From: Schmidtea polychroa
Taxonomy: Eukaryota
Direction of reading: 5' to 3'
DNA length: 64,000 nucleotides
NCBI GenBank assembly: GCA_044892525.1
Contig: CM097885.1
Span: 139,500,001 to 139,564,000 of the forward strand
In this document: piece after piece, positions 1-64,000 of the stretch
How positions within the stretch are numbered: position 1 is the stretch's first letter
How the letters are laid out: every line of letters begins with the position of its first letter
Notes under the pieces: model-generated
Database searches by the model: none
Seen by the model: only the letters and a program-made list of their open reading frames with translations
Told to the model about the DNA's origin: nothing
Position numbers and translations under genes: made by a program

Positions 1-15
1 GACCGAATACCGCGA

Positions 16-213
16 AAAAGCCCAGGCGTCTAGGAGTCGTAAAAGACTTCAAATTATGATTAAACCGGCCGGAAGCCGATGCCGACGCGGAGGTCTAACA
101 AACCAAAGCGTTGATGGGTAGTAGTGAAATATATGGCGTAATGGTGTAAAAGCCCAGGCGTCTAGGAGTCGTAAAAGACTTCATGAGATTAAAATGAGTT
201 GATTAAACCGGCC
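16..213. repeat. Imperfect direct duplication, period about 132 bp
   Basis: AAAAGCCCAGGCGTCTAGGAGTCGTAAAAGACTTCA occurs at 16-51 and 148-183, each followed by GATTAAACCGGCC. Confidence 0.85.
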
Positions 214-383
214 AGGGAGCCGATGGTAATTGAGTGAGTCTTTTCAGCTTTTTTCGGGTATCACGTCCCATCCGTTTGCACTTGGGTTTACTTGTCGGAG
301 CAGGGGGATAGATTTCAGTCAACTTAGTTGACAGCAGTCGAATTTGTTTTGTCTACGCCGTGACGATGACCCGCTGGTTGAGT

Positions 384-563
384 NNNNNNNNNNNNNNNNN
401 NNNNNNNNNNNNNNNNNNNNNNNNNNNNNNNNNNNNNNNNNNNNNNNNNNNNNNNNNNNNNNNNNNNNNNNNNNNNNNNNNNNNNNNNNNNNNNNNNNNN
501 NNNNNNNNNNNNNNNNNNNNNNNNNNNNNNNNNNNNNNNNNNNNNNNNNNNNNNNNNNNNNNN
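384..563. other. Assembly gap (N run)
   Basis: Run of N. ORF calls spanning it are artefacts. Confidence 1.
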
Positions 564-684
564 TTGAACTACTGGCTATTACCCTGATCATGATCATTAT
601 TCAACTTGGGGGGGAGGTCATTTGGTGAAATTCAATAATTTATAATTTTATAAATTTAATTTTCGATTTATACATATAAGCACC

Positions 685-1410
685 CTGGCCTTCTTCCGGC
701 AGTTTTCCATTCATCGCCTTCTTGGATAATCGTCGTAGTTCGCTTGCGTATAACGTTACTGATTCGTTTGCTCTTTGTTTCCTGCTTGCCAATTCTCCTA
801 AGGTCTGGTTGATGGGTTTGCTTGTTCCGAAAGTTGTTTTCAAATAGGTTTATATTTCTTCCCAATTGTCTAATTTTATGCCTCTTTCCTTGGCTTCTAA
901 GTATACTTCCAATGCACTGCCGTATAGGAACAACGGCATTCTCTTGTTTTTTGCTTCCGGTGTCCATCCGCACACCGTTATATATACTCCGAAATTCGTT
1001 ATAAAAGTTGCAAATTTATTTTCATTTCCATTAAATTGTTCACCTCGGAATTACTCTTTGTACTCTTCGTTTTTGGCAGTTACTGCATTATTGGTAGTCA
1101 TGGCTGGGCTTATATTTTTTCCGTCTCTTTTAAATTATCTAGCGACGTCGTTAAGCTGTTTTCGGATAGTTCTTCCGTTGATGTAGTCAAACTATTTGTT
1201 ACTTTTGTTGTATTATCTTTACTCCAAGAGCGGTTTAATGTGTATTCTACTACTGTGTTTTCTTTATCTTCTAATTGAGTTTTTCGTTGGATAGTCCACT
1301 TTTTCTATGTTATGTTGACCGTGCTCTTTTAAGTTTCTCGAGTTGATTTGTAGTTAGTAATGCGTCGGATTGATTAAATGATGATCTAAGCGTTCTTGGG
1401 GTATCCGTGA
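685..1410 (-). pseudogene. gag: gag N-terminal/capsid remnant of element C
   Basis: Translates with stops to NEEYKE*FRGEQFNGNENKFATFITNFGVYITVCGWTPEA...SKPINQTLGELASRKQRANESVTLYASELRRLSKKAMNGKLPEE, nearly identical to Gag of element A. Homology stops near 685. Confidence 0.9.
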
Positions 1411-2523
1411 TTCCTTTTCTATTTTCTGGTTTTCTGATTCCTCTGTTCGTTTTGATTTCTTTGTTGAATCTTCCTTGGTTCTACTTCTAATTGAGCGGGT
1501 TCTGAAATAAGTTTTCCTAGTTGTCTCTTGAATTGTCTCTGAATTGTCTGGCTTTTTCGAGTTCCTTCTGTGCTGGTTTTGTATTGGCTTTGGATGGGAT
1601 TGAAATCTACAATGTAAAAATATATCGTGTTGCCCATACTGACACGAATCAATCGTTCTTTTTCCAATCAAACACAGACACCTTTTAGGGTCCTTGTTTA
1701 TTTTTTCCCTGTCCTTCTTCATCATTCAGTCTTGCGGGCTATAATTAACCATAATCCCGAATTTTTCGTCGATTTTAAATTATCTATAAGGTGGAGTAAC
1801 AATTATCTATATGGTCGTATCAATCATCTATTATTATCATTTATAATATCGATAGATCGTTATCGGTCACTGCTTATTACCCTCTTTATTTACTTATTAT
1901 GCCTATTTTACTTAATTTTACCTATCCTTTAGTTTCTACTTTTGAAACTTTAATTATTGCCCTTTTAATTGGTTCTACTTTGAACCTCAAAAATTAATCG
2001 TAATTTGGTTTCCATCTTTGATACCTGAAAAAAATTGTTCCAGCTTTGTGGAGCTTTATCCGGTTAAAGTTTTCGTTTCCCTTTTTTTATGTAATCCTCA
2101 TCGTGTTTCTTTACTTATTTATTTTTCATCTACCTTTTACTCTTATTGTCTTACAATTGGTGGGTTACTGGTGGTTGAATGTTTAAGTGCTGTTACCAGC
2201 GTAACCCAGAATACAACATGGTTTTCCTCTTGGTACCCGTTGAGCAATCAACGTTGGTTCTGTACCAAGGGGTTGAGTACTCGCAAAAAGTGAGCGCGTC
2301 AAGCACTATAATTGTCGAGCACTCTATGGGTTCACGGACGCCGATAGAAGGCACGTGTCCGATTTGTTTCGGTCCCTCATCGAGATTGTTTCCCCAAACG
2401 CCTTTTTACCAATCATCTTGTTTTGGACAACAGCAAAGTTCAATCTCATACTCATTAGATAACGGATCATTTATTTAATCACTACAAAATGACAAGGTTT
2501 GTTTACGCACTCTCGAACGTCTC

Positions 2524-3009
2524 TCAGGATTGTGGATGGGCTTCCATTTCTTTCAATTTCTCCTGTTCGGCTAGCCAGGCCCTCTTCAATTTGTCACGGG
2601 TATTCCGCCCTAGCCGTTTGCGTTTCGGCTTGCTTGCCTGGGCTGGTGGGTATATCTGGGCCAACTCCACGGAAAGTGGACGAATCTGCTCGCAAAGGGT
2701 ATCCTGGACAAATCTTTCGTTCCATTTACCCTCGAGCGAGCGCACTTGTAGCTTCAGCGCTCGGATCTCGAGTTGATCTTGCTCCGCCTGGGTCTGGAGT
2801 TGTGATATGCGCGTAGTTTGTTTTTTCATGTCGGCCGGACTGAACCACGTACTTTCGAGTTCTCGGCACTTGATCTTGAGTTTCTCGACCCGACTTCGAA
2901 GTTCTTCGGCTTGATGTTGGGCCTGTTCACGGTCCTTTCGTAGGTTTTCGAGGAATTTGTACACTAAATGGAGGAAAAATGAAGCTCTACAACTGGTCTC
3001 CATATGCAT
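2524..3009 (-). CDS. LTR-encoded coiled-coil protein, family B (true 5' end probably spliced at acceptor 2964)
   Basis: ELESTWFSPADMK and SKPKRKRLGRNTRDKLKR match the LTR ORFs of A and C. A polypyrimidine tract plus TAG acceptor ends at 2964. Confidence 0.65.
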   Translation of the reverse strand: MHMETSCRASFFLHLVYKFLENLRKDREQAQHQAEELRSRVEKLKIKCRELESTWFSPADMKKQTTRISQLQTQAEQDQLEIRALKLQVRSLEGKWNERFVQDTLCEQIRPLSVELAQIYPPAQASKPKRKRLGRNTRDKLKRAWLAEQEKLKEMEAHPQS

Positions 3010-3280
3010 AAAAGCGATACAATTAACTATATAGAATTAACAGATGAAGGATAGGGAGGGTCGTCCTGTCCCTGGGGGTACCCCATACGCAATATGACTT
3101 ATATGCAATGTCCAAAAGATGATCTATAGTACGACAAATGTGCACGATGAACAATCACATAAACGTTTTAATAATAAAACAAATTTTACAAATTGTCCTA
3201 ATCACTACAAGAACCAAAAAAAAATCCGGCACAACATAATATCACTAATTATATCACTCCGCATTGTCACTCCCGGTGAG

Positions 3281-3649
3281 CTAGACCGGGTTCTTGCGGG
3301 GCCTTCCTCGTTTTCGTGGAGGGGCAACTGCCCCCTCCAGCTCCTCTGGGGTTTTCCCTTCTGCTTCGGCTCTGATCTGGAGTTCTATCCTCCTCAGCCG
3401 CATCTGGGCCGCTTCCAACTCGATCAATGCCCGATCGCGGGCCTCCTGTAACAAGTCATTGTCCGATTCCACCTTCACCCATGCCTGGGCATCGGGTTCT
3501 GGGCCGGTCCGGATAATCCGATTGGAACAGTCCAGGTCCCGCCCCTGACACCATCGATGAATATGGTGCCAGATGTACCGCGTGCGAAGGCGGGTGATTG
3601 TCCATGGTTCGTCCTCTTCGCTGCTGAGGTTATCGTTTGGTGGTGCCAT
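3281..3649 (-). CDS. 122-aa protein with acidic N-terminus, coiled coil and C-terminal AT-hook, inside LTR B
   Basis: GC-rich intact ATG-initiated ORF in an AT-rich context. RKRGRPRK is an AT-hook core. Confidence 0.55.
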   Translation of the reverse strand: MAPPNDNLSSEEDEPWTITRLRTRYIWHHIHRWCQGRDLDCSNRIIRTGPEPDAQAWVKVESDNDLLQEARDRALIELEAAQMRLRRIELQIRAEAEGKTPEELEGAVAPPRKRGRPRKNPV

Positions 3650-3769
3650 GCCTGGAATGTAAACGTTAATACCCGTTTAACTCGCGTCACTTATTAATGG
3701 TCGTCATAATAAAATACATCGAATTAACTCACATATCAATGACTAAGTTTATTACGATTGTCATAACTA

Positions 3770-4012
3770 CTTTTATCAAAGAAAAAATAAGTTTTATTTA
3801 TAGGTTTTCCCAATTTGATTATTAACTACTTAAAATTACCTGGCTGTTATCCAAAGAAAATAAGTTTGGTTCATAGGTTTTACCAATTTAATTTTTAACT
3901 ACTTAAAATTAAATAACTTTAATAAAAGAAAATTTAAAGTTGGTGTATAGGTTTTACCAATTTAATTTTTAACTACTTAAAATTAAATAACTTTTATCCA
4001 AATTTAAGCATT
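3770..4012. repeat. Three tandem units of about 73-74 bp in LTR B
   Basis: ATAGGTTTT(C/A)CCAATTT...TTAACTACTTAAAATTA starts at 3800, 3873 and 3947. Confidence 0.85.
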
Positions 4013-5379
4013 TACAATTATTATCGTCACCCTGATTTAAGGCCTTTTGTTTTATCACAGCAATCGTTGTTTAATTAGCTAAAATCATGGCCGCTTTATG
4101 AGAATTTAAATGAGTTGTCCCCCCGGATCTTTTAAAGGTGATGCAAGTCGTTACAGCAGGGTTGTAGAAACAGGCAATTGGTAATTCTTTGTATAATTTT
4201 TAGTTTTTCTTTTAAAATTTGTTAATACAGGCATCAAGCTAGAGAATCAGGACCCAAAGACTTTGATTTTAATACTGTCGAACAGAGATTACTTCACTCA
4301 TCAACATATAAATACTTAGGAGGATTGCCTGATGTAAATTTATTATCATTTTTAAATATTAAACTATGAATTTTAGAAAACATCATCAAGTACTTATCAA
4401 GAATTTTGTCAGCGAAAGAAAATTAATCATTTGGAACTTGACAACGGAATGCCGATGTTTTCTGTTGAAGCTATTGATAGTCCTCTTTTTGATGCCAATT
4501 ATAATGATGATGGATTTCCAAGACATCGCTTTGGATTTGATAGACAACAAATGGAAACAACCTATGGAGTTGAATATGCTTATCCTTATCCTTTTCAACA
4601 TGTCGAAATTAAAATAATATTTTGTCCTTGACATTCAAGAAAATTTATTGTTAGACCAAAGGTCCAGATTTAAATAAATCGAATAAAAGGTGTTTGTCTC
4701 AATTTTCGGATCCAGGTGAATTTAGCCGTCCAGGAAATAACACATGTGGGATGAATCATGAATGTATGCCAATTCCCATTTGCAGCGTCAAGAATGTCTT
4801 ACTGATAATCTATACGGGCCTTTTGTTCAAGAGTAAAACAATATTCGTCTTGTTATAACTATTCCATAAAATGGACGTACAGTCGTATTAAATTTTTGAG
4901 TAATAATTTATAAAATGACGAGTAATGGGTGTTTTGATTGAAACATTAATGTTAGGGTAGTAAATTTCAATCATGATTTATTTATCGTACTTTTACTTAG
5001 GTATTTCATTGACAAGAATGCTGAATTAATTTACACTCTGTCAGTTTGATTTGTACGAATAAGAAATAATAACATGTCATTTTGTGCTACGATATCATTG
5101 TTGTGTAACGGTTTGTAATTGGGTAAATCATAATGTTATTTGAGCTCTTGGCAGCTATTGGGGGTAACGTTGGTAATGTGACATGAGCGGGTGGCTGTCA
5201 GTTAACGACTACCGTTAGGAGGGTCTGTTCTATTTAACTCCTTTTATAGCCTCTTTCTCATTGCTATCCAAGCATATTGTTATATAAAAACCCTAATTTC
5301 TAATTTAAATAACTAAATATATAAATGATTTATAAAATTCTATTATATTTTCTACCCTATATTTTAAACTAGATTCCAT

Positions 5380-6370
5380 AATCTATTAAAGTTACACTTC
5401 AGGTATTTATAACTTACACATTTAATCAAAGTATAGTTTATAATAAATTATATATTTAAGTGAAAGGGCATAATTCTACTTTATAATCTAGGTTTTTATA
5501 AATGATACATTGAGGTATTATGGAATTCTAATTTATAACTCCGACATTTATAAGTTATATTCTTTATATAAAATTTTAGTTTCTGGTTTAGATATGTGTG
5601 TATTTAAGTGGATTATAAAATTCTAGCTCATAATTCAGAACTATTATACATTCACACATTATGTTCTTGGAGATGCATCTTGTACTTTAACGTTTATGGA
5701 TTGTAAATAAGGTTATTTTTTATCATTACGTAATAATACATTGCATTTTTAAGGCTAATACAAAGGTATATATTATAATTCAATGTTCATAGCTTACGCT
5801 TTAGGTATAATATAACGGTATATTTACCCTTTGGGATTATTATATCTTTATATATTATATATTCAATAAGACCTAAAGTTCAGTTTTATTATGAAATACT
5901 TACAAGTTATGTTTTCGAGAACAATATAAAGTTAGATTTCATCATTTAATATTTATAAATTATATTTTTAAGTGCGATATCAAATTACTTTTTATACTTT
6001 AGGAGTATTACATAGTTATACATTATATTTTTAAGTTCGATATAAAATTATTTTCTATTCTGTAGGAGTATTACATATTTACAAATTACAATATCAAATT
6101 ATTTTATAATTTTAGAGATAGTACATATTTATGAATTATATTTTTAAAAACAATATGAAGTAAAATGTTATAAATTAGGATTTTACACATTCATCAATTA
6201 TACGATATAAACTTATCTTGATAATTTAGAGGTATTACATATTTATCAAATATAATTCTAAGTACAGTAGTAAGTTATAGTTTACCATTTAGGAATTCTA
6301 AGTATCTAGCGATTCTAACATATATTCTATAGTTTAGGAATATCATATATTTATAGTCTGATATTTAAGT
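5380..6370. repeat. Degenerate AT-rich minisatellite (units of about 55-65 bp) in LTR B
   Basis: Recurring TTTAGGAGTATTACATATTTAT and TATATTTTAAGTG-like motifs. Unit boundaries were not resolved by eye. Confidence 0.55.
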
Positions 6371-8057
6371 GTAACAGGAGAGTATATAGTTCATTTTACG
6401 ATTCACGCTTGTCGAACTTCTTTGTGAGCATTATTACGGTTAATTTCGGGAAAGATATTTACACTGATACGAAAAATTATTTCTCAATGAGGTCCGACAA
6501 ACGTGTAAGTGGAGAGGTCTTAACCGACTACATTAACCGAATTGTAATTGCTGTGTTCAATTTGGGTCTGAGATCTACTCGATTAGAATTCTAGTGTAAT
6601 TTAGTGTATAGAATTTTTAGTGGTGATTTTAATTGTGTAATGCATTCATAGTCGGGAAGAATGCTTGCTTACACGGCCCCACTGTGACCGCTACGACAAG
6701 CCCTACTGTTGTGTTGAGTCGAAACATCACTGTCGACCGATAAATAAAGTATATGGAGCCATAGCGGAGGGGTTTTATCGACACAACTCCAAGGTAGAAA
6801 CATGAAGTGGCCGACCTCCGATGACCAAATAGAAAAAAATATATAAGGTATATTGCATGTCTGCATGTGCTATAGATTTTACTAATTGATCGAATGTAGG
6901 ACTGATCAGAGACGCATATGTATCAATACGCCGCCGATCCTTCTTACATGAGATAAAAATGATAAGCATGGTTTGATCTAAGCATAATTAATATTAACAA
7001 TAACGATCAAAGTTAAGTTAAAATAAAAAAAATAAATAATATCATTATACATCAAAATTCAAATAACAACTACTCACTATCTTCAAGTTTTCGCAAAAAA
7101 GAATTTGGCATAAAAAGTGATTCTTGTGACTGAAACGTGTCAGTATATATACCTATTTTGTACACGTGTATGTATTGATGCATTAAAACAAACTCGAATT
7201 CTTTTTATTCCAGAATTTTCTATTTTACGATTTTGCTATTTTTAATGGCGATTTTTGTGCCATAATTTTTGTTTTTATTTTTATATTTTTATTTTTTAAT
7301 TATTTTTTGTTAATTTGACGTCCATGATGGATTTGGAACGGTTCCAGAACATTCTATTTTACTTTTAATTTAATTTTTATTTTAACTGATGTTTTTATGA
7401 ATTTCTTTTTGAGATTTTTTATTTTTAATACTAATTTATTTATTTTCCTTAACTTTTGTTGTTCTAGATGACTTTTGTGATGGTCATCGCCATTTTATAG
7501 AATGTTCTGGGTTTTTCTGGAATGTTTTACTATTTTTATCGTCTTTTAAGTTATTCGAGTTTGCTTTTGGTAATTCTATGTTTGTTTGGTTATTTTTGAG
7601 TTAGATTTTTGCATCACTTCTTGCTTCTGTATAATTTTATTTAATTTCTTTGTTTATGTTTTTGTTGCTTTCTCCTTTAGTTAATATTGTTTATTTGGTG
7701 TAGGTTTTAATATTTAACTATACTTTTTGCTTTTTACATGTTGTGTACCTGCACGTTTCAGTCACAATTAGTAGTTTGGGTCTAGAAATCAGTTCTAGCC
7801 CAACACAATTTTAATTCTATTTTCCTCTTTCTTTCTTAAATTGGATTACCTCCTTATTATTCTATCTCGAGCTCGTTAAATCCCGTTGACTGGCGTTCTC
7901 CACCTTATCGTGTTGGGTGATGCTCCCTCTACCTCAATAATTCATTTTCCCTAGCTAGTTTTATCTTATTTATTTATATCTATTTCTATCTCGGTTTTAA
8001 CTACTGGGCCTTTGTGGTTGGCGGTGTTTTCCCTCACTCAACCTTTATTAAAATCCA

Positions 8058-8145
8058 TGACTGGCCAGCGCTTTCCCAAACTCAGTCTTTATAAATTTTC
8101 CTGACTGGCCGGCGCTTTCCCAAACTCAGTCTTTATAAATTTTCC
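8058..8145 (-). repeat. Two 44-bp tandem units in the C leader, each with an A-bulged hairpin
   Basis: TGACTGGCC(A/G)GCGCTTTCCCAAACTCAGTCTTTATAAATTTTCC twice. On the minus strand GACTG-A-G...C-CAGTC pairs. Confidence 0.85.
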
Positions 8146-8302
8146 ATTTATGGTTTATCTTTTCCTATTATTTCTACTGTCCTAGGCTCCTATTTCTGTT
8201 ATTTTACTCCGTTTATTGTGCATTTTATTATTAAATTCGTCGACTTGTTATTTTCCGCTTGAAATCGTTTCTCCTTTCCCCCCTTGCTCAAAACGCAAAA
8301 CG

Positions 8303-8372
8303 ATCACATTGATCCATTTCTGCATTGGCATGGTAATCAGTCATACCGCAGAAACTTCTCAATATTTGCGAT
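8303..8372 (-). ncRNA. Conserved leader stem-loop of element C (candidate dimerization/packaging cis-RNA)
   Basis: Homologous to 40182-40251 with compensatory base changes. Confidence 0.6.
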
Positions 8373-8590
8373 AGTACCTAATCTTACATTCCTTACCCGG
8401 GTTGATCTGTTATCCCCTCCCAATGTAGACAGTCTACATAATTATACGCATACTCATATATTTATTAAAAACATGCAACACTAATTCCTCCTCTGAATCA
8501 TTTTATAATACACGATCACTTTACAATTACACTGATTTATCGCTACTTTTATCTGCTCAGTAATTACTTGATTGTCATTTTTAGTCGTTT

Positions 8591-8870
8591 TTAATCATAA
8601 TACACTACATGCGTCTCTTTTATTTCGCATTGACATACTGAGCAGTTTTCAGATTTAGAATGCATCTTTCACAGTGACTGAGATGTCCATATGGCAAAAT
8701 CAAGAGTGGGTGTTGATATTAACTGCTAGTTATCGCGTTGTTGTTGTTCGATGATTTCAATTTGTGCGAGCTTTTCTGTTAACGTAATTATGGAATCATT
8801 TTCGATATCGACGAATTTGATAATTCTTTTCAAATGCTCTTGTGCTTCTGACATGGCTATTATTCAAATA
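8591..8870 (-). pseudogene. Decayed IAP-type RING ORF of element C
   Basis: Fragments IIKFVDIENDSIITLTEK and LPYGHLSHCERCILNLK/CSVCQCEIKETHVVYYD* align to ORF 40595-41131. Contains a frameshift and a deletion. Confidence 0.8.
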
Positions 8871-9499
8871 ATTTATTTTATTGTTATTTATTTATATTGT
8901 TAATAGAGTCGTTTTTATTATTATTAAATCATTATAATTGATTAAAAAATTTATTTTTGTTCTCATTATCATTCTTATTTTATTATTATTATTATCCTAT
9001 CGTTATTGAGTCGTCATCATTGCTTAACCCTACACTGCATGACTTTTTTATAAGTACTTTGTACACTTTCACTTAAACTGTAAGACGTTTTAAAAATTGA
9101 TTTGGTAATACAAAACTATTGAGAATTACATTACGGTTTTTTTGTATTATATTGCAAATATAGCCAATACAATGTAATATGAGAGAACATTTACCGAGAA
9201 CAAGAGCGAGACAGTTTTTATTCTAATAAGATAATTGTGTATCACCAGTGATACAATATGCAGTGTAGGGTTAAGAAAGTTTATGTCTTTGTTTCTCATT
9301 ACCATTTTAGTTTTATTATTATTATTATTATTATTTATGAATTTGTGAGTCTCTTTTCCCCCCTTTTATCGTATAATAAGCTATCTTAATTGGCCATTCT
9401 TTATTGGCTATTATTCACATTTAACGAATTTCATATTATTATTATGGTTCTCATTTTCCCAATTTCGACAAACTGTAACAATGAATACAAATCGAATCA

Positions 9500-9517
9500 A
9501 TCCCGACTGAGCCCCCA
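9500..9517 (-). promoter_or_regulatory. Primer-binding site (tRNA-Pro-like) of element C
   Basis: Minus strand reads TGGGGGCTCAGTCGGGAT, versus the canonical tRNA-Pro PBS TGGGGGCTCGTCCGGGAT. It lies 7 nt from the LTR edge. Confidence 0.8.
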
Positions 9518-10137
9518 AAAATCATGTTGGCGCCCAGGGCTGTGTCATGCTCAAAATGGTAGTAGGGGTAACTTGTGGTTGACTCGTTCCCGACTCCTTC
9601 CTAGACAACAAGGTGATTGTTGTTTTGACTAATCATGTGCCCATGCGACGACCATGTTGGTACCTCACATAGTAGCTGAGGATCTATGAACAGATGAGCT
9701 TCTATGTAAAAAATAATCTTAATAGTTTCCTCATTTACGGGTTCTGGAATGCCGATAGAAAGGCTTACATCTTTGTGAACTTAAGATAAAAATTAATTGA
9801 AGAATTTTTTGGAAAACCCTGGTCCAAGGGATAACATCATTTCTCATTATTCGAATCAGATAACCAACAATCAAAATTATAGAAAACTATCCAAAACACT
9901 AATACATTTATTATTCATTCGTCAATCCTCACGCGCGACATATTTGTGAGTTTTACATTTCACTGGCACATGGTCTACGTCTATCATCATACTAGTCCAA
10001 TACTAGTCTCATACTAGTCCAATACTAGTCCAATCATACTAGAAAATCACAATATAAAGTGTCATCCCACAGCTAGGATAATTCCAGCGAGGCGTCTCCG
10101 TAGCCCAGACGCCATCACCAATTTCTTGCAGGAGATG

Positions 10138-10829
10138 TTAGACATCCACCTCTAATTGCGCATCATAGACAAAAGGACTGGCCTTTACTGGTACCATTCG
10201 GAACGCTGACGGTTGAGAGGGCACTGGTACTGGTATCATCGGCGTCATTACTGGAGGAATTGAGAATAAGACTGCTTCCGCAGCGGCACTCTCATCTCGC
10301 TTGCGTTTAAATTTTTCCGCTCGCGTCAAGCGTTTCCTCTTCGGGCGAGAATTTGCACTGACCGTGACGGGTGGATCATTTGTCGCTCGAGGAACGATTG
10401 GGGAGGTAGCGACTTAGTGGGAGCCACACTGGTGCCGACGTATAGAACATCAGGAGAGGGATGCTGAGGTTTAGGAGTGAACAGCAGGTCGTCACACAGG
10501 CGGTGCGCTGGAAAGACATTGTTGTTATCGAAGACCGGACATTCAGAAATCCGTTTTTTGAGTTCGGACTCCGTGTATATCAGATGGAATGTTTCTGATT
10601 GCGACTTGATAGTGAGGCGCAGGTTCCTGTTTTCCTCAAGAATACTATCCCTGCAGTGTTCGAGCCTCAAAAACTTTCTATTGGCTTCCTTCATATGCGC
10701 TGGGGTAAACCAAGTACCCTTCAGAAAATCTATTCTCTTTTTTAGGGATCCTATTTCTGCTTGTCCCTGTTTGATAGTGGCATTCTTGAACGCGCAAAAG
10801 AAGCACGGTTTGACGCTGGATTTTTGCAA
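10138..10829 (-). pseudogene. LTR-encoded coiled-coil protein of family C, frameshifted near 10327
   Basis: KPCFFC...LKGTWFTPAHMK...EHCRD...FPAH aligns to ORF 41974-42723. The next frame, LTRAEKFKRKR, matches LSRAERKKKQR. Confidence 0.75.
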
Positions 10830-12448
10830 GTTTGGTCCAGAAATTTTCTAGAATGAGGTAGTTTTAATCAAAGGTAAACTTATAACAACGTCGGTCAAGG
10901 AAATCGATCCGCTTGTAATCCATCCACATCGCACTTCATACATTCATTCAAACATTGCCTTTAAGGAGGGTAATTTACGGCGCTAGACCCGACTGAGGGA
11001 TGGCGATGAAAAATACTTCCCCTTTTCGTTTCAACTCTCGTTTTTCTATCCCCTTCATTGTCAAAAATCGTCAGGCTTGATTATTCTTATCATGAGAATT
11101 AAAATGTCATTATTATCGTATTAATATTAGCCGTGATTTCTACCAATGTCAAAAATTCTTTTAAATTCTATTTTATTACCACCCTACCTTAGTATAAATA
11201 GAATTTAGCTTATTACAAATAACGGAATTTCCAAATTTAACTTTATTTTTATTATTCATTAATATAAATAGTATTTTGATAAATCGAAATTTACTAAATT
11301 TAATTCTGTTCGTATCATGTATAAATTAATGGCATTTAGATCATTATTACTATCGAGATTTCCAACTTTGATTTTATCAGCTTCTGACATCAGTTCTACA
11401 AGTATCTTAATTATACTCGCGCTGGTAAGTTAACTCGTCGAATTGTCGTTGTCGCCGAATTTGTTTGGTATAGATGGATCATGTAGTATGAGGCAGTTAC
11501 AAGATTCTCGTCGACGGACGCTGAATTTTTTCGCTAGTCAATGATCATCCGATTCAACATCATAGTGTAACAGTGTGGTAAATTTGTCCTAAACACTTTA
11601 GTTCGATGATATACAAATAGAGAATGTGACTAAGTGTACGTGTCGATGTATTATGGAAACTACCCTTTGATCGATGCGGGCCTACTACTAGAAAATCGAT
11701 GCAAGTACGTCAAATATTTACTTGTTACATGCCGGTGTCTATTGTTCGTCGGACGTTATGTCGTAATAAAATCTATTCGTGGTGATGAAGAGAGAGCTTA
11801 CCTACTCTCGACAATTCTAGCTTGAAAATCACTCTAGCTGAGTCTACATTTTGAAGAAAGAATTCCTAGTTTGACACAGCAGTTCGAGCAAAAATTGCAT
11901 CTCTACGGCATTTTCTCCTAATTATTATTACTGTTGGGTTTCTAATGTAAGTCGGTATCACGGTCTGACTCCTTTGTGTTCTTTTTCGAAATCAAGATAA
12001 CCCAACAAAATAATTTTATTCAAGACCAATACAAGTACACTTTTTGTTTACACTCTTTATTGAACAATTACACTCTTTAATAACTCTTGATCTGCACTTT
12101 TCAATACTACAATAAATCTCACGTAGGGATAATCTTCCAAAGGGAGATGGCCCTTTCTGGTACGTTCGATTTTTAAATGGTTTAATTTCTTCTAACTTTA
12201 ATATTTCCTTTTCCAATCTCTTCAAACTTCTATTTTCTTTTCTTCGACCAACTGGCAATTATGTTTCTTTGCTGGTTCCTTTTATACTTGACCCGTCAAT
12301 TGATTTTAATTCGTCAAGCCCTTCGTATCCAATTTCCCGGGCTTCCTCCTATCTCTTTCTCTCATTATTCTAATTTAATTTTCGTCGGCCGATCTAATTT
12401 CCCCTTTGATCGACCATTTAGGCTCTCCCATGACGCTAGGGCTTTCTA

Positions 12449-12554
12449 TTATCTCGGGCTTCCCATTATCTCGGGTTTTTCATTATCTCGGATTTCCCAT
12501 TAGCTCGGGTTCTCCATTATCTCGGGTTTCCCATTAGCTCGGGCCTCCCATTAG
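12449..12554. repeat. Six tandem 17-bp units
   Basis: TTA(T/G)CTCGGG(C/T)TTCCCA-like unit repeated six times. A similar sequence occurs near 63270-63380. Confidence 0.9.
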
Positions 12555-14804
12555 TTAATTAATTTTTGTTTTTTATAATTTATTCTTTCTAGGGACCCCC
12601 CATTGATTTTATTTTATTATATTTGAACTCGTCTCATAATTTGGCATCCGCCCATACCAGTTTCCCCCGAAATTATTCAATTTTTATTTTTTTTGATTAT
12701 TTTAATTAATCTCTTTGTATTTTATTATTATGAATTTGGTGTTTTCATTGATTTTCACCTCAATTTTGTATCTCTTTTATTGAACCCCAACATTACTAAT
12801 GTATTTTTGACCGGCCAGAATTCTAAAATCTTACAATCGCAGAAAACTGTACCTTCTGAGGAAATTTATTTCTTATGGACATGGAAATTTCAAGCAATCC
12901 TATATATGTACGATCATTTTCAAATTCATACTGTCGACAATTACAGGGGTTATCGTCACGATTAACTGGCTTTTCTGACACTCATTAATTATATTCAACA
13001 GGGCCGTCGATGCCAAGCTCTGTGCTACCTCAAATTGTTCCTCTGGACATACCATAAACGATCTCAATCACTGTGGAATACTACTTTTTCGATGATACTA
13101 CGAAACGATTTTTTCGTCATTACCTATATAAAATTCCATAAAATGATGTTCCGAACTGGTCAACTGTCTGTTGGCTATCAGTGTCTTCGGCCAATAGTTC
13201 ACAGACGTATCCAAAGATGGAGGGCAACGTCATGCAAATAGAATGAAAATATATGCTTTATGATTAAAAAAATCTTCTTTGTTATCAATTATTAACTTAT
13301 TGTCAAATAATTAAAAATAAGATGAAGAGAAAACTATGTTCGTTAGAAAATTTTAATTAATATTATAATTAATATTATATTATAGATACAACAAAATACT
13401 AAGTTACATTAAAATCATAAATAAATGAATAAAATTTACATTGATTTCCAAATGGTTGATTTTCAGTTCACAAAGAAAAATTATCTAGTTGTTAAATCTT
13501 GAAATTGTAATTATCGAAGTTCTGCGATAGAAATGGTTATGATATCTCGTCGATCCTGCTAGTTTTGAAATAGTATTTATAAAAATTGTTTAGTTTTGAA
13601 ATAGCATTGAACAATCAATCTCAGACGTGGGTATTTATATTATTTTCGTCGCGCTTTCATCCATTCAGGATTAAGCAATGTTGTATTTTGTTTCTTTTCC
13701 CATTTTATTTAGTTTTTTATTGTTATTTTCCTAATTTTTAATGATTTTACACTTTATTTGCTTTGTTTTATTTTTTCTAAAGCATTTTTATTTTAATCTT
13801 GACGAATGCTCTATTTTGGTGTCTTTTCTTGTTTTTTATTGCTTATTAATTTTCTCCTTATTTCCTTTGAATTATTATGTTACTACAAATTTTTATTTTC
13901 TATTATCTAATTAGTTATTTTTAATTTTTTCATCATCCGATTAATTATTTTTTTTTAAATTTTTTCCCATCATCTGGTTGACTTTGCAATGCTACACTTG
14001 ATGCTTAAGAAAACATGAAAATGTTATACTCCAGACAAGAAAGAAATTAAAGAAGATTAAACAATATATTATTTTTGAATTTTTCACAAACGTATTTCTC
14101 ATGGCCCAACATATAGAATATAAATACAAAATATGGATTAAACAAAAAAATAACAATAAAACGTGTTAACCCAAAAGCTGTCGCAAATAAGCAGAAGAAT
14201 AGATATCGATTATACAAACCGTCCAAAAATATTTCTAAGACGGCGAATGCAAAACCAACAATGACAGGAAAAAGACAAAGGTTACCGAAAATTTACCACG
14301 ATCGCTTACGACCCAGAAATTTGTAGTAATGCTATACCCTCTGTTATTTTCAACCAAAAACAAGCAAAACAGCTTCACTAGAAAACTGATGGTTTTTTCT
14401 CCAAAATGATCAGGTTTGTTAGGACTTTTACAACTGATTTATCAAATATATGATGATCAGTTTCTGTCTTTTGGAAATGGCTACTGTTAACTTAGTTTGC
14501 CTTGGAGAGATATTATAATGACAAAACAAGTGTGAATTACTTTCTACACAATTTCCGATTTAATTTTGGATCAGTTGACGAATATTTTACCACACTTTTC
14601 TAACTATTGTTTTAATTTTCTAGTTAACTATATATATATATATATATATATACGCGCAACCCCATTATCTTACCAATGTTACACAATAATTACAATAATA
14701 AATTTTTATTGATTAGAATTTCTTGTTCTGTATGACGTCATGTTTCAATTTTAGAACGTTAGTAATTAAAATAAATATTCTTCATTTCATAAATATACTT
14801 ATTC

Positions 14805-14843
14805 TCTTGGGGGTACTACTAAGAAAAAGGTTGAGAACCGCTG
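14805..14843. mobile_element. Possible orphan hAT-type MITE end
   Basis: GGGGGTAC...AAAAAGGTTGAGAACCGCTG resembles the TIR of the MITE at 59218-59712. No partner end was seen. Confidence 0.35.
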
Positions 14844-15593
14844 ATTTAAATGACTTGTCTGGTCGTTGAGTAGTTATAACATCAACTCTAGTAATTGCTT
14901 CCCTCGGTCTATCAAAAATGTGACCTTTTATATTAATTAAATACTTTATAATTACTAATTTTTAATAATTAATTGCAAATTTTAACTATTTCTAATTTTT
15001 TAATTCTTGTTTATAATTTTTTGCCTATTTACAGTAATATTTAATTTCTAAATATAGATTTATTTATTTCTTATTCTATTTCTGGTAATTCTTTTAATAT
15101 GCCTTCTATTTATGGTATTTTAATCTGTACACCGAGGCAAGCCTCAAGAGAGCCAGGCCTAACAAATGTTGCGGGTACACTACTCGGATGACCCCTTTCT
15201 AGTGCAACTTTAGTCTAGAGGATTAATGCCACCTCGATTTCGCCCATCATTTATTTGGTCATCGCCGAGCGGGACCCGTACATAACTTACACTCCAACAT
15301 AGCACCCGTGAATTGCTTCACGTTGGAACTGTGCTATGCCGGCGAGACGCCAGTAAGCAGGTGAGCCAGCTCCTTCGGACTACTCCTTACTGAGGCCTCG
15401 ACTTCCCAACCCTGACTGCCGATAGAAGGACTTACGTCTACTCATTCCGTCGCCCCATCGCAATATTTCTAGCTGAGTTTACCAACTGACTAATGCTCCT
15501 CATAATTTTATGACTCACAATACCATTTACCAATTTCAACTCAACTGTCTTAAGATGAACACAAAGAAAAAAAACGTATGCAGACAAAAATGG

Positions 15594-15599
15594 TTTATT
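15594..15599 (-). terminator. Likely poly(A) signal AATAAA in the 3' LTR
   Basis: Follows the LTR ORF stop and precedes a U/GU-rich tract. Equivalent position in LTRs B and C. Confidence 0.55.
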
Positions 15600-15733
15600 A
15601 TTAAGATTATCACACAAATATATCTAACACCTATACAATAAAGTTCACGACAACGGGAAAAGAGACAAGGTAAAATGTTATCAGACAATGTTCAGGTCAA
15701 TTCAGAGAACGAAGACTTTTTACGGGGAAGTTC

Positions 15734-16484
15734 TCATTTCTCCCACTCCGAGTCTGCCAATAGATCTTCCAAATCGAAAAACTCAGAGGCGTTTTCCTCC
15801 CAGGTAACACCAGCGGCGGAGGTGATTCGCCCTGAGATCACTGATGCTAAATCGATTGCTGTAGGAGGGTTGATGACTTTGATTGGATGATCCGACGATT
15901 GCTGGTTCTGTTTGGCGGTCACGCGTTCCCGCTGTTTCTTTTTGCGTTCGGCTCTCGATAATTGCCGACGCTTCGGCTTCGCTGCCGTTGGATTGGTCGG
16001 GGGTGCTGCAGAGGTAGATGCCATCACAGGTAACGCTTTACTGGTTCCGGTAAAGATGATTTCTGGTTCTTTGGGTGAGAGTTCGGTCTCTACGCACCCA
16101 TGGCAGGACTTTCCGACTGGAGAAGAAGACCCGCCAGAGATATCATGATGCGCTGGGAAAAGATTACTGGATTCATTAATTGGGATCTTCGCGATCTTCC
16201 TTGTAGTTGCTGCCTGGACGTATAATTTGTGCAGCGCCTCCGACTGCTCTTTTATCAGGCTCCTCTGCGCCCGACTCTCGGAAATCAACGCGTCTCTACA
16301 GTGCTCGCTTCGGTGCAGAATTCTTCTGAACCCCCTTCATCTGGGTGGGACTAAACCATGTCCCCTCCAACTCATCTATCCTTCTTTTGTGCTTTCCGAT
16401 TTGGGCCTGGAGCTCTTTGATAATTGAATTCTTGTCGGAGCAAGAAAAACAAGGTCGAAGAACGGTCTTGGAATTTGGCAACAT
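15734..16484 (-). pseudogene. 3' LTR copy of the LTR ORF, frameshifted near 16319
   Basis: GCAGAATTCTTC here versus GCAGCTTCTTC in the 5' LTR splits the ORF into 62-aa and 184-aa pieces. Confidence 0.85.
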
Positions 16485-18884
16485 TTTTGAGTGACTGTGG
16501 AAAAAAATGAAAAATGAAAATAATTAACTCAACGGGAGTGTCACCATCGGACCACCTTCATACTTTATTGATCATAGACAAAAATATGGGTTTACCAGTC
16601 AAGACAAGTTCTACTGTGCGATGGATCCTCCTACCCTTTGGGTCTTAATCATAAGAAGGTAAATCGATCAAACCAGATTTCGCGCCAAGAAAAGAAGATA
16701 TTACCATTAGTGAGAGAAATTCTAGGTCGATGAAAATGATTATTTATTTAATCCGCTTGAAGTCGTTACTTCACGTTTACCGAGAATCGTGTTAAGTTGT
16801 TGACTTCTTCCCCCCGTACGAGTGATTTTGATGGGTGTATCATATACTGGGGTCGAGTGACTATCTATGAAAAAAGGGGGTCCATAATGTCCGTTGATCA
16901 GTTCCTACAGGATAAACGGAAAGTTATTTAATTTCTTTTTTATTATTTATTCATTCTCTCTAATTACTCACATATGTGTTTTACCTGGTTTACATAATAT
17001 TTATTTAATAATATTCGATATTAATGTTAATGATAATCATGTCAAAATGAAATAATTTCTATGCCATTCATGCTAAGATAATAAAGAGAGAATAATCATA
17101 ATTATGATCGGGTTTATCATTAAAAAATATTGTCTTTATGATATCTGAGCACGGTATCAATGTGAGCTAGTAGCCGACCATTCCTGCTAGGTAGATAAGG
17201 AAATGTCAGCCCAGTGGTTGACTATTAATCCGGAGCGGTGAAATCTGATAGCTGTCGGTAGTTTAATTGGCATGTTCGATCTAATTTTACATGAGTAGAT
17301 GCGTGTGTGACTTTGCCTACTGTACTTGGCTACTAGGTAAGTCTGCAACTGGTGACGCATGCAAGGTGCGCTTTCACACACTTAATTATACTACAAATGC
17401 AGGCGTTGAATGTTTGCATGATGGCATTCTCTCAGAATTTTATCCACCGCGTAATCACTCACAATTCTACGGCATATGGTGATGATTTACTAATTCTCAC
17501 CGGATTATTGAAAAAATTATAATTATCTGTATTGCAAATGTTGGATATAGCTTGCTCCAAGGGTGGATTTTTCGTCTTTAATTCCTCAAGCCTAGTTTAT
17601 CAATCTACTCTCTAAGTGCTGGAGGATTTTTTCCTATCCCTGCTGGGTTGCCAACCTCATGAAATACTGGAATTTTATATTTAATTAACAAGATCATCGG
17701 CTAACTTGAAGAAATATATTTTCTTGGTTCGAGTTGGTTGCATTTTTCATTGTTAAATTATTTGATGCCAATAGTTTATGTAATTATGATAATTAATTGT
17801 ATGTAAATTCTTTTATATATAATTCTAAAAATTTATGATAGCGAATCATTTTATGCAATTTAAACTTTTATTTGGAACAAACTCGTTTTTTGTAATTCTG
17901 AATAACTTTTTGGATTAAATCATTTTACATGGTTCTACCATTTATTTACAAGCGGTCATTTCGGGTAATCCTAATACTTGTCTAAAGCAATCTACTTTGA
18001 ACTCCCTTGCAACTATGTCTTTAAGAGAACTTTTAGATGAACGGAATAACAGTTCAGAAGGTCATAGGCTAAAAATCGTCGGAACAGATTCTGAGTGAAA
18101 AGTATGAACATCGAAGATATGTCACAGATAGCCTCACTAAGGTTTGAACAATTCTTGACGCACAACTTACATTGATGATGAAGAAAAAAGTTTTCTTAGC
18201 AAAAACGACATTCGAAAACGATAGTGTGACACCCTCAATCACTGCGCGAATACATCAAAATTCTCCGATTCCTTTATTACATATCTTTGTTTTCAATCAC
18301 TACATGACTATCAATTTTCTGCCACCATTTACCTATAGATTTTAGTCGCACCTTCAGCAATTGGACCCGTGAAGAAGCCCTCACATTTCGGCCCAATCTA
18401 GCTGCGTGATTGAAATACCCTATGTCCACCGGTGGAGCTCCCGAAGGCACCTCACACCATGACATAGAGTATCTCAACGCCACGTTTCTCGCAAGATTGA
18501 ATAGTCTCCAATAATAATTCATAAAAATTAATTCATAAAAGATCAATAATTCTTAACGAGCAAATCATTTATTATTAAGCAAACAATTAATATAAATAGA
18601 GCATTCGAAAATCAAACGAAAAGAAAAACCCTTTTTTTTTTTTTTTTTTTTTTAAATTAAAAATATTATTAAACTATACGCATTACTTAAAAATTCAAAA
18701 TAAGCAATCAAAAATCCTTACCGAATGATTGATACAAGTATGGGCTGAGTCGAAAAGGGTACTATGTCGAATCAGTTAATGCTCGAATATCGTCTAGTTC
18801 TGTAAAAATCTCTTGAATCTTGGAATTGTCCTCGTGAGTTATCGTGCGTTAGTTGCTGGAGTTCTGTTCTGTCGTAGAATAGAT

Positions 18885-18963
18885 TTACCTATTGAGGTGG
18901 TTTGATTAACAGCAAGCTTATTTAAGTTTCACTTACCTATTGAGGTGGTTTGATTAACAGCAA
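18885..18963. repeat. 31-bp direct repeat pair in presumptive U3 (enhancer-like)
   Basis: TTACCTATTGAGGTGGTTTGATTAACAGCAA at 18885 and 18933, and also at 45127 and 45175. Confidence 0.85.
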
Positions 18964-19591
18964 TTGTTATGTTTTTAATGCCTGCTTATATATTAATTTT
19001 TTGTTTGCGCGGACCAATTAGAATTGAGTACCGCTTAATTTTATTAATTTAATTTATTTTCCTTGTTTTTGAGTTATTTCTTCTTATTTTCTTTATTAAA
19101 ATTATGTTTTTATTTATTTTCCTTAATTTTCTTATTATATACTATATTTTCTGTTGTTTTCCGTCATTCTATTGTCCTATTTAATTTTTCTCATCTTTAT
19201 ATTTTTTTGTTTTAATTCTTATTTTCTAATTATTGTTTTTCTTATGTTTTATTCTATTTTATTTGTCAATTTATTTGTTTTTATTTTTTTTTTTTTTTTT
19301 TATTTTATTTTAGTTAAGTTTGCCCTAATTTCCCAACTACCCTTCGACTCAGCCCAACAAATCACTCGGGGACCCATCAAAATTGCGTCCCGCAATTGCA
19401 TAGTTATCTTACTTCATGCATTCATAAAAAGGATATATCGAAACAATTATACTACAATAACAACAACAATTTATTCTAAGATATAGGTCAAATCAAGACC
19501 AAGCAAGTATCACTTAAGGTGATAGTTTGTATATACAATAAAAGTTTCTACATATGATAACACCAATGTTTGAGTTAGAGTTTATGAACTG

Positions 19592-20251
19592 TTAACTATT
19601 TGATGCTTCTGCCGGCGGTTGTTGGTTGGTTTGGGTATTGATGTTGAGATAAGTCTGACTGTAAGAATTCGGCTGGATTGGTTGGTTACTCGGGATTCGA
19701 GGTCGGAATGGGGTTGGGTTAAGATTTGTCAGTGGCACTTCTTGAGGATTTCTGTTCGAGGTTACTCTTATTGATGTCGGGATTCTACATTTATTTCTAA
19801 CTTCGTAAATCTTCATGAGTATTGGTAGACATAGGAGGAGGGTTTCTGCGATCACCACATATATGAGATAATGGGTGTCATTGATTTCGGGAGGTGTTTT
19901 TGGCTTTTCTACAAGATTTTCAAAATTCTCTTGTTGCATTTGTTGTTCCAACTGGTCGAATTGTTGGATTTGTTCGAGGATTTGTTTGTTTATCATTTTA
20001 CAAATGGGATTCTTTTTACACATTGTTTGGATGTTGTTGATGTGTGAACGGGTTGATTGAATGGTTTGGATGATATGGATTTTTACTGTCATAGGGTATG
20101 TGCATTGGCCGGATTCTTGTTTAGGTTCTTGATTTTGATTGCGGTAATCTCGTACGATTTTCGGTTGGGCGTTTACTTGTTTGTTCTCCATCAGAATTAT
20201 CAATACTGTCATTGTTATCATCATCTCGCCTCGCATGATACTATTATACAT
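19592..20251 (-). CDS. Accessory type I membrane protein (signal peptide, Cys/coiled-coil ectodomain, TM, Pro-rich tail)
   Basis: 219-aa intact ORF with hydrophobic MMITMTVLIILM and TM segment YLIYVVIAETLLLCLPILM. Confidence 0.7.
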   Translation of the reverse strand: MYNSIMRGEMMITMTVLIILMENKQVNAQPKIVRDYRNQNQEPKQESGQCTYPMTVKIHIIQTIQSTRSHINNIQTMCKKNPICKMINKQILEQIQQFDQLEQQMQQENFENLVEKPKTPPEINDTHYLIYVVIAETLLLCLPILMKIYEVRNKCRIPTSIRVTSNRNPQEVPLTNLNPTPFRPRIPSNQPIQPNSYSQTYLNINTQTNQQPPAEASNS

Positions 20252-20292
20252 TCATTATGGTTTATTTACAATTGGTTTTAGTGACCCTTAAT

Positions 20293-21057
20293 TTAATGGT
20301 TCTGATTTGGGTTATTTTCGGCGATTCTCATCAAGGTGGATTCTGCTTTAATGACTCTGTGTCTTAACTCGGGCAGCATTTCCAACTGTCTGTTCTTTTC
20401 ACGGGCCTCCCTTTTCATGTGCCTTATCTCCTTTTTCAGTCTTCTAATTTCTTCCCGTTTTTTGTCGAGATTCCTTTTTAGTTCGATTTGTAGGAAATCT
20501 TGTTCATTTTCCTGCGAAAGGTTTCGTTGCTGTTGTTGTTGTTGTTGTTTTCTCTCGATCTCTTGGTATTTGCGAATCCATTTCTTCATTTCCTCACTTT
20601 CTCGTTGTTTTTCCTCCAATTGTCGATTTAATTTATTTATAGTTATTTGGTGTTCTTTCGCCTCTGTTTTCCAATAATCCTGGATCACTTCTTCTGCCTT
20701 GAAGCTTGCCCTCTCTTGCCATAGTTCCTCTGCAATCTTTTCCCAGTTTCTTCCTCGTGTTCGTTGTTCTTGCAACCATTCATTCTTCTCTTCAGCTTCT
20801 CTCTTTATTTCTCCTAACACTTCGCACTCCTTCTTTAGTATTTTAATCATTTTTCGGTCTTCTATATATTTGTTTACTAGTCTCTCGTTTTCGTCCTTCT
20901 CTTCTCGTAACTTGGCCTTTAACGTTTGTGTTTCTGTTGTTTCTGCCTCAATCTCTCCCTCTTCTACGTCGCTCGTAATTTCTATTATTTCCTCGATTTT
21001 CATATCTGTAATATGTACAGTTAATGGTGCGCTATAGTGCGACTTATACATATACAT
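20293..21057 (-). CDS. Accessory coiled-coil protein, 254 aa
   Basis: Intact ORF, E/K/R-rich heptads, same strand and codon style as the polyprotein. Confidence 0.75.
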   Translation of the reverse strand: MYMYKSHYSAPLTVHITDMKIEEIIEITSDVEEGEIEAETTETQTLKAKLREEKDENERLVNKYIEDRKMIKILKKECEVLGEIKREAEEKNEWLQEQRTRGRNWEKIAEELWQERASFKAEEVIQDYWKTEAKEHQITINKLNRQLEEKQRESEEMKKWIRKYQEIERKQQQQQQQRNLSQENEQDFLQIELKRNLDKKREEIRRLKKEIRHMKREAREKNRQLEMLPELRHRVIKAESTLMRIAENNPNQNH

Positions 21058-21170
21058 TTATATAAAATTTTACTAGTTCGGGTTACAGTCCCTTGAATAC
21101 TTTTACAATACTTTAATTTTTTTGTTTGGGATATACGTCCCGATTTTTGTTTTTATCTTTTTATTCACCC

Positions 21171-22226
21171 TTATACGAAGGTTTCCTCCTGTCCCACATA
21201 ACCTTCATCACTATCGACCGCTGGATGCAACTGTATCGCAATAGGGTCATAGGGTAGGTAATATTGGGGGATTTGAGCTCTCAATTCATTAACTTCGTCT
21301 CTTAGAGCTCGAGTGATATTCAGCTCTTCGTCGAGCAGATAAGTGAGATACCTTGTCTCTTCGTCTTTCGCCTCTACTTGTCTATCTAAGGCCTTGATTT
21401 TCTCGTCGCCCTTCCATTTTTCAATTTCTATTTCCAAGTTTTTGATATTTTCGGTATACATTTTCCTCTCGTTTTCTAATTTTCTGTTTTTTCCCGCCAG
21501 GACCATGTTTCTTTGTTCCAACGATCCTTGTAATCCATTAAGGTCTCTTTTCATCTCTTCGACCTGATTTACTAATTCCACAACCCGTCCTGCTTGCTGG
21601 GTTATCATCTCTTCCATTGCGGCATTCTCGTGCTCTCTTATGTCGCATTTTATTGCCAAATGTCGTTCAAACTCCATAGCCTTCATCTGCCATGTTTGGC
21701 TTCGGGCGGCGACCTTTTTCAACCGTTTCAGTTCTTCCTTTATTATTAAATTTTCCTCCCATTTACCCTGTTCGCTCTCATATCCGAGTCTCATGGGCAA
21801 TTCTTTCATCTCTTTTTTCATTTCATTGCTTTGTCTTTTCCATTTTCTCGCTTCTGCCACTAAGTGCATCATTTTCCTTCCTTCTATTTGCTTTTCCGCT
21901 TCGCGCTTGGTGTTCTCATCGGTAAGTCTCTTTCTCGCTTCCTGCACTAGCTGCTTTAAGTAGTGGCTGTGCGCTTCTTGGCGGGTATTTTCTAGTGACG
22001 CCCATTTTGATGCTCTTTTGCATGCTTCTGCTTCCGCTCTTAAGTTGTGTATTAACCATTGGTATTGACTATTCTCATCCTCTCTAGCTTCTTCGATGTG
22101 ATTTCGGGTGAGATTAGTTAGTTGGAACATTACTTTGTTCCATTTTTTGTTATGTTCTCGGGGAATTTGTGTCTTGTTGACATTGGTTGGGGCTATCGCA
22201 GTTTCGGTTAGTTTCTCTTGTGTCAT
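21171..22226 (-). CDS. Accessory coiled-coil protein, 351 aa
   Basis: Intact long ORF predicted to be helical/coiled-coil. Confidence 0.8.
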   Translation of the reverse strand: MTQEKLTETAIAPTNVNKTQIPREHNKKWNKVMFQLTNLTRNHIEEAREDENSQYQWLIHNLRAEAEACKRASKWASLENTRQEAHSHYLKQLVQEARKRLTDENTKREAEKQIEGRKMMHLVAEARKWKRQSNEMKKEMKELPMRLGYESEQGKWEENLIIKEELKRLKKVAARSQTWQMKAMEFERHLAIKCDIREHENAAMEEMITQQAGRVVELVNQVEEMKRDLNGLQGSLEQRNMVLAGKNRKLENERKMYTENIKNLEIEIEKWKGDEKIKALDRQVEAKDEETRYLTYLLDEELNITRALRDEVNELRAQIPQYYLPYDPIAIQLHPAVDSDEGYVGQEETFV

Positions 22227-22419
22227 CTCTAAATCATAGACATCGATTAAGCTTTTTATTGTGAAAAAGGAATTTATTCATTATCTACTGTTTCTTTGGA
22301 AATTTTCGCATCATTTTTGGGTTTTCGTATTTAGGGTTTTCATACTATTATTATATAATATTTTATTGGTTATATACACCGATATATACAGATTATTATA
22401 TACAACATTATTCGATTGG

Positions 22420-23808
22420 TTACTCCGTTCTACCCTTCTCCTCTTTCCTCACGGTCATCTTGATATACACCGTGTCATTTCTTGCCATATCTTCTACTTT
22501 TTGTTGTAGGATGAACGTAGGTGCTCCTGTTGCTGATCCTTCTTCTGCCGTAGGTCTCTGGTAACACATTTGGTTTCCAGTTGTCTTGAAGCTTTGTTCG
22601 TGGATGCTTCGGTCATTCATTAGTGCAATATCGATTTTTGCCTGGAACGGCCACTCTATTATTTCGTCGTATTCCCCTTTACATAACAGAAAGAAAATCG
22701 AAAAGTGCGTATCTAATCCGGTTCCGTCCCCGTTGGGATATATCTTCATTTTCATTTTGTACCCATTTTTCCAAGAATGGAATGCAGGACTTGTTATTCT
22801 TGTCTCTTCTCCGGTTTTTGCTTTTCGTATTCTTTCTTTTACTCCCGTTATTTTCCATATGTAGGGTGCTGTTGGGGTTATCTCATTTAGATTTATTTCC
22901 CGTATTTTCTGATGTAGCTCCTTGGCCTGATTATTACTGATTTCTATTCGGTTTATTTGCATCTTTATGTTTGCTCGGGCTTCTTCGAACGCTTCCCTTT
23001 CTTCTAGTAGTTCTTTGACTAACACTTTCAACGATGTTATCTCTATCTCCATTTGTTTTACTTTCTCTTCGCTTTCTTGTAACGCAGTCGACCACATTTC
23101 TGCGTGGGTTGAAGCATTTTCTACTAAATGATGTGGTAACTCACCTCGGTGTAGTAGTTTCTGACAACCCCATCTACCTAGTACACATGTCATTCTTTTC
23201 TTTTCGCATTCCCTTAGATGCTGTGCCACCTTCATTATTTCCCCTTGGTTACATCCGTTTGGGCATTCCCCACTGAACTCTGCACATACTCTCTCCTCTT
23301 GGACATTGTGATGTTTGAGGGTGAGATTTTTCCACGTATCTATTTCTCCACAGTGTTCACATCTTTCCAATCTCTCTTCACACTGCCTTTGATGCTCTTT
23401 TTCTTCGCTTGCTCGAATGGTTTTATGGCACCTTTCACACTGGCCAATTCTGTACATACATTCTCCCATATGTTGTACTACCTTCCATATTACTCCTTTC
23501 CATTCGCATGGGGCATTTTTACATCCCAGGTTGGTGTTTAACATGTCTTTCACTGCGGCTTTATCCTCGTTAGTGTCTTCTAAACTCGATATTAGTGTCT
23601 CTTTACACACCGGGCACCTCTGTGGTCTATTCTTTATTGCTTCACTGATACATTCTTTACATACTCTGCATCCACATTGAGTTTGGTGAGGTTCCTTTAA
23701 CAACTTTTCACATATTCCGCACATAACATGTTTGTGTATTCTGATCGTTGTAGATTTTCGGACTTGCTCGACAATCTCTCTGAACTCTTCTCTTTGTCGT
23801 TTATCCAT
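22420..23808 (-). CDS. TRAF: TNF receptor-associated factor homolog (RING, TRAF zinc fingers, coiled coil, MATH/TRAF-C), intronless
   Basis: RING CGIC...CGCRVCKEC...CPVC; zinc fingers CKNAPCEW...HMGEC; MATH YIWKI...SPAFHSWKNGYKMKMKIYPNGDGTGLDTHFSIFFLLCKGEYDEIIEWPF. Confidence 0.93.
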   Translation of the reverse strand: MDKRQREEFREIVEQVRKSTTIRIHKHVMCGICEKLLKEPHQTQCGCRVCKECISEAIKNRPQRCPVCKETLISSLEDTNEDKAAVKDMLNTNLGCKNAPCEWKGVIWKVVQHMGECMYRIGQCERCHKTIRASEEKEHQRQCEERLERCEHCGEIDTWKNLTLKHHNVQEERVCAEFSGECPNGCNQGEIMKVAQHLRECEKKRMTCVLGRWGCQKLLHRGELPHHLVENASTHAEMWSTALQESEEKVKQMEIEITSLKVLVKELLEEREAFEEARANIKMQINRIEISNNQAKELHQKIREINLNEITPTAPYIWKITGVKERIRKAKTGEETRITSPAFHSWKNGYKMKMKIYPNGDGTGLDTHFSIFFLLCKGEYDEIIEWPFQAKIDIALMNDRSIHEQSFKTTGNQMCYQRPTAEEGSATGAPTFILQQKVEDMARNDTVYIKMTVRKEEKGRTE

Positions 23809-23893
23809 TCTATAATTATATGTACAAATAGCTCTTATCGATACAGGTTCGATATTTTATTTACAATTATTTACATTTTAAGCTAGGTTTGGT

Positions 23894-24253
23894 TTAGGGT
23901 TCGGAAGAGTCGGCTTCGTGTCCGCTCTCCTCTCTATTCATTAACCATTCCGACCAGTCTTCTATTTCTGTCTGTTCTGCTTCCTCCATCATTCTGTTTA
24001 GTTCAATTTCCTGTCTACGGCTATATTGGGTTATCCTCTCTATCTCTCTTTGCATTTGTTCGATTTTCAACCTCTGGTCTTCAATTATCTTCAAATAACT
24101 AAATCCTCTATTCATACTCTCGATTAGGTTTCTGTGCATCGTCAATCCTTGTTCTTGCAAATTGGACACTAATTGTGCTAATACGGCACATTGTTGCTTC
24201 CATAATTCTTCAGTTACTGTATTGTGGTTCATTTCGTTACTTCCTTGATCCAT
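23894..24253 (-). CDS. Accessory small coiled-coil protein, 119 aa
   Basis: Intact ATG ORF between the polyprotein stop and TRAF, with an acidic C-terminus. Confidence 0.65.
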   Translation of the reverse strand: MDQGSNEMNHNTVTEELWKQQCAVLAQLVSNLQEQGLTMHRNLIESMNRGFSYLKIIEDQRLKIEQMQREIERITQYSRRQEIELNRMMEEAEQTEIEDWSEWLMNREESGHEADSSEP

Positions 24254-24412
24254 TCTTAATTATATACACTTTTCAACTCTTATTTAAAATTAATTTTATT
24301 TTATGGTTCCCGTTATTGTATAATATTAATACCGCGCTTATATAAAGATATCGTGCTGTTATATACATAAGATATACTTACTTTTTACAATTATATACAG
24401 TCATATTCCTTT

Positions 24413-25414
24413 CTATATACGTGAGTTTGGAGGGCGCTGAGCGTTCCAGGCCTCCACCCACTGTTCTTGTTTGATATCACTTGGTCGTTTCACTCGATGT
24501 TGGAAATTTCTGATTCGGGTCATCTCTAGTTCTCCGCGATGTCGTTTATCTTTAATTATTTTTATTGTTCCCCCTGTTATGATTAGGAAGGCCCCTGTTA
24601 TTATTATCCCACTGATCCACATCATCTGCTTCACGCTTATATTCTCTGGTTTCTCCTTGTTCGTTAATGTTGATATCGCTTCTGTACCTTTCTCGTTTCC
24701 TCTTTTGCCATTTCCTTTCATCATTTCCCGTATTCTTGCTATTTCCTCGTTCATACCCTCCTTTGCCATCTTTTGTATTTTTTCCATCTCTTCCTCCGAA
24801 ACATAGTTGTCCTGAGCTTCCTCACCGGTTTTCTTGTGCTTTCCGCCTTCGTCCTTTTCGTCGTTGTTTTTCCTTTTCTTCCCTCTTTTCCCCGGGTATC
24901 GTCGACATTCCCTTTTTGATTCGTTCCTCCAGATACAAACCGTGTATTCTTTCGGCGGCTGCTGCTGCGTCACATATTGATGGCATCTCTCACCTGGTCC
25001 TAATCTTGAAATACAGACTTTGTGCTCTCTTCTAGGTTGGAGCTGCGTTATTACTACTTCACCACCTTTTCCTAGGTGTACCTCTTTTCCTTTAACGTTC
25101 GTTATTCTCTTCCCGTCCCGATTTCGGTATGCTTCTTGTATTCTTACTTCTGTTATTGGTTCTGTGTCCTCATTTATCAGTACTAGTTTCTGATACGCTC
25201 TAGACATGCATCTTCCTAGTATGCACCTTTCCTTTAAGTCCCATTCTTCCTTTAAATCCCACTGCTGCTCTTGTGCTTGCTTTTTCTTTTCTTGTTTTAG
25301 TTCATCCTCTTTGCTATCTTGATTCTCCGCTTCTTTGGTTTCTTTTATCGTTCTCGTCCCTCCATGAGCTGTTACTAACTCTATCATGGTAAGCATAATT
25401 ATCATTAATATCAT
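24413..25414 (-). other. C-terminal polyprotein module: signal peptide, FN3-like ectodomain, TM, short tail
   Basis: Signal-like MILMIIMLTMIELVTA; VVITQLQPRREHKVCIS resembles FN3 strands E-F; TM MMWISGIIITGAFLIITGGTI. Confidence 0.55.
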
Positions 25415-28400
25415 ATTTGTCTCTATTTCTTTGTTAGTGAAAGGTAGGCATACCCTCTGTTTTCCATTATTCGGTTTTTCCTCCTCTTTGGTCTTGGTTC
25501 CCGGGCTGTTTCCCTCTCTTTTCGTATCCAAATCCTTGTTTTCCGGTTTATCCTCTTCCGGTTCTCTTTTCCCTTTATCCTCTTTTCGGCCTTTTCCGTC
25601 ATTGTCATCGTGTTTATCTCCCCCGCTGTCGTTTAAAATGTCGTCCCCGACATTTATATCGTTCAATAATCTGCGATATCCTGTTAGCACTCTGTTTCTT
25701 GCTAATTTTGCTTCGAATTCAAACTCTTTTCTACCCGTTGCAGCATGTCTCTTTCTATTCCATTCTTTAACTAACTCTCTCAATTGCATACGACGATGTT
25801 TCCCAATTCGTTGTTGCTCGTTCTGATTTTTCGTGAATTTTAGGTCTTCTCTATTTAATACTATTAAAATAATTTTAGGCGTCCCCCCCTTAGTTAGGGT
25901 ATTCTTTACCATCGCATTTTCTCCGTTTTCGTAGAATTCGTTTACATTTATCGCATATTTATTATTTTGTGGTACTCTCCAGGTTAATAATAATTTCATT
26001 GCTTCTAGATTTTTCCGTACCGTATTCCATTGAAACTGAGATGTGTTTTTGCACATATTTTCAACTTCTTCTTTTGTCGCATTTTTGAAAATAAATCTGA
26101 TCATTTCTAAGTTTGGCTGTATGGTTGCCCAGTCCAATGTGGAGTTCCCTTCGTTTGATTTTTCGTCTAGTCTCGATCCTGATTGATGTAGGATGTGGAG
26201 TGTTTTTGGGTGTATTTTCGTTATAGCTGCATACATCATGGCGGTTTCACCTTGTTCATTTTTCGTGTTGGTTTCCTCGCCCATCTCCCCAAGGATTCTC
26301 ATGATCGTTATTGCTCTATTCTCTTTTGCAGCTAGTATTGCTTGTTGTAGAGGTGTTCTGGAATCCTTTGTTGCCATCGTAAATGCTCGAGGCAAGAAGG
26401 TTTTGATTTTCCCGATATCTAAACCCGTGGTTTGATCTCTTGCGTATGTGTGTACGGCTTTTATTATTTTTGACAATATTATTTCGTCTGATAGCTCTAG
26501 CATTTCCTCGAAGAATACTTCTTTTGCTTTGCGTATTATTGCCTCTTGATCTAGACTCATTGGTTTTGTTTCGATGACGTGGTTTGTGACCGTTTGGTTC
26601 GTTGTTGACTTTGATTCCCTCGGTTTCTCATACCTTATTTTCGTTTTCTTTCCGTTTAGATTATTGATTCGTTCCTCTGCTGTGAGTATTTGGATAATAT
26701 CCAGGTAATTCTCGCGGATGTTATTCATTGTGTCCATCATATATAACACACTTACCGTTTCCCAATATTTATTTCGTACCTGAGTAATGAATTGAAATAT
26801 TGATCTTTCGAATGTGTCGATTCGCTTTTTTAATAACTGCTCCTCTTTATGATTTGTGAATTTTATCCCTCGTTCTAGTAATTGATTCGGAATTTCGAAT
26901 AAATGATGTCCTTTCATAGCTTCTCTCATCAGCGTGTTCTCTCCTCTCGTGAACGCTTCGTTTACGTTGATCATATAATCGTTTTGAATTGGATTTCTCC
27001 ATGTAATTAATATTCCGGTAATTGTCGTCAATTTTTCTTTGATCGCTGTTAACAATCCATCATACATGTTTCCGACTTCTCGATTGTCCTCATATGATAG
27101 TAGTTCCATCAATGACGTGAACGCCTCGGTACTTCTCCCTTCGATAGCATGATGTAGAGCGTTTTTCCGCTCGTGGTCTTGTGTAGTTATTTTCGATCCA
27201 GTATCAAGTAATGCGGTTATAATGTCTTTGGTTTTGCCTCTGTTTGCTGCTATCATTAATGGTGTGTAACCTTGGTTGTTTGTTTGTTCTGTTGATCGCT
27301 TGCAGTCGTGAAATGCTTCTATTGTTTCTAGTATTTGCTCGTTGTTACCTACTTTCATGAGTTTGTGTAATGGTGTGTCTCCGTAATGATCTGTTATTGT
27401 AAATAATATTGGCCATTGGCTTTTGACTACTCGCAATAATGGGTGTGTCCTTTCTCTATTTGCATAGTTCTCGATCATCGTCAATAATCCTCCTAATATT
27501 TCGAAATCTAATCGATCTTTTGCCCATCCAGGTATTTTAATTTTTACCTCTTTTACAATCTTTTCCGCTTCTGATGGTTGGATACCCAATCGTCCAGTGA
27601 TCGGTTCTGCGAGTTGTTGCATCATGTTCATTCTGTAGGTTTGCGAACGTGTGGTTAATGTACGGCCTTCTGGTTGACTAGTGGCTGTTTTTGGAATTGA
27701 TTTGCATCGTGCCACGTTTACGTATATTGGCCTGGTAAATGGGTTATTTACCAATTTCACTCTTACATTGGTTTCGCCTACGAATAAGATCTCATATGGT
27801 CCTTTTCCGTTGCGTTGTAACTTTTTTGTGGTTCCTGGAATTAATTCCGGGGTTTCTATCATTACCCAATCACCTGTTTGAAACGTATGTTGCTTCACGT
27901 TTTTCTTTCGATCGTGTAAATCTTTATAACTTTCCTGGTAGAACTTGATATTTAATCCCGCAGTTTCCCAAATTTCTTGCATTCTTTCCTTGAATTTCGT
28001 AACATAATCATCGATCTCCATATACTGCGATATCGGTGGTTGGTATTCCAGGTCCATTGGCATATTACACTCTCTTCCGTACATTAATTTGAATGGGCTC
28101 ATTTTCGTTGATGCGTGAATCGACATTCTGTATGCCATAAGACATAGGTTTATATATTCGTCCCAATCTCGTTGGTGACGGTCGACGTAGTTTGATAACA
28201 TTTGTATAAGTGTTCCATTAAATCTTTCCGTCATCCCATTGGTTTGAGGGTGGTATGGAGATGTTCTTAGTTTTGCTATTTTGAAGTAATTTGTTACTTC
28301 GCTCATTATCTCACTCATAAAATTAGTTCCCTGATCGGTTAATATCTGTTTTGGTGTTCCATATCGGCAACATATCTCTTCTACCAAAATTTTTGCGATT

Positions 28401-31400
28401 GTTTTAGCTTTTTGGTCTGGCATCGCGAATGCTTCTGGGAATTTCGTAAGAAAGTCTGTGATCACTAGAATGTAAACGTTTCCTTTATCTGACTCTGGTA
28501 GTGGACCAACTACGTCCATGGATATCATTGTCATTGGTTCTATTGGTACTGGCATTGGCGTTAAAGGTGCTTTCCATTTCGATCCCGTATTCTTCCTGGT
28601 TGCACAAGTTAGACAATTTTTTACCCATTCGGTTACATCTTCAGTTAACGTAGGCCAAAAATATTTCTGTTTCATTCTTGCTAACGTCTTTTTCGATGAC
28701 ATATGTCCTCCCAATCTCCCATCGTGATATTGCGTTAGTAACTCTTTTCGTCGGTTTTCCGGTATACACATTAATCGTTTTTCCCCATCCATTATCAGCA
28801 ACCAATCTTTCTCTATAATATATCGGTGTCGGTGTTTATCCATATGTTCTTTTAATTTTTGGTCTTTCGCATATACATCTGTCTTTCCGGTTTTTACATA
28901 ATCGATAATTTGTTTTAATTCCGCGTCCTCTTGTTGGTCCTTTCGCAATTGACAGAAATCCAAATCTTCCGCTACTATTAAGCATATGCGTTGCATTTCT
29001 GAATCCACCAAATCTGGGAAAATAAATCTTGACATACAATCGGCGTTGGCATTTGCTCTTCCCGCTTTGAATTTTATAAATGGGGAGTATTCTTGCAATT
29101 GCATGGCCCATCTCATCAGTCTACTGGACGCTTCTTTATGTTGCCCTAACCACACTAATGGTTGATGATCGGTGGTTATGCATATCTCATGTCCCCATAG
29201 TAAATATCGGAAGTGTTTGATAGCTTGTATTATAGCCAATGCTTCTCGTTCTGTTACTGAATAGTTCTTTTCGTGCTTTTTGAATGTTCGACTGTAATAC
29301 CCGATTACTCTCTCTTTTCCTTCATCGTCTAATTGTCCCAGAATCGCGCCTGCCGCGTACCCGCTTGCATCCGTTGCCAATAGAAATGGCTTCTTAAAAT
29401 CTGGGTGTACTAGGATAGGTGCTTCGATTAGTTTATCTCTCAGCGTTTCGAACGCCTGTTGTTGTTCTTTTTCCCAAATGAACGAAATATCCTTCTTTAC
29501 TTATTCCTGGATTGGTTTTGCAATTCCTGCATAATTTTTGATAAATTTGCGATAGTATCCGCATAATCCTAGAAATTCCTGAACTTGGGTGACAGTTTTC
29601 GGTGCTGGACATGTTTTTATTTTCTCAATGTTTCTTGGATCTGGCTCCTTTCCTTTAGCTGACACTATGTGTCCCAAAAACGTGACTTTTTCCTTTGCCC
29701 AATCGCATTTTGATGGTTTGAGTTTGAGTTTCCACTGTCTTAATCTAATAAATACGTTTCGGATATCTTCCAGATGTTGTTCAAATGTCGCTGAATAGAT
29801 TAGTAAATCATCAATATATACCATACATTGTTTGATTCCATGGGTGACAAAATTCATACACCGTTGAAATGATGCTGGTGCATTGGTCAGTCCGAATGGC
29901 ATTTTCCTGAATTGATATAGATCTCGTCCCAACGTGAAAGCTGTTTTCTCTTTGTCCTCATCTTTGACTTTAATCTGCCAGTATCCACTTTTTAGATCTA
30001 AAGAAGTAAAATATGCTGCCCCTTGCAACATCAATAACATCTCATTGATGTCCGGCAATGGATAGGTATCTCTCTTGGTTACTGCGTTTAACTTCCGATA
30101 ATCGATACAGAATCGTTGGGTGCCATCTTTCTTTTTTACCATGACCACTGGGAATTGCCAGGGTGAGCAACTTGGTTCGATTACTTTTGCGTCTAGTATC
30201 TTTTGTACTTCTGTTTCGGCTATTTCTTTCTGCATTTCTGCTAGCTTGTATGGTCTCAATGCAATTGGGGTTTCGTCTATGAGTGGTATTGCATGTAAGG
30301 TAACATCACATGTACCCAAGTCTAAATCTGAGATGGCGAATATATCTTTATATTCTACCAACAATCGGTGCAATTTTTTCTTTTCATCATTCGTCAACAA
30401 CATACTATCTATTGTCCATAATTCATCATCTTTGATCATCTCGTTGGTCACTTTCGGTAATTCTATGTCCATCATTGGGGTCAATCTTCCCAATTTTTCG
30501 TTCTCATAAATGATTTTGTCTTCCTCTTCGAAATTCGTGATGTTGAGCGGTATCACTCCTTCTTGGTTTATTGTGATTATTTCCCTTGCGAGTGGTAACT
30601 CTCGTCGCTTTTCAAATGACTTGCTTGGTTCAAAGATAACTTCTCCTTCCATACCCGTATCCACTTTTATCTGACAAATCATCTGCGATTTTGCTGGTAC
30701 TATTATTTTTTCTGGACATCTGATGACTGCATTCATTTTGCATATTCTACCGGTTTTGTCTTTTAAACACATGGTTGTTAAGTCAATTACGACTTCTTTT
30801 AACAATTCTGGCATCAAATCCGTTCCGATTATGCATGGTACGCTAAGGTTTGGTATTACTGCCAAATACGTTTCGATTTCGTTGTCCTGGTATCTCAAAG
30901 TAGTCCACCATCTTCCGACCACGTCCACTGTTTCTTTACTACATGCTATGATGTGAATTGTTGTTGATTCGATATCTTTCCAGTGTTTACTGGGGATTTG
31001 ATTAATCGCTATCGCTGATACATTAGCTCCGGTGTCTATCATAGCATTGGTTTCTTTACCATTGATTTGAATCATAACTGTTACTGCTGGACCTCCAGGT
31101 AGACTCATCGCTGCTATTGTTCTTACGTCATCTGCTTGATCTACACTTTTGGTACGTCGTGTTGGCATATAATGCATACCGGGTTGACTCGGTAATTGCG
31201 GATACATATTTTGTGTCATGGTCAAAGCTGCTTGTGGTCCCACGATATCCGGTGGTATGTAGCTTCCATTGGCGATCCAGGTATTTGTCTTTTCCTTTTC
31301 CCAATATGGTGCCGTTTCCATTGGTTTTTCGTTTGGGTTTCTGTTTGGATATAAACATTTGTCGTTCCCGTTAGCATCGTCGTCACTATCGCTGTTAGAT

Positions 31401-34400
31401 GATTGGCTTCTAAATCTGTCCAAAAATTTTTGCTTATTCTTTTTCAATTGTCGTCTTGTTGCTTCGTCGTACATTACTTTCCGGAATCGTCTGCCTACTT
31501 CCTCGTCGGTTCCTTTAATCTTTGTTAGTATTTTAATCAATCGCTTTATCCGATGAATGTCTTTTGAGTGACCATGTAATACCATGGTTTTAGCTAAAAA
31601 TGGTAGAAAGCCTACTATCATTTTCCAATTTACTTTCTTTTCTCGCTTGTATATATCAAAACACGCTAACATTTGTGTTAGTATTACCCTGACTATCTGA
31701 ATTATGAGTATGATCCCTAATATCCCGGCCATCATTTGTCCAAAAACTAAGAATCTTCCCCACATTGCTTTCATCATGTTTGACGTGGCTTGTTGAAAGT
31801 GGTCTGGCGATAGTAGCAGTTCGTAATTCGGGCCTGATTGATAATTTGTTCCCCCCGTTATTGTAACCATATTTGACAAAATGGATTCTCGTCTGGCTGG
31901 GAAGAGTACGTTAAGTCGTGCTGTTTCTAGATCTTCTGGGGAATACATACCACCGTTTGACACGTCTATAGGTTTGAAATCTAGCTCTGTGGCGAGTTCT
32001 ATTAATCCAAATTTCTTGGGCTCCTCGGATATGGTTTTTCCCGGTAACATCATCCATTTTCCATCGGGCCTTTCATACAAAGGTCCGTATGCATTAGAAC
32101 AGTTAAAGAGATTTGGGTAGAAACCCACTGGATTCATAATTCTAGTGACTGGTTGGACGAATCGATTTTGTCCTTTATAACGGATTTCTAATTCATTTGC
32201 ACATCTCTTTTCGGGTAGTATAGATTTTTCTGGCATTCGTGCATACGTCTTGGTACACTGGTATGTGTACATTACTTCTCCTACCATTCTACCAAAATGT
32301 CCATCCGGTAATGGGAGTGATGGCATCGTGTTATCTGGGTGCGTTATCGCAATAGCTAGCTTTGTTTTCAATATTTCTTTATTCAATGAACAATCGTTTT
32401 GTATCAGATCGTAATATACTTTTTGCAAGGTCGTTTGTCCGCGATGAAATAGAAAATCCATTTTATTATTTGCATATAAGTATAGTTTTACGTCCTCCGT
32501 TGCTATCTTTCCCACTGCTCTATCGATTATTTGTCTCGACATATAGATGCCTGCGTAATTGGTTTTATATACTATACTGTCACATTTGGTGGTTTCTTTC
32601 TCTTTGATAAATCTCATACCTAGATCTGGATCGTCTGTGATTAATGCTGTTGGTGTCTTCTGCGTTGAAAGTCTCTTTTCTCTGGGAGATGGTGGCATTG
32701 GTTTTCCATTTCGCATTCTCACTCTGTCGTTTCCATCCTCGTCGTTCTCGTTCTCATATATTTCTCCTTTTACTTCATTGAACAAAGCACTTTTTAACAG
32801 TTGGAGTCGGCATTTTTGGGTATTAGCTTCATAGATTATAGTTGATACTCCTGTCCTACATACGTTTTCTGTAGCTCTACACGCTGGGTTGGTCTTCATT
32901 TGGTAATTATTTGCGTCAAATTGCGCTTCGTATTCCTTTAGTTCAACCGTATAGGACTCAATCACTACTACCCCCGATATTACTTCGCCTCGGATCGTAT
33001 ACGTACCTCCGTTACATGACCCATCTGATGATTTTACTTTTCCGGATACGTAAACGCTTTCGGTTTTAATCATTCCAGTTTGTCCGTGAATCGTCACTCC
33101 GTTATGCATTTTTAGCGCTCCGGTTCTAAATAGCTATTTACAGTCCTCTCGTTGTATTGATACGATTTCTTTATCCAGACCAGGTAGTATAAGAGTCGAA
33201 TACGAATATTGTCCACAGTAATATGCGAGTACCTTTTTTGATACTACGCATTCCCTTGCTTGCGTTCTGATGAAATCTGATTCTTGATATACATGGTAAG
33301 TAACTTTTGTTCTTACTATGTCTAATTTGTTGGGTGATGCTTGTCTGCATTCTTCTATGTCTCTCAATGAGTATTTATCTCTCATTATCATATTATCACA
33401 ATCGTAGATGGTAAAACCCGTTGCTCCACTGGTGCACAACATCCATATCATCATAGTCATCATTAACGAATTTATTGATGCTTTTCTGCTTGCGGGATCT
33501 TTCATCGGTAGTTCCCATTCTAGTTCATTTAACAGTTTTTTCAATCTAACTTGCATCGACCTTTCTTGCTCATTTTTTCGTGGCGCTTGTATCAGTCTTT
33601 TCCATCCTCCGGCACGAATAATATGTGATTCAATAGTATTCTCTATGATTGAAACGGTCATTTCCACATGATTTGCAAACTGTTTATTTGGTATTTTCCT
33701 CGCGGCTAGTCCCATCAAATTATACATCAAATACGTGATTACCACTAGGTGATGTTCGTCGTCATTTGCGTTCGTCGTGAGCTGTTCAATCACTCTCTTT
33801 GTTTCATCCCAGTCCGTTTTGGTGGTTTTCGTTTTCTCTTTGATTAACTTTGGGATTATCCCCGAAACGATGTGCCATAATTGTCTAGCTTCCGTACTGG
33901 CTACTTTCCGTTGCCACAAACGTCTAAGTTGTGGGTTTGTTATTATTAACATATCTTTTATCAATTCTCGTATCCATTTTTCTCCTCTTTCGATCGTTGG
34001 TTGGGCTTCCTTTAGATCCCATACTATTTTATCCAATTTTTCTAATCGAACTTGCCCTTGTTCTTGCTTTAATTGTTCTTTGGTTTTGAACTCAGACTTT
34101 TCTCCTTGTTTCTTAGGTCTTCCTTTTGCCCGTTTTTCCATCATCGTTCCGGCTTCTCTGGTATTTTCGTAATTCGGATTTCTTTCGTTATCCGTTCTGG
34201 GTAATGAGCTATCGTTATTTCTTAGCCACTCATTCCATTCGTCTATTATTTTATCGGTTTGACCTTCTGGTGTTACTTTCGTTGGTTCTCTTTGCTTCTG
34301 GAATTGTTCATCCGTTTCGGTTTCCGTAGTATTGTCGATGATTTCTTTGATGTTCAGTTTCGTTGGTTGTTGATAACTCGTTGATGGCTGGTTATTAGTC

Positions 34401-37400
34401 CACATTTCGGCTCCTGTCGGCCATCTCACTAATAGCGGTGATCTTTCTCCTGGTTCATCGTCACTATCTTCCAGGATTATCTCTTCAACTTCTTCAGTTT
34501 CATTAGATTTACTTGGTGCTTTGTTCGGACTTGGAGTACTCAAACTGCCTTTTGTTGGTTTAGTAATTTTACTTTTCCTTTTTAACGGTTTCCCCAACGT
34601 TTCGGCCATTGTTAATACATTTGTCTCTTCCAATCTCATGGGTGTTATTCCGACGTCTGCATTATCGTCTAGTGATTTTCCGAATAGTTGCAGATGGAAT
34701 GGAGTTTCATATGCTAATTTCTTTTTTAATTCTCTAATTTTTGTTGTTGGATGCACCTCTAGTTCTTCGATGCTCTTGTCCGGGTACTTGATTCGGATGT
34801 GATACCTCTCTTGGGTGTCTTGTGCCCATTCCTGATTTCTCCATTTTCGAATAATTTGTTCTAGCTGTTCTGGATACCATTCATTATATTGCCGGTATTC
34901 CTCTATTGCCTTTGCCATTCCTCTCAGATTGTGGATGTTCTCTGATGTCTTTAAGATGATGTTAGCCAACGCTACTACTTGGCGTTTTTGATTTTTCGCT
35001 CCCATTGCTAAGATATCGCCTAATTGTTTATATCTTTCTGTCTCTTCTCGTTCTCTTGCTTCCGTCGCTTCCTCGCCGTCCATATCAGCATATTCACGTT
35101 CCTTTTTCCTCATTGCATGAATATGTCTCGCTTCATTTTCGCTTTCTGATGTGACATCCGTCTCGCTTTCGTCATCTGATGTCTGTCCCCTTGCTTCCTC
35201 TTCATATTCTGGAGGTTCCTCTTCTTCTTCCTCCGTTTCACTTTCTGTCTCACCAATGTCTGTTTCTACGAAGATTCCTTTCCGGATTTCCCATTCCTTA
35301 TTTTCAGCATTCCACACTCTTTCCCATGGGGTTCGTCTGCAGGATCTGGTGCTTAATTTCGTGATTTTTCCTTGTAGTTCTTTTTCTTTTAACCATTGTT
35401 GGTGGATTTCAATTATTTCTGTAGATTTCTGATATAACGTTTTCATCCGGTCTCGTATTTCTTTTTGATAGATTACATCTCTTGTTCGAAATTCATCCAT
35501 TGGTACTATCCTGATGATCTGATGATTGTCCCACATACCCAATTCGCTTAACGAGGTGTCGTCTTCTGCTCGTAATATTATTTTATCGTACATCATGACT
35601 ACATCATCCACCATACCATCACTACTTTCGCTACGTACCTTTTCCGTTATCTCTTGGTTTATCTTTGATACCAAGTCATCCACTGTACTCTGATTGCTCA
35701 TTTTTATTCGTCGTTTTTCTTCGTTCGGTAACCATATGGTTATTTCCAACCTCTGTGGCTGGGTTTCTTTCAACCTTCCATATTTGTGGATCAAATTTAT
35801 GGTTCTCCAATCACTCATCCGGAGCATTTCTGTATCTCGCAATCGGCTCATTAGTTCGTACATGGCTGGGGCTCGTCTGGTGATGAGTAGATCCCAGTTG
35901 TCTTCCACTTGTTCTTGAATTTGTTTGATCAGCTTATCCAGGTTTCGTCTCAGAGTACATTGTTTTATTTGTTCTAATTTCAATTTGATATTAAAATCAT
36001 ATTCTGCCTTGGCATCTTTAGCCCAATCGTAAAGGTTGGCTGGTTGTTTTTCTTTATGCAACTTTAGTATTTGCGTTTCTCCTGGCCATATTAGTGCATC
36101 TACTAAGTGCATATCTGGTTTAATCTGTTCTCCTTGGTATTGATACAGATATTCTTTCTTTCTCGAACTTCCCAAATGTTCTCGTATCCAATCGAAAAGT
36201 TCGTCGGTGACTGTATTTTTTATCCACATTCTTTCAAGTCCTCTACTCGTTCCGATTTTTATTACATACCGCGTGGTATCGGCCTGCTTCATTTTTCCCA
36301 TATACTTTTTTATAATTGATTTTTCTTCGTTTGGTATTAGATCTTTCTCGTTTCTTTCCAATTTCATCACTTTTTGCACGAATCGCCTGAATGGTATTAC
36401 GTCGATGAACTCTTGGTTCCTCACTACTACTGGGAGTATTTCGGCTACCTGTTTTATCGCTTCCTCCCTTGCTTTTCTCAACTTTATTTCGATATCTTCG
36501 TCTTCACTTTCACTGGTTATCTCGCTTTCGCTTTCTTCTTCTTTGATTTCCCCTTTTGGAGGTTCGCTTATTTTATTCGGCTGTAGTATTTCTCCACCCA
36601 AACTACTTACATAGTCTTCTTCTTCGTCTGACGATGCTACCTCTTTTGTCCTTTTCATCATATTGATTTGCAAATTTCTCATCCTTGGTACTCTCTTTAG
36701 TTTCTTTCTTTCGAATATCGTTGTTTCTTCTGATTCTAATTCTTGTAGCATTTGGTGGTTTAGTTGACTGGTTTGTTCCTTGCTCTTGTTATTTTCATCT
36801 TCTGTCTCGGCTTTCGCTTTATTATGTTCTTTTTCGATTTTATCTTTTATCTTTTTCCAGAATATTTTCTGAATTCTCTGGTTTCCTTTTAAAATCGTGG
36901 TTGAATTCTCTGTTTTCATTTCCGTTGTTGTTTCTGTTACCTTTTCTGGTTCAGTCATGGGTACTACCCTTGGGTTTTTCCCGTAATTGTAGCAATACTG
37001 GCTTTTCATGTCTTTTACTAACTTCATCATATTAATTCGCAATGGTTGTTCTTGTCGTTGTTGGTTGCGTTCTTGTTTTATCCTCTCTTCCTCGGCCTGT
37101 AGTCTTTGCCATTCTTGTACATGTTGATGCACTTCATAATTGTTGAGATTTTCGGTACTCCTCATCATACGTATATTCTGGGTTTGTTGTGGTGCTGATT
37201 CCGGTCTCGGTCTCATCATTTGTTGCATCATCTGTTTCATCTGCGAGATTTCCTGCATAACGTTCATTTGTTTTCCTTCGCTAGGGTTACTTTGTCGTTG
37301 CGGATTCGCCATATAATTATTATTTCGCTGTGGTGGTCGTTGTTGTTGGCCCCTTTCTCGGCAATCTCTGGAGATGTGACCTGGCTGACCACAGTTAAAA

Positions 37401-38266
37401 CAACCTCTCAATTGGCATACATTTTCGGTATGTCCACGCCGTCCGCAACGATTACAATTTGAATTTCTATAGCAATCTCTGTCCCAGTGTCCTGGTTTAC
37501 CGCATGTTCGGCACTGCTTGTTATCGTTCATATTTCGTCGATTATTGAAATTGTTCTCATTATTCGGGTTGTTACGATTACCATTATTCCCATTTGATCG
37601 TCCTTGTGGTGGTTTGAAAATTTGGTGCGCTCCTGGTATAAATTGATTCATTTTCGGTTCTTGATTGTTGTTATCTCCGTTATCCGCTTTCGCTATTGCT
37701 GTCATTATCCTTCCCTCCTCTTGCATAATATTCATTTGAGCTGGAAGGTGGAGCTCGCATCTTGTAGCCCAATCTATGGCTTCCTCTAATGTTTTGCACA
37801 TTTGACAACCTACTGAGGCTCTTACTTCTTCTCGGCGTAATCCCTCTATGAAATAACCGATCAGATTTTCTTCGGGTAATTTTCCATTCATTGCTTTCTT
37901 CGCTAATCTCCGCAATTCACTGGCATATAATGTTATCGATTCGTTTGCTCTTTGTTTCCTATTTGCTAGTTCGCCCAACGCCTGGTTGATTGGCTTACTG
38001 GCTCCGAAGGTTTTCTTCAGGAATGTTTTGATATCTTCCCACTTTTCTAATTTCGTATCTCTCTCTTTAGTTTCTAAATATACTTCTAATGCGCTATCGC
38101 ACAAAAACAACGGCATCCTTTTACTAATTGCTTCGGGTGTCCATCCACATACAGTGATATAAACTTCAAAATTAGTTATGAACGTTGCTAACTTGTTTGC
38201 ATTTCCGTTGAACGGTTCTCCTCTGAACTTTTCTTTATACTCGTCGGTTTTTACGACATTCGTCAT
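24413..38266 (-). CDS. gag-pol: Single Gag-accessory-Env-Pol-accessory polyprotein frame (4618 codons) with two internal stops (33134-33136 TAG, 29501-29503 TAA)
   Basis: ORFs 33134-38266, 29501-33109 and 24413-29380 share one frame. The gaps translate without further stops: EDCK*LFRTGALKMHNG and KPIQE*VKKDISFIWEKEQQQAFETLRDKL...PFLLATDAS. Confidence 0.92.
26090..26370 (-). other. Ankyrin repeat block 2
   Basis: SRTPLQQAI, NEQGETAMMYAA, NEGNSTLDWA. Confidence 0.8.
27100..27400 (-). other. Ankyrin repeat block 1
   Basis: DHYGDTPLH, NNQGYTPLMIAA, DHERKNALHHA. Confidence 0.88.
27700..28760 (-). other. pol: Integrase (H2C2 zinc finger, DDE core, GPY module)
   Basis: H-X5-H...CLTC; ISMDVVGPLP, LTDQGTNF, NGMTERFN; GPYEI. 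Confidence 0.97.
29030..29500 (-). other. pol: RT connection and RNase H
   Basis: ATDASGYAAGAIL, NYSVTEREALAII, TDHQPL, NANADCMSR. Confidence 0.95.
29504..30330 (-). other. pol: Reverse transcriptase
   Basis: RFCIDYRKLN, LDLKSGYWQ, MPFGLTNAPASFQR, and catalytic YIDD at 29807-29818. Confidence 0.98.
30740..31100 (-). other. pol: Retropepsin aspartic protease
   Basis: AMIDTGANVSAI (DTG at 31028-31036) and CIIGTDLM. Confidence 0.95.
31570..33463 (-). other. env: Envelope-like glycoprotein resembling chuvirus (Jingchuvirales) G, with own signal peptide and TM
   Basis: Signal MMTMMIWMLCTSGATG; motifs YCGQYS, GSCNGG, LYANNK, DCSLNK, GEVMYTYQC, CANEL, FVQPVTRI, GGMYS, FPARRESIL; TM FGQMMAGILGIILIIQIV. 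Recognised by motif recall, not by search. Confidence 0.75.
33590..34040 (-). other. Divergent Bcl-2-like helical domain
   Basis: Ends in BH2-like HIIRAGGWKRL, preceded by a BH1-position hydrophobic helix HLVVITYLMYNL. The NWGR motif is absent. Confidence 0.55.
34605..34810 (-). other. Ubiquitin-like domain 3
   Basis: YHIRIKYPDKSIEELEVHPTTKIRELKKKL...LQLFGKSLDD matches the beta-grasp pattern. Confidence 0.65.
35500..35755 (-). other. Ubiquitin-like domain 2
   Basis: LEITIWLPNEEKRRIKMSNQSTVDDLVSKI...LSELGMWDNHQIIRIV. Confidence 0.55.
36057..36271 (-). other. Ubiquitin/SUMO-like domain 1
   Basis: YVIKIGT...LFDWIREHLG...YQYQGEQIKPD...LIWPGETQIL. Confidence 0.45.
37361..37513 (-). other. gag: Three CCHC zinc knuckles (nucleocapsid)
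   Basis: CRTCGKPGHWDRDC, CNRCGRRGHTENVC, CFNCGQPGHISRDC. Confidence 0.97.
37760..38266 (-). other. gag: Gag capsid region
   Basis: Retrotransposon-gag pattern RKQRANESITLYASELRRLA...YFIEGL...KTLEEAI upstream of the knuckles. Confidence 0.85.
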
Positions 38267-38925
38267 GATTGGTGTTCTAGATTCGTCTGTTTCTTTTAAA
38301 TTGTCTAACGATGTGACTAAACTTTGGGCTGATAATTCCTCGGTTGACGTTGCTAAACTATTAGTGATGTCGGACAGACTTTCTCTGCTTCGAGATCGAC
38401 TAGGGGTGTATCCGAGATTTTCTTGGTCAAATATAGGTACTTGATTGGTTCTTCTTGATCCTTGCGATATTCCTCTTTGCTGTTTAATAGATCGTCCTCT
38501 TTTGAGTTGTTGTAATTCGTCTCCTGAAAATAATACGTCTCCTGGCTTACTTGAAGATCTAAGATTGGGTTTATCCGTGATTCCTTTCTTACGCTTCTTG
38601 GTAATTAGCGGCTATTGAATTGGACGAGTTCGGTTCTGATTGTGTTTCCTTCGATAAATATTCTGTATGGATCTGCTACTGTGATTCTGAGGAGATTCAC
38701 TAGTCCTTGACAGATGGCTGCTAATATTATGAGGTTGAATATATCGATGATTCGTTCGAAGTTGGAGATATCGCTATCTGTATCTTCTTCCGTTCTGGAG
38801 TCTTCCGGTTGCTGTGTCTCTCGGTGCGGGTTCTGAATGAATTTATTCTTGGTCGATTGTCGATTTCTTCGAATTCCTTTTGTGCAGGTTCTGGATTGTC
38901 TTGGTTGACTGGATTGGTTTGATAT

Positions 38926-38945
38926 CTAAAATGAAAAAATGATCT
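38926..38945 (-). promoter_or_regulatory. Candidate 3' splice acceptor upstream of gag
   Basis: TTTTTTCATTTTAG|AT in A and TTTTTACATTGTAG|AT at the homologous position 1607 in C. Confidence 0.5.
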
Positions 38946-39630
38946 CGTGTTGCATTTGCTTACACGACTTCATCATTCTTTCAACAACGTTCGAACACAG
39001 ACACCTTTTAGGTTCTGTTTATGCTTCCCCTATTTTTTATGCAATTACTTCCGCGGGTTATAATCTCCCATCAGCCCGAATTTTTCGTCGATTTTAAATT
39101 ATCTATATGGGGTAGTAACAATTATCTATCAAGTCGTAATAATTATCTATTCGTTATCAATTATAGTAAAAATAGGTCGTTGTCGGTCTCTGCTTATTAC
39201 CCCCCTTCGTTTTCCTATTCCTTTTGCGCTGTTGTCGCTATTTTACTTTTCATATTTACTATTATTACGCTCGGTTCTACTCTGGAACCAATAAAATGCA
39301 TTTTCCCGGTTTAACCAAAAAAAATATTCCGTAGAGTTTCTCTACCTCACTGGGATCCCTTTAATTAGTTGGTTACTTTCCTCTTTACTCATTATCATCG
39401 TTTCGCCTATTCTTTATTTTCCATTATCTCTTTAATTCGTTTCCTTCTTCCCTTTCCTTTTTCATTATAATCTTATTATCTTTTCCACGAGCTCGTTTAT
39501 TTCCTCTCTAAACTCAAATTTCCGTAATTACATTCAATTTGTTTCTAGCTAGCTTTAATATTCCCTTTCTCTATTAATTCAGATATTAGCTCATTGTAGC
39601 TTAACTGCTATCTCTCGCTTTTCTAGGCCT

Positions 39631-40030
39631 TTACGACTGGCTGGCACTATTCAACAGCTCAATCTTCCTCCTTCTGATCGGTTGGACTATTCGACAACTC
39701 GATCTTACGACTGGCTGGCACTATTCAACAGCTCAATCTTCCTCCTTCTGATCGGTTGGACTATTCGACAACTCGATCTTACGACTGGCTGGCACTATTC
39801 AACAGCTCAATCTTCTTCCTTCTGATCGGTTGGACTATTCAACAACTCGATCTTACGACTGGCTGGCACTATTCAACAGCTCAATCTTCCTCCTTCTGAT
39901 CGGTTGGACTATTCAACAACTCGATCTTACGACTGGCTGGCACTATTCAACAGCTCAATCTTCCTCCTTCTGATCGGTTGGACTATTCAACAACTCGATC
40001 TTACGACTGGCTGGCACTATTCAACAGCTC
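39631..40030 (-). repeat. 74-bp x 5.4 tandem array of alternating 34/40-nt hairpin subunits in the leader
   Basis: Units start at 39631, 39705, 39779, 39853, 39927 and 40001. There are no unique spacers, so it is not CRISPR. Confidence 0.95.
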
Positions 40031-40181
40031 AGCTTTAACATTCTTTACTATGCATGCTTCTACTTCTCTTTTCTTCTTTTACTCAAGATTACCATTTTCT
40101 CTGTCTATTTTTAATTTGTTGACTTAATCTTTACCGCTCGGAAGTGTGTCCCCTTTCCCCCCTTGCTCAAAACGCACGACG

Positions 40182-40251
40182 ATCGCGATGATCCATTTCT
40201 ACATTGGCATGGTGATCAGTCATGCCGCAGAAACTTCTCATCATTTGCGAT
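40182..40251 (-). ncRNA. Conserved leader stem-loop with palindromic UGAUCA apical loop (DIS-like)
   Basis: Four nested helices with compensatory changes relative to 8303-8372. Confidence 0.65.
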
Positions 40252-40594
40252 GGTACCCCGCCCTACGCTCCTCACTTAGGTTGATCGGTTATCCCCTCCC
40301 AATTGGTTTTATCGTATGATAGAACGTACCGCCCTAAGGTGGCTCGGCTTGTACCCTTACAGCCTATATTGGGACTAATTCCACGTTATTTCGGTTTTCT
40401 TTTCGTTTGATTCCAAAACAAAGTTATAAAATAAAATTAAAAGCCATAAATTACTCAGTTCACAACAAAAATTTATTCGTCATAAAAATAAAATTTAAAA
40501 CTTTAATAAAATTTCACACAACAATTACATTCATTCTCATTCAATTGTCAGTATCAATTTGATGTTCATAGATGTCATTGTAGCTGTAACAGTT

Positions 40595-41131
40595 TTATTC
40601 ACCATAATAAACCATATGAGTTTCTTTTATTTCATGCCTACATATCGTACATCGTTTTAAATCGTTCACACATTCTTCGCAGTGACTGAGGTGTCCACAC
40701 GGCAAAAACAGTACGCGAATAGGACGAAGTTTACAAGCACGACAAGTTCGTAGTAGAGTCAGTTTTTCTTGTATTTTCCGCTCGATTGTATCTGATATGG
40801 TATTTAGTGGATCTTTTATACGTTGATAATCAAGATTTAATGCTGGGTGGTTCAATCTCTCTTGATACCATTGATACACGGTTTCCGGGTTTACCTTCCC
40901 CTCTGGGTGACTTAGTCCTGTGGCTAATAACATGTCGTTGGGGACGGCTGGTGTTTGCCCGATTGCTTGAAGTAGTATGATGTTAATTCTTTCTCTTTTT
41001 TGTGTCAGCGTTTTAAGGGAGTCATTCTCGATGTTTATGAAGTTGATTAGTTGTTGTATCTGGTCCACGAATTCCGTCATGTCTATTAAAAAAAATGTTT
41101 CAGTAATATATGACTTCGTTTCGTCAAACAT
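40595..41131 (-). CDS. IAP-type C3HC4 RING protein (no BIR), first ORF after the PBS
   Basis: CRACKLRPIRVLFLPCGHLSHCEECVNDLKRCTICRHEI at the extreme C-terminus, as in IAP E3 ligases. Confidence 0.85.
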   Translation of the reverse strand: MFDETKSYITETFFLIDMTEFVDQIQQLINFINIENDSLKTLTQKRERINIILLQAIGQTPAVPNDMLLATGLSHPEGKVNPETVYQWYQERLNHPALNLDYQRIKDPLNTISDTIERKIQEKLTLLRTCRACKLRPIRVLFLPCGHLSHCEECVNDLKRCTICRHEIKETHMVYYGE

Positions 41132-41381
41132 TCTCTTTTCTAACTCGTTATCATTATTTTACTTTTATCTTATTTCTCCATCATTAAATTTGCTTTATTT
41201 ATATTTTTAATTTTATTATTTTCTATTCGTGATTTATAATAAGATTCGATAAGTATTAGTCAATTTGCACTCGCTAACCCATTGAAATCACTGATCCCCG
41301 GTGAGTTCACTCTATTCGACAGAAATTCACTCAATAACATCCTTATCCAGTTTACACTAGTCAATGGAAATTTCAATCTAA

Positions 41382-41399
41382 ATCCCGGCTGAGCCCCCA
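41382..41399 (-). promoter_or_regulatory. Primer-binding site (tRNA-Pro-like) of element A
   Basis: TGGGGGCTCAGCCGGGAT has 16/18 identity to the canonical tRNA-Pro PBS. A 7-nt spacer TAATTTT separates it from the LTR. Confidence 0.85.
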
Positions 41400-41833
41400 A
41401 AAATTATGTTGCGGGTACACTACTCGGATGACCCCTTTCTAGTGCAACTTTAGTCTAGAGGATGAATGCCACCTCGATTTCGCCCATCATTTATTTGGTC
41501 ATCGCCGAGCGGGACCCGTACATAACTTACACTCCAACATAGCACCCGTGAATTGCTTCACGTTGGAACTGTGCTATGCCGGCGAGACGCCAGTAAGCAG
41601 GTGAGCCAGCTCCTTCGGACTACTCCTTACTGAGGCCTCGACTTCCCAACCCTGACTGCCGATAGAAGGACTTACGTCTACTCATTCCGTCGCCCCATCG
41701 CAATATTTCTAGCTGAGTTTACCAACTGACTAATGCTCCTCATAATTTTATGACTCTCAATACCATTTACCAATTTCAACTCAACTGTCTTAAGATGAAC
41801 ACAAAGAAAAAAAACGTATGCAGACAAAAATGG

Positions 41834-41839
41834 TTTATT
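41834..41839 (-). terminator. AATAAA poly(A) signal copy in the 5' LTR
   Basis: Same site as 15594-15599. Confidence 0.5.
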
Positions 41840-41973
41840 ATTAAGATTATCACACAAATATATCTAACACCTATACAATAAAGTTCACGACAACGGGAAA
41901 AGAGACAAGGTAAAATGTTATCAGACAATGTTCAGGTCAATTCAGAGAACGAAGACTTTTTACGGGGAAGTTC

Positions 41974-42723
41974 TCATTTCTCCCACTCCGAGTCTGCCAA
42001 TAGATCTTCCAAATCGAAAAACTCAGAGGCGTTTTCCTCCCAGGTAACACCAGCGGCGGAGGTGATTCGCCCTGAGATCACTGATGCTAAATCGATTGCT
42101 GCAGGAGGGTTGATGACTTTGATTGGATGATCCGACGATTGCTGGTTCTGTTTGGCGGTCACGCGTTCCCGCTGTTTCTTTTTGCGTTCGGCTCTCGATA
42201 ATTGCCGACGCTTCGGCTTCGCTGCCGTTGGATTGGTCGGGGGTGCTGCAGAGGTAGATGCCATCACAGGTAACGCTTTACTGGTTCCGGTAAAGATGAT
42301 TTCTGGTTCTTTGGGTGAGAGTTCGGTCTCTACGCACCCATTGCAGGACTTTCCGACTGGAGAAGAAGACCCGCCAGAGATATCATGATGCGCTGGGAAA
42401 AGATTACTGGATTCATTAATTGGGATCTTCGCGATCTTCCTTGTAGTTGCTGCCTGGACGTATAATTTGCGCAGCGCCTCCGACTGCTCTTTTATCAGGC
42501 TCCTCTGCGCCCGACTCTCGGAAATCAACGCGTCTCTACAGTGCTCGCTTCGGTGCAGCTTCTTCTGAACCCCCTTCATCTGGGTGGGACTAAACCATGT
42601 CCCCTCCAACTCATCTATCCTTCTTTTGTGCTTTCCGATTTGGGCCTGGAGCTCTTTGATAATTGAATTCTTGTCGGAGTAAGAAAAACAAGGTCGAAGA
42701 ACGGTCTTGGAATTTGGCAACAT
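41974..42723 (-). CDS. LTR-encoded 249-aa protein (coiled coil, TWFSP motif, basic Arg-rich motif)
   Basis: Intact ORF with homologs in LTRs B and C. A splice acceptor lies 10 nt upstream of the ATG. Confidence 0.75.
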   Translation of the reverse strand: MLPNSKTVLRPCFSYSDKNSIIKELQAQIGKHKRRIDELEGTWFSPTQMKGVQKKLHRSEHCRDALISESRAQRSLIKEQSEALRKLYVQAATTRKIAKIPINESSNLFPAHHDISGGSSSPVGKSCNGCVETELSPKEPEIIFTGTSKALPVMASTSAAPPTNPTAAKPKRRQLSRAERKKKQRERVTAKQNQQSSDHPIKVINPPAAIDLASVISGRITSAAGVTWEENASEFFDLEDLLADSEWEK

Positions 42724-42733
42724 TTTTGAGTGA

Positions 42734-42770
42734 CTGTGGAAAAAAATGAAAAATGAAAATAATTAACTCA
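42734..42770 (-). promoter_or_regulatory. 3' splice (or trans-splice) acceptor for the LTR ORF
   Basis: TTTTCATTTTTCATTTTTTTTCCACAG|TCACTCAAAAATG. Confidence 0.6.
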
Positions 42771-44870
42771 ACGGGAGTGTCACCATCGGACCACCTTCAT
42801 ACTTTATTGATCATAGACAAAAATATGGGTTTACCAGTCAAGACAAGTTCTACTGTGCGATGGATCCTCCTACCCTTTGGGTCTTAATCATAAGAAGGTA
42901 AATCGATCAAACCAGATTTCGCGCCAAGAAAAGAAGATATTACCATTAGTGAGAGAAATTCTAGGTCGATGAAAATGATTATTTATTTAATCCGCTTGAA
43001 GTCGTTACTTCACGTTTACCGAGAATCGTGTTAAGTTGTTGACTTCTTCCCCCCGTACGAGTGATTTTGATGGGTGTATCATATACTGGGGTCGAGTGAC
43101 TATCTATGAAAAAAGGGGGTCCATAATGTCCGTTGATCAGTTCCTACAGGATAAACGGAAAGTTATTTAATTTCTTTTTTATTATTTATTCATTCTCTCT
43201 AATTACTCACATATGTGTTTTACCTGGTTTACATAATATTTATTTAATAATATTCGATATTAATGTTAATGATAATCATGTCAAAATGAAATAATTTCTA
43301 TGCCATTCATGCTAAGATAATAAAGAGAGAATAATCATAATTATGATCGGGTTTATCATTAAAAAATATTGTCTTTATGATATCTGAGCACGGTATCAAT
43401 GTGAGCTAGTAGCCGACCATTCCTGCTAGGTAGATAAGGAAATGTCAGCCCGGTGGTTGACTATTAATCCGGAGCGGTGAAATCTGATAGCTGTCGGTAG
43501 TTTAATTGGCATGTTCGATCTAATTTTACATGAGTAGATGCGTGTGTGACTTTGCCTACTGTACTTGGCTACTAGGTAAGTCTGCAACTGGTGACGCATG
43601 CAAGGTGCGCTTTCACACACTTAATTATACTACAAATGCAGGCGTTGAATGTTTGCATGATGGCATTCTCTCAGAATTTTATCCACCGCGTAATCACTCA
43701 CAATTCTACGGCATATGGTGATGATTTACTAATTCTCACCGGATTATTGAAAAAATTATAATTATCTGTATTGCAAATGTTGGATATAGCTTGCTCCAAG
43801 GGTGGATTTTTCGTCTTTAATTCCTCAAGCCTAGTTTATCAATCTACTCTCTAAGTGCTGGAGGATTTTTTCCTATCCCTGCTGGGTTGCCAACCTCATG
43901 AAATACTGGAATTTTATATTTAATTAACAAGATCATCGGCTAACTTGAAGAAATATATTTTCTTGGTTCGAGTTGGTTGCATTTTTCATTGTTAAATTAT
44001 TTGATGCCAATAGTTTATGTAATTATGATAATTAATTGTATGTAAATTCTTTTATATATAATTCTAAAAATTTATGATAGCGAATCATTTTATGCAATTT
44101 AAACTTTTATTTGGAACAAACTCGTTTTTTGTAATTCTGAATAACTTTTTGGATTAAATCATTTTACATGGTTCTACCATTTATTTACAAGCGGTCATTT
44201 CGGGTAATCCTAATACTTGTCTAAAGCAATCTACTTTGAACTCCCTTGCAACTATGTCTTTAAGAGAACTTTTAGATGAACGGAATAACAGTTCAGAAGG
44301 TCATAGGCTAAAAATCGTCGGAACAGATTCTGAGTGAAAAGTATGAACATCGAAGATATGTCACAGATAGCCTCACTAAGGTTTGAACAATTCTTGACGC
44401 ACAACTTACATTGATGATGAAGAAAAAAGTTTTCTTAGCAAAAACGACATTCGAAAACGATAGTGTGACACCCTCAATCACTGCGCGAATACATCAAAAT
44501 TCTCCGATTCCTTTATTACATATCTTTGTTTTCAATCACTACATGACTATCAATTTTCTGCCACCATTTACCTATAGATTTTAGTCGCACCTTCAGCAAT
44601 TGGACCCGTGAAGAAGCCCTCACATTTCGGCCCAATCTAGCTGCGTGATTGAAATACCCTATGTCCACCGGTGGAGCTCCCGAAGGCACCTCACACCATG
44701 ACATAGAGTATCTCAACGCCACGTTTCTCGCAAGATTGAATAGTCTCCAATAATAATTCATAAAAATTAATTCATAAAAGATCAATAATTCTTAACGAGC
44801 AAATCATTTATTATTAAGCAAACTATTAATTTAAATAGAGCATTCGAAAATCAAACGAAAAGAAAAACCC

Positions 44871-44902
<32 letters not shown>

Positions 44903-47653
44903 AAATATTATTAAACTATACGCATTACTTAAAAATTCAAAATAAGCAATCAAAAATCCTTACCGAATGATTGATACAAGTATGGGCTGAGTCGAAAAGG
45001 GTACTATGTCGAATCAGTTAATGCTCGAATATCGTCTAGTTCTGTAAAAATCTCTTGAATCTTGGAATTGTCCTCGTGAGTTATCGTGCGTTAGTTGCTG
45101 GAGTTCTGTTCTGTCGTAGAATAGATTTACCTATTGAGGTGGTTTGATTAACAGCAAGCTTATTTAAGTTTCACTTACCTATTGAGGTGGTTTGATTAAC
45201 AGCAATTGTTATGTTTTTAATGCCTGCTTATATATTAATTTTTTGTTTGCGCGGACCAATTAGAATTGAGTACCGCTTAATTTTATTAATTTAATTTATT
45301 TTCCTTGTTTTTGAGTTATTTCTTCTTATTTTCTTTATTAAAATTATGTTTTTATTTATTTTCCTTAATTTTCTTATTATTTACTATATTTTACGTTGTT
45401 TTCCGTCATTCTATTGTCCTATTTAATTTTTCTCATCTTTATATTTTTTTGTTTTAATTCTTATTTTCTAATTATTGTTTTTCTTATGTTTTATTTTATT
45501 TTATTTGTCAATTTATTTGTTTTTATTTATTTATTTTTTATTTTATTTTAGTTAAGTTTGCCCTAATTTCCCAACTACCCTTCGACTCAGCCCAACACAA
45601 ATAAATACCCATAGTGCTTCACATCGACATAAGAGAGTTGGCGTGGTAAAGTGCAGAGGGCTAATATCTACCTACTCAGGCTAATCAGTGAGGGCACATT
45701 GATCAAACCGCCATTGGTGATTATTTTATTCAATTAGGATAATTATTTGTTTCAGTTAATTTTAATTTAATTTAAATTAATTTCTTATTATTTTTTACTT
45801 TTACCCTGAGTAGTCCGGTTATCGCCAATAATTTTATTGGCCTCCTTTTTCGATTATTATGTCTTCTTTTCGAATATTGGTGTATATGTTGTAATCTAAT
45901 ATGTTTCTTCTGCAACTGCTTGGGGTTTTCTTTTCTATTTAATTTTTTAATAACGTGTTTTTTTTAATTAAGGTATTTTATTTTTATTTTGATTAACTTC
46001 TTGCTTTTTGACTATCACTTTGACAGATGTCGGCAATGATTTTTATTGTCTATCAATGGTCTGACCCCCAACAACACATGGAACATCACCGGAATATTAC
46101 AGCAGACATTTACTGTGAACAATTAGACTAGCTTTGACATATTTACGGCCAGCATTAGTCAATGGCAAGAGATATTCTAACAACAACATAACACAAGTGA
46201 GCAAAATGAGTGGAGAGGAAATGCATAAAGTAAAAGATATTTTGTTCTATAATTCTAAGAAAAAGGAAATAACAAAACAAATAAAATTAAACAAGGAAAT
46301 TTTTAATTAACAAGTACAATTTAAAAGTAGAAACATAAAACAAATGGAAAATGGAATTACATTACAGCTTGTCCGAAATAGCGAATAGACAACCGGGAAG
46401 TCGCTAAACTATAAAGGGGAAAGTTGAAATAAACTTGCATATCTCGACAGCTACCCGAGATAACAGGCCATAAAAGTGAAACACAACTTTGATTAAATGA
46501 CACAAAAGAGGATCAAGAGAAATTACAAAAAAATTATTAAAAACCAATATTTTCAACTTAAAGAAATTGGATCAATTCTACTAATTATAGAAACCAGAAG
46601 CAATAGTTACGTGGTTTAGAATTCCCAGTATGCTACAGGCGTGCTATTGTTACTGAAGGGCTGCAACAAGTATTCAGTCACTGTTGTAACATCGAATTAT
46701 TTTGTGTCATTGTGAATTGCTATTCTATAGAAGATTATATTGTTTGAAATTCGTTATTGCTATCAATTAAGATATGCTTTTGTATCACATCAATAATTCT
46801 TTTATATTTCAGCAACAACCCAAACATATTATATACCGTTCTCAGGAACACAACTTAACCCTTTAATTGCGGAATTAAATTTCATAAAGTCAGGAAACGT
46901 GTCAATTATCCGTCAACAAAAAGTTAAAGATATCATTGTGATTTGAAACACGTGTAGACGACCAAGTGAACATAATACATTTAATATATATTAAAAATAT
47001 CTTTCCCGAAGGGTTGTTAAAAGTAGAGACAATGGTCTATTCAATAATATTTGGATTTATCCGCATCCAATAGGTGTAAAAACAGAACGTTTAAGAATTT
47101 CTAGGATCTCAATTCTGGCAAAAGAGCTTTCTTTGTGTCGAAAGACCTTATATTTTTATGATCGAAATTACAAATCTTATTATTTACCGGTACTCTTAAT
47201 ATATTAACTAAAGACAGTAACGTCTTAATAAAAAGATGAAAACATTAATAGGACAACAAAATGAGGTTCTTAATCATCCACCAAGCCTGAAAAATGTTCT
47301 TGGATCATTCCATGGCGAATTATCAAATTTCACAAAGGTCTGGCTTATAATATGGGCTACTTTCTCGAATTAGAATTAAAATTGTATTTATTGAAGATTA
47401 TTTCATTAAAAATGTAACCTACCAATGACAAACTTTTGGAAAAAAAATTTGTTACTTAATATTGTATAATAAAATATGAAATAAGTGAAACAACAATTAT
47501 AATTAATGTATTTCAACACTAATCAACCAACCTTTTAAGCACAAAAATTGAAAACTATAAAGAATTACGTATGCAAAAATAACACGCATAAAACTTTATT
47601 AATTTTGTTATATAAATGCTTCAAAAATATTACACAATTTATTTACTTTAAAA

Positions 47654-48120
47654 TTAGAAAGATCTTACGGAAAAACTAGTCGAATTTAATAGATCTTGTT
47701 TGAAATTTGAAGGAAAATCGATTCCCATCATTTCATAATGATCAAGAAATTCTGCCATTGTTTTGTCAAGTGTTTTTAATTCATTTATCAAAGAAAATGT
47801 GTACTGTTCAATTTTGTCTGTGTCTTCAAGATAATTTAACACTCCTTTCAAAACTTCGATTCTGGTAGGTTGACGCTTTGAACTTCCATTTCCTTCACGT
47901 ACATGACTTAAATAAGCACTTGGACACAATTGCCTAAAATTTTCCCTGCAAAGACGAAGTTTCTGCCGCCTGACACGTTCTTGTTCATTGGAATATTCTC
48001 GGCGTGCATGTAATTTTCCTATAATACTTTTCTTTGAATACTTACGAGCAACATCAACCTTTTTCAATCTTGATATACCATATTCCGCTTCATTATTACT
48101 ATAATCTTCATCGTTGGAAT
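47654..48120 (-). CDS. Terminal exon of a divergent bHLH transcription factor (host gene)
   Basis: RREYSNEQERVRRQKL...FRQLCP...KRQPTRIEVLKGVLNYL. Acceptor TTATTTAG ends at 48121 in frame (phase 1). Upstream exons were not identified. Confidence 0.7.
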
Positions 48121-51100
48121 CTAAATAAGCTTTAAAGTATTGAAATTATTAATGAATCTTTATTACCAGAAACGTTTAAAGGCACATTGCAACGATTACT
48201 CAAAACGACCTTACGCTTTGACTTCTAAAATTATTAAAAATAACATATTATAACTATATTTAACTTTCAAATTAATAAAATATTATAAAAAGAAAACTAA
48301 TTAATATTAATAACGTAATTTACAGAATTCATATCAGTAAAATTAAGTAATCATTATAAGAAAGAAACCATGCCAAGTACTCATGTTTATTGTATAATTT
48401 AAAACAAACAGATCGAGTATTATATCCCTTGAAATATAAAACTATAACATTTCAAATAAATTTATACGTTACAGCTTTGTTGTTTTTGTTAAAAATTTTA
48501 AATTTTTAGATATATTTTTATTGTAATTTATTGGTTACATAATTAAAAATGTCTATATTAATAAATTAGAAATAATATAAATTTATATTATCCTTTTTCG
48601 GATGATGGCAATTTTGAAATTATTTTTTATCATAATTTTATTTATTTATTTAATTATCAAGGTCATTTTTCCCAAATGAGTAATTATTACTCATGCTTGT
48701 AATTTTATTAATTTTGATCGAAGAAATTGCGTGTTCGAAAAATAACTGTAAGTATTATAAAGATGTTTATTTTATTTTTATAATTTTTAGTTGTACTTAC
48801 ACCTGCTAATCATGAGTACTGTCGAAATAGAATTAAAACTATGGTCATGAATGAATTAACATTAGATCATAGGAGGCTATCGCTAATAATTGAACCAAAT
48901 ATAACGTCAGTTTTAATCGGAAATCACCCACTGTGTCCAATCACGGTTATACGAACGTTAAAAAAGCCGAATGAAAAAACTTTGCAAAAAGAAAAAAAAA
49001 TAGGATTTTGGTTCTTAGCAATGAAAGTGCATGGTGATTTAAGTTGTACCGACTTGGTTGGCTATGGAGAATTACACAATTCCAATGATGATTTAGAATT
49101 ACAACGTACAGAAATTAATGGAAAGGTTCAAATTAGTTGACATAAAATATCTAATTTTACTTAAAACAAATTAAGAAATTAGATTGTCATTCTAAATTGC
49201 CGGTGATTTTTTACGGTTCAAAATATCAAATAGCGGTTTGGTGGGCCTGGTCTAAAGGAATTATGCCTCGAGTACAGATTGATATTATTTCTTACATTAG
49301 ATTCACTGGAAGTTTTGAAATTCAGGAGAGTAAGTCTATCAATAAATTATTACGAATGTTTAGTGCAAATTTCAAATTATTTAAATAATTTAACAATTAC
49401 GCCCAAAAACTTCATTAACCAAAATGGAATCTTATTCACCTATATACAATTCATTAGACAATCCTTGATTTCCTGAGGAAATTTTCCTCGACGCCATCGT
49501 CTAAAACGTTTATGTTTTACTTGGTTCGCTTTGTTACTCTTGGATGCTTTTATCCGCTTCAATTCTGTATCTCGTCACGTAGAAATATTTTCATATCCGG
49601 CTTCCTTCATAACAATGGAATATTCCACCAACTTTGCCCTTCAATCATCATTCATCACATGCTGTTATCCACTATCAAATAAGCTCTTGCTTTCGGTAAA
49701 CGGATTATTACTATATATATGTTCTTCAGACCATGTCGGTTTCAGTCGCTCGATTCCCGCGTCCTTCACAGTTCGGTGTAATCAAATATAGCTGATAAAA
49801 GTGCTTCCAATGTCCTGTCACTAAAGCTACAACTCATTTCATATGCAAATTATCATTTAAATTTTCTTTTCACTCATGAAATTTACATTAAAAACCAATA
49901 TCGTACCAGTAGCATTCGATTTTTACTCATTCATAATGAATGAGCTCTTAACTACTATAAACTACTATCACATGGTCATGGTCAAATCTTAAAAATTCTA
50001 TACTGGTCCGCATTGGAATCTCGACCGAAAATCATAAATACATTGCGATAAGGGATATATTTAGGCATACAAATTGTTGGCGTAAAAGCTGTCCTTTCAA
50101 CCGCCTCAACTAGTACTGAAATTGCCCTGCTGCCGTTCAAAGATAGTCCTACATAAGTGGTTCCAGTGGTTTCGACTGAAATATCCTTAAACCATCAAGG
50201 GTCGATTATAGGATTTATTAGACCAATATCTGTCTTCCAAGATTCATTCATTATTCGCCGGAATTTATAACTATTCTCCTTAAATTATTCATTTTTAGTT
50301 CAACAAATTAGTAAACGTTGATTTGGAACTTTATCAATCAATATCGATCAAAAATTAATCAGAAAAATTTAGCATGGGTGCTCTATTTGTTATCATTACC
50401 TCATTTTAATACGGGTTATCAATAATGGGAAATTGTTTACTTTAATGGGATAACCTCTACTGAATTTTCAATTGTATGATAATTATCATTATCTCCTATC
50501 ACCACAATCGAATAAACTAACAGATTATAAAACCACGGCGTATCGACACAGTGTTCAATTTCATGATTTAGGCGGTTTGGATTTCTCCTCTGACATTATT
50601 TGAATTCGATTACACTTCAGGATGTCTAATACCCTTCGTTACTCATAATTATTCTCCACACGATCCTATATTCTGTACTCAAATTAAAAGGTATGGTTAG
50701 CGGAACTCTGGCAAACCCACAAGTGAGTTACAGGTGTCACGCTTCGCAATGCCCGAGGTGAGACCAATGGATGAGCATTCCGAAGCCCTGGTCTCAGGTG
50801 GTGCAAGAATGGGGTTTCACGATTTTTGTCATTGAGGTCACGTGTCTTAAATATCTACATTATCCTTAAATGTAAACCCTTAGATCCACTCTTTCTTACC
50901 ATGAAATCACTTTAAATCGAGTTTGTCCTTAAGTTTTGACCCTAAATTATTCTTCATTTCCTAAAATTGACCTTGACCTATTATTTAATATGACTTTATA
51001 TGACCCTGACTTTGAAATATCTTTGACAAAGGGTCAAAAGTGGTTAAATGAGCTAATTACATGATAATTAATTTTATAAAAAAATTTAATTAACAAACCT

Positions 51101-52038
51101 ATTTTATTTTTCATTGTATTGTGAATTAGTTAATAAAATATTTATTGAATTGGTCTCCCATTTATTACTTTGAAAACAATGGTAATCACAACCACAATTA
51201 CTCTATTAATTTAAAAAATATTTTAACATTTGAAAATCTGAAAATACATTTTGTGATAATATAAATTAAATGAACTAATATATGAAGTCTTGTTGATTGA
51301 TATTGTTTGTTGAATTCCTCCAAGACATTCCTCTCGTACAATGGTTGGCAAAATTGTTATAGAGCGAAGGTAAATGCATCACTATGATGCCGAAAATAAC
51401 ACGACTCCCATATAAATTTTAATTGAAAATAATAAACATAATGGCACATATTCTCAATAGGCTTTAAAAGGAATCCATTATTTTTATAAATCCACAGAAA
51501 AGTTCATAATGTATAGAAAAGCCAATAATGAAAACTCTCGATGCCAATTTTCTGACTAAACTAAAGTCACTTGCTACAGCACATTACTTAGGTCTTCGTA
51601 CGATTATATTGTGTATTGATATTCTACAAATTTCCGTTTTTATTTCTGTAAGAATACTATAAAAAACCTATTTTTATGACAATCTTTCAATTTATCTAAA
51701 ATTTTAGAAGAAAAAATCTGCAATGAAAACAATGGTTTCTGGTGCGGTAACCTTTGTATCGATATTAGACTTCGTTGTGATGGTCGAGATGACTGTAAGA
51801 TATTTTCAAACTCAAATTTCGATTCGACTGATGAAGTGAATTGTACACAATACAACAGAAGTTTCGGATATATCAGTAGGTGTTTAATAGTATATAAAAA
51901 TATGTATCAGTAAATACGGGGCCCTACTTTTTAAAGTCGATTTGACCGAGATAATGTTTTATAAAAATTTTCGATTCTTAGAAGTTGTTGCATTATTGAT
52001 TCCTTATTTATTGCCGATTACACACATGCATGCACAGA

Positions 52039-52190
52039 NNNNNNNNNNNNNNNNNNNNNNNNNNNNNNNNNNNNNNNNNNNNNNNNNNNNNNNNNNNNNN
52101 NNNNNNNNNNNNNNNNNNNNNNNNNNNNNNNNNNNNNNNNNNNNNNNNNNNNNNNNNNNNNNNNNNNNNNNNNNNNNNNNNNNNNNNNNN
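52039..52190. other. Assembly gap
   Basis: Run of N. Confidence 1.
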
Positions 52191-53413
52191 ACATTTTATC
52201 AGTCAATTTCAACATTTCAAATCTTAAAAATTTTATACGAATTTATAAAAGCACAGATACTGTTCAGCGCTTATAATTAAAAATTAATAAAATACCACAA
52301 TGGTTGTTAATAATATATCCGAAGCCAATAACAAATCAGAAAATAGTTCAAGACCAAGAATTTAATATATATGGTTCAGGGTCAAGGAAAAACAACAAAA
52401 GAGGCAACAGAACTGTTACAAATTAATCATAATTCCGCACGTTCAGTTGTTAGAAATTCTCGTAAGAAGTCAGTGATCGTTCATACTAAAAGGAGTGGAA
52501 GTAAGAAAACAGTTCTTACAGAAAGAATACAAGTAAAAATTGATAACATCGCCTCCATCAATCCTCAATTTATACATTAAAAGAGATTAAAGCATGCCTT
52601 GAACAGGAAGAAGGCAATGGTTTTTCCATTTCAATTCTGACAATCAATAGAGCCTTAAAAAATTTTAAAATAACTATGAAATTGTCTCATCGAGAATTTG
52701 ATAGAGTCAATATGCCAGAAAAAATCTCGGCACGAAAAGAATATGCTCTCTGGTTCAATAACTATTTCAATAATGAAATATTCAATGTAATATTCATTGA
52801 TGAGTCTTCATTCAATTTGAATCTTAAAATATCTTACTCAAGATTTAAACAAGGAACTCGCAGCAATGTACAAATCCTAATTATTCCGGGACGTTCAATT
52901 TCGCTAATTGCGAGCATGTTCCTTAGTGGGATGTTATATTGTAAAACAATCTCTCATTCCGCTGTCAATGCAGATATTTTCTCTGGCTATATTAATGAGC
53001 TAAGAAATGTGTTCCGCCTAGAAAATGTATGCTTAATTTTAGATAATGCAAGAGTGCATAAACGAGCAGACATTCAAAGAAGTACATCAGAATTTAATTA
53101 TAATTTTAAATTTCTTGCGCCTTATTCTGAATCTTATCGAAAATGCGTTTTCAAAAATCAAAAATGGGATTCGTTCTAGATTGCTATTAGGTGCCACTGG
53201 TAATTTATCTGAATTAATGTTACTAGAAGTTCATAACGTGACAGCAAATGATTGGGCAGGATATTTAGGCATATAATTCGAAATATCATTAACTGTGCGG
53301 CGGAATTACCTTATATTCATCAATAAATATTTTTGTTGTTATTCTTTTATAAATATTGTTTTTGATTACAATGTTGAAATTGACTGATAAAATGTTGAAA
53401 TTGAATGATAAAT

Positions 53414-53415
<2 letters not shown>
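52191..53415 (+). mobile_element. Decayed Tc1/IS630-family (DDE_3) DNA transposon
   Basis: Frameshifted transposase 52371-53276 (FIDESSF, LILDNARVH, FLAPYS). TIR ACATTTTATCAGTCAATTTCAACA pairs with its inverse at 53372-53395, followed by (TA)n. The left end runs into the gap. Confidence 0.85.
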
Positions 53416-53446
<31 letters not shown>

Positions 53447-53848
53447 CTTATTTGACCTACTTTGAGTTAGTGGCCCCTGTTTCTAAAGTCGGTTTGACCT
53501 ACATAAAAATACTAGGAATTTTAGAACAAAAAAAATCCTCAGCCAGGGTGGGTATGTGAGTTAGCGGGGCCCTATCCATCTACTCTTATGAATCACATAT
53601 TGAAATTTTTTTGTAGACCACGAAATTCTTTTAAAGAGTTTTGTTGTGTGCATTGATATGTATATTAAACGATCTATCAACCCATCATTAACATAAATTG
53701 ATGAAATTTTAAATATACATAAATTAAAAATTCTGAACCTTTCGATATATCAAAATTAATTCTTATCTTTAACAAAATTCCAAAGTTTTCAGTTGTTATG
53801 TTTACCTCAAGAATTTTATAGAGTGCTTTAAATGGCACTCTACAGACG

Positions 53849-53997
53849 NNNNNNNNNNNNNNNNNNNNNNNNNNNNNNNNNNNNNNNNNNNNNNNNNNNN
53901 NNNNNNNNNNNNNNNNNNNNNNNNNNNNNNNNNNNNNNNNNNNNNNNNNNNNNNNNNNNNNNNNNNNNNNNNNNNNNNNNNNNNNNNNNNNNNNNNN
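53849..53997. other. Assembly gap
   Basis: Run of N. Confidence 1.
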
Positions 53998-54069
53998 TCC
54001 AATTTCACCACTGATTATTTTTTCCTTCGAATTTATTAAAAAGAGAGTTTGAAGACTATAAATCAGTAA

Positions 54070-54202
54070 TATATCGATGTTCATTGATACTCACGAATTT
54101 TCGGCACTGCCTTTTTCAAGTGAATATTGTTCACTTGAAAAAAAAAATTCACTTGAAAAAGGCAGTGCCGAAAATTCGTGAGTATCAACGAACATCGATA
54201 TA
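54070..54202. repeat. Near-perfect foldback (56-bp arms, 21-nt loop), probably a TA-flanked MITE
   Basis: 54070-54125 is the reverse complement of 54147-54202 with one mismatch. Confidence 0.85.
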
Positions 54203-54388
54203 CTATATTTATATTGCTCTAGGTATTTTGATTATCAAATAACTGTAGTGTTATAATAAGAGTTTTTATTTAATTGATTTTGAATTTATTATATTCAGAA
54301 ACTGATTCTTCAGACCAATCGTTTTGGATCAGAAATATTTTTTTTATAAGTAATTATAAAATGAGTTCGAATAAGTTTATATTATATT

Positions 54389-54760
54389 ATGAATTTAGTA
54401 TTAAGTATTATTGGGCTTATTTTAATAATCTCGGCAATAAAAATTTACGTTACAAATTTTGTGGTTTCTAAACATCTTCGAACAAAAAAGAAGTTTTCTA
54501 CGCGTAATTCTCCACTCTATTCATTGTCACTTGGAGATTCTGACATCGAGTCAGCCTACGATGATATAGAAAAATGTAGTGAAACCGAGTCCAAGAAAAA
54601 TTCTTCATTAATTATTAGTGGAGATGAAGAAACTCAAGAAGAAATTTTAGGAACGTCGAAAGAATATCTCGATTCAGTTTATAATAACAATGTATTTCAT
54701 CCACAACTAGTCAGTCCAAGAAAACAAGTAAAATTTAAATTATTGTTTATGCAAATTTAG
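54389..54760 (+). CDS. Possible small membrane protein or terminal exon (TM plus acidic tail)
   Basis: 123-aa ORF with a hydrophobic N-terminus and a D/E/S-rich tail. No family recognised. Confidence 0.3.
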   Translation: MNLVLSIIGLILIISAIKIYVTNFVVSKHLRTKKKFSTRNSPLYSLSLGDSDIESAYDDIEKCSETESKKNSSLIISGDEETQEEILGTSKEYLDSVYNNNVFHPQLVSPRKQVKFKLLFMQI

Positions 54761-56956
54761 TTATTAAATGTCTGAAAAAATGAAATAGATAAAAAAGGAA
54801 AATATATATTTATAATTAACGGAGTCTAATTTATTCCTTGTGTGGGAGTCGTATAAATGAGTGTAAACATAATTAATGGAAAATACAAGTGAAGAATTGA
54901 TTAAAATTGCAAAGATTAAGTACAAGAATTAATTTTAAAAACGACGAGGGGGTTGTATTATAAAATTACAAATTAATTACAATTTCATTGACGTCATAAA
55001 TGATCTCACTAAAAAGACAAAATCTCCAAATTTTACAGATGCAACGGCGGTCTGTTATCTCGCGGCTCGGTGGTAATAATTAATTTAATTTAATTTTGAA
55101 AATTTTAACTAAAATTATGTGAACACTGATTTCGTTGTTGAGCTGGAACATAATAAATTGTTCCCAACAAGTATAAAAGTAATAGAAACTTGGCAAAAAT
55201 CAGAAATTATCATTTCAGCAAATTTGATTAGAATTGGTATCATAATTTAACAAAAATGTATTAATTTAATTAGATTAATTAAACTAATTAATTAATGAAT
55301 TTTAAACTGCAATGGAATTGTATGCACTCCTCTTAGGAATTCCATTGTCACTTTCACAGCAATTTTCTCATATATTAGCCTCCTTTGTTCATTAAAAGTT
55401 CACGTTTATTTCGTTCCTTATTTATGGATAAAAATTTGAAAAAATTAAACTTTTATGACGCAAAACTGAAATGGTGTTTACAAAAAAGCACAAAAATGAA
55501 ATGTCAAAATGATAAGGGATGTCCAGTAATCATAAAACATGGTTAAATGTGAACAAATAAGTTTAAAATTAGCGTTACTTTCTTTAATTCTCGACAAATT
55601 ATAGAGTATTTTAAGCTTTTTGTGAAAACTATACAGTAATATGGACAACGATTTTTGTAATTTTTGACCTTTTATGAAATAATGATGAAATAAAACAAGA
55701 AGATACGGTTATATTTATGGTAAATGATGTTTTTTAGAAAGTCGTATGAATAATTCAACTCATACGAAAAAAATATCGAGGTAGAGCCGTATATTCGGGA
55801 TAATAGTAGGACATGAAACAAAAACTATGCAGCATTATGGGACAGAGGGAGTACCAATGTTTAATTATATTTATATGTGTATTATAATTTTGCTTCTTTT
55901 AGGCCCAGTCATATATATTTTAATCTATTAGTGTGACCATTAAGTTTAATTGTGTTTGAGGTTTAAAATATATAACTAATGATAGCTTTTTTGAGGCTTA
56001 CCGAGAATAGTCTAAGAAAATACGCAAGAAACACGCATTTTAACTAAAGAAAAAAATTTAGCAGAAGTGACATTTTCCCAAATGATTAAATAGCATAAAA
56101 GAAAATTTATATATTTATTACAATATTGATGATTATCAATTTTGTGCAATTAATTTGATTAGAAAATGTAATGTAAGTCTCAATATTATCGGGTCATTGT
56201 GATTGAATTGTAAATACGTGAGGTCAGGCTTAAAATTTATTCTTACCGAAACATTATTGAACCAAACCAGTTTATCTTCTGGCAGGTTAGACCATGAATT
56301 TCTTTTTATTCGCTGGAGACATAATAATGGTCGTTTAGCTATACAATTTGTCGTAGAAATCAAATTATCATATAACGCACTGCCTACGTTAAAATATACC
56401 AATACTCTTTCATTTTCAATTACAGATAAGGTTTATTTCGCGTATCTAAAATATCTCGATTTTGAGATTCATTAATATGAAATTTCCTCTTTTTCTTTTG
56501 AGATGAATCGAATTCCTAATTATTCAGATTTTAAAAGTAATTTCAAAAGTTTCCAAATCATTTCTAAGTGTTTTTAACATGTCTTCTTAAATAATCTTAT
56601 AATTCGACAGTATTAGCAATATAATTACACTATTCTGAATTCATTTGGTGATTAGGTTTAATTATTGCTATTGGCTGGGACTAGTTCTACAGACATATAA
56701 TATAGATGATTTTTATACATCTAACAATACACTTTACCACACGCCTCATTCTTTAATGTCTTTTAAAATAAAAGATATATGGTTACAATGGAAAATATAA
56801 AGATTTGAATTGATCGCACTGGTCTATATATGCCTTTCCAATAATGAGTGGCTCAAAAAACAACGTACAAAATACGATCACTATGACCCAAAAAATTTTT
56901 TGTTTTTGTTGAACACTTCTCTATTTATATAAAATATTTTATATTAAATTATATTA

Positions 56957-57372
56957 CCGTCTTTTTCCGAAAATAAGACACTGTCTTACTATTTTTTTGG
57001 TCCAAAATACGCGCAAGGGCTTAATTTCGGTGGAGGGCCAAAATAAAAGTATATTTATATTTTTTTATTAAATATTTATTTTACACATAATGCAGAAATT
57101 TAAATTTATTCAACTACAGTCATGTCATCTTCTGGATCATCGTCATAAATAAAATTCTGAATTATATTCTGATTTTCTATCAAATCCATTTCCTGTTGAA
57201 TCATTGGTCCGAATCTCTCATGTCTTGCGATATAGCTATCGTTAAATGAATATTTCTTGTCTAAGTAGCCTGTTTGTAGTGCATTGGAAACATCACTATC
57301 AGTTATTTTGTCCCATGATTTTTTTACCCAATTCACAACTTCTATAATTAATTTACTATTATTATTTACCAT
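56957..57372 (-). mobile_element. pogo/Tigger-like transposon 3' remnant
   Basis: VVNWVKKSWDKI resembles the DDE_1 C-terminus. TA-CCGTCTTTTTCCGAAAATAAGACAC is a pogo-like end. Confidence 0.55.
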
Positions 57373-58884
57373 AAATATATTTTCCTATTGATAATAAATT
57401 CTATTTTTAATTGGATCCTATTTTTGGTCATTTTAAATTTCTATTTTATTATTTTACCTTAATTTCAATTGCTCTGGCCCACTCCCTATCGACCAAACCC
57501 TAACACCGTCACTGACCATGTAAAACTAATGTTATAATTAGAAACATCAATCACAAAGCAATTAAAACAATATTAATTTTGGTCGTCAATGTTATGTTTC
57601 GACATAATTAAAAATAAAATTTTAAAATCTATATTTCTACAAATTTTAAAGATTTAGACAATTCACATTTTGTGCTAGTCGCTTTGTGTAAATGATGATG
57701 TTTCTTAATCACAATAACAAATATTTAAACAAAAACAAATAAATTAAATTTGACAACAATTTGTATTTTTAAATGAGGACTTTATAAAAATTAATTAAAT
57801 TAATTTAAGACTTGTTCAATTTATGAACTTATTTTACTTAATACTAAATTAGTGCGATGAAAAGAAAAACCATACCGTGCCTGTGCCAGTAGAATTGCAT
57901 TCTTTATCATCTTATCAATTTCAAGATTGCCCAACCGATATAACGAAATGTACTAGTATTTCTCTCACTGGAACTATGTTATGTCAAGGACACAATGCAA
58001 TATCTGAGATTAGCTCTCCCGGATCATCAAGAACATTTCGAAAAATATTCAAAAATAACCTCAATAAAACATCTAGCTATGATAAAATCCTAATGTCTAA
58101 TGGTTATTTTTATTTGTTTATAAATTTTTCAATAATTTATTTGTATTTAATTTTTTAACCCTGTTGACACATTTTCTAAATCTTTAATGGTATACTGCGT
58201 GTGTTTTTGGGCTGATCCTTTAAGATTTTGAAAATTTCTTTTTGCAAAAATACACAGCTCGTTAAATCTAGACATTTTACTGACCACAGCTTTTCATAAC
58301 ACCAAACGTATATAATGTTCACTAGTATGCAAATTTATTTTTTATGAATTTATGAACTTATTTTACTTAATACTAAGTTATATATATCTTTTTTAAAATA
58401 TATTTTTTAATTAGTAAATTATTGTAGTCGGCTTCTAAAAATTTACTCGTCCTCCCGATGTGATCTGAAAATATCAAAGTTATATGGGTGATGGATTGTA
58501 GACGGCACCTCTACAAAGGGAACTATGAAAGTAGTATTCAAATAACAGGGGTTATAAATGAATTTACAACAGCAAATATTACTAAACTATTAAAATGAAT
58601 TTTTTGTAATTAGATTTCCTTGTAAATGACAAGTTAAATAATAAGGTAAAATTTATATATACGGAAAGTGTAAATTGCTACTGAAGATGCAGCTGGAAAC
58701 CCTTGGAACCACTACCTATTGGCCACATATGTAATCTTTGTGGATACCTCTTCTTAAGGGAGATTCTTAATGAATTATCTCTAATGAGTTAGAAAACTCA
58801 TAAGTTTTAATGGACTTTTTTGAGATAAATTTTACCTCTTTCTGAATGAATTATGAAGAAGTTATGGTCAGTAAAACGATAGAT

Positions 58885-59395
58885 CTCGACAATCTTTATT
58901 ATTTTCCAAAATCTTGATGATGTGAAGATTCTCTAACTCAAAAAACAACTTTTCCCCTGGATTCGACTAACTTCCAATAAATATATGAAAAGTTGTCATT
59001 AACAAAGAGGTAAATCTCGACTATATCTATATTTTTGAAGAAAGATTTTCTAAAATCAAAAAGATTCTTCTGATAAAATTAAAATTTTCCTCCAAAAATT
59101 TATAAATGCGTGATATAATAATAAAAAATTTACAAATTAAGGCAATAAACTATCGATAAGGAAGGGGTTCTCAATAACTGTAAATGAGTTAGTTGCAAAG
59201 CTGACATCTACCTACTGCAGTGGTTCTCAACCCGTGTTCCACGGAACATCAGTGGAATGATTAATTTGCCTCTGCTAATGACCACTTTTCATACATTTAT
59301 AGGAAGTTAGTCGAATCCAAGGGAAAAGTTGTTTTTTTGAGTTAGAGAATTTTCACATCATCAAGATTTTGGAAAATTATAAAGATTGTCGAGAA
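58885..59395. repeat. Inverted repeat pair of about 115 bp (58885-59000 and 59277-59395)
   Basis: GAAGTTAGTCGAATCC...GTTAGAGAAT...CAAGATTTTGGAAAA appears in both orientations. Confidence 0.8.
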
Positions 59396-59712
59396 AAAAA
59401 TGACATTTTATCTTTAAATTTGCATTTAAGATACATATCATCAGAAACCTCAATTAATATTTTTAAGATGATTCAATAAGAAAGCCGTTACACAGATATA
59501 TAAACATTCAAATATAAAAGTGTTTTATTGCTTGTTATTGTTGCGCGTGGTATTTTCTTTGCTTATAAGAAGGCATTGTTTACGTTTACGACAGATTTAT
59601 AGTAATTTGTGATTGGTCACTCATTGTGGGCAAGTATTTTTTTGTCAGTGTTCCGCATATAAAAAATCATGTGAATGGTGCTCCGCGGTTTTATATTAAT
59701 TGAGAACCACTG
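59218..59712. mobile_element. 495-bp non-autonomous hAT MITE
   Basis: 13-bp TIR CAGTGGTTCTCAA/TTGAGAACCACTG. The 8-bp TSD ACCTACTG/ACTTACTG matches at 7 of 8 positions. Confidence 0.85.
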
Positions 59713-61739
59713 ACTTACTGTGATGAATTTATATTTTATTATGTAGATGCTTCATCCCGCACTTCTCGTGATGTAGAGTCCATTAAAACAACGCCATCAA
59801 TTATAAAGCCCAAAAGTCACACAATATCGAGATTGGAAAACAATGATGTAGATAATGATAATTTTACCGCTTATGTAATCATTTAATTGAGCCTTTTGGA
59901 AGAGTCTGTGATAAATTATTTATTTTCATGATTGTATGTGTTTATATTTGTCATTATTTTTAAATATTATAAAATTCTCTCAAGAAAAGATGAATATGTT
60001 TTTTTACTTATTTGTAGTTTTCTAGTCATTTAAAAAAATAAAATTAGTTTTTCTTTATGTTCTGTAATTTTATCTATTCAATTAATTTATTCTTTTTTGC
60101 CTTACTCATCAGCATATTCGGATAATTTTCCAAAGAATAGTAATAATTTATTATAATATCATCTGTACAAATTTGCATTACAATGCTTAGTATAGAATCT
60201 TATTCATTGAATGAATATCAACGTCAGAAATATATTTGATAAATATTCTCCTCATAACATTCTGAGTGGCATGACACAATATATGGATGGCTTTTTAGAT
60301 AATTTTAAATTATTTATAGACTAACAAAACATTACAGTAAAGATAAAATTATTCAATTTTTGTTTTTAGGTTTACCCCAATAAAAGCGCAGATTAAAAAG
60401 GAAATATCTCCAGCTAGTCCATACATCTTTTAATCACTGTATGACTTTTTTTAGAATCTACTTATAAATGCTTAATTCACGATTCGATATAGATTTATCC
60501 GCTCATTTATTGTCTGCGACGTTTTTTATCCGCAACTTTCTTGGTGGATACATTTTTTTTATTACCCATATATGAGTGAAACATTATAAGGTCAAGTAAA
60601 TCTTAAATCTTTAAAAAATGTGAAAAATTTAAAATAAAATATGTGCGAAATTTATATTTTTAAATTTAGCTAGAACTTTAGTCAGGCGGGCTAACCATTA
60701 TTTTCATTTATTCCAATTTCGTATTTTAACTAAAGATATAATGAAAGTAAAAAATTTCTAAAATATAAATTCCGTATTAACAGTTTCATTCCAAACACTA
60801 TAAACGATTTAGACATCAATTTTGTCGAAATAACAACATCAAAATATAAGGGAAGGAGATAATCAAAAAAGCCAAAGATGATAAAAGTCAAGAAAATTGA
60901 TAGATATGTTTTTTTATGTTTCAGAGTTTCTGAAGCTTTATATTGAATTTTAAGACGTCCTAATCGGAATTAGGGTTTTAAAGGTTGTTTAAAACAGAAT
61001 TTAGAATGAAATTTATGGTACAGCTAAACAAATAAATATAATTTTAAAACGCTAGGGCAGGAAGAATTTGATCGTGTTACGTTTATTGAGATAATAATTA
61101 CTATTTATAGAATTTGGTGTATTTATTTTAATATAAATAGTAATATAAATAGTAGCATTTCTGTTGAAGGACACAAATACAGATATCAAAAAGTTGAAAA
61201 CAACTATTTCGAGCGGAACAATAACTTAGCACACTTAGACAGATCAGAAACCAAAGCTACACAACCATTTCATGTTATTAGCAATAAAAATCGATCATGG
61301 GAAACTTTGCGTTGGAATTCATTTAATCAGAAAATTAGATACATTATGTTCAAGTTGCTGAATCGCATTAAATCATTGCGGTTCGTAAACTAAACTATTA
61401 ATATTTTATAGGACACCAGTATTTATCTTTTTATACTGTAGTGTTCTGGGAATAATATTTAGTAAAATCATTTAATAGGAGAAAGTATTGACCAATTTCC
61501 GGGTCAATACTATCGCGTAAAACTTCGGGAAACTACCCTCCTTTTTTACCTGTCACCTTTATCGGGCCGTTGGCGCATTTTAGAGCCCGCCTTGATTCTT
61601 TGAAATAATCTTAGGGTGGTTTGTATAACCGTTCTGTACACTTTAATAGGAACCAGTTTTTGGTGTAATTTATTTGTAATTATTTGTATAGAATAATAAA
61701 TATTTAAACCATATTGTTATTTATTTATTAAAAACCTTG

Positions 61740-63030
61740 GAGTCAGAAATATCTGGAATATCTAGAAAGTGCAAAGCACATTAAACTCAACGAAGAAGGC
61801 ATCACAACAGTTGGTTGGAGAACTTTCCATATCTTTACTTGATGTCCATTTCAAAGAAGATTTGTGCGGTACATTTATTGCTGCAGATATATCGATATGC
61901 AAAATGCGTCACGAAAAAATTCGTTCTTTTCTTGAAAAATAAACGGATCACAGAGTTCTTCGTTCAAATCACATCAAAAATCTATATACTGCAACTATGG
62001 ATAACATTAACGTTGCATTAAAAACCGTTTTTTGTGGTTGTCAATTGATGAAACTACAGATGCTGCTGGTAGATACGTGTCAAATATTATCATTGGAATT
62101 TTGGATAATGATTAGCTGATTTCAAACAAAAAATGTTTATTGAATATTGCACTTCTTGATTCGGCTAAACGCAAAACAATTGCTAGATTACTTGATGATT
62201 CGGTTAGAAGTTTGGATGAAAACTTTGACAAAAATTTGATTTTGCTTTTTATATCAGACGCTGCACCTTATATGGTAAAGGCTGCAAAAACTATATAACC
62301 ATTTTACCCAAAAATAACTCATTTGACATGTCTTGCCCATGGTCTCCACCGAGTATGCGAGCAAAATCGAGGATTATATCCAAATGCTGGTCGTTTGATT
62401 TCAAGTTTAAAAAAAGTATTCCTGAAGGCACCTTCCAGAGACGAGATTATTAAACATATGGAACCCAGATTAACACTTCCACCACAACCTGTACTCGCCC
62501 AATAAAGAACATGGCTTCAAGCAGTTAACTGCTACGTCATAAATTTCGACCAAATTTCACATGTATTTGAAATGTTAGACAAAGATGAAGCAGCTTCAAT
62601 TAAAGCATCGCATGACCTCCTCAACGATTTTACATTAAGAGCTGATATCATTTTTATCGCATCCAATTATGGATTTCTCAAACAGCCCATTAAGCTAGTG
62701 GTTCAAATTAAGATCGTAACGGGCGTCAATTATTAAATTAACGGCATAAATGCTGGAAGTACAATTAAAGAAAAACTCGTCTGTGATTGAAAAAAACGTT
62801 GAATTTGCTGTACTGAGAAATATTTCTGATTCTTAAATAAGAATACGAATCAATGAATTTGATTTTAAAGCATATACGATTCGCGAAATTTTGGCATTTA
62901 AATTCGCACTGACATCTTCTGTTGATGTTGAAAGAATTTTTTCAATGTATAAGAATGTTTTTAAATCAAACAAGAAATTCTTTTTATTTGAAAACTTGAG
63001 AGAAATATTTGTCATATATTGTAATAGCAA
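61740..63030 (+). pseudogene. Decayed hAT-superfamily (CGGBP/DUF659-like) transposase
   Basis: LWLSIDETTDAAGRYV, ISDAAPYM, HLTCLAHGLHRV, SVDVERIFSMYKNV, with stops and frameshifts. Confidence 0.85.
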
Positions 63031-63387
63031 TATAAATTAATCTCTTTGTTTAATAACTCTATTTTATTATAAAATTTCGTCTTCTTTTCGAAATTTTGGA
63101 ATAAATATCATATTTTGTTAATTTTGTTTTAATTTGATATGGCATATTTTAAGCACATATAATGGCTTTTATAGTGCGTATTTTCGGTTGCCCTAATTAT
63201 TACATTATCATAATTTATTTACCCCGTATTGGCGCTCGGATGAGTCTCAATGCGCTCCGGGCTACTTTAGTGCTCGGGTTCCCAATGACCTCAGACTTCC
63301 CATTAGTTCGAACTTCCCACTACAGATTAATTAACTTTAATTAATTTGTTTTATTTCTTTATAACTTCCCCCGTGAATTCCTTATTA

Positions 63388-64000
63388 CAGGGTTTCCAAA
63401 AAAGTTTCATCCTTTTCCAGAAAAGTTTCATCCTTTTCCAAAAAAGTTTCATCCTTTTTTAAAAACGTTTCATCGACAAATATTAAAATAAATTAAAAAG
63501 GAAGTACACGATTAAGGTAATTATTTAAAAATCTTCATCAGCAAAAGCTTTCCCAATAAACGAAAGCATGTTAGAAAAGTAGCCTTCGCAATCCTCTTCC
63601 GTAATTAAACTGCTGGCTGATCGAATCGCATCCAAAAGCTGTTCTTTGGTATCACAGTTTGCATCTTTGATCAGACCTTTCCACTTCGAGAATAAATTCT
63701 CAATTGGATTTAGTTGCGGGCTATAAGACGGCAAGAATAATACACTATGCCCTTCGCTATTGATCAATTCTCTTATGGCTATCATTTTGTGGAAAGGAAC
63801 ATTATCCATCACAAAACACCGGTTCGTAATTCCTTCAGATCTCAACTTCTCACACAAATTAGCAATAAATAGTCCATATTTTTCACCGTTGTAAGCTGAA
63901 AAAATGTATTCGAAAAAATAAATACCATTCTGAGTGATTGCGGCGGATATTGAAATATTTTGGCTTCTGATAGCTCTGACAATTTTTCTTGGGGAAGTTC
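63388..64000 (-). mobile_element. Tc1/IS630-family transposon 3' end (runs off the window)
   Basis: VMDNVPFH, FLPSYSPQLNPIENLFSKWK. TA|CAGGG end with 21-bp subterminal repeats (AAAGTTTCATCCTTTT) at 63400-63475. Confidence 0.88.

Follow-up and report, generated by a model that had tools for sequence, protein, structure and literature searches.

Giant Gypsy elements of the Burro/GYPSM1 type (Jurka, 2007; Grohme, 2018) have been described by Arkhipova and Yushenova (2019; PMC6431247) as exceeding 30 kb in total, with an internal region of up to 25 kb and a polyprotein of roughly 4,900-5,100 amino acids, in which env lies in frame between BCL2 and the protease (PR) and is accompanied by MATH/TRAF, ankyrin, BCL2 and Ubi/SUMO domains. 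The same review already published a provirus hypothesis for Burro, and it left open whether these elements are proviruses meddling with apoptosis and ubiquitination. Six errantiviruses of Schmidtea mediterranea with a GAG-ENV-POL order and an HSV/gB-type Env have been reported as well (eLife RP108449, PMC13524379), in a main text in which neither the word 'accessory' nor 'Burro' occurs and no tRNA type is listed for the six elements.

The window analysed here, 64,000 nucleotides of Schmidtea polychroa (GCA_044892525.1, contig CM097885.1, positions 139,500,001 to 139,564,000), contains an element of 30,431 bp on its minus strand (15167..45597) with an internal region of 22,047 bp (Table 1). A first-pass annotation had placed the element at exactly these coordinates, with an LTR-PBS-polyprotein-LTR layout and a 4-bp target site duplication, all of which was recovered by LTR alignment, by CAAA on both flanks and by the match of the primer binding site. 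The LTRs have TG..CA ends and differ by 16 substitutions over 4,188 aligned bases, and the PBS is complementary at 18 of 18 positions to the host tRNA-Pro(TGG) plus CCA. No canonical polypurine tract was found ahead of the 3' LTR, the last 40 nt being without a clean purine run. A gene is encoded within the LTR; 134 of its 150 scored genomic matches were free of stops, reaching down to 70% amino acid identity, and its dN/dS was 0.05-0.33 against 14 copies.

Table 1. Features of the element, with positions counted in the window.
Feature	Position	Strand	Remarks
5' LTR	41407..45597	-	4,191 bp
3' LTR	15167..19359	-	4,193 bp
TSD, CAAA	15163..15166 and 45598..45601	.	4 bp, identical bases on both sides
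PBS	41382..41399	-	7 nt from LTR
LTR-encoded gene	41974..42723	-	249 aa; copy in 3' LTR frameshifted
RING ORF	40595..41131	-	178 aa; C-terminal cIAP-type RING, no BIR
Tandem repeat in leader	39631..40031	.	74 bp x 5.4 copies
Gag	37352..38266	-	capsid domain and three CCHC knuckles; first Met at 38266
Ubiquitin-like domain 1 (tentative)	36056..36271	-	beta-grasp-like strands and helix, pLDDT 30-48
Ubiquitin-like domain 2	35498..35752	-	no C-terminal GG
Helical domain, then ubiquitin-like domain 3	34589..35059	-	domain 3 at 34589-34810; no C-terminal GG
Bcl-2-like domain	33578..33934	-	BH2 motif kept, BH1 degenerate
Putative internal signal sequence of Env	33419..33478	-	about 35 residues past BH2; PF24664 match begins here
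Env ectodomain, gB/chuvirus-type (class III)	31673..33418	-	PF24664
In-frame stop within env	33134..33136	-	break in this copy
Furin-type site in Env	near 32672-32683	-	
Env transmembrane helix	31673-31753	-	
Aspartic protease	30803..31078	-	Pfam RVP, E 8.6e-10
Reverse transcriptase	29504..30316	-	Ty3/Gypsy type
In-frame stop between RT and RNase H	29501..29503	-	break in this copy
RNase H and integrase	27701..29476	-	H2C2, DDE, GPY
Ankyrin repeats	26051..27403	-	two blocks of about three, generic
Second membrane protein	24416..25426	-	polyprotein end, after integrase
Its signal-like segment	25367-25426	-	
Its Ig-like beta-sandwich	24947-25234	-	
Its transmembrane helix	24566-24634	-	
ORF, 119 aa	23894..24253	-	homologue in sister family; dN/dS 0.14
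TRAF ORF	22420..23808	-	462 aa, full length: RING, zinc-finger region, coiled coil, MATH
Coiled-coil-like ORF, 351 aa	21171..22226	-	dN/dS 0.10
Coiled-coil-like ORF, 236 aa	20293..21003	-	dN/dS 0.065
ORF, 213 aa	19592..20233	-	signal-like N-terminus, one transmembrane helix; dN/dS 0.35

The Pfam search gave the domain order gag-env-PR-RT-RH-IN, and among solved structures Ty3 came nearest to the RT (E 1.7e-61). Three ubiquitin-like domains had been proposed for the region behind gag, two of which stood by predicted fold (Z about 10-11.6): the second matched FAF1-UBX (Z 10.0, rmsd 2.4, 77 aligned) and the third ubiquitin itself (Z 11.6, rmsd 1.6, 71 aligned), while the first remained without a match in the fold searches. 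As the C-terminal GG is absent, these domains cannot be conjugated, and a role as cleavable or conjugable tags was rejected. The helical part preceding the third domain, searched as part of a longer stretch, had no match, nor did a MIF4G/CID identity considered for it find one. The adjoining Bcl-2-like domain scored only E 0.067 in Pfam as a single sequence, however, a seven-sequence profile returned Bcl-xL as the best match (E 5.5e-5), in agreement with the earlier assignment; its dN/dS was 0.045. Protein database searches, a weak test, gave no match for this ubiquitin-like/Bcl-2 region. Between protease and RT, where Burro-type elements have a dUTPase-like domain, a conserved segment of 105 aa is located, for which a dUTPase match was sought and not obtained. 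The repeats downstream of the integrase are ankyrins (Pfam Ank_2, E 1.2e-16; dN/dS 0.17), but the proposed likeness to IkB was not recovered, as the 60 top-ranking of 228 PDB matches and the 60 top-ranking of 120 contained no IkB and were generic ankyrins. A candidate protease-site motif, picked after the sequence had been viewed, matched the polyprotein of the window seven times where about 1.6 matches were expected.

The predicted glycoprotein is a gB/chuvirus-type fusion protein, with PF24664 matches of E 5.7e-52 and 2.1e-10, located in frame between gag and pol and more precisely between the Bcl-2-like domain and the protease. From these matches Env is assigned to the class III gB-like fusion proteins, set between a putative signal sequence and a transmembrane helix; the cysteines and the furin-type site are also kept. 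In this copy the signal segment falls below the hydropathy threshold, but a hydrophobic segment is present in aligned homologues, and the Bcl-2-like/signal/env junction is conserved in three other families of the same genome and in distant homologues. With a dN/dS of 0.009 for the portion after the in-frame stop, Env is the most constrained module. The second membrane protein had been annotated as an FN3 domain with a transmembrane helix. The helix is present, whereas the ectodomain is a low-confidence Ig-like sandwich (pLDDT about 60) for which FN3 entries (Z 6.1-6.8) score no better than other Ig folds and which had no Pfam match. Protein database searches, again a weak test, gave no match for this protein; its layout is alike in three related families as judged by eye, and its dN/dS is 0.11.

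Seven accessory genes were counted, namely six internal ORFs and the one within the LTR. The TRAF claimed earlier is full length, 88 of 89 scored copies were stop-free, and its dN/dS was 0.16. An origin of the host TRAF expansion from the element was not supported, since 12 of the 22 host MATH rows formed a clade (starred in the tree) without element rows; the element rows fell among other host TRAFs without a supported placement, and a single origin was neither demonstrated nor rejected (p-AU 0.149) in this unrooted tree of 22 sampled host loci. The RING of the 178-aa protein is of the cIAP type as proposed (best PDB match BIRC3, E 1.9e-11), but a BIR, the hallmark of IAP proteins, was found neither by Pfam in the 12 ORFs scanned nor by tblastn of the window and the downstream stretches of six copies. 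The dN/dS of this gene was 0.07-0.20 in the 12 of 15 copies with a dS over 0.1. Its products share only 78% identity even where the pol of the copies compared is 99-100% identical, and positive selection was considered and rejected; in the divergent copies dS was 0.7-1.7 and dN/dS 0.07-0.17, which points to recombination between old lineages. The five orphan ORFs had no match in NCBIfam except for a single sub-threshold one.

As two stops interrupt the frame, env or pol cannot be made by this copy on its own. Programmed read-through was rejected, as all 37 other scored copies are open longer there (3,238-4,794 aa). The search for intact copies elsewhere in the genome, which the first-pass annotation had called for, identified the full frame of 4,732 codons in 25 of the 37 best other copies and at least 4,700 codons in 27. 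Each query yielded 1,913 to 12,646 candidates at first look and 38-150 matches that were scored. Contigs from sequencing runs presumed to be RNA showed no splice joints, which bears on expression in neither direction. All modules are under purifying selection: dN/dS was 0.045-0.35 for the cargo compared to 0.025-0.105 for the pol parts and 0.009 for Env, values obtained from six copies (the LTR gene being compared with 14 and the RING gene with 15); these six are not independent because they are related to each other and were all compared with the window copy. Purifying selection means usefulness to the element, and thus the captured apoptosis and ubiquitin modules matter to it as had been supposed; which particular function they serve is left unspecified by selection.

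Taken together, we consider it probable that the locus is a recently inserted and later broken copy of an active, high-copy planarian Burro-type Ty3/Gypsy element whose cargo counteracts cell death. Two internal signal sequences would thread the polyprotein through the ER, and signal peptidase together with the protease of the element would release Gag, Env with its membrane anchor, Pol and a further surface protein. Env may then carry particles between cells of one animal, e.g., from differentiated to stem or germ cells. With the env signal sequence as its probable anchor, the Bcl-2-like domain could act alongside TRAF and the RING ligase to ensure survival of the producer cell and to dampen or divert ubiquitin signalling of the TRAF/TBK1 type. 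Infectivity and an anti-death function are thereby inferred from sequence. The mechanism is favoured by the anatomy, the intact frames elsewhere, the strong constraint on Env and the weaker one on the cargo, the conserved Bcl-2-like/signal/env junction, the recurrent protease-site motif and the published account of Burro with its provirus hypothesis. Further points in its favour are Burro1 RNA seen in live differentiated cells upon loss of PIWI silencing (excerpts of PMC8532177) and the induction of host TRAF genes by planarian TBK1 (excerpts of PMC13563047). It is weakened by the missing BIR, the degenerate BH1, the generic ankyrins, the non-conjugable ubiquitin-like domains and the sub-threshold env signal. 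The more specific NF-kB/death-receptor label given to the cargo earlier went too far, given ankyrins of a generic kind, a RING protein without BIR, a degenerate BH1 and the high divergence reported for planarian NF-kB homologues in the same excerpts of PMC13563047.

Most of the cargo is ubiquitin-system hardware (the TRAF RING, the cIAP-type RING and UBL/UBX-like folds), and it could instead serve assembly, trafficking or the proteasomal removal of host silencing or restriction factors, with Env perhaps only budding into internal membranes. This would also fit the lack of a BIR and the degenerate BH1. We regard it as unlikely, as Bcl-2-like domains kept across distant families and a BIR-RING IAP gene in a sister family point to cell-death control, and as Env retains its cysteines, furin-type site and transmembrane helix. 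Somewhat less likely still is that the cargo switches signalling on, TRAF and the second membrane protein imitating a receptor complex and thereby stimulating survival or proliferation signals as well as the LTR of the element, for which adaptor proteins of oncoviruses offer an analogy. A full-length TRAF with its RING rather than a truncated decoy, and two additional membrane-spanning proteins that have cytoplasmic tails, would suit such a role, but TRAF3-like proteins can be inhibitory even at full length. That an ordinary Gypsy element carries the additional modules as neutral passengers or as host-domesticated genes, as two breaks in this copy might suggest, is highly improbable and already largely refuted by dN/dS values well under 1; the modules also accompany the element in many copies, where the annotation had asked whether they might be absent, and recur as a colinear set at 25-35% identity in the sister family.

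Beyond the anti-death cargo model, we tentatively propose, and hold it to be rather less probable, that Burro-type elements are working enveloped viruses in the planarian body: the env signal would anchor a viral Bcl-2, TRAF and RING would rewire death and immune signalling, and surviving producer cells would infect stem or germ cells. With seven accessory genes and five kinds of polyprotein cargo, swapped among families by recombination, they might rank among the most gene-rich reverse-transcribing viruses. If this holds, an animal whose heritable genome resides in its stem cells would harbour a retroelement with accessory genes comparable to the arsenal of large DNA viruses. The provirus question is sharpened by an Env more constrained than integrase, by the conservation of all cargo and by the LTR gene, and the selection data single out individual proteins for testing in a standard regeneration model.

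With regard to known systems, LTRs, an 18-nt PBS, capsid and nucleocapsid and the PR-RT-RH-IN order are as in Metaviridae/Ty3, however, env is located upstream of pol rather than downstream of integrase, the internal region spans 22 kb, the LTR is coding and no canonical polypurine tract was recognised in the last 40 nt before the 3' LTR (PMC7879559). The planarian secretory cell nidovirus likewise has a single giant ORF that has captured ankyrin repeats, but it is an RNA nidovirus without reverse transcription, and TRAF, Bcl-2 or RING cargo does not appear in the excerpts of its description (PMC6211748). The gag-env-pol order and gB-type Env are shared with Smed_errantivirus_1-6 (PMC13524379). 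Env is colinear with that of Smed_errantivirus_5, about 100 of 190 positions being identical by eye; because about half of the positions differ, the element belongs to a related family and is not Smed_errantivirus_5 itself. The earlier view of a complex Gypsy element that bears env and has its relatives in Burro is borne out by the anatomy: with Burro/GYPSM1 it shares a size above 30 kb, a single huge polyprotein, a gag with three CCHC knuckles, the tandem repeat, high copy number, Ubi-like and BCL2-like domains, env between BCL2 and protease, ankyrins, TRAF/MATH and accessory ORFs (PMC6431247). Unlike Burro1/GYPSM1, its polyprotein (ORF1) lacks MATH, the sole MATH match in the window being the accessory TRAF, and there is no BIR gene; we therefore assign it to a Burro-type family other than Burro1/GYPSM1. 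A sister family in the same genome has both MATH in ORF1 and the BIR-RING IAP gene, and cargo has been reshuffled between such families; the TRAF, here a downstream accessory ORF, lies upstream in a Dugesia tigrina element. The LTR gene, the tRNA-Pro site and the C-terminal membrane protein are unmentioned in the Burro text of PMC6431247, and earlier Burro descriptions may show the gene or the membrane protein. As the architecture including env had been published for Burro, the layout is not novel and the discovery value is modest. The element is a member of the already described Burro type, to which the LTR gene, the second membrane protein and the selection data are added here.

The element is bounded by LTRs with TG..CA ends, 4,193 and 4,191 bp in length, and is flanked on both sides by a 4-bp target duplication. 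As the two LTRs differ by just 16 substitutions in 4,188 aligned bases (0.38%), the insertion is young. The primer binding site, 18 nt in length and beginning 7 bases past the 5' LTR, is the exact complement of the 3' end plus CCA of the host tRNA-Pro(TGG); no clean polypurine tract was found ahead of the 3' LTR. LTR alignment, flanks, primer site and Pfam matches thus bear out the complete LTR-PBS-polyprotein-LTR structure with target duplication proposed in the first-pass annotation (Metaviridae criteria: PMC7879559). The corresponding tRNA genes form a large tandem array with a 475-bp period from G000:C1:130901009 (stretch L093 of the searched genome). The tRNA-Pro(TGG) pattern has 1,602 exact matches across the genome, and ARAGORN confirmed four such genes in L093 and none in stretch L092. 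The LTR also contains a 249-aa ORF, absent from the initial feature list. Of 150 scored matches to this ORF, 134 were free of internal stops, and its dN/dS against 14 copies was 0.05-0.33.

Features of the element and its surroundings (window positions)
Feature	Position	Strand	Remark
Whole element	15167-45597	-	LTR to LTR
In-frame stop 1	33134-33136	-	within env
In-frame stop 2	29501-29503	-	between RT and RNase H
Five-helix domain	34811-35059	-	ahead of UBL3
Decayed related-element fragments (gag, leader, RING ORF, LTR gene)	676-1882, 8226-8854, 10270-10835		left flank; 73-81% nucleotide identity
Sister-family LTR fragment	2524-3036	-	ORF 89% identical to sister family's LTR-region ORF
bHLH open frame	47654-48145	-	Pfam HLH match (E 4.2e-5); probable host exon on the element's strand, at 2 kb from its 5' LTR
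Tc1/mariner-type DDE transposase fragment	52547-53179	+	
Inverted-repeat structures, possibly MITE-like	58884-59394, 54067-54205		

The polyprotein of the window copy is split into three neighbouring ORFs of 1,825, 1,210 and 1,695 codons in one common frame. The two single stops are damage specific to this copy, since the other scored copies have longer open frames. A search for intact copies, as suggested earlier, was run: among the 37 best other copies, picked by score out of 12,646 first-look candidates, 25 carry a 4,732-codon frame, 27 at least 4,700 codons and all 37 more than 3,200. Pfam placed the gag capsid first, followed by CCHC knuckles and a Monjiviricetes fusion glycoprotein (E 5.7e-52 and 2.1e-10, confirming the glycoprotein); after these come protease, RT, RNase H, integrase and finally the ankyrins. 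The catalytic motifs are undamaged, and Ty3 RT is the nearest RT among solved structures. Tandem copies with common LTRs occurred among the matches listed at G000:C4:46237401-46291880, C158:14681-56427 and C4:69859134-69912450, with a repeat spacing of about 26.2 kb or 20.5 kb.

The captured modules matched the first-pass annotation to differing degrees. The TRAF ORF is full length, matches TRAF3/1/2 best in the PDB and was stop-free in 88 of 89 scored copies. Its origin appears old, and it falls outside the large host TRAF clade sampled. Host TRAF-like genes (L050-L054; single long open frames of 455-476 aa) align with the element TRAF over its whole length at 26-30% identity, and most of their flanks held no element proteins. 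A profile of seven sequences supported a putative Bcl-2-like domain (Bcl-xL first, E 5.5e-5) with BH2 retained and BH1 degenerate, in a weak part of the AlphaFold model (pLDDT 38-72). The RING ORF matched cIAP2/cIAP1 best, in agreement with an IAP-type RING, but no BIR domain was found in the window element by Pfam scan of ORFs or tblastn. Of the three claimed ubiquitin-like modules, all appeared as beta-grasp-like units in a model that AlphaFold built from 10 sequences (mean pLDDT 52); units 2 and 3 matched UBX/ubiquitin folds (Z ~10-11.6), whereas unit 1 was of low confidence and unmatched in fold searches, and none of the three has a C-terminal GG. The well-predicted five-helix domain (pLDDT 72-85) recurs before UBL domains in related families; a search for matches found none. 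Ankyrin repeats were recovered by Pfam, but the proposed IkB likeness was not, with no IkB within the best 60 PDB matches of either block; by sequence, they appear generic. In the 'FN3-TM' module, a signal-like segment precedes an Ig-like sandwich, which is followed by a transmembrane helix; FN3 scored only level with other Ig folds.

The element is tRNA-Pro-primed and recently mobile, and env and cargo are kept by selection. Pairwise Nei-Gojobori comparisons with six copies, hand-picked to cover 96-100% TRAF identity and non-independent as all share the window copy, gave mean dN/dS values of 0.009 (env ectodomain), 0.025 (RNase H-integrase), 0.045 (Bcl-2-like), 0.053 (RT), 0.085 (UBL region), 0.105 (protease region), 0.11 (Ig-TM), 0.16 (TRAF), 0.17 (ankyrins) and 0.065-0.35 (orphan ORFs). 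The accessory modules are present in other copies at low dN/dS, and that they might be absent there, as the first-pass annotation had considered, did not apply. The RING gene diverges strongly among copies with near-identical pol, which points to recombination. Positive selection on this gene was dropped, as 12 of 15 copies (dS >0.1) gave dN/dS values of 0.07-0.20; the three nearest gave 0.73, 1.16 and an undefined value, with changes too few to judge.

Judged by topology, the polyprotein would be inserted co-translationally at two internal signal sequences. Gag-UBL-Bcl-2 would then stay cytosolic but tethered via the first signal, env would be lumenal, Pol and ankyrins would again be cytosolic, and the polyprotein would end in a second surface protein. 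The element's own protease would free the parts; a candidate site pattern, set post hoc, occurs at 7 sites against ~1.6 expected in shuffles. From family knowledge, we consider it reasonably probable that env transfers particles from cell to cell, and that the Bcl-2-like, TRAF and RING proteins both sustain the survival of the producer cell and change ubiquitin signalling of the TRAF/TBK1 type. In the available text of earlier studies, PIWI loss leads to Burro1 RNA in live differentiated cells (PMC8532177), and planarian NF-kB homologues are divergent and TRAF genes are induced by TBK1 (PMC13563047). That the cargo instead serves assembly or anti-silencing appears unlikely, and that it activates rather than blocks signalling somewhat more so. 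Neutral passengers are highly improbable for cargo under such selection.

The element is real, well-formed and biologically rich, but its architecture including the glycoprotein is not novel. The available text of Arkhipova and Yushenova (2019; PMC6431247) describes planarian Burro elements of >30 kb with an ORF1 of 4,873 aa, MATH_TRAF_C, BIR, ankyrin, BCL2-like, Ubi/SUMO-like and dUTPase-like modules, and an in-frame env between BCL2 and protease matching mononegavirus fusion proteins; these were proposed, explicitly as untested, to be integrated proviruses meddling with apoptosis and ubiquitination. To this we add evidence of selection, a gene within the LTR, the identity of the primer tRNA, a second membrane protein and the reshuffling of cargo, none of which was found in the literature searched (Grohme 2018 lay outside its scope).

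At least three other env-bearing families occur in the genome. The closest of them, a sister family (L034-L037, G000:C1:127698000-127732999), has a colinear 4,791-codon frame with 89% identity in the RT core, 61% in env and 35% from gag to UBL. Its polyprotein contains a MATH domain, and it also has separate genes for a TRAF and for a BIR-RING IAP; as the window element lacks polyprotein MATH and BIR-RING, cargo enters and leaves between families. The genome's other env-bearing families, like database homologues, retain the junction of Bcl-2-like domain, hydrophobic segment and env. Two smaller env-bearing families (L011, L013, L014, L016), one with a 3,334-codon frame, have two helical+UBL units and a Bcl-2-like domain, with a beta-rich membrane protein past the integrase; on visual comparison, these families correspond to Smed_errantivirus_2 and _1. 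The available text of an eLife survey (PMC13524379) lists six GAG-ENV-POL elements of Schmidtea whose env is of gB type; no. 5 has an env colinear with ours (~100/190 positions, by eye). The window element is Burro-type and belongs to this published kind, but is distinct from Burro1/GYPSM1 itself, whose published layout, with MATH in the polyprotein and a BIR-RING gene, is that of the sister family.

What the first reader, a model, noticed from the sequence alone, without database searches (positions are those of the whole stretch)
22420..23808. Complete intronless TRAF carried as retroelement cargo
Seen: RING, zinc fingers, coiled coil and MATH are all intact. The RING has Cys where the C3HC4 His normally sits (CGCRVC). 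Established: TRAFs are adaptor E3 ligases downstream of TNFR/TLR, and TRAF/MATH family expansions are reported in planarians. Inference: it is a decoy or modulator, and mobile copies could inflate host TRAF counts.
Basis: partly seen in the sequence, partly recalled or inferred. Interest (0 to 1): 0.72.

Follow-up and report, generated by a model that had tools for sequence, protein, structure and literature searches.

The report
Full TRAF gene inside Burro retroelement
A giant retrovirus-like jumping element, of a kind already known from planarian flatworms, carries a complete intron-free copy of a host-type cell-survival signalling gene (TRAF) as a long-standing accessory gene; such cargo was partly known, but a whole free-standing copy behind the replication genes is a new layout.

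Summary
Observation confirmed. 22420-23808 (minus strand) is one 462-codon ORF with RING, five zinc fingers, coiled coil and MATH. It lies between the polyprotein and the 3' LTR of a 30.4-kb Gypsy-type element (15167-45597; 4.2-kb LTRs, 99.4% alike; 4-bp target duplication) that matches the published planarian Burro family.

It is not a chance insertion. The ORF has the element's base composition, and in sequencing runs it is covered 13-35 times deeper than the flank, with 85-100%-identical variants. It groups with four unnamed, equally A-rich TRAFs on the planarian side of the tree.

The His-to-Cys RING change does not indicate a decoy: named planarian and echinoderm TRAFs share it.

TRAF/MATH cargo in Burro is in print, within the polyprotein or as an upstream ORF. 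New here: the complete, free-standing, downstream form, beside a cIAP-type RING ORF.

Most likely role (inferred): a working adaptor that keeps the expressing cell alive or damps stress and immune signalling. Verdict: new variant of a known kind.

The parts
22420..23808 (-). TRAF ORF, 462 aa, intronless
23605..23721 (-). RING (C30-C68), all eight ligands Cys; Cys47 at 23668-23670
23104..23523 (-). five TRAF-type zinc fingers (aa 96-235)
   Evidence: Pfam only weak
22888..23115 (-). coiled coil (aa 232-307); 13 of 19 a/d positions hydrophobic in the best register
22444..22863 (-). MATH / TRAF-C domain (aa 316-455)
41407..45597 (-). 5' LTR, 4191 bp, TG...CA, with 5-bp inverted ends; holds a 262-aa ORF at 41974-42762
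15167..19359 (-). 3' LTR, 4193 bp; 16 mismatches and 8 gap columns against the 5' LTR
15163..15166 (.). target-site duplication, left copy (CAAA)
45598..45601 (.). target-site duplication, right copy (CAAA)
41380..41399 (-). candidate primer-binding site, 7 nt inside the 5' LTR; likeness to a tRNA-Pro 3' end is recalled, not tested
40595..41158 (-). upstream accessory ORF with a cIAP-type RING and no BIR domain
   Evidence: cIAP2 RING E=2e-11
33134..38611 (-). long frame, piece 1: gag, three CCHC knuckles, weak ubiquitin-like and Bcl-2-like stretches, start of the fusion glycoprotein; ends at an in-frame stop
   Evidence: (ubiquitin E=0.012, Bcl-2 E=0.065)
29501..33133 (-). long frame, piece 2 (same phase): rest of the Monjiviricetes-type glycoprotein, protease, RT; ends at an in-frame stop
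24413..29500 (-). long frame, piece 3 (same phase): RNase H, integrase, ankyrin repeats, tail with two hydrophobic segments
23894..24253 (-). downstream accessory ORF, 119 aa, no family
21171..22226 (-). downstream accessory ORF, charged, coiled-coil-like, no family
20293..21057 (-). downstream accessory ORF, coiled-coil-like (Fib_alpha E=0.002, under cut-off)
19592..20251 (-). downstream accessory ORF, 219 aa, one hydrophobic segment
23810..23824 (-). T-rich stretch ending in AG one base before the TRAF ATG: candidate splice acceptor
   Evidence: inference

Best explanation
SHOWN: a complete TRAF2/3/5-type gene (RING, five fingers, coiled coil, MATH) is a fixed accessory ORF of a multi-copy Burro-like LTR element family, placed 3' of the polyprotein among five tandem ORFs, and resident long enough to have taken on the element's base and codon bias. 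INFERRED, origin: it came from the planarian TRAF radiation through an RNA intermediate, hence no introns. INFERRED, expression: it is made from a spliced sub-genomic RNA using the acceptor-like AG just before its ATG. INFERRED, action: it trimerises through coiled coil and MATH and works as a real adaptor and ubiquitin scaffold. With the element's cIAP-type RING ORF and its weak Bcl-2-like stretch it would keep the expressing cell (stem cell or progeny) alive and damp stress and innate signalling while a 30-kb RNA and a fusion glycoprotein are produced.
For: Position between LTRs with a target duplication. Third-position A 0.45 in TRAF against 0.44-0.46 in the long ORFs, and codon-usage r=0.79; the one host-side ORF compared has A 0.37, T 0.40. 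Summed contig depth over TRAF is 13-35 times the flank in 4 of 4 runs and 0.7-1.1 times pol in 3 of 4. Listed contig pieces over TRAF run from 0 to 48 differences per 270-800 bases; 5 of the 6 have no gap (table 8). All 4 listed internal indels fall in spacers that are 4.6% of 19592-32400. Tree: with four A-rich relatives 98/94; the planarian side (16 rows, holding all 4 named planarian TRAFs) against 23 other TRAFs 100/100. All zinc ligands are kept. cIAP-type RING ORF in the same element. TRAF2 recruits cIAPs and protects from death in mammals (PMC4769158, passages). Planarian TRAF RNAi raises cell death (PMC7586133). Acceptor-like AG before an early ATG in 6 of 6 accessory ORFs: 6 of 14 ATGs tested, base rate 42 of 541.
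Against: No function or expression was shown. No dN/dS for TRAF: only 40 of 2867 variant sites were listed, and the 2 in TRAF are at codon positions 1 and 2. The indel test covers 12 of 143 indels and is not significant for TRAF alone (about 0.4 expected there). TRAF/pol depth is only 0.13 in run X2, and the tool says summed depth is no copy number; three of the four runs are one study, possibly the source sample. Rare contigs skip parts of TRAF (table 5). The RING ORF lacks the BIR domain through which cIAPs bind TRAF2 (recalled). The Bcl-2-like call is below cut-off. Shared composition may pull the A-rich rows together (warning). The acceptor test was made after seeing the sequence, and spacers are T-rich; with AG alone it is 8 of 14, P=0.03. 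This copy's polyprotein has two in-frame stops.
Confidence: 0.55

Rival explanations
1. Dominant-negative decoy: it enters host TRAF trimers or occupies receptor tails but cannot pass the signal on.
For: The MATH groove has drifted: the Pro-Asp and first serine kept in fish TRAF2, shark TRAF3 and two planarian TRAFs are replaced (their role in peptide binding is recalled). The RING has Glu where TRAF6 has a Leu two residues after the conserved Ile (importance for E2 binding recalled).
Against: The Cys-for-His change is shared with cellular TRAFs. The known dominant-negative TRAF2 lacks the RING, whereas here the RING and all fingers are kept. The Ile and Pro of the E2-binding face are kept.
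Confidence: 0.2
2. Counter-defence ligase: MATH binds a host restriction factor (for example of the PIWI pathway or RNA sensing) or an element protein, and the RING ubiquitinates it. The role is in the replication cycle, not in cell survival.
For: Altered MATH groove; ubiquitin-like stretches and a second RING in the element; Burro is under PIWI control (PMC8532177, passages).
Against: No substrate evidence. The five-finger TRAF2-like build points to an adaptor, and TRAF2's own ligase activity is disputed.
Confidence: 0.15
3. Neutral passenger: captured once and carried along without benefit.
For: No direct selection estimate; rare deletion variants exist; published Burro elements place MATH differently.
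Against: An open 462-codon frame with every zinc ligand intact, although the protein is about 65% diverged from its nearest relatives and fully re-biased in composition; mostly gap-free variants at 85-94% identity.
Confidence: 0.08
4. Chance insertion of a host retrocopy into this single element copy.
For: None beyond the lack of a second full copy in hand.
Against: Depth far above the flank, diverged variants, contigs in run X2 running from TRAF across the next ORF and from there into the polyprotein tail (23331-24124, 24095-24676), element-type composition.
Confidence: 0.02

Closest known systems
Burro1 / GYPSM1 of Schmidtea mediterranea (Jurka 2007; Grohme 2018; as described in PMC6431247 section 7)
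   Same: Over 30 kb, Gypsy order PR-RT-RH-IN, one giant frame (about 4,600-4,700 codons here, 4,873 there), gag with three CCHC knuckles, env between gag and protease, ankyrin repeats, MATH_TRAF_C present.
   Different: There MATH_TRAF_C is a domain inside the polyprotein and BIR is present. Here no MATH is found in the polyprotein, the TRAF is a complete separate ORF 3' of it, and no BIR was detected.
Burro-like element of Dugesia (Girardia) tigrina (PMC6431247)
   Same: Polyprotein lacks MATH; MATH_TRAF_C sits in a separate accessory ORF.
   Different: That ORF is upstream; here it is downstream, and the upstream ORF is a cIAP-type RING. The text does not say whether that ORF also has RING and fingers (figure not seen).
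Cellular planarian TRAFs (Dendrocoelum TRAF-2, -4, -5; Dugesia japonica TRAF2-like A; Smed-TRAF-2A/B)
   Same: Same domain order, 29-33% identity, same Cys-for-His RING in the three Dendrocoelum proteins, same side of the tree.
   Different: A-rich residue make-up, altered MATH groove, lies inside an LTR element.
Vertebrate TRAF2/3/5 and the TRAF2-cIAP module
   Same: RING, five fingers, coiled coil, MATH; best structural matches.
   Different: His ligand replaced by Cys, groove residues changed, shorter coiled coil; the element's IAP-type RING has no BIR.

Membership tests
TRAF family | C-terminal MATH/TRAF-C domain | tested here: met
   Pfam E=4e-26; PDB sequence and fold matches
TRAF family | coiled coil (TRAF-N) before MATH | tested here: met
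   helix 232-307 at pLDDT about 90, heptad pattern
TRAF family | N-terminal RING | tested here: met
   eight Cys ligands instead of C3HC4
TRAF family | TRAF-type zinc fingers | tested here: met
   ligands align with TRAF2/3 relatives; Pfam weak
TRAF family | trimer formation and receptor-tail binding | not tested
TRAF family | ubiquitin-ligase or ligase-recruiting activity | not testable with these tools
   needs in vitro assay
Burro giant LTR elements | about 30 kb with multi-kb LTRs | tested here: met
   30,431 bp, LTRs 4.19 kb
Burro giant LTR elements | Gypsy order PR-RT-RH-IN in one giant frame with gag and CCHC knuckles | tested here: met
   same phase throughout, two in-frame stops in this copy
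Burro giant LTR elements | env-like fusion glycoprotein in frame between gag and protease | tested here: met
   PF24664 E=6e-52 and 2e-10
Burro giant LTR elements | ankyrin repeats | tested here: met
Burro giant LTR elements | MATH_TRAF_C in the polyprotein or an accessory ORF | tested here: met
   accessory ORF, downstream
Burro giant LTR elements | ubiquitin/SUMO-like and Bcl-2-like motifs before env | tested here: inconclusive
   right places but E=0.012 and 0.065; Atlas leads under 0.9; low-confidence model
Burro giant LTR elements | dUTPase-like stretch between protease and RT | tested here: inconclusive
   no Pfam hit; the stretch is conserved with P0164
Burro giant LTR elements | BIR domain (Burro1) | tested here: not met
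   no BIR in any ORF scanned; an IAP-type RING is present. The review does not make BIR universal.
Burro giant LTR elements | sequence or RT-tree grouping with deposited Burro1-4 | not testable with these tools
   no named Burro sequence was returned
Burro giant LTR elements | planarian host | tested here: inconclusive
   inferred from nearest named TRAFs; run labels are coded

The most novel reading that the evidence does not exclude
A distinct, A-rich TRAF subfamily in planarians exists only as Burro cargo and makes up a real share of the unexplained planarian TRAF/MATH expansion. The reported piRNA destruction of many 'traf' and ankyrin mRNAs would then be anti-Burro defence or its spill-over onto host genes. 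In the boldest form the element seeded part of the host family: the tree cannot tell nested from sister (AU p=0.44).
Probability: 0.3. Interest if true: 0.72.

Novelty: new variant of a known kind. Interest (0 to 1): 0.42.

Why it matters
Planarian papers count 121-282 MATH/TRAF transcripts and call the expansion unexplained; in those checked the words Burro or transposon do not occur in that context. A complete TRAF riding in a multi-copy element gives a cheap test: sort annotated TRAFs by composition, introns and LTR context. It also offers a reason why SMEDWI-3 piRNA targets are enriched in TRAF-finger and ankyrin domains, both Burro cargo. Three placements of the same cargo in three elements (in-frame, upstream, downstream) suggest that the module is kept while being shuffled, which bears on the open proposal that Burro tampers with host apoptosis and ubiquitination.

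Tried and rejected
No whole genome was held, so copies could not be counted or aligned.

Context searches found nothing: TRAF in viral contigs, in metagenome contigs and in phages; env in viral contigs. The 80 loci fetched with P0164 matched only over protease/RT; 0 of 80 carried TRAF, env or another accessory ORF. The search for longer, fused forms gave 5 multi-MATH proteins and none with retroelement domains.

No RNA holder was listed. Run X7 is only guessed to be RNA, so it is not used as evidence of expression.

The Bcl-2-like stretch gave no PDB sequence hit, no Atlas hit, and a pLDDT-45 model with only generic helical matches. Rfam found nothing in 15000-46000. The bacterial promoter scan is irrelevant here. 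Complex prediction of the TRAF trimer with the RING ORF was not available: no verdict.

Grohme 2018 is not held and Jurka 2007 was not read; both are known only through PMC6431247. A non-standard code for the two stops was considered and dropped: only two occur in about 4,700 codons. An IQ-TREE run on 121 rows timed out; FastTree on 121 rows and IQ-TREE on 39 hand-picked rows were used instead.

Full report
OBSERVATION. The minus strand at 23808-22420 is one open frame of 462 codons. Pfam finds MATH (E=4e-26) and a RING just over its cut-off. TRAF3, TRAF1 and TRAF2 are the best solved relatives by sequence and by fold of a pLDDT-81 model. Cys/His spacing gives five fingers at residues 96-235, and the coiled coil spans 232-307. 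Residue 47 is Cys where TRAF5 and TRAF6 have His.

SETTING. Two 4.19-kb direct repeats, 15167-19359 and 41407-45597, are 99.4% alike (16 mismatches, 8 gap columns), begin with TG, end with CA and are flanked by a 4-bp duplication. The element is 30,431 bp and recently inserted. On the minus strand it reads: LTR, candidate primer site, cIAP-type RING ORF, long leader, a 14.2-kb frame, five short ORFs of which TRAF is the second, LTR. The long frame holds gag, three CCHC knuckles, a Monjiviricetes-type glycoprotein, protease, RT, RNase H, integrase and ankyrins. It keeps one phase but has two in-frame stops in this copy (33134-33136, 29501-29503). Ubiquitin-like and Bcl-2-like signals lie before env but are below cut-off.

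WHAT IS KNOWN. This is the layout of Burro, the giant Gypsy-like elements of planarians. I read section 7 of PMC6431247 in full, without its figure. It reports MATH_TRAF_C inside the Burro1 polyprotein and in Burro-2 to -4, and in an upstream accessory ORF of a D. tigrina element, and proposes that Burro meddles with apoptosis and ubiquitination. So TRAF-domain cargo is published. Seven literature searches listed no paper that describes a complete downstream TRAF ORF or ties the planarian TRAF expansion to Burro. Grohme 2018 was not held; its extended data may show this layout. An earlier AI note reports another Burro in this genome; I did not test it.

IS TRAF A FIXED PART? (a) Composition: third-position A is 0.45 in TRAF and 0.44-0.46 in the long ORFs, codon usage r=0.79; the single host-side ORF compared differs. 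(b) Contigs of four public runs, 4 of the 15 listed: summed depth over TRAF is 35, 18, 14 and 18 times the flank, and 1.06, 0.13, 0.71 and 0.73 times pol. The tool warns that this is no copy number, and three runs are one study. (c) Six listed pieces over TRAF carry 0, 7, 22, 32, 44 and 48 differences in 270-800 bases, five without gaps; pieces in X2 run from TRAF across the next ORF and on into the polyprotein tail. (d) Of 12 listed indels (143 in all), the 4 internal ones all fall in spacers that are 4.6% of the span; this supports the ORF array, not TRAF alone. Against: low-depth contigs skip parts of TRAF, and the 2 listed TRAF variants are at codon positions 1 and 2. A chance insertion is very unlikely; selection strength is unmeasured.

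ORIGIN. Among the 150 best hits, those with a name and high full-length score are planarian: Dendrocoelum TRAF-2, -4, -5 and Dugesia TRAF2-like A. In IQ-TREE on 39 chosen rows the window protein groups with P0004, P0001, P0017 and P0023 (98/94), on a 16-row side that holds all four named planarian TRAFs and is split from 23 other TRAFs at 100/100 (FastTree on 121 rows agrees). Those four are the four most A-rich-coded of the fetched proteins under 760 aa, and the window protein falls among them. They are therefore probably element-borne too, but they are unnamed and have no context, and shared composition may aid the grouping. Whether this clade is nested in or sister to the cellular planarian TRAFs is undecided (AU p=0.44). 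The host is inferred to be a planarian; no call names it.

THE RING CYS. Of 151 relatives, 91 matched a RING pattern: 62 His, 12 Cys, 17 other. The Cys set includes Dendrocoelum TRAF-2 and TRAF-5 and TRAF3-like proteins of Antedon, Anneissia and Asterias; Dendrocoelum TRAF-4 has it by alignment. Cys is a zinc ligand (established), so the change is a shared variant and no sign of a decoy. The Ile and Pro that face E2 in TRAF6 are kept, a neighbouring Leu is not (roles recalled). The MATH groove has drifted from both vertebrate and planarian TRAFs, which leaves a changed partner range open.

MECHANISM. Expression: each of the six accessory ORFs has a T-rich stretch ending in AG 1-4 nt before one of its first three ATGs (6 of 14 tested, base rate 42 of 541, P=4e-4; AG alone 8 of 14, P=0.03). 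The test was post hoc, so spliced sub-genomic RNA is a hint only. Action: mammalian TRAF2 recruits cIAPs and protects from death, its ligase activity is disputed, and a RING-less form is dominant negative (PMC4769158, passages). Planarian TRAF knock-down causes cell death and lysis (PMC7586133, first 10,000 characters and passages; PMC8807557, passages). With an IAP-type RING and a weak Bcl-2-like stretch in the same element, a working pro-survival adaptor is my best reading (0.55), ahead of decoy (0.2), counter-defence ligase (0.15), neutral passenger (0.08) and chance insertion (0.02). All functional steps are inference.

WIDER LEAD. S. mediterranea has 121-282 MATH/TRAF transcripts, most lacking full domains, and the expansion is called unresolved (PMC6109357, passages). 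SMEDWI-3 piRNA targets are enriched in TRAF-finger and ankyrin domains (PMC6824462, passages; supplements not read). Both are Burro cargo, and 'Burro' does not occur in that paper's main text. The link is my inference and is testable. Other papers seen as passages only: PMC11663942, PMC8532177, PMC11410931, PMC7958881.

VERDICT. Real, a member of the TRAF family by all four domain tests, and a resident gene of a Burro-like element. New variant of a known kind: complete, free-standing and downstream. Interest 0.42.

Noticed in passing
window 676-1882, 2824-2904, 8226-8854, 10422-10835: Decayed 5' parts of related elements: gag (74% aa), RING-ORF and LTR-ORF homologues. No TRAF remnant in the window outside 22420-23808.
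   Followed up: partly
window 41974-42762 and 15734-16523: A 262-aa ORF lies inside the LTR. It is open in the 5' LTR, shifted by one base in the 3' LTR, and conserved (37% aa) in an older element at 10422-10835.
   Followed up: partly
window 40595-41158: cIAP-type RING ORF without BIR directly behind the primer-binding site; its N-terminal 120 residues have no family.
   Followed up: partly
window 39631-40031: 74-bp tandem repeat, 5.4 copies at 99%, in the long leader before gag; a 44-bp repeat sits at a similar place in the older element (8028-8145).
   Followed up: no
window 19360-19380: No clear polypurine tract before the 3' LTR.
   Followed up: no
window 38266-38611: The first Met of the gag frame is at codon 116, yet the frame upstream is conserved in the older copy (51-60% aa), so the true start may lie further up.
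   Followed up: no
window 24416-25430: The polyprotein tail after the ankyrins has two hydrophobic segments around a Cys-containing stretch, like a small membrane protein; no family.
   Followed up: no
window 47654-48145: bHLH ORF (Pfam HLH E=4e-5) 2 kb outside the 5' LTR, with host-type composition.
   Followed up: no
window 52547-53179 and 63525-63998: Tc1/mariner-type transposase remnants (DDE_3 E=3e-14 for the first; the second judged by eye).
   Followed up: no
P0010 residues 15-52: An unnamed TRAF of the cellular-type planarian clade begins with a stretch weakly like this element's integrase C-terminus (E=0.012): a gene-model fusion or a second TRAF behind an integrase.
   Followed up: partly
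P0164: Unnamed 1023-aa protein with env, protease and RT in the Burro order (59% and 46% identity); its own contig was not retrieved.
   Followed up: partly

Follow-up and report, generated by a model that had tools for sequence, protein, structure and literature searches.

In a 64,000-nucleotide stretch of the genome of Schmidtea polychroa (contig CM097885.1, positions 139,500,001 to 139,564,000; hereafter the window), a giant LTR retroelement carries Gag, an envelope glycoprotein (Env), Pol and a predicted second membrane protein in one reading frame. From our point of view, this layout is probably best explained by a single chain of about 4600 residues that would cross the membrane four times, give rise to three anchored pieces and carry Pol on the tail of Env. 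The initial annotation of the window had proposed such a membrane-threading chain and had likened it to the polyproteins of flaviviruses and alphaviruses.

The element lies on the minus strand, as do all features given below, at 15167-45597 and measures 30.43 kb in total. Its 5′ LTR (41407..45597, 4.19 kb, TG...CA ends) pairs with a 3′ LTR at 15167..19359, the two being 99.43% identical over 4197 nt, and a 4-bp target duplication flanks the element. Judged by the published description of Burro, its sequence marks it as a Burro-type gag-env-pol Ty3/gypsy LTR retroelement. Burro and GYPSM1 are planarian elements described as giant LTR retrotransposons of a gypsy-like kind whose env lies in frame between BCL2 and the protease (PMC6431247). 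The element shares with Burro as portrayed there a length of >30 kb, long, multi-kb LTRs, one ORF of ~4600-5100 aa (true of the family, the window copy carrying two stops), a CCHC Gag, env in frame between a BCL2-like domain and the protease, ankyrin repeats, and apoptosis/ubiquitin cargo with TRAF and RING; the order PR-RT-RH-IN between LTRs is that of Ty3/gypsy elements (Metaviridae). Unlike in Burro as described in the same source (PMC6431247), the TRAF of the window element resides in a downstream accessory ORF: five accessory ORFs lie 3′ of the main frame (19592..24259), one of which encodes a full TRAF-like protein (23856-22420), and a RING (C3HC4_3) accessory ORF lies 5′ of it (40595..41158; PF13920, E 1.1e-11). 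A Pfam scan of the element detected TRAF/MATH, RING and ANK cargo and gave no match to BIR.

The main frame, encoding Gag, cargo, Env, Pol, ankyrin repeats and the second membrane protein, extends from 38266 down to 24413 (24413..38266, 4617 codons) and is interrupted by in-frame stops at 33136-33134, within the Env ectodomain, and at 29503-29501, within the reverse transcriptase/RNase H region; the chain was read with X at both positions. Both are sense codons in all ten sister copies sampled, four of which are free of any break and six of which are frameshifted elsewhere. With these two private stops the window copy is defective, and the full chain cannot be made from it. A 2.4-kb probe returned 646 candidate copies in the genome, and the 40 that were scored are 97-100% identical. 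With the C-terminal 345 residues as query, 661 candidates were obtained, and a hand count of the 117 scored copies gave a clean frame of 4732 codons in 59 and frames of 4705-4794 codons in four more; the 117 are the best-scoring of the 661, so that the intact share is biased upward. A single open chain is the norm for the Burro-type family, which is young and present in high copy number in the host genome.

Along this chain a Pfam scan recovered Retrotrans_gag, zf-CCHC, Monjiviricetes_fusion, RVP, RVT_1, RNase H, integrase and ankyrin, which bears out the order of Gag, glycoprotein and PR-RT-RH-IN-ANK that had been read from the sequence at the outset. Gag, with a capsid-type domain and CCHC knuckles (37307..38266; PF03732, E 1.3e-9; PF00098, E 2.2e-8), is predicted to be cytosolic. 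Retropepsin lies at 30803..31078 (PF00077, E 8.6e-10), reverse transcriptase with RNase H at 29087..30139 (PF00078, PF17917), integrase at 27680..28765 (end approximate; PF17921, PF00665) and the ankyrin repeats, likewise predicted to be cytosolic, at 26093..27343 (PF12796, E 1.2e-16). Two of the cargo assignments are less clear. For a Ubl domain, the Pfam scan of the window copy gave no match; ubiquitin families are matched by sister proteins in a profile scan. The Bcl-2 domain of the initial annotation is retained to the extent that the core part at 33602..33817 matches PF00452 weakly (E 0.061), and it is followed by a BH2-like GGW 46 residues before the first internal signal; a search of the PDB with the window-copy domain, on the other hand, returned no match. 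In the sister family L021 the PF00452 match has an E value of 0.011, and all 29 PDB matches are Bcl-2 proteins (E 0.12-0.36). The call, weak as it is, agrees with the BCL2-like domain named for Burro elements (PMC6431247).

The distance from the GGW to the first signal is 26 residues in L022, 62 in P0004 and ~30 in P0045, and since the motif was found in only three of nine proteins scanned, plus P0045, the juxtaposition of Bcl-2 and signal is a feature of some families only. Cellular Bcl-2 proteins carry a tail anchor at the C-terminal end, about 20-25 residues past the BH2-like GGW. By analogy, the remnant of the first signal could act as tail anchor of the Bcl-2-like domain once signal peptidase had cut.

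The four hydrophobic segments on which the topology rests were found where the initial annotation had placed them: ranked by Kyte-Doolittle hydropathy, the four highest-scoring 11-mers of the chain read with X fall on them, at aa 2182 (nt 31723), 4285 (25414), 4553 (24610) and 1601 (33466). In chain order, hydrophobicity scans delimit internal signal 1 (aa 1598-1617, 33416..33475), for which the N-terminal signals of homologues are further evidence, the Env anchor TM1 (aa 2178-2198, 31673..31735), internal signal 2 (aa 4281-4300, 25367..25426), a counterpart of which follows the integrase in all 11 polyproteins compared below, and TM2 (aa 4548-4568, 24563..24625), which has basic residues on its C-terminal side and precedes a predicted cytosolic tail of ~49 aa plus stop (24413..24562). 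On a Hessa-type scale the four segments score 0.9, -0.4, 0.2 and -0.2, compared with 5.2 for the best soluble 19-mer of the window-copy Pol, and they alone pass a cut-off of 2.2, the scale being rough and the cut-off having been chosen after the segment scores were known. How rough it is can be seen from 92 stand-alone-size homologues of Env (the proteins of 600-740 residues among 150 matches listed), where it failed to detect the TM of 17 and the signal of 37 and called two C-terminal segments in 15. Signal 1 of the window copy has a short core of only moderate hydrophobicity. The check suggested at the outset, a concentration of N-glycosylation sequons in the luminal parts, failed in the window copy, with sequons at 1 of 32 Asn in Env, 2 of 13 in the second ectodomain and 18 of 221 in the cytosolic parts.

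By family and by predicted fold, Env (31736..33415, predicted luminal, with the first stop inside) is a class III (gB-type) fusion protein. It matches profile PF24664 and keeps the conserved cysteines of the family, 14 positions being retained in 83-92 of the 92 homologues. An AF2 monomer model of the ectodomain (pLDDT 82.9) is matched by Foldseek to herpesvirus gB with an E value of 9e-14, and all 34 matches of the Env profile to the PDB are gB, at weak E values of 0.005-0.15. Position 3 of the Monjiviricetes_fusion profile aligns on signal 1, and in 68 of the 92 homologues 20-34 residues precede the conserved Cys of the YDC motif, as would be the case with an N-terminal signal peptide. Because its position equals that of the N-terminal signal of the stand-alone proteins, we regard signal 1 as a real signal by homology. 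In all 11 polyproteins a (-3,-1) small-residue site, read by eye, lies three residues before YDC, and signal peptidase is predicted to cut there. Enrichment in sequons could not serve to test the topology of Env, being absent from the window copy, from the Envs pooled over the 11 polyproteins (20 of 273 Asn) and from the stand-alone homologues, whose tails (46/339) and ectodomains (315/2292) carry sequons alike. A furin-type site in Env is not regarded as conserved, as it is present in the window Env only (1/11).

Comparison with relatives supports the alternating topology of cytosolic and luminal parts well. Besides five long relatives with 32-40% Env identity, others down to ~27% and a second family in the same genome were found, and 11 polyproteins reach past the integrase (the window chain, P0001-P0005, P0044, P0057, P0193, P0194 and L022). 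The layout signal-Env-TM-Pol-signal-ectodomain-TM is present in all 11, down to ~27% Env identity, although P0001-P0003 are mutually related and the independent count of layouts is nearer nine. Exactly four segments without extras occur in 8/11, L022 showing four within its covered stretch. P0194 has an extra pair of segments between Env and protease and one further weak segment; as the former come as a pair, Pol would stay on the cytosolic side. An additional hydrophobic segment lies immediately before signal 1 in P0193 and P0058 and in the Bcl-2 core in L021, and P0057 has a weak, atypical TM2. The 17 embedded Envs form one clade with a support of 0.999 in a midpoint-rooted tree of 69 sequences. 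Among the loci of older families sampled in the same genome, eight are too decayed, and long related frames come only from L021/L022, L024/L025 and L035/L036.

The second ectodomain (24626..25366, ~247 aa, 6 Cys) is predicted to be luminal. Its counterparts across the 11 polyproteins comprise 215-390 residues with 4-12 Cys and are hardly alignable between families. Pooled over these proteins, sequons occupy 54 of 214 Asn in the second ectodomain versus 191 of the 1662 Asn of the cytosolic parts (p 2e-7), an excess that holds without the related P0001 and P0003 (p 2e-4) and that supports a luminal location. An FN3-type signature, L-x-P-x-T-x-Y, in a pattern written after viewing the sequences, occurs in five of nine families and not once in 12,145 control residues, and FN3 proteins are the Atlas lead for L022 (0.87); several relatives may be FN3-like. 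For the window copy itself the FN3-like label given by the initial annotation found no support: the signature is absent, the domain does not match a profile of six FN3-like units, and a single-sequence model (pLDDT 50.6) gave no match in Foldseek or in the Atlas. Pfam fn3 did not match the second ectodomain, a PDB sequence search with that of L022 found none, and a search for a short homologue of that of P0004 was equally negative. The domain may be an attachment protein or an immune or signalling decoy, and the data are compatible with both readings.

Taken as one polyprotein, the chain would work as follows. In unbroken copies the genomic RNA would be read as one chain of ~4600 residues, inserted co-translationally at the ER. 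Gag and the cargo would be made in the cytosol before signal 1 starts translocation of the gB-type fusogen, which TM1 would halt; protease, reverse transcriptase, RNase H, integrase and ankyrin repeats would then be made in the cytosol as a tail of Env, until signal 2 starts the second ectodomain and TM2 halts translocation again. Cuts by signal peptidase after both signals would leave three membrane-bound pieces, namely Gag-cargo-Bcl-2 anchored by the remnant of signal 1, Env-Pol-ANK with an anchor at either end, and a type I membrane protein of small size; the retropepsin would then release the cytosolic domains. Processing by signal peptidase and retropepsin, as proposed initially, is well supported by the comparison, and we infer the cleavage itself. 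Tethering of Gag and Pol would follow from the topology, and it would be the Env tail, rather than a Gag-Pol fusion, that brings Pol into the particle. A Gag:Env:Pol ratio of 1:1:1 is awkward for a capsid, and the single chain offers no explanation of surplus Gag; a search for a frameshift site gave no clear candidate, the sixteen slippery heptamers all leading into short -1 frames.

It can be imagined that the chain is indeed one polyprotein and that the retropepsin nevertheless frees its N-terminal part first, or that signal remnants are soon removed, in which case Gag would be soluble and tethering irrelevant to assembly. The alphavirus capsid protease does free the N-terminal part in the cytosol. 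The short hydrophobic core of signal 1 and the ~1250 cargo residues that separate Gag from this anchor would fit such a scenario, as would a candidate protease motif that occurs six times between Gag and signal 1, four times in the Pol part and not at all in luminal parts, although it was chosen after the fact and ten of ten cytosolic occurrences have a chance of ~0.14, which is not significant. Retropepsin, however, must dimerise to act, and with the protease downstream of Env, signal 1 would already have been used by the time it could act in cis. We hold early release of Gag to be rather unlikely, and it would alter the timing of events, not the topology.

Alternatively, the single frame could serve genome packing only, with Env and the second protein made from spliced or internally started messages on which the signals are N-terminal and with a Gag-Pol message that skips env. 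In retroviruses in general, Env comes from a spliced message. The same is true of foamy virus Env (PMC7828637). Both signals of the window copy contain a Met, so that separate starts would be possible, the five downstream ORFs require some subgenomic messages in any case, and separate messages would remove the problem of the Gag:Env:Pol ratio. Yet even at Env identities of no more than 27-40% between families, the frame is open across the gag-env, env-pol and pol-signal 2 joints, something for which separate messages would have no need, a Met is absent from the 60 residues before signal 2 in three of nine proteins, and no stop follows TM1, so that an Env-only product would continue into Pol. 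A simple scan for splice acceptors revealed no outstanding site before either signal, some accessory ORFs ranking no better. Four sequencing runs were also compared, three presumed to be RNA and one of unassigned type; among the joints listed for the presumed RNA runs none was of the skipping type, which carries no weight for or against splicing. Production from separate messages appears improbable to us.

The side of the membrane on which Pol resides depends on the stretch after TM1. This stretch (aa 2212-2232, 31571..31633) is conserved and is the fourth-best 15-mer of the window chain. It is amphipathic and kinked by a proline, with a helix break in the model, and in 7/7 cases it has two charges, a proline and a moment of 1.1-1.4, and its score (3.2-4.3) resembles that of soluble controls. 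That it spans the membrane as well and that the four-segment topology is wrong, as one might argue from its conservation, its rank and the equivalent that passes the cut-off in up to 15 of the 92 stand-alone homologues, is very improbable given the charges, the proline, the high moment and the soluble-like score, the cytosolic-type motifs that follow it and the luminal placement of reverse transcriptase and integrase that would result. The stretch probably lies on the cytosolic face without spanning.

The motifs in question resemble late domains. In the Env tail of the window copy, before the protease, a YPxL late-domain-like motif lies at aa 2354 (31193..31207). Among the 92 stand-alone homologues, 18 tails carry P[TS]AP, 25 carry YPxL and 44 carry [LMI]YP, where shuffles would lead one to expect 0.8, 1.2 and 2.4, respectively; PPxY is weakly enriched (7 versus 2.2 expected). 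Between Env and protease, [LMIV]YP was found by script in 7/11 linkers (0.83 expected), or in 9/11 when P0002 and P0003 are included, whose linkers the script had shortened; the linker of P0004 has PPxY only and that of P0193 is without a late-type motif. Motifs of the P[TS]AP, YPxL and [LMI]YP types bind TSG101, ALIX or AP-2 in the cytosol. Since motifs of this cytosolic type follow the stretch after TM1, the chain beyond TM1, and hence Pol, is very probably cytosolic, as far as can be told from sequence. In the proposed mechanism the YPxL-type motif of the Env tail would recruit ESCRT or sorting adaptors, and such motifs are as compatible with budding at the plasma membrane or an endosome as with the assembly at the ER that was proposed at the outset.

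The structural polyproteins of alphaviruses and the polyproteins of flaviviruses alternate internal signals with stop-transfer anchors, are processed by signal peptidase and a viral protease, and fix the ratio of capsid to glycoprotein. The likeness to these viruses drawn by the initial annotation thus stands as an analogy of processing; as kinship it does not, the element having a reverse transcriptase, an integrase, LTRs and a class III, not a class II, fusogen. Closer in composition are the GAG-ENV-POL errantiviruses with an HSV/gB-type Env, reported from Nematoda, Bryozoa and Platyhelminthes, with which the element shares the gene order, a gB-type Env with a signal or TM on one side and a TM on the other, and many near-identical copies (PMC13524379). 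Schmidtea elements of 14.8 kb are contained in the supplement of that paper, and its main text, in the part available to us, makes no mention of a polyprotein, a single ORF, fusion, splicing, a late domain, fibronectin or Burro (PMC13524379). Glycoproteins of the Anakin Pao/chuvirus type (PF24664) belong to the same family and show a signal before YDC, a TM and then an amphipathic stretch, but their Env does not lie between gag and pol (PMC7642597), and in our tree the embedded Envs form a separate clade.

Atlas virus and other belpaoviruses are also LTR elements with a single chain, in whose interior lie TM helices and the sites of cleavage that yield two glycoproteins; there, however, Env is C-terminal and of class II and Gag and Pol are joined (PMC9094657), whereas Pol of the window element would lie between two luminal excursions. 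The leader of foamy virus Env is similar in being a membrane-retained signal with a cytosolic N-terminal domain, and foamy virus Pol is not a Gag-Pol fusion either, but separate spliced messages, furin cleavage and packaging of Pol through RNA set that system apart (PMC7828637). Burro elements and the gag-env-pol order are hence already in print. The account of Burro, as far as it was available, is without membrane topology, second signal, C-terminal membrane protein or tail motifs (PMC6431247), and no account of signal 2, of a membrane protein at the C-terminal end, of Pol carried by the Env tail or of motifs in that tail turned up in the literature searched; earlier descriptions of these elements may contain part of it.

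Overall, the conserved topology offers an account of how a gag-env-pol chain can work, an order so far noted as an oddity, and it implies a third way for Pol to enter the particle, the other two being fusion to Gag and packaging through RNA. A second, fast-evolving surface protein is further indicated, and so are motifs for budding or sorting in the tail of Env. One could speculate, and we put this forward tentatively as a reading that may well be wrong, that an old enveloped retroelement lineage assembles in the manner of a togavirus instead of a retrovirus: Gag, the fusogen, Pol and a variable glycoprotein for receptor binding or immune decoy would be fixed at 1:1:1:1, Env would bring Pol into the particle as its cytoplasmic tail, this tail rather than Gag would bear the late domain, and a viral Bcl-2 would use the signal of Env as its tail anchor. 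If this were true, chuvirus-type glycoproteins, whose stand-alone tails are rich in late domains, could drive ESCRT budding themselves. Products of so young and abundant a family ought to be detectable in the host, and their exact N-termini are predicted. The two-glycoprotein design would favour movement of Burro elements between cells.

The leader of the Burro-type element holds a 74-bp tandem array (39557-40105). The primer site of the element (41380-41400) starts about 7 nt past the LTR and, by its sequence, resembles a proline-tRNA site. At the other end of the element, no purine-rich tract was found before the 3' LTR. Each LTR carries an internal ORF, namely one of 262 aa in the 5' LTR (41974-42762) and a shorter version of it in the 3' LTR (15737-16336), for which a Pfam scan returned no match. 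A joint at 38647-38700, observed in one contig of run X2 (a run of unassigned type), has CT..AC ends like a 52-nt intron on the minus strand. It may reflect a copy of the element that arose from a spliced leader.

Downstream of the polyprotein frame, the motif TGTAHATA, whose sequence is like that of a Pumilio element or of a UGUA/poly(A) signal, occurs 12 times on the sense strand (minus) of 19530-24399, where most of the occurrences fall in the spacers between the five accessory ORFs. The whole window contains 25 occurrences vs 12.9 expected, a number reached by none of 100 shuffles. The last accessory ORF (20251-19592, minus strand, 219 aa), without a match in a Pfam scan, resembles another small signal-plus-TM protein.

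Elsewhere in the window, a decayed gag-region fragment at 600-2000 (76% to the element) belongs to an older related family, and frames at 52547-53176 and 63528-63998 resemble, as judged by eye, pieces of a Tc1/IS630-type transposase.

Among the relatives, P0001-P0003, P0044, P0045, P0047 and P0056 contain two to four retropepsin-like domains each, one of which sits after the integrase in several of them. The gag-env-pol polyprotein P0005 is labelled by NCBI as a hypothetical protein of a Flavobacteriaceae MAG, and its source is probably a eukaryotic contig that was placed in a bacterial bin. In the stand-alone-size Env homologues (P0063-P0192), P[TS]AP and YPxL motifs are, among the matches listed, strongly over-represented in the C-terminal tails of these chuvirus-type glycoproteins, an enrichment for which a literature search found no paper.

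Ahead of the second membrane protein (signal 2, ectodomain and TM2), three of the ten sister copies sampled from the same genome show a frame shift at about 25890-25830 (aa 4125-4146). Among the scored matches to the C-terminal part of the polyprotein, several times an open frame of only 483-514 codons is seen. This shift site may represent either an assembly error or a hot spot at which the second membrane protein is removed from the polyprotein.

Follow-up and report, generated by a model that had tools for sequence, protein, structure and literature searches.

The window, a stretch of 64,000 nucleotides from Schmidtea polychroa, contains on its minus strand a giant Ty3/gypsy element of the Burro type, which extends from position 15167 to 45597 and measures 30,431 bp including its long terminal repeats (LTRs). 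The 5′ LTR (41407..45597, minus strand, 4,191 bp, TGTTG...CAACA ends) and the 3′ LTR (15167..19359, minus strand, 4,193 bp) are 99.43% identical over 4,197 columns, and a CAAA target-site duplication flanks the element (15163..15166 on the left, 45598-45601 on the right). A primer-binding site of 18 nt (41382..41399, minus strand) is complementary to the 3′ end plus CCA of host tRNA-Pro(TGG). The features of a Ty3/gypsy-type element, namely LTRs with TG...CA ends, a short target-site duplication and a tRNA primer site, are all present. The pattern of tRNA-Pro(TGG), the primer tRNA of the element, has 1,580 matches in the genome, and its genes form a long tandem array with 475-bp spacing at ~130.90-130.95 Mb (contig C1, locus L139). 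Upstream of the main reading frame, ORF1, the element carries an accessory ORF with a C3HC4 RING finger (40595..41158, minus strand; PF13920, E 1.1e-11) and a tandem repeat of 5.4 copies of 74 bp (39631..40031). Downstream follow a TRAF-like accessory ORF with RING and MATH domains (22420..23856, minus strand; PF21355, E 3.8e-26; PF22486, E 1.2e-25) and three more accessory ORFs of 368, 254 and 219 amino acids without confident family (19592..22277, minus strand). Within the LTRs an antisense ORF is found at 41974-42762 (plus strand, 262 aa, 5′ LTR) and 15734-16336 (plus strand, 200 aa, 3′ LTR); similar-looking ORFs lie at 2524-3036 and 10326-10847, and none of these has a confident Pfam family. 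Positions 676-8424 hold the remnant of a related element, in which fragments of gag are frameshifted and the DNA resembles the 5′ region at 76-81%; no env was found in the 40 kb to its left. Two ORFs at 52547-53179 (plus strand) and 63525-63998 (minus strand) resemble, by their motifs, what we take to be pieces of Tc1/mariner-type transposases.

ORF1 (24413..38611, minus strand) comprises 4,732 codons with the first ATG at 38266, and in this copy it is interrupted by two in-frame stops. According to Pfam its domains follow each other in the order Gag, Env, PR, RT, RNase H, IN and ankyrins. The capsid domain and CCHC zinc knuckle of Gag lie at 37358..38113 (PF03732, E 1.4e-9; PF00098, E 2.9e-8), the aspartyl protease at 30803..31078 (PF00077, E 8.6e-10), the reverse transcriptase at 29663..30139 (PF00078, E 4.1e-36), RNase H at 29087..29476 (PF17917, PF17919), the zinc-binding and core parts of the integrase at 28247..28765 (PF17921, PF00665) and the ankyrin repeats at 26093..27343 (PF12796, E 1.2e-16; PF13637), all on the minus strand. 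The PR-RT-RNase H-IN order within pol is that of Ty3/gypsy elements, in agreement with the Gypsy-type host named in the first-pass annotation. Between the zinc knuckle (frame residue 418) and the predicted signal peptide of Env (residue 1717), some 1,300 residues contain no confident domain. Directly before the signal peptide lies a possible, weakly indicated BCL2-like domain (33602..33811, minus strand), which PF00452 matches with E 0.083 here and with E 0.00096 in the relative P0006; a search of the PDB with this segment gave no sequence match. The 115 codons ahead of the first ATG (38269-38611, minus strand) are open in unbroken siblings, with a pN/pS of 0.15; translation may thus begin at a non-AUG codon, or there may be an exon further upstream.

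Env occupies positions 33463-31570 of the minus strand, and its 631 codons share their frame with the upstream Gag and the downstream PR-RT. Cysteine makes up 2.5% of it (16 in 632 positions), compared with 1.0% upstream and 1.5% downstream, and 12 of the 16 cysteines are conserved at 90% or more in an alignment of 112 sequences. A predicted internal signal peptide (33416..33463, minus strand) is followed by an ectodomain predicted to be of class III (31763..33415, minus strand; PF24664, gB-like fold) and by a transmembrane region (31649..31762, minus strand) with a Kyte-Doolittle maximum of 2.53 and a long helix in the model. PF24664, the Monjiviricetes fusion glycoprotein family, is matched both before and after the stop codon within Env, with E-values of 2.1e-10 and 5.7e-52 and scores of 39.7 and 177 bits against a curated cut-off of 27. 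The Pfam scan matched no other glycoprotein family, the F-type (class I) Env of gypsy and baculoviruses included. An F-type (class I) protein was considered and is not supported, given this sole match together with the predicted class III fold. A furin-like motif, REKR, is present at Env residues 261-264 inside a low-confidence loop of the model, and there is only one N-glycosylation sequon, at residue 454. A HMMER scan with the open Env of the sibling L004 retrieved 1,064 relatives among 1.84 billion proteins. A word-indexed homologue search with Env returned none of 5,189 candidates at near length and one of 4,398 at longer length, a sequence search of the PDB gave no match at E 1, and the Atlas matches all scored below 0.9 and are leads only.

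The structure of Env was predicted with AlphaFold2 on the alignment of 112 relatives and gave a model with a pLDDT of 87.4 and a long central helix formed by residues 327-374. When this model was compared with the PDB by Foldseek, herpesvirus gB appeared in every row listed (best E 4.9e-14); the match is to be read as one of fold class and not as a close superposition, since TM-scores were 0.35-0.42 and the rmsd was ~11-12 Å in most rows. A second, independent aligner (VIA) yielded a Z-score of 9.7 to HSV gB over 427 residues and placed five chains of gB at the top (Z 9.7 to 6.9), followed by rabies G, Chandipura G and Bourbon virus GP. Among the predicted viral structures of BFVD the best match (E 1.6e-38) was the glycoprotein of a chu-related virus, and chu-like viruses took most top ranks, a likeness that is partly built into the model because the alignment is rich in chuvirus-like proteins. 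Taken together, profile and model make a solid case for Env as a predicted class III glycoprotein of the gB/chuvirus type. The profile and structure search of the region had been proposed in the first-pass annotation, and its reading as a chuvirus-like glycoprotein is borne out by the PF24664 match and by a model that is closest to chu-like glycoproteins and gB. The predicted fold agrees with the gB-type class of PMC13524379 and departs from the relationship to F-type proteins that PMC6431247 suggested in 2019.

The copy in the window is broken. A TAG inside Env (33134..33136, minus strand, Env residue 110), private to this copy among those examined, and a TAA between RT and RNase H (29501..29503, minus strand) leave it unable to make the fused protein. 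A DNA search of its own genome gave 329 candidate copies, of which 40 were scored and 30 retrieved, one of them being this copy. At all 29 sibling loci a sense codon takes the place of the TAG, and the Env frame is open in 28 of them. The whole frame of 4,732 codons is open in 7 of the 18 siblings that were extended, the other 11 having stops or frameshifts. The Env segment is thus present in intact siblings, and since their frames are open, the fused Gag-Env-Pol layout is a property of the family. The suggestion of an Env fused in frame between Gag and protease was right in frame and order; in this copy the fusion is interrupted by the two stops, one of them in Env, and Env lies ~1,300 residues away from the zinc knuckle. 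Two further families in the genome share the layout, and their Env is 35-38% identical.

Env is under purifying selection. Among the seven unbroken copies its pN/pS of 0.02 is the lowest of 12 segments (RT-RNase H, 0.04), a figure that is only indicative because these copies are related and were picked for being unbroken. In 632 codons, 76 vary by synonymous changes only and 6 by non-synonymous ones. The fact that no other segment is as constrained as Env speaks for an Env that is still functional. Its work could be an intracellular job, as an anchor for assembly at the ER or in the fusion of particles with an inner membrane, with no particle leaving the cell. The single sequon fits such a role, as does the fact that, per PMC13524379, the transmission route outside Drosophila is unknown. 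The strong constraint across the ectodomain and the conserved cysteines speak for a full fusogen, a state with which fusion inside the cell is also compatible. We regard a purely intracellular role as unlikely.

The signal peptide of Env is Met-rich in this copy and stays below the Kyte-Doolittle thresholds used; its hydropathy is weak in the family as well. The call rests on the conserved pattern in relatives and not on the hydropathy of this copy. All 14 polyproteins compared have a hydrophobic stretch ahead of the conserved Y/F-D-C with which Env starts, and small residues at -3/-1, resembling a signal-peptidase site, are found in 13 of the 14. Upstream of this site each polyprotein has between 129 and 1,715 residues in frame. 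The initial description of a region of about 630 amino acids with its own signal peptide, cysteine pattern and transmembrane segment, in frame, was correct in length, frame, cysteines and transmembrane segment, while its signal peptide is recognised only by way of these relatives (13 of 14). The polyproteins of alphaviruses and flaviviruses contain internal signal peptides that are cleaved, and by analogy we infer that the internal signal peptide of Env is likewise cleaved.

We therefore consider it probable that the region represents the env of a giant Ty3/gypsy element of the Burro type and encodes a predicted class III fusion protein, which intact copies likely translate within one polyprotein and which host signal peptidase would free at the internal signal peptide; the copy in the window is broken by stops. 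Gag and the domains that follow it would be synthesised as cytosolic parts, after which the internal signal peptide would direct the ectodomain of Env into the ER, and Env would become a type I membrane protein. Because its transmembrane segment would stop the transfer, PR-RT-IN would again be cytosolic, presumably tethered to the tail of Env until the protease cuts. A second signal peptide and transmembrane segment at the end of the polyprotein would translocate another ectodomain into the ER. All three products, Gag, Env and Pol, would thus be located at one membrane from the outset, and this would favour the budding of enveloped particles able to pass from cell to cell.

The 1:1 ratio of Gag, Env and Pol that the first-pass annotation derived from the layout holds only if all Env stems from unspliced RNA. 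Retroviruses and Drosophila gypsy as a rule express env from an RNA of its own, and Env might be in frame here and still come mostly from a separate RNA, spliced or internally initiated at the Met-rich signal peptide, so that the ratio would not be 1:1. Several Met codons open the signal peptide, and an ATG at this place would permit such a transcript. Among the 15 joints listed of 28, none was a splice joint at Env; the read data (four contig runs, three of them only guessed to be RNA) are uninformative in this respect. Against this reading, all 14 polyproteins keep the frame open ahead of the signal peptide, and since Pol can be reached in no frame other than that of Env, a full-length product has to pass through Env in any case. 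A separate source for most of the Env therefore appears distinctly unlikely, and translation within the polyprotein is the preferred reading.

At the end of ORF1, hydropathy indicates a second predicted membrane protein consisting of signal peptide, ectodomain and transmembrane segment (24578..25429, minus strand). It is constrained in this family, with a pN/pS of 0.08 among the seven unbroken copies. Such an ending is also found in family 2 (L101:4048-5190, minus strand) and in the relatives P0003, P0007 and P0015, and the ectodomains of these five lineages show no significant mutual sequence likeness. Searches of Pfam, Atlas, homologues and PDB gave no match or, for the PDB, none that is useful, and a single-sequence model reached a pLDDT of 48. 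The protein contains an L-x-P-x-x-x-Y motif that we take to be one of FN3 domains. An FN3 identity was rejected: with a profile of 23 host FN3 domains, the scores of the five ectodomains were also reached by 19 to 180 of 200 shuffled sequences, and hhalign gave a probability of 20%. One could go further and regard Burro-type elements as enveloped flatworm viruses in which the whole virion derives from one four-pass polyprotein; the internal signal peptide would anchor Gag, the class III fusogen would follow, and the fast-changing terminal membrane protein would serve as an attachment partner, like gH/gL or gD for gB. We consider this extended proposal very unlikely.

For the origin of Env a tree was calculated with FastTree from 121 of 154 rows, 33 having been dropped for covering less than 70% of the profile or spanning more than 800 residues. 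Env clusters (SH 99) with 12 further rows, all from long proteins of polyprotein type, to which it is 26-39% identical, and in most public members of this group a protease domain follows Env. Their sister group consists of seven other proteins. The 100 rows left over, most of them stand-alone glycoproteins, lie apart; the identity of Env to stand-alone glycoproteins is only ~18-24%. The sequence P0068, in which a DUF5641 domain precedes the glycoprotein, falls in the other main clade; it is the sole BEL/Pao marker sequence, DUF5641 being presumably a BEL/Pao-type domain. The comparison with BEL/Pao env that had been called for thus places Env in a separate clade, as judged by one marker, and supports an Env lineage that appears separate from BEL/Pao env. 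Several relatives have peculiarities of their own. P0003, P0004, P0005, P0009 and P0016 contain two or more protease-like stretches after Env (Pfam), and in P0143 immunoglobulin domains precede the PF24664 glycoprotein. P0007, a 2,627-aa Env-PR-RT-IN polyprotein, is labelled as a Flavobacteriaceae MAG protein and is likely animal DNA binned into the MAG.

The tree gives neither a donor nor a direction, because it is midpoint-rooted and most of its tips are nameless. A recent, independent capture of env from a chuvirus by this lineage would fit the best BFVD matches, which are chu-like glycoproteins, and the position of Env outside the clade of the BEL/Pao-linked sequence. Against such an event stand the grouping with 12 polyprotein-type envs, the low identity to the stand-alone glycoproteins, the difference of 62-65% in Env between the three families of this genome, and the occurrence of GAG-ENV-POL in three phyla, for which an ancient origin is argued in PMC13524379. 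A recent capture is highly improbable on these grounds. Of the earlier proposal of an independent capture, the separation from one BEL/Pao-linked sequence stands; the capture itself finds no footing in an unrooted tree with few named tips and sits poorly with the ancient association.

The position between gag and pol, which had been thought unusual, is not new. In the Burro elements of planarians, Arkhipova & Yushenova (2019) described an env that lies in frame between gag and pol (PMC6431247). Chary & Hayashi (2026) reported that Nematoda, Bryozoa and Platyhelminthes have GAG-ENV-POL Ty3/gypsy elements whose Env is gB-type and Chuviridae-like, six of these elements being from Schmidtea mediterranea (PMC13524379, which cites Sacco et al. 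2022 for nematodes). Because the headline arrangement is already in print, the present copy adds little by itself. Its family, for which a first search gave 329 candidate copies, many of them recent and unbroken, is a possible test case; the topology predicted here and the membrane protein at the end of ORF1 offer concrete targets in native tissue, and both bear on how gB-type errantiviruses enter cells, a question raised in PMC13524379.

The assignment to Burro follows the published description of the layout and not sequence identity to Burro1-4 or GYPSM1. Like Burro/GYPSM1 as described in PMC6431247, the element exceeds 30 kb and has LTRs, its ORF1 of 4,732 codons compares with 4,873 and 5,140 aa, and it shares the CCHC Gag, an env that precedes PR in frame, the ankyrins, the MATH/TRAF domain and a tandem repeat. 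The MATH/TRAF domain is part of a downstream accessory ORF here, whereas it lies inside ORF1 in S. mediterranea and upstream in D. tigrina (PMC6431247). A BCL2-like domain directly before env is a Burro trait (PMC6431247) to which only the weak PF00452 match corresponds here. BIR and dUTPase gave no Pfam match at E 0.01 in the element, and an RA-like match had E 0.036; the SUMO-like and dUTPase-like motifs of that review came via HHpred. PMC6431247 tied the env of Burro to gypsy Env and its F-type kin, in contrast to the class III fold predicted here.

Smed_errantivirus_1-6 and the other 'HSV/gB-type' errantiviruses of PMC13524379 share with the element the GAG-ENV-POL order, a gB-type Env, flatworm hosts, the multicopy state and coding spans of 14.5-18 kb. 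Domain I-II of Smed_errantivirus_5 is the closest by eye, with common motifs such as YQESDFIRT and VELKEYEAQFD. For the six Schmidtea elements the table of PMC13524379 gives no tRNA primer site or LTR, both of which are found here, and the words 'polyprotein', 'in-frame' and 'Burro' are absent from its main text. The Anakin BEL/Pao elements (PMC7642597, PMC10084718) have a glycoprotein of the same Pfam family but belong to a different LTR superfamily; their glycoprotein follows the integrase on a BEL/Pao backbone, whereas env precedes PR here. The glycoproteins of Jingchuvirales-like viruses and herpesvirus gB share the predicted fold and the cysteine pattern, but they are stand-alone type I proteins, and Env is 16-20% identical to chu-like G and ~10% to gB. 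The second membrane protein and the tRNA-Pro primer site were not found in the published descriptions searched; Grohme et al. 2018 and its supplements may show them. In comparison with these systems, the in-frame gag-env-pol layout (PMC6431247) and its combination with a gB-type env in three phyla (PMC13524379) are already published, and what is added here are the conserved internal signal-peptidase-like site, the primer site and the second predicted membrane protein.

What the first reader, a model, noticed from the sequence alone, without database searches (positions are those of the whole stretch)
40182..40251. DIS-like kissing-loop stem conserved between families A and C
Seen: nested helices AUCGC/GYGAU, RWUGA/UCAWY, UUUCUGC/GYAGAAA and GGYAUG/CAUGCC. 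The second helix is GAUGA/UCAUC in A and AUUGA/UCAAU in C (8303-8372), which is two double compensatory changes. The other changes inside stems are G-U compatible. The apical loop holds the palindrome UGAUCA in A and UGAUUA in C (still self-pairing through G-U). In the one frame I translated the changes are mostly non-synonymous, which favours RNA function. Established: retroviral genome dimerization starts at palindromic loops such as HIV-1 SL1. Inference: this is a dimer-initiation site next to the packaging array.
Basis: partly seen in the sequence, partly recalled or inferred. Interest (0 to 1): 0.76.

Follow-up and report, generated by a model that had tools for sequence, protein, structure and literature searches.

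The report
Giant retrotransposon's self-pairing RNA rod
A giant flatworm jumping gene carries a conserved folded RNA rod with a short side bulge that stays self-matching while its letters change between families, which suggests the bulge is where two genome copies pair before packaging; this is predicted, not yet shown at the bench.

Summary
The four helices and the loop palindrome are real, on the minus strand, which is the sense strand of a Burro-type giant gypsy element. The 70-nt stem is only the top of a ~175-nt unbranched rod (40133-40307; z -5.1; 8 of 57 pairs change on both sides).

The apical loop is nearly invariant across families, so covariation cannot test it. The 'family C' variant UGAUUA is a sporadic mutation (3 of 150 contexts) and barely self-pairs (-0.6 kcal/mol).

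An unpaired bulge at 40252-40257 reads GGUACC in families A/C, GGAUCC in D and GGGCCC in E: three centres, all self-complementary, in 100 of 100 listed matches (1116 genome-wide, control 0). Family E appears non-coding, yet carries the loop motif 5.7-8.8 kb after its primer site in 27 of 31 copies, as expected for a replication signal rather than a translation element.

Best reading: a packaging/dimerization element whose family-specific bulge self-pairs, with the invariant loop as recognition site or second contact. Dimerization itself is untested.

The parts
40133..40307 (-). Whole RNA rod, 57 predicted pairs, unbranched; lower half has a row of small purine-rich internal loops
   Evidence: MFE -69.6, z -5.09; opposite strand z +0.27; 96.6% of cells paired, 8 of 57 pairs changed on both sides in 35 representatives
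40182..40251 (-).
   Evidence: same shape with replaced helix letters in families D and E
40252..40257 (-). Unpaired bulge palindrome GGUACC; GGAUCC in family D, GGGCCC in E; proposed self-pairing (dimer) site
   Evidence: unpaired probability 0.67-1.0 in 600-nt context for 9 of 10 copies, 0.51-0.85 in decayed copy C
40212..40220 (-). Apical 9-nt loop with palindrome UGAUCA (40213-40218), near-invariant in all families seen
   Evidence: unpaired 0.93-1.0
40150..40162 (-). G-rich tract that looks like a polypurine tract; it is the 3' strand of the lower rod
   Evidence: pairs in the fold; not kept as a purine run in family D
8254..8428 (-).
   Evidence: 81% identity over 199 nt
41382..41399 (-). 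Primer binding site, shared by families A, C, D and E
   Evidence: 560 genome matches to the pattern used, control 0
41406..45597 (-). 5' LTR, 4.2 kb
   Evidence: 99.4% identical to 15166-19359
15166..19359 (-). 3' LTR
40595..41158 (-). Upstream accessory ORF with C-terminal RING finger; the rod begins about 290 nt after its stop
   Evidence: PF13920, E 1e-11
39631..40031 (-). 74-bp tandem array, 5.4 copies, about 100 nt downstream of the rod; function not tested
24413..38611 (-). Burro-type polyprotein frame (gag, zinc knuckle, fusion glycoprotein, protease, RT, RNase H, integrase, ankyrin); interrupted by two stops in this copy
   Evidence: architecture as in PMC6431247

Best explanation
The stem is the top of a ~175-nt RNA rod that acts in cis on the genomic RNA of Burro-type retroelements as a dimerization/packaging signal. 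Two RNAs of one family pair through the exposed 6-nt self-complementary bulge at the base of the upper stem, which works as a family-specific key. The invariant apical loop and the purine-rich internal loops are read by a protein, most likely Gag/nucleocapsid, or give a weaker shared second contact. Shown computationally: fold, strand, covariation, exposure of both hexamers, three palindromic bulge states, retention in an apparently non-coding family. Inferred: intermolecular pairing, Gag binding, role in packaging.
For: Rod folds far below shuffles on the sense strand only; 35 of 35 representatives fold more stably in sense and recover 37-57 of the 57 pairs. Helix letters are replaced between families with pairing kept: 6 of 21 pairs double-changed, 98.9% paired in 9 copies from four lineages. 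Bulge: GGTACC in 117 of 121 A/C contexts, GGATCC in 29 of 29 D contexts. With the centre left free as a test, family E gave a third palindrome. Of 52 loop motifs in the stretch covered by both listings, 48 have the hexamer just upstream and 48 of 48 are palindromic. A rod-specific pattern gives 1116 matches, control 0; 100 of 100 listed are palindromic (counted by eye: 29 A/C, 28 D, 36 E, 7 D-like with the E centre). Like-with-like bulge duplexes -8.2, -8.4, -12.5 kcal/mol; cross-family -1.5 to -3.5. Family E has the loop motif in sense 5.7-8.8 kb after its primer site in 27 of 31 copies, 0 antisense, 0 upstream, chance 0.007 per copy. Precedent: palindromic dimer sites in Ty1, Ty3 and retroviruses, with subtype-specific palindromes biasing co-packaging.
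Against: No dimer, probing or binding data. The three bulge states are only about two independent changes; the chance that both land on other palindromes is roughly 3/15 x 2/14 = 0.03 (my arithmetic, equal rates assumed). 0 of 100 non-palindromic copies is weak extra evidence, since sporadic departure is about 0.7% a site. The patterns fixed GG..CC, so families with other outer bases would be missed, and only 100 of 1116 matches were listed. The retroviral dimer sites in the passages read lie mostly in apical loops or short hairpins; whether two 6-7-nt bulges can fully pair is untested. The A and D bulges have central A-U pairs, which HIV-1 selection disfavours. Only 74 nt of one E copy were read; E's lower rod and 3' half were not seen, so 'non-coding' rests on its first 4.7 kb and one 13.55-kb tandem unit. 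All copies come from one genome.
Confidence: 0.5

Rival explanations
1. The apical loop is the primary kissing site; the bulge palindrome is a secondary contact or incidental.
For: 9-nt loop with a 2+6+1 layout, fully exposed; palindrome kept while the flanking helix is replaced in D and E; position between primer site and gag. HIV-2 SL1 has an apical site plus a basal palindrome. Modelled extended duplexes gain about 8-11 kcal/mol over two monomers.
Against: No covariation in 150 contexts or four lineages; invariance fits sequence-specific recognition equally well. Four A-U pairs, -5.0 kcal/mol; one flanking purine. In a subfamily (27 of 150 contexts) the first loop base can pair with the last and shrink the loop to 7 nt. 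The cited UGAUUA rescue is sporadic.
Confidence: 0.2
2. The rod is a protein-binding scaffold for packaging or nuclear export (RRE/CTE-like in role) and makes no RNA-RNA contact.
For: Long irregular rod with conserved purine-rich internal loops; invariant loop; a loop-like motif recurs in the lower stem and in the 74-bp array; position-independent in family E; Burro encodes extra domains that could bind it. The likeness to CTE/RRE shapes is recalled, not tested.
Against: Does not explain why the bulge centre changes between families yet stays self-complementary each time. No Rfam match at the rod.
Confidence: 0.2
3. Internal ribosome entry or other translation element for the polyprotein behind the upstream ORF.
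For: Lies between the RING ORF and the polyprotein; a long leader would hinder scanning (inference).
Against: About 1.9 kb upstream of the first in-frame Met, separated from it by the array; kept by family E, which shows no gag match or ORF over 136 aa in the 4.7 kb read.
Confidence: 0.04
4. DNA-level element (promoter/enhancer with palindromic sites) or internal polypurine tract for plus-strand priming.
For: Palindromes suit dimeric DNA binders; a G-rich tract is present; no clear purine tract precedes the 3' LTR.
Against: Strong strand asymmetry of folding and many one-sided G-U-tolerant changes; the purine run is not kept in D; a DNA binder reading GG..CC would not need a palindromic centre.
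Confidence: 0.04

Closest known systems
Burro giant gypsy-like LTR retrotransposons of planarians (PMC6431247, passages)
   Same: Over 30 kb with LTRs, one huge polyprotein with env-like region between gag and protease, ankyrin, MATH/TRAF and RING domains, tandem repeats
   Different: No RNA structure or dimer signal of Burro appeared in the passages read or in search listings 16, 20, 99; Grohme 2018 and its supplements were not held
HIV-1 SL1/DIS (PMC5874298 section 9 part 1; PMC3605237 passages)
   Same: Exposed 6-nt palindrome between primer site and gag; lineage-specific palindromes that pair only with their own kind; internal loops below
   Different: Here the varying palindrome is in a side bulge and the apical one is invariant and A-U-rich with one flanking purine; the rod lies 1.1 kb behind the primer site, and 6-9 kb behind it in family E
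HIV-2 SL1 with basal PAL (PMC5874298 passages)
   Same: One stem-loop bearing an apical hexamer palindrome and a second palindrome at its base
   Different: HIV-2 PAL is 10 nt and partly entrapped; the Burro basal palindrome is 6 nt, predicted unpaired, and covaries
Ty1 PAL1/PAL2/IL3 and Ty3 PAL6 (PMC6844567, PMC11381356 passages)
   Same: LTR-retrotransposon RNA dimerizing through short palindromes; Ty1 IL3 is an internal-loop palindrome used as an alternative contact
   Different: Found by probing and mutation in yeast elements near the 5' end; no sequence likeness tested; here the evidence is comparative

Membership tests
Burro-type giant gypsy element | Over 30 kb with multi-kb LTRs | tested here: met
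   15166-45597, LTRs 4.2 kb, 99.4% identical
Burro-type giant gypsy element | Single ~4,800-aa polyprotein, env-like region in frame between gag and protease, ankyrin and MATH domains | tested here: met
   Pfam order; 4732-codon open frames in other copies; compared
Burro-type giant gypsy element | Assignment to Burro1-4 by sequence | not testable with these tools
Retroviral-type dimer initiation site | Exposed short palindrome in the 5' leader of genomic RNA | tested here: met
   Two exposed hexamers, predicted unpaired; leader position in A, C, D
Retroviral-type dimer initiation site | Self-complementarity kept when the sequence changes between lineages: apical loop | tested here: inconclusive
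   No lineage-level change seen
Retroviral-type dimer initiation site | Self-complementarity kept when the sequence changes between lineages: basal bulge | tested here: met
   Three states, 48 of 48 linked and 100 of 100 listed matches palindromic
HIV-1 SL1-type kissing hairpin | G-C-rich apical palindrome with central G-C pairs and flanking purines | tested here: not met
   UGAUCA has central A-U pairs and four A-U pairs in all; flanks are A/G-C and C (criteria)
Retroviral-type dimer initiation site | Forms RNA dimers in vitro, lost on mutation and rescued by restored complementarity | not testable with these tools
   Bench assay needed
Retroelement packaging signal | Kept by non-autonomous derivatives | tested here: inconclusive
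   Family E keeps it (27 of 31 copies; 74 nt read); E's non-autonomy is likely but its 3' half was not read
Retroelement packaging signal | Binds Gag/nucleocapsid and directs encapsidation | not testable with these tools
   Bench assay needed
Curated Rfam families | Match to a covariance model | tested here: not met
   0 matches at gathering score in the window; 3 weak snoRNA matches at E 0.3-1.4 in 39000-41500, none on the rod

The most novel reading that the evidence does not exclude
Burro genomes dimerize through a natural bulge-to-bulge kissing contact whose centre is a family barcode, while a universal apical loop is read by Gag or gives a second contact on the same two-fold axis. Coexisting families would thereby choose partners and limit recombination, and non-coding parasites such as family E would be recognisable by the key they carry.
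Probability: 0.35. Interest if true: 0.78.

Novelty: new variant of a known kind. Interest (0 to 1): 0.62.

Why it matters
Dimer and packaging signals of LTR retrotransposons have been mapped experimentally mainly in yeast Ty1 and Ty3 (the papers found); I found none for Burro. Here over a thousand genomic copies supply natural covariation that points at one 6-nt site, in a side bulge rather than the usual apical loop. This gives a direct test with natural variants (A, D, E rods: self versus cross pairing) of how a 26-30 kb retroelement RNA picks its partner, and a marker for sorting Burro families and their non-coding dependants in planarian genomes.

Tried and rejected
Rfam: nothing on the rod. 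ARAGORN: no tRNA in the window. Coding explanation: sense frames hold 3, 5 and 2 stops across the rod in A; one antisense frame is open in A but has a stop in C. Interim idea that family E lacks the rod (no model match in its first 4.7 kb): overturned. Idea that elements with near-identical RT lack the stem: 51 of 53 such copies have it. Loop pairing with the bulge inside one molecule: -1.1 (A), -4.0 (D), not conserved. A conserved nearby partner for the bulge: A has repeats of its 5-mers at -79 and -104, D has none upstream within 1.5 kb. Relatives elsewhere: gag query gave 1 weak hit; RT query gave mostly generic gypsy proteins, one with the same env-protease-RT layout (P0034); metagenome scan no locus; viral contigs no match. 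Expression: no RNA holder listed; laid runs were contigs only and showed no usable joints or ends. 37 of 100 listed hits with a non-palindromic TT centre lack the loop motif and drop out under the rod-specific pattern; their source was not identified. Rows dropped: L066 (66-nt stem); L062, L085, L090 (rearranged flank); L110 (deleted 3' half); loci were de-duplicated by identical 500-nt context, so counts are contexts, not insertions. Earlier findings: nothing returned.

Full report
Context. The window holds a 30.4-kb LTR element on the minus strand: LTRs 41406-45597 and 15166-19359, 99.4% identical; primer site at 41382-41399; a RING ORF; then a polyprotein frame with gag, zinc knuckle, Monjiviricetes-type fusion glycoprotein, protease, RT, RNase H, integrase and ankyrin, followed by a RING/MATH ORF. 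This matches the description of planarian Burro elements (PMC6431247, passages); the host is inferred to be a planarian from this alone. This copy's polyprotein has two stops; other copies have 4732-codon open frames.

Observation. The 70-mers fold with z about -4 on that strand. Among 21 distinct copies, 4 of 23 pairs change on both sides and 98.1% of cells pair. UGAUUA is sporadic: 1 of 100 listed matches of 182, 3 of 150 distinct contexts. It self-pairs at -0.6 kcal/mol against -5.0 for UGAUCA.

The structure is larger. Folding 40125-40315 gives one unbranched rod of 57 pairs spanning 40133-40307, -69.6 kcal/mol, z -5.09, 0 of 200 shuffles; the other strand gives z +0.27. Each of 35 A/C representatives folds more stably in sense and recovers 37-57 of the 57 pairs. 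On their alignment 96.6% of cells pair and 8 of 57 pairs change on both sides; slid controls pair at 38-48%. Much of the lower-half support is one-sided G-U-tolerant change, which is weaker evidence but points to RNA. The G-rich tract below the stem is the 3' strand of this lower half. Between halves sits a 6-7-nt bulge (40252-40257), predicted unpaired, as is the apical loop. Rfam has no match.

Other families. An outgroup protein query led to family D, 75% identical in protease-RT protein and 74% in DNA. In 20 leaders fetched, 12 gave full-length model matches: 11 D copies at 53-63 bits and one A-like copy. D keeps the rod shape and the exact apical loop but replaces helix letters. Its bulge is GGAUCC (29 of 29 contexts) where A/C have GGUACC (117 of 121). 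A primer-site search (560 matches, 100 listed) revealed family E. It showed no model match in the first 4.7 kb, no gag match, no frame over 136 aa in 3 copies examined, and patches 65-82% alike to blocks near the end of the polyprotein and MATH ORF; five tandem copies are spaced 13.55 kb apart, against about 26 kb for tandem A copies. I first read this as evidence against a packaging role. A loop-motif search reversed that: 27 of 31 E primer sites have the motif in sense 5.7-8.8 kb downstream, none antisense or upstream. The 74 nt read from one E copy fold into the same four helices with new letters and the same loop (z -2.2). Across nine copies of four lineages 6 of 21 pairs change on both sides and 98.9% pair.

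The bulge test. After seeing two palindromic states I searched with the two central letters free. E has GGGCCC. Of 52 loop motifs in the range covered by both listings, 48 have the hexamer just upstream and all 48 are palindromic (14, 16 and 18 of the three types); 46 of the 52 unlinked hexamer hits are non-palindromic. A pattern specific to the rod gives 1116 matches, control 0, and 100 of 100 listed are palindromic, including 7 with a D-like backbone and the E centre (counted by eye). Same-family duplexes are -8.2 to -12.5 kcal/mol and cross-family -1.5 to -3.5. Limits: about two independent changes (chance near 0.03 by simple arithmetic), fixed outer bases in the pattern, one genome, 100 of 1116 seen.

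Mechanism. Most likely (0.5) the rod is the dimerization/packaging element and the bulge is the self-pairing key; the invariant loop is read by protein or adds a shared contact. That the rod is a real RNA structure I put near 0.95, and that it acts in cis on genomic RNA replication near 0.8. The apical-loop kissing model (0.2) is not excluded: invariance can neither support nor refute it. A pure protein scaffold for packaging or export (0.2) leaves the bulge pattern unexplained. Translation and DNA-level readings are unlikely (0.04 each).

Comparison. Retroviral dimer sites are short palindromes (PMC5874298, passages and section 9 part 1). HIV-1 subtypes carry different palindromes and discordant ones lower co-packaging 2.3-fold (PMC3605237, passages). 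HIV-2 SL1 has apical and basal palindromes. Ty1 and Ty3 dimerize through palindromes, Ty1 with an internal-loop alternative (PMC6844567, PMC11381356, passages). MMTV pairs a dimer loop with a purine loop for Gag (PMC8096270, passages). PMC516450 (first quarter of the text) and PMC8532177 (passages; Burro1 is expressed and PIWI-controlled) add background only. The apical loop fails the HIV-1 SL1 criteria, so it is not filed as that type; the element works like a retroviral dimer/packaging signal if the inference holds.

Novelty. Searches listed no paper on Burro RNA structure; these were listings, the original Burro paper and its supplements were not held, and most subscription papers are outside the library. 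Verdict: new variant of a known kind, interest 0.62.

Noticed in passing
G000 C1, e.g. L238, L254, L258: Family E: very abundant, apparently non-coding Burro derivative sharing the primer site; more than half of the first 100 primer-site matches; keeps patches of the 3' region and the rod; five tandem copies 13.55 kb apart.
   Followed up: partly
G000 C1:19490817, 24309459, 36912982 and others: A class with D-like helix letters and the E-type bulge centre (7 of 100 listed); candidate autonomous partner of family E, not read.
   Followed up: no
window 39004-38926 (-) and about 1690-1610 (-): Possible 79-nt GT..AG intron within a second conserved block (38856-39202) upstream of gag, seen in two diverged copies; no RNA evidence obtained.
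   Followed up: partly
window 38611-38266 (-): The polyprotein frame is open for 115 codons before its first Met, and family D also has a long open stretch there; the start may be spliced or non-AUG.
   Followed up: no
window 19360-19400 (-): No clear polypurine tract precedes the 3' LTR.
   Followed up: no
L121-L173: A large subfamily that includes many copies with 4732-codon frames has an A-C mismatch in the top helix and a second copy of the loop palindrome in the lower 5' strand; family D has that second copy too.
   Followed up: partly
window 39631-40031: Each 74-bp unit contains a 9-nt motif like the one in the rod's lower 5' strand; arrays differ in unit and length between families (44 bp at 8028-8145, 131 bp in L176).
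   Followed up: no
window 691-1882 (-): A third, decayed Burro fragment with the second conserved block and gag start but no rod upstream in the window.
   Followed up: partly
G000, and positions: Several tandem element pairs and triples spaced about 26.2-26.4 kb (one LTR plus internal region); a D-type tandem run spaced 15.8 kb at C1:39.42-39.47 Mb.
   Followed up: no
P0034: Metagenome protein with the same fusion glycoprotein-protease-RT order, 65% identical in RT: a Burro-like element from another source.
   Followed up: partly
window 52547-53179 (+), 63525-63998 (-), 47654-48145 (-): Two DDE_3 transposase fragments and an HLH-domain exon, unrelated to the finding.
   Followed up: no

Follow-up and report, generated by a model that had tools for sequence, protein, structure and literature searches.

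The stretch of Schmidtea polychroa DNA analysed here (64,000 nucleotides, called the window throughout) contains an open reading frame of 249 amino acids (ORF A, 41974..42723, minus strand) that lies within one long terminal repeat (LTR), the 5′ one, of a giant retroelement. This element, A, occupies 30.4 kb of the minus strand, with a 5′ LTR of 4191 bp (41407..45597) and a 3′ LTR (15167..19359) that are 99.4% identical and accompanied by a 4-bp target duplication; the 3′ LTR carries a second copy of the gene (15734-16483), frameshifted at 16320. A primer-binding site lies a few bases off the end of the 5′ LTR (41381..41399, minus strand), and the internal region (19592..41158, minus strand) contains a RING ORF, a polyprotein, and TRAF-like and coiled-coil accessory ORFs.

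The polyprotein of A consists of Gag, a Monjiviricetes-type fusion glycoprotein, PR, RT, RH, IN and ankyrin, with the glycoprotein (PF24664) in frame between PF03732 and PF00077, and a B-family copy holds Gag knuckles, MATH and PF24664 within one frame. The A polyprotein has in-frame stops at 33134 and 29501; in the B copy that was examined, the corresponding stretch has no stop. Cargo of the Burro type was detected in the form of MATH/TRAF, RING and ankyrin sequences, and no BIR domain was detected in A. The internal coding content of A matches the published description of Burro, or GYPSM1, which in the excerpts available gives a length of ~30 kb, multi-kilobase LTRs, Gag CCHC knuckles, a mononegavirus-like fusion glycoprotein between gag and pol, and MATH/TRAF, RING and ankyrin cargo (PMC6431247). 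Therefore A, and with it the LTRs B and C described below, can be assigned to the Burro-type giant Ty3/gypsy elements known from planarians, an assignment that rests on the match to this description.

LTR B (2158..7806, minus strand) is a solo LTR with its own 4-bp target duplication and is nested in the leader of element C; other B copies are paired ~30 kb apart around a Burro-type interior, and a full B element measures ~35 kb. LTR C (9525..14111, minus strand) is the 5′ LTR of an older, decayed lineage, is followed by the same primer-binding site as A, and has a leader and gag that are 76-81% like those of A. This primer-binding site has 1,092 exact matches in the genome, a lower bound. An earlier note on this DNA had described A, B and C as belonging to three different element families; they are instead lineages of one element group, and its observation that the LTRs are otherwise largely unalignable holds, blastn giving, outside the ORF, nothing but AT-rich matches.

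Other features of these elements include a 74-bp tandem repeat in the A leader (5.4 copies, 39631-40031) and an AG just before the ATG in several internal accessory ORFs of A (41083, 23810, 24255 and 22229), a pattern that suggests a shared spliced leader. No polypurine tract was found before the 3′ LTR (19360-19400; loci L092, L097, L107 and L129); its place holds a conserved 7-bp hairpin and a GC-rich run that are common to A, B and a further lineage, D. Inside LTR B lies a captured piece of a host gene in antisense orientation (4179-4815, plus strand), with a weak match to CFAP95 and 32 genome matches, several of them paired ~31 kb apart; three small gaps in this piece (two GT-AG, one AT-AG) are joined in putative RNA contigs from up to three runs, X1 not among them.

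A conserved gene family inside the LTRs

The motif TWF[ST]PxxMK occurs four times in the six frames of the window, namely in both A LTRs, in B and in C. The B homologue, B2 (2524..2963, minus strand), is a coding exon that begins with TG directly after an acceptor and has no ATG of its own; the frame had previously been drawn as 2524-3009, and its coding conservation begins at the acceptor (2963) and not at 3009. The C copy (10138..10847, minus strand) has a damaged start and a frameshift near 10,400; it had been credited with only part of the basic motif described below, yet nearly the whole motif is present in another frame after the frameshift. A decayed fragment of a B-type LTR gene also lies at 206-352, beside an N stretch.

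The A and C proteins are 36% identical (E 4e-36). The pairwise match of A to B is weak (E 3e-6), and at profile level the two match with 96% probability (E 4e-9), scoring 29.9 bits, where 200 shuffles reached at most 6.8 and four other element ORFs at most 0.3. The A-B homology resides in a short core, and B sits on a very long branch of a tree that cannot be rooted. The claim that all three LTRs encode a homologous TWF(S/T)PxxMK protein was thus borne out, for A and C by pairwise comparison and for A and B by the profile and its shuffle control. The gene is also carried by further lineages, D and others: the back-translated core motif has at least 3,035 exact matches in the genome (reversed control, 0), and 150 of 189 loci with a match to the N-terminal profile have the U5 signature described below within 1.5 kb, a count in which some places are repeated and in which decayed copies and truncated sequences are among the loci without the signature. 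It is likely that many of the genomic copies are solo LTRs.

The A protein comprises a CxxC motif in most copies, a helix (residues 15-40), a TWFSP hinge, a second helix (46-99), a basic helix (177-197) and an acidic-hydrophobic tail. In the structure model, which is weak overall (pLDDT 61.8, pTM 0.25) and confident for the three helices, the first two helices are predicted to break at the TWFSP motif, and their heptad positions are hydrophobic. The CxxC, together with His and Cys residues, is conserved in A, C and D, and the tail in A and D; B has neither. The proposal that A and C share PCFxC holds for the 3′ copy and most other copies (PCFSC), and fails for the A copy at 41974..42723, which reads PCFSY. 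Lineages beyond A, B and D also keep the basic helix; in A it has 6 Arg and 4 Lys in 17 residues, and the motif is Lys-rich in A, B and D.

Homology searches agree with the earlier suggestion of an unrecognised family: no ordinary host family and no fold was matched in Pfam, the PDB or a profile scan of 1.84 billion representatives. For the A protein, Pfam gave no match, the best PDB sequence match had an E of 0.39, Foldseek against PDB and BFVD returned nothing at E 0.001 with the weak model (pTM 0.25) as query, the Atlas gave no match (best 0.85, unnamed), and word-indexed homology searches found nothing. The profile scan returned 17 matches (P0001-P0017), which lack the CxxC; 4 of the 16 aligned have 10-12 Arg in the 17 residues of the basic helix, and one of the 17 shows a weak Pfam REV match below the cut-off (E 0.0013). 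Fourteen of the 17 are fused to 14 different unrelated host or transposase domains, and can be interpreted as gene predictions into which an LTR exon was drawn, either as prediction artefacts or through real exon trapping by intronic LTRs. The host half of one homologue is 94% identical to the S. polychroa genome and two LTR halves are 28-44% identical, and the source of these sequences would be a close relative with distinct element lineages. No free-standing host homologue was found among the 1.84 billion representatives; the genome searches score the best 150 candidates and could hide a lone host copy.

The LTR gene is under purifying selection. In a genome search with A, 134 of the best 150 of 6,765 candidates have no stop, a sample biased to intact copies. 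For copies that are distinct and unbroken (39 of A, 17 of D, 20 of B2 and 23 of B1, a second gene in LTR B; broken copies left out), dN/dS is 0.08-0.34 across divergence classes, compared with 1.2-3.2 in other frames and 0.20-0.37 in the antisense frame that shares third positions. When each sequence is used once per gene, dN/dS is 0.07-0.30 in 15 of 16 pairs (the remaining pair is saturated), so that the dN/dS check that the earlier note called for gave values far from 1. Constraint is strongest in the core helices. Gaps number 0 in the ORF, 42 upstream and 19 downstream, the first figure being circular because only intact copies were compared. The value near 0.1 between subfamilies at dS above 1 contradicts the view that the ORF is a captured host gene fragment or a chance open frame carried passively in the LTR. 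That view, which can point to the unrelated captured host piece in LTR B, and to young copies that were picked as best matches with open frames and may be open merely from youth, also finds no free-standing host homologue among the 1.84 billion representatives, and is highly improbable.

The LTR as a transcription unit

Of 56 LTR loci, a count that includes paired LTRs, 51 have a promoter motif (an inverted CCAAT or E-box, plus TATA) within their first 800 nt, where 12% would be expected. In A, a conserved inverted CCAAT plus TATA (45228..45260, minus strand) predicts a start near 45200 and is followed by predicted donors at 45178 and 44963 (44963..45178, minus strand), the former bounding a predicted 48-nt first intron (45178-45131) that was not seen in RNA. 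A donor follows the promoter motif by 50-80 nt in A-type and B LTRs; none was matched in D with this pattern. Upstream of ORF A, a pyrimidine tract and acceptor AG (42734..42760, minus strand) would open an exon at 42733, with the ATG at 42723, and by eye 55 of the 56 distinct A and D copies have a YAG 0-10 nt ahead of their ATG. An AATAAA (41834..41839, minus strand), then a U/GU-rich stretch, follows the gene, and a donor-like GTAAGT block (41655..41679, minus strand), ~160 nt further downstream, is kept in A, C and D. The placement of the ORF between an acceptor and an AATAAA stands for A (AATAAA after the stop in 38 of 39 copies) and B (20 of 20), and less well for D (just 10 of 17). The Burro LTR is therefore laid out as a complete transcription unit, with a selected ORF, a conserved 5′ promoter, and donor, acceptor and poly(A) motifs. 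This agrees with the idea that a solo LTR may keep the gene as a self-contained unit: B is a solo LTR with an open frame, and the LTR holds promoter, donors, acceptor and poly(A) signal.

The conserved promoter precedes the gene by ~2.5 kb, and the poly(A) signal follows it. Because this promoter is near the 5′ end of the LTR, the gene is probably located inside a 3-5 kb R region and not in U3; if the same promoter makes genomic RNA, R would be ~3.4 kb in A and hold both intron and gene. Known R regions measure 15-250 nt in the excerpted account (PMC12789967), a range that a selected gene in a 3-5 kb R would exceed more than 10-fold. This known range also speaks for the alternative that the gene is in U3, with genomic RNA made from a second start near the poly(A) signal (giving a short R), the 5′ promoter serving the LTR gene only, separate RNA pools, and a protein that could be a structural or packaging factor. 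BARE is reported to use distinct RNA pools (PMC3735527, in part), and a short leader would fit with the donor-like block in U5. Nevertheless, eight aligned A copies have, by eye, no conserved TATA between stop and AATAAA, and the conserved promoter is at the 5′ end, so we consider a U3 location improbable.

The LTR gene as such is very probably spliced. LTR B has a promoter (E-box plus TATA) and first exon (7078..7168, minus strand) that would end in A at the proposed junction, 7078. Its B2 exon lacks an ATG, and acceptor AG is followed by TG in 53 of 53 loci and 15 of 15 contexts; the last base of the first exon is A in 15 of 16 B loci (the exception is L203), compared with G at all 17 donors found in A-type LTRs, counts that come from related and not independent loci. 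Since the first exon ends in A and the B2 exon begins with TG, joining them would complete an ATG, and the B2 start codon thus appears to be made by splicing (A|TG). Between these exons lies B1 (3281..3649, minus strand), a second LTR gene of 122 amino acids with its own acceptor inside the B intron, which is under selection, unrelated to B2, and ends in an AT-hook-like motif that is invariant in 6 of 6 aligned copies; Pfam gave nothing beyond a weak AT-hook. The B LTR in L060 lacks B1, and L198 carries a tandem duplication of it.

Other starts for B2 were considered and rejected. A coding first exon meets early stops in L091, L100 and L102, and an 18-codon exon near 6725-6672, present in 5 of 5 close copies, has lost its donor and frame in 6 of 6 distant B copies with the block. 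A trans-spliced leader ending in AUG, known for flatworms, would enter B2 in the wrong frame.

Three putative RNA contig sets and one unlabelled set were compared with window positions 2100-19400. The ORF bins of A and B are both covered by sets X5 and X6, and X7 does not cover the A ORF; the predicted A intron has little or no cover, which does not count as a result. Among the 15 of 131 contig joints listed, none falls at a predicted acceptor, and three putative RNA contigs among those listed cross the predicted B sites unspliced; these may represent genomic RNA, pre-mRNA or DNA. A search of the genome for spliced retrocopies with three junction patterns gave 0 matches, which has no bearing on splicing. 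The earlier proposal of a spliced protein has strong indirect support in the conserved signals and, best of all, in the A|TG of B; no junction was found among the 15 of 131 joints listed.

The LTRs also share a candidate RNA element in U5 (41536..41580, minus strand), a stem, 8-nt bulge and stem common to A, B, C and D. It covaries: among 47 variants there are 2-6 pair types at stem positions 2-7, and of the positions left free by a search that required five pairs, 6 and 7 pair in 47 of 47 and 46 of 47. The A U5 as a whole is not unusually stable (z -0.41). The bulge ends in CCAA, which is complementary to the first bases of the LTR and to the primer-binding site, and may have a part in priming or strand transfer. 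The B intron contains a further block of ~170 nt, whose folding z ranges from -0.8 to -5.8 across 6 copies, and Rfam returned chance-level matches only, and no family, for the A LTR. Pairing of the LTR with sequence before the 3′ LTR was discarded as a candidate, being present in the A copy of the window, partial in 2 A2 copies, and absent in D and B.

A proposed early nuclear switch and its alternatives

Young LTR pairs keep the intron, so the RNA that was replicated must have been unspliced there and must have escaped both splicing and the first poly(A) site. In the excerpted literature, complex retroviruses solve the problem of intron-containing RNA with Rev-like proteins (PMC3856414), and foamy virus uses U1-mediated suppression of a poly(A) site (PMC3694450), which the donor-like block near the Burro poly(A) site recalls. 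By analogy, a regulatory function like that of Rev, Rex or Tat is plausible for the LTR protein, and the specific reading that we prefer, tentatively and at a little below an even chance, is a nuclear RNA-binding protein that is made early, acts as a switch in favour of unspliced, read-through RNA and is Rev- or Rex-like in its action. The default product would be a short spliced mRNA that starts and ends within one LTR (5′, 3′ or solo) and makes the LTR protein, whereas full-length RNA would have to retain the intron of the LTR and extend past the first poly(A) site. The protein would oligomerise through its coiled coil, enter the nucleus, and bind an RNA structure of the element through its basic helix, candidates being the U5 stem-bulge-stem and, in B, the structured intron block; once bound, it would promote unspliced, read-through RNA and so bring about an early-to-late switch. 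We presume that the basic helix resembles helical RNA-binding peptides.

Several properties of the protein argue against such a switch. A CRM1-type export-signal pattern is absent from the A protein encoded at 41974..42723, and no conserved one was found across families; in other members the pattern occurs at unrelated places, including the tail in P0003 and P0012. The Lys-rich motif of A, B and D may be an import signal only, and the tail of A and D, which B lacks, looks more like an acidic activation motif, a class that we take it to resemble. These features would suit a transcriptional activator of the LTR promoter comparable to Tat, Tax or foamy Tas, in which the basic helix serves import and nucleic-acid binding, the tail activates, and in B the AT-hook of B1 provides DNA binding. 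The hydrophobic-x-x-hydrophobic-hydrophobic pattern of the tail is kept in A, D and other lineages, the CxxC and His/Cys residues are conserved in A, C and D, and the AT-hook-like motif of B1 is invariant in its 6 aligned copies. However, B2 has neither tail nor CxxC and the library homologues lack the CxxC, no conserved hairpin has been shown at the predicted start, and the conserved RNA element is 3.6 kb downstream, so an activator appears somewhat unlikely.

We regard as slightly less likely still an anti-silencing or host-modulating accessory, a coiled-coil adaptor directed against PIWI or chromatin silencing, or one that alters stem-cell behaviour like other Burro cargo. Burro is reported as a SMEDWI-2 target (PMC8532177, in part), protection of stem cells is reported for its IAP cargo (cited in the excerpt of PMC13465017), and the 28-44% identity to library homologues, against 94% for a host gene from the same source, could reflect conflict. 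This divergence may instead reflect merely old element lineages; in addition, dN/dS is low throughout, with no positive selection visible at this resolution, and no host domain is recognisable.

Extended to the whole element, the switch reading would make Burro a complex retroelement with a retrovirus-style early/late switch that evolved outside the Retroviridae. Its multi-kilobase, intron-bearing R would encode an RNA-binding regulator, in B chosen by a splice-made start codon against a second gene, with an AT-hook, and this regulator could be supplied in trans in planarian cells by LTRs that number in the hundreds to thousands, solo LTRs among them; we hold this broader picture to be possible but doubtful. 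Because Burro is an abundant element under PIWI control, with reported effects on planarian stem cells, a nuclear protein encoded at >3,000 loci could bear on work on silencing and regeneration. The LTR exon also contaminates gene models, as illustrated by the 14 of 17 library homologues fused to unrelated genes, and a selected gene within such an R region would raise the question of how the element gets past its first poly(A) site and keeps its intron.

Comparison with known systems

The excerpted description of Burro and GYPSM1 names no gene inside the LTR (PMC6431247). No report of a gene in Burro LTRs was found in the literature covered; Grohme 2018, Jurka 2007 and Lee 2026, with their supplements, fall outside that search and may hold a prior annotation. 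Within the same literature, complex retroviruses, and not Ty3/gypsy elements, are the ones described as having regulation in the style of Rev or Tat.

With Rev, Rex and Rem, as described in the excerpted source (PMC3856414), the LTR protein shares a small product of a (here predicted) spliced RNA, a basic helix, oligomerisation-type helices, structured element RNA, and the need to export intron-containing RNA. It differs in having no sequence or fold homology to them, no conserved export signal, a larger size and a long coiled coil, and in being wholly encoded by the LTR of a Ty3/gypsy element. The LTR protein may work like Rev, and is not a member of the Rev family.

MMTV sag and HIV nef also have coding sequence inside an LTR, and the comparison that the earlier note drew with them holds to that extent; it is less apt for position, as sag and nef lie in U3, upstream of the start site (PMC12789967, in part), whereas the Burro gene lies downstream of a conserved promoter, whose start is predicted, and has a predicted intron of its own. 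Plant LTR retrotransposons carry additional ORFs, gene23 of Grande for example, that are likewise family-wide conserved accessory genes of unknown origin, some of them nuclear and proposed to be regulatory; the excerpted account places these within the internal region, for the most part between pol and the 3′ LTR and in many cases in antisense (PMC7264820), unlike the sense gene in the Burro LTR. In Drosophila gypsy, the env ATG is completed at a splice junction, as AT|G and in the internal region according to the parts of these sources available (PMC2585583; 10.1101/2023.08.03.551782), whereas in Burro B it would be A|TG with both halves in one LTR. Among accessory retroelement genes, the Burro LTR gene is real, ordinary in its host element, and unusual in its position and design.
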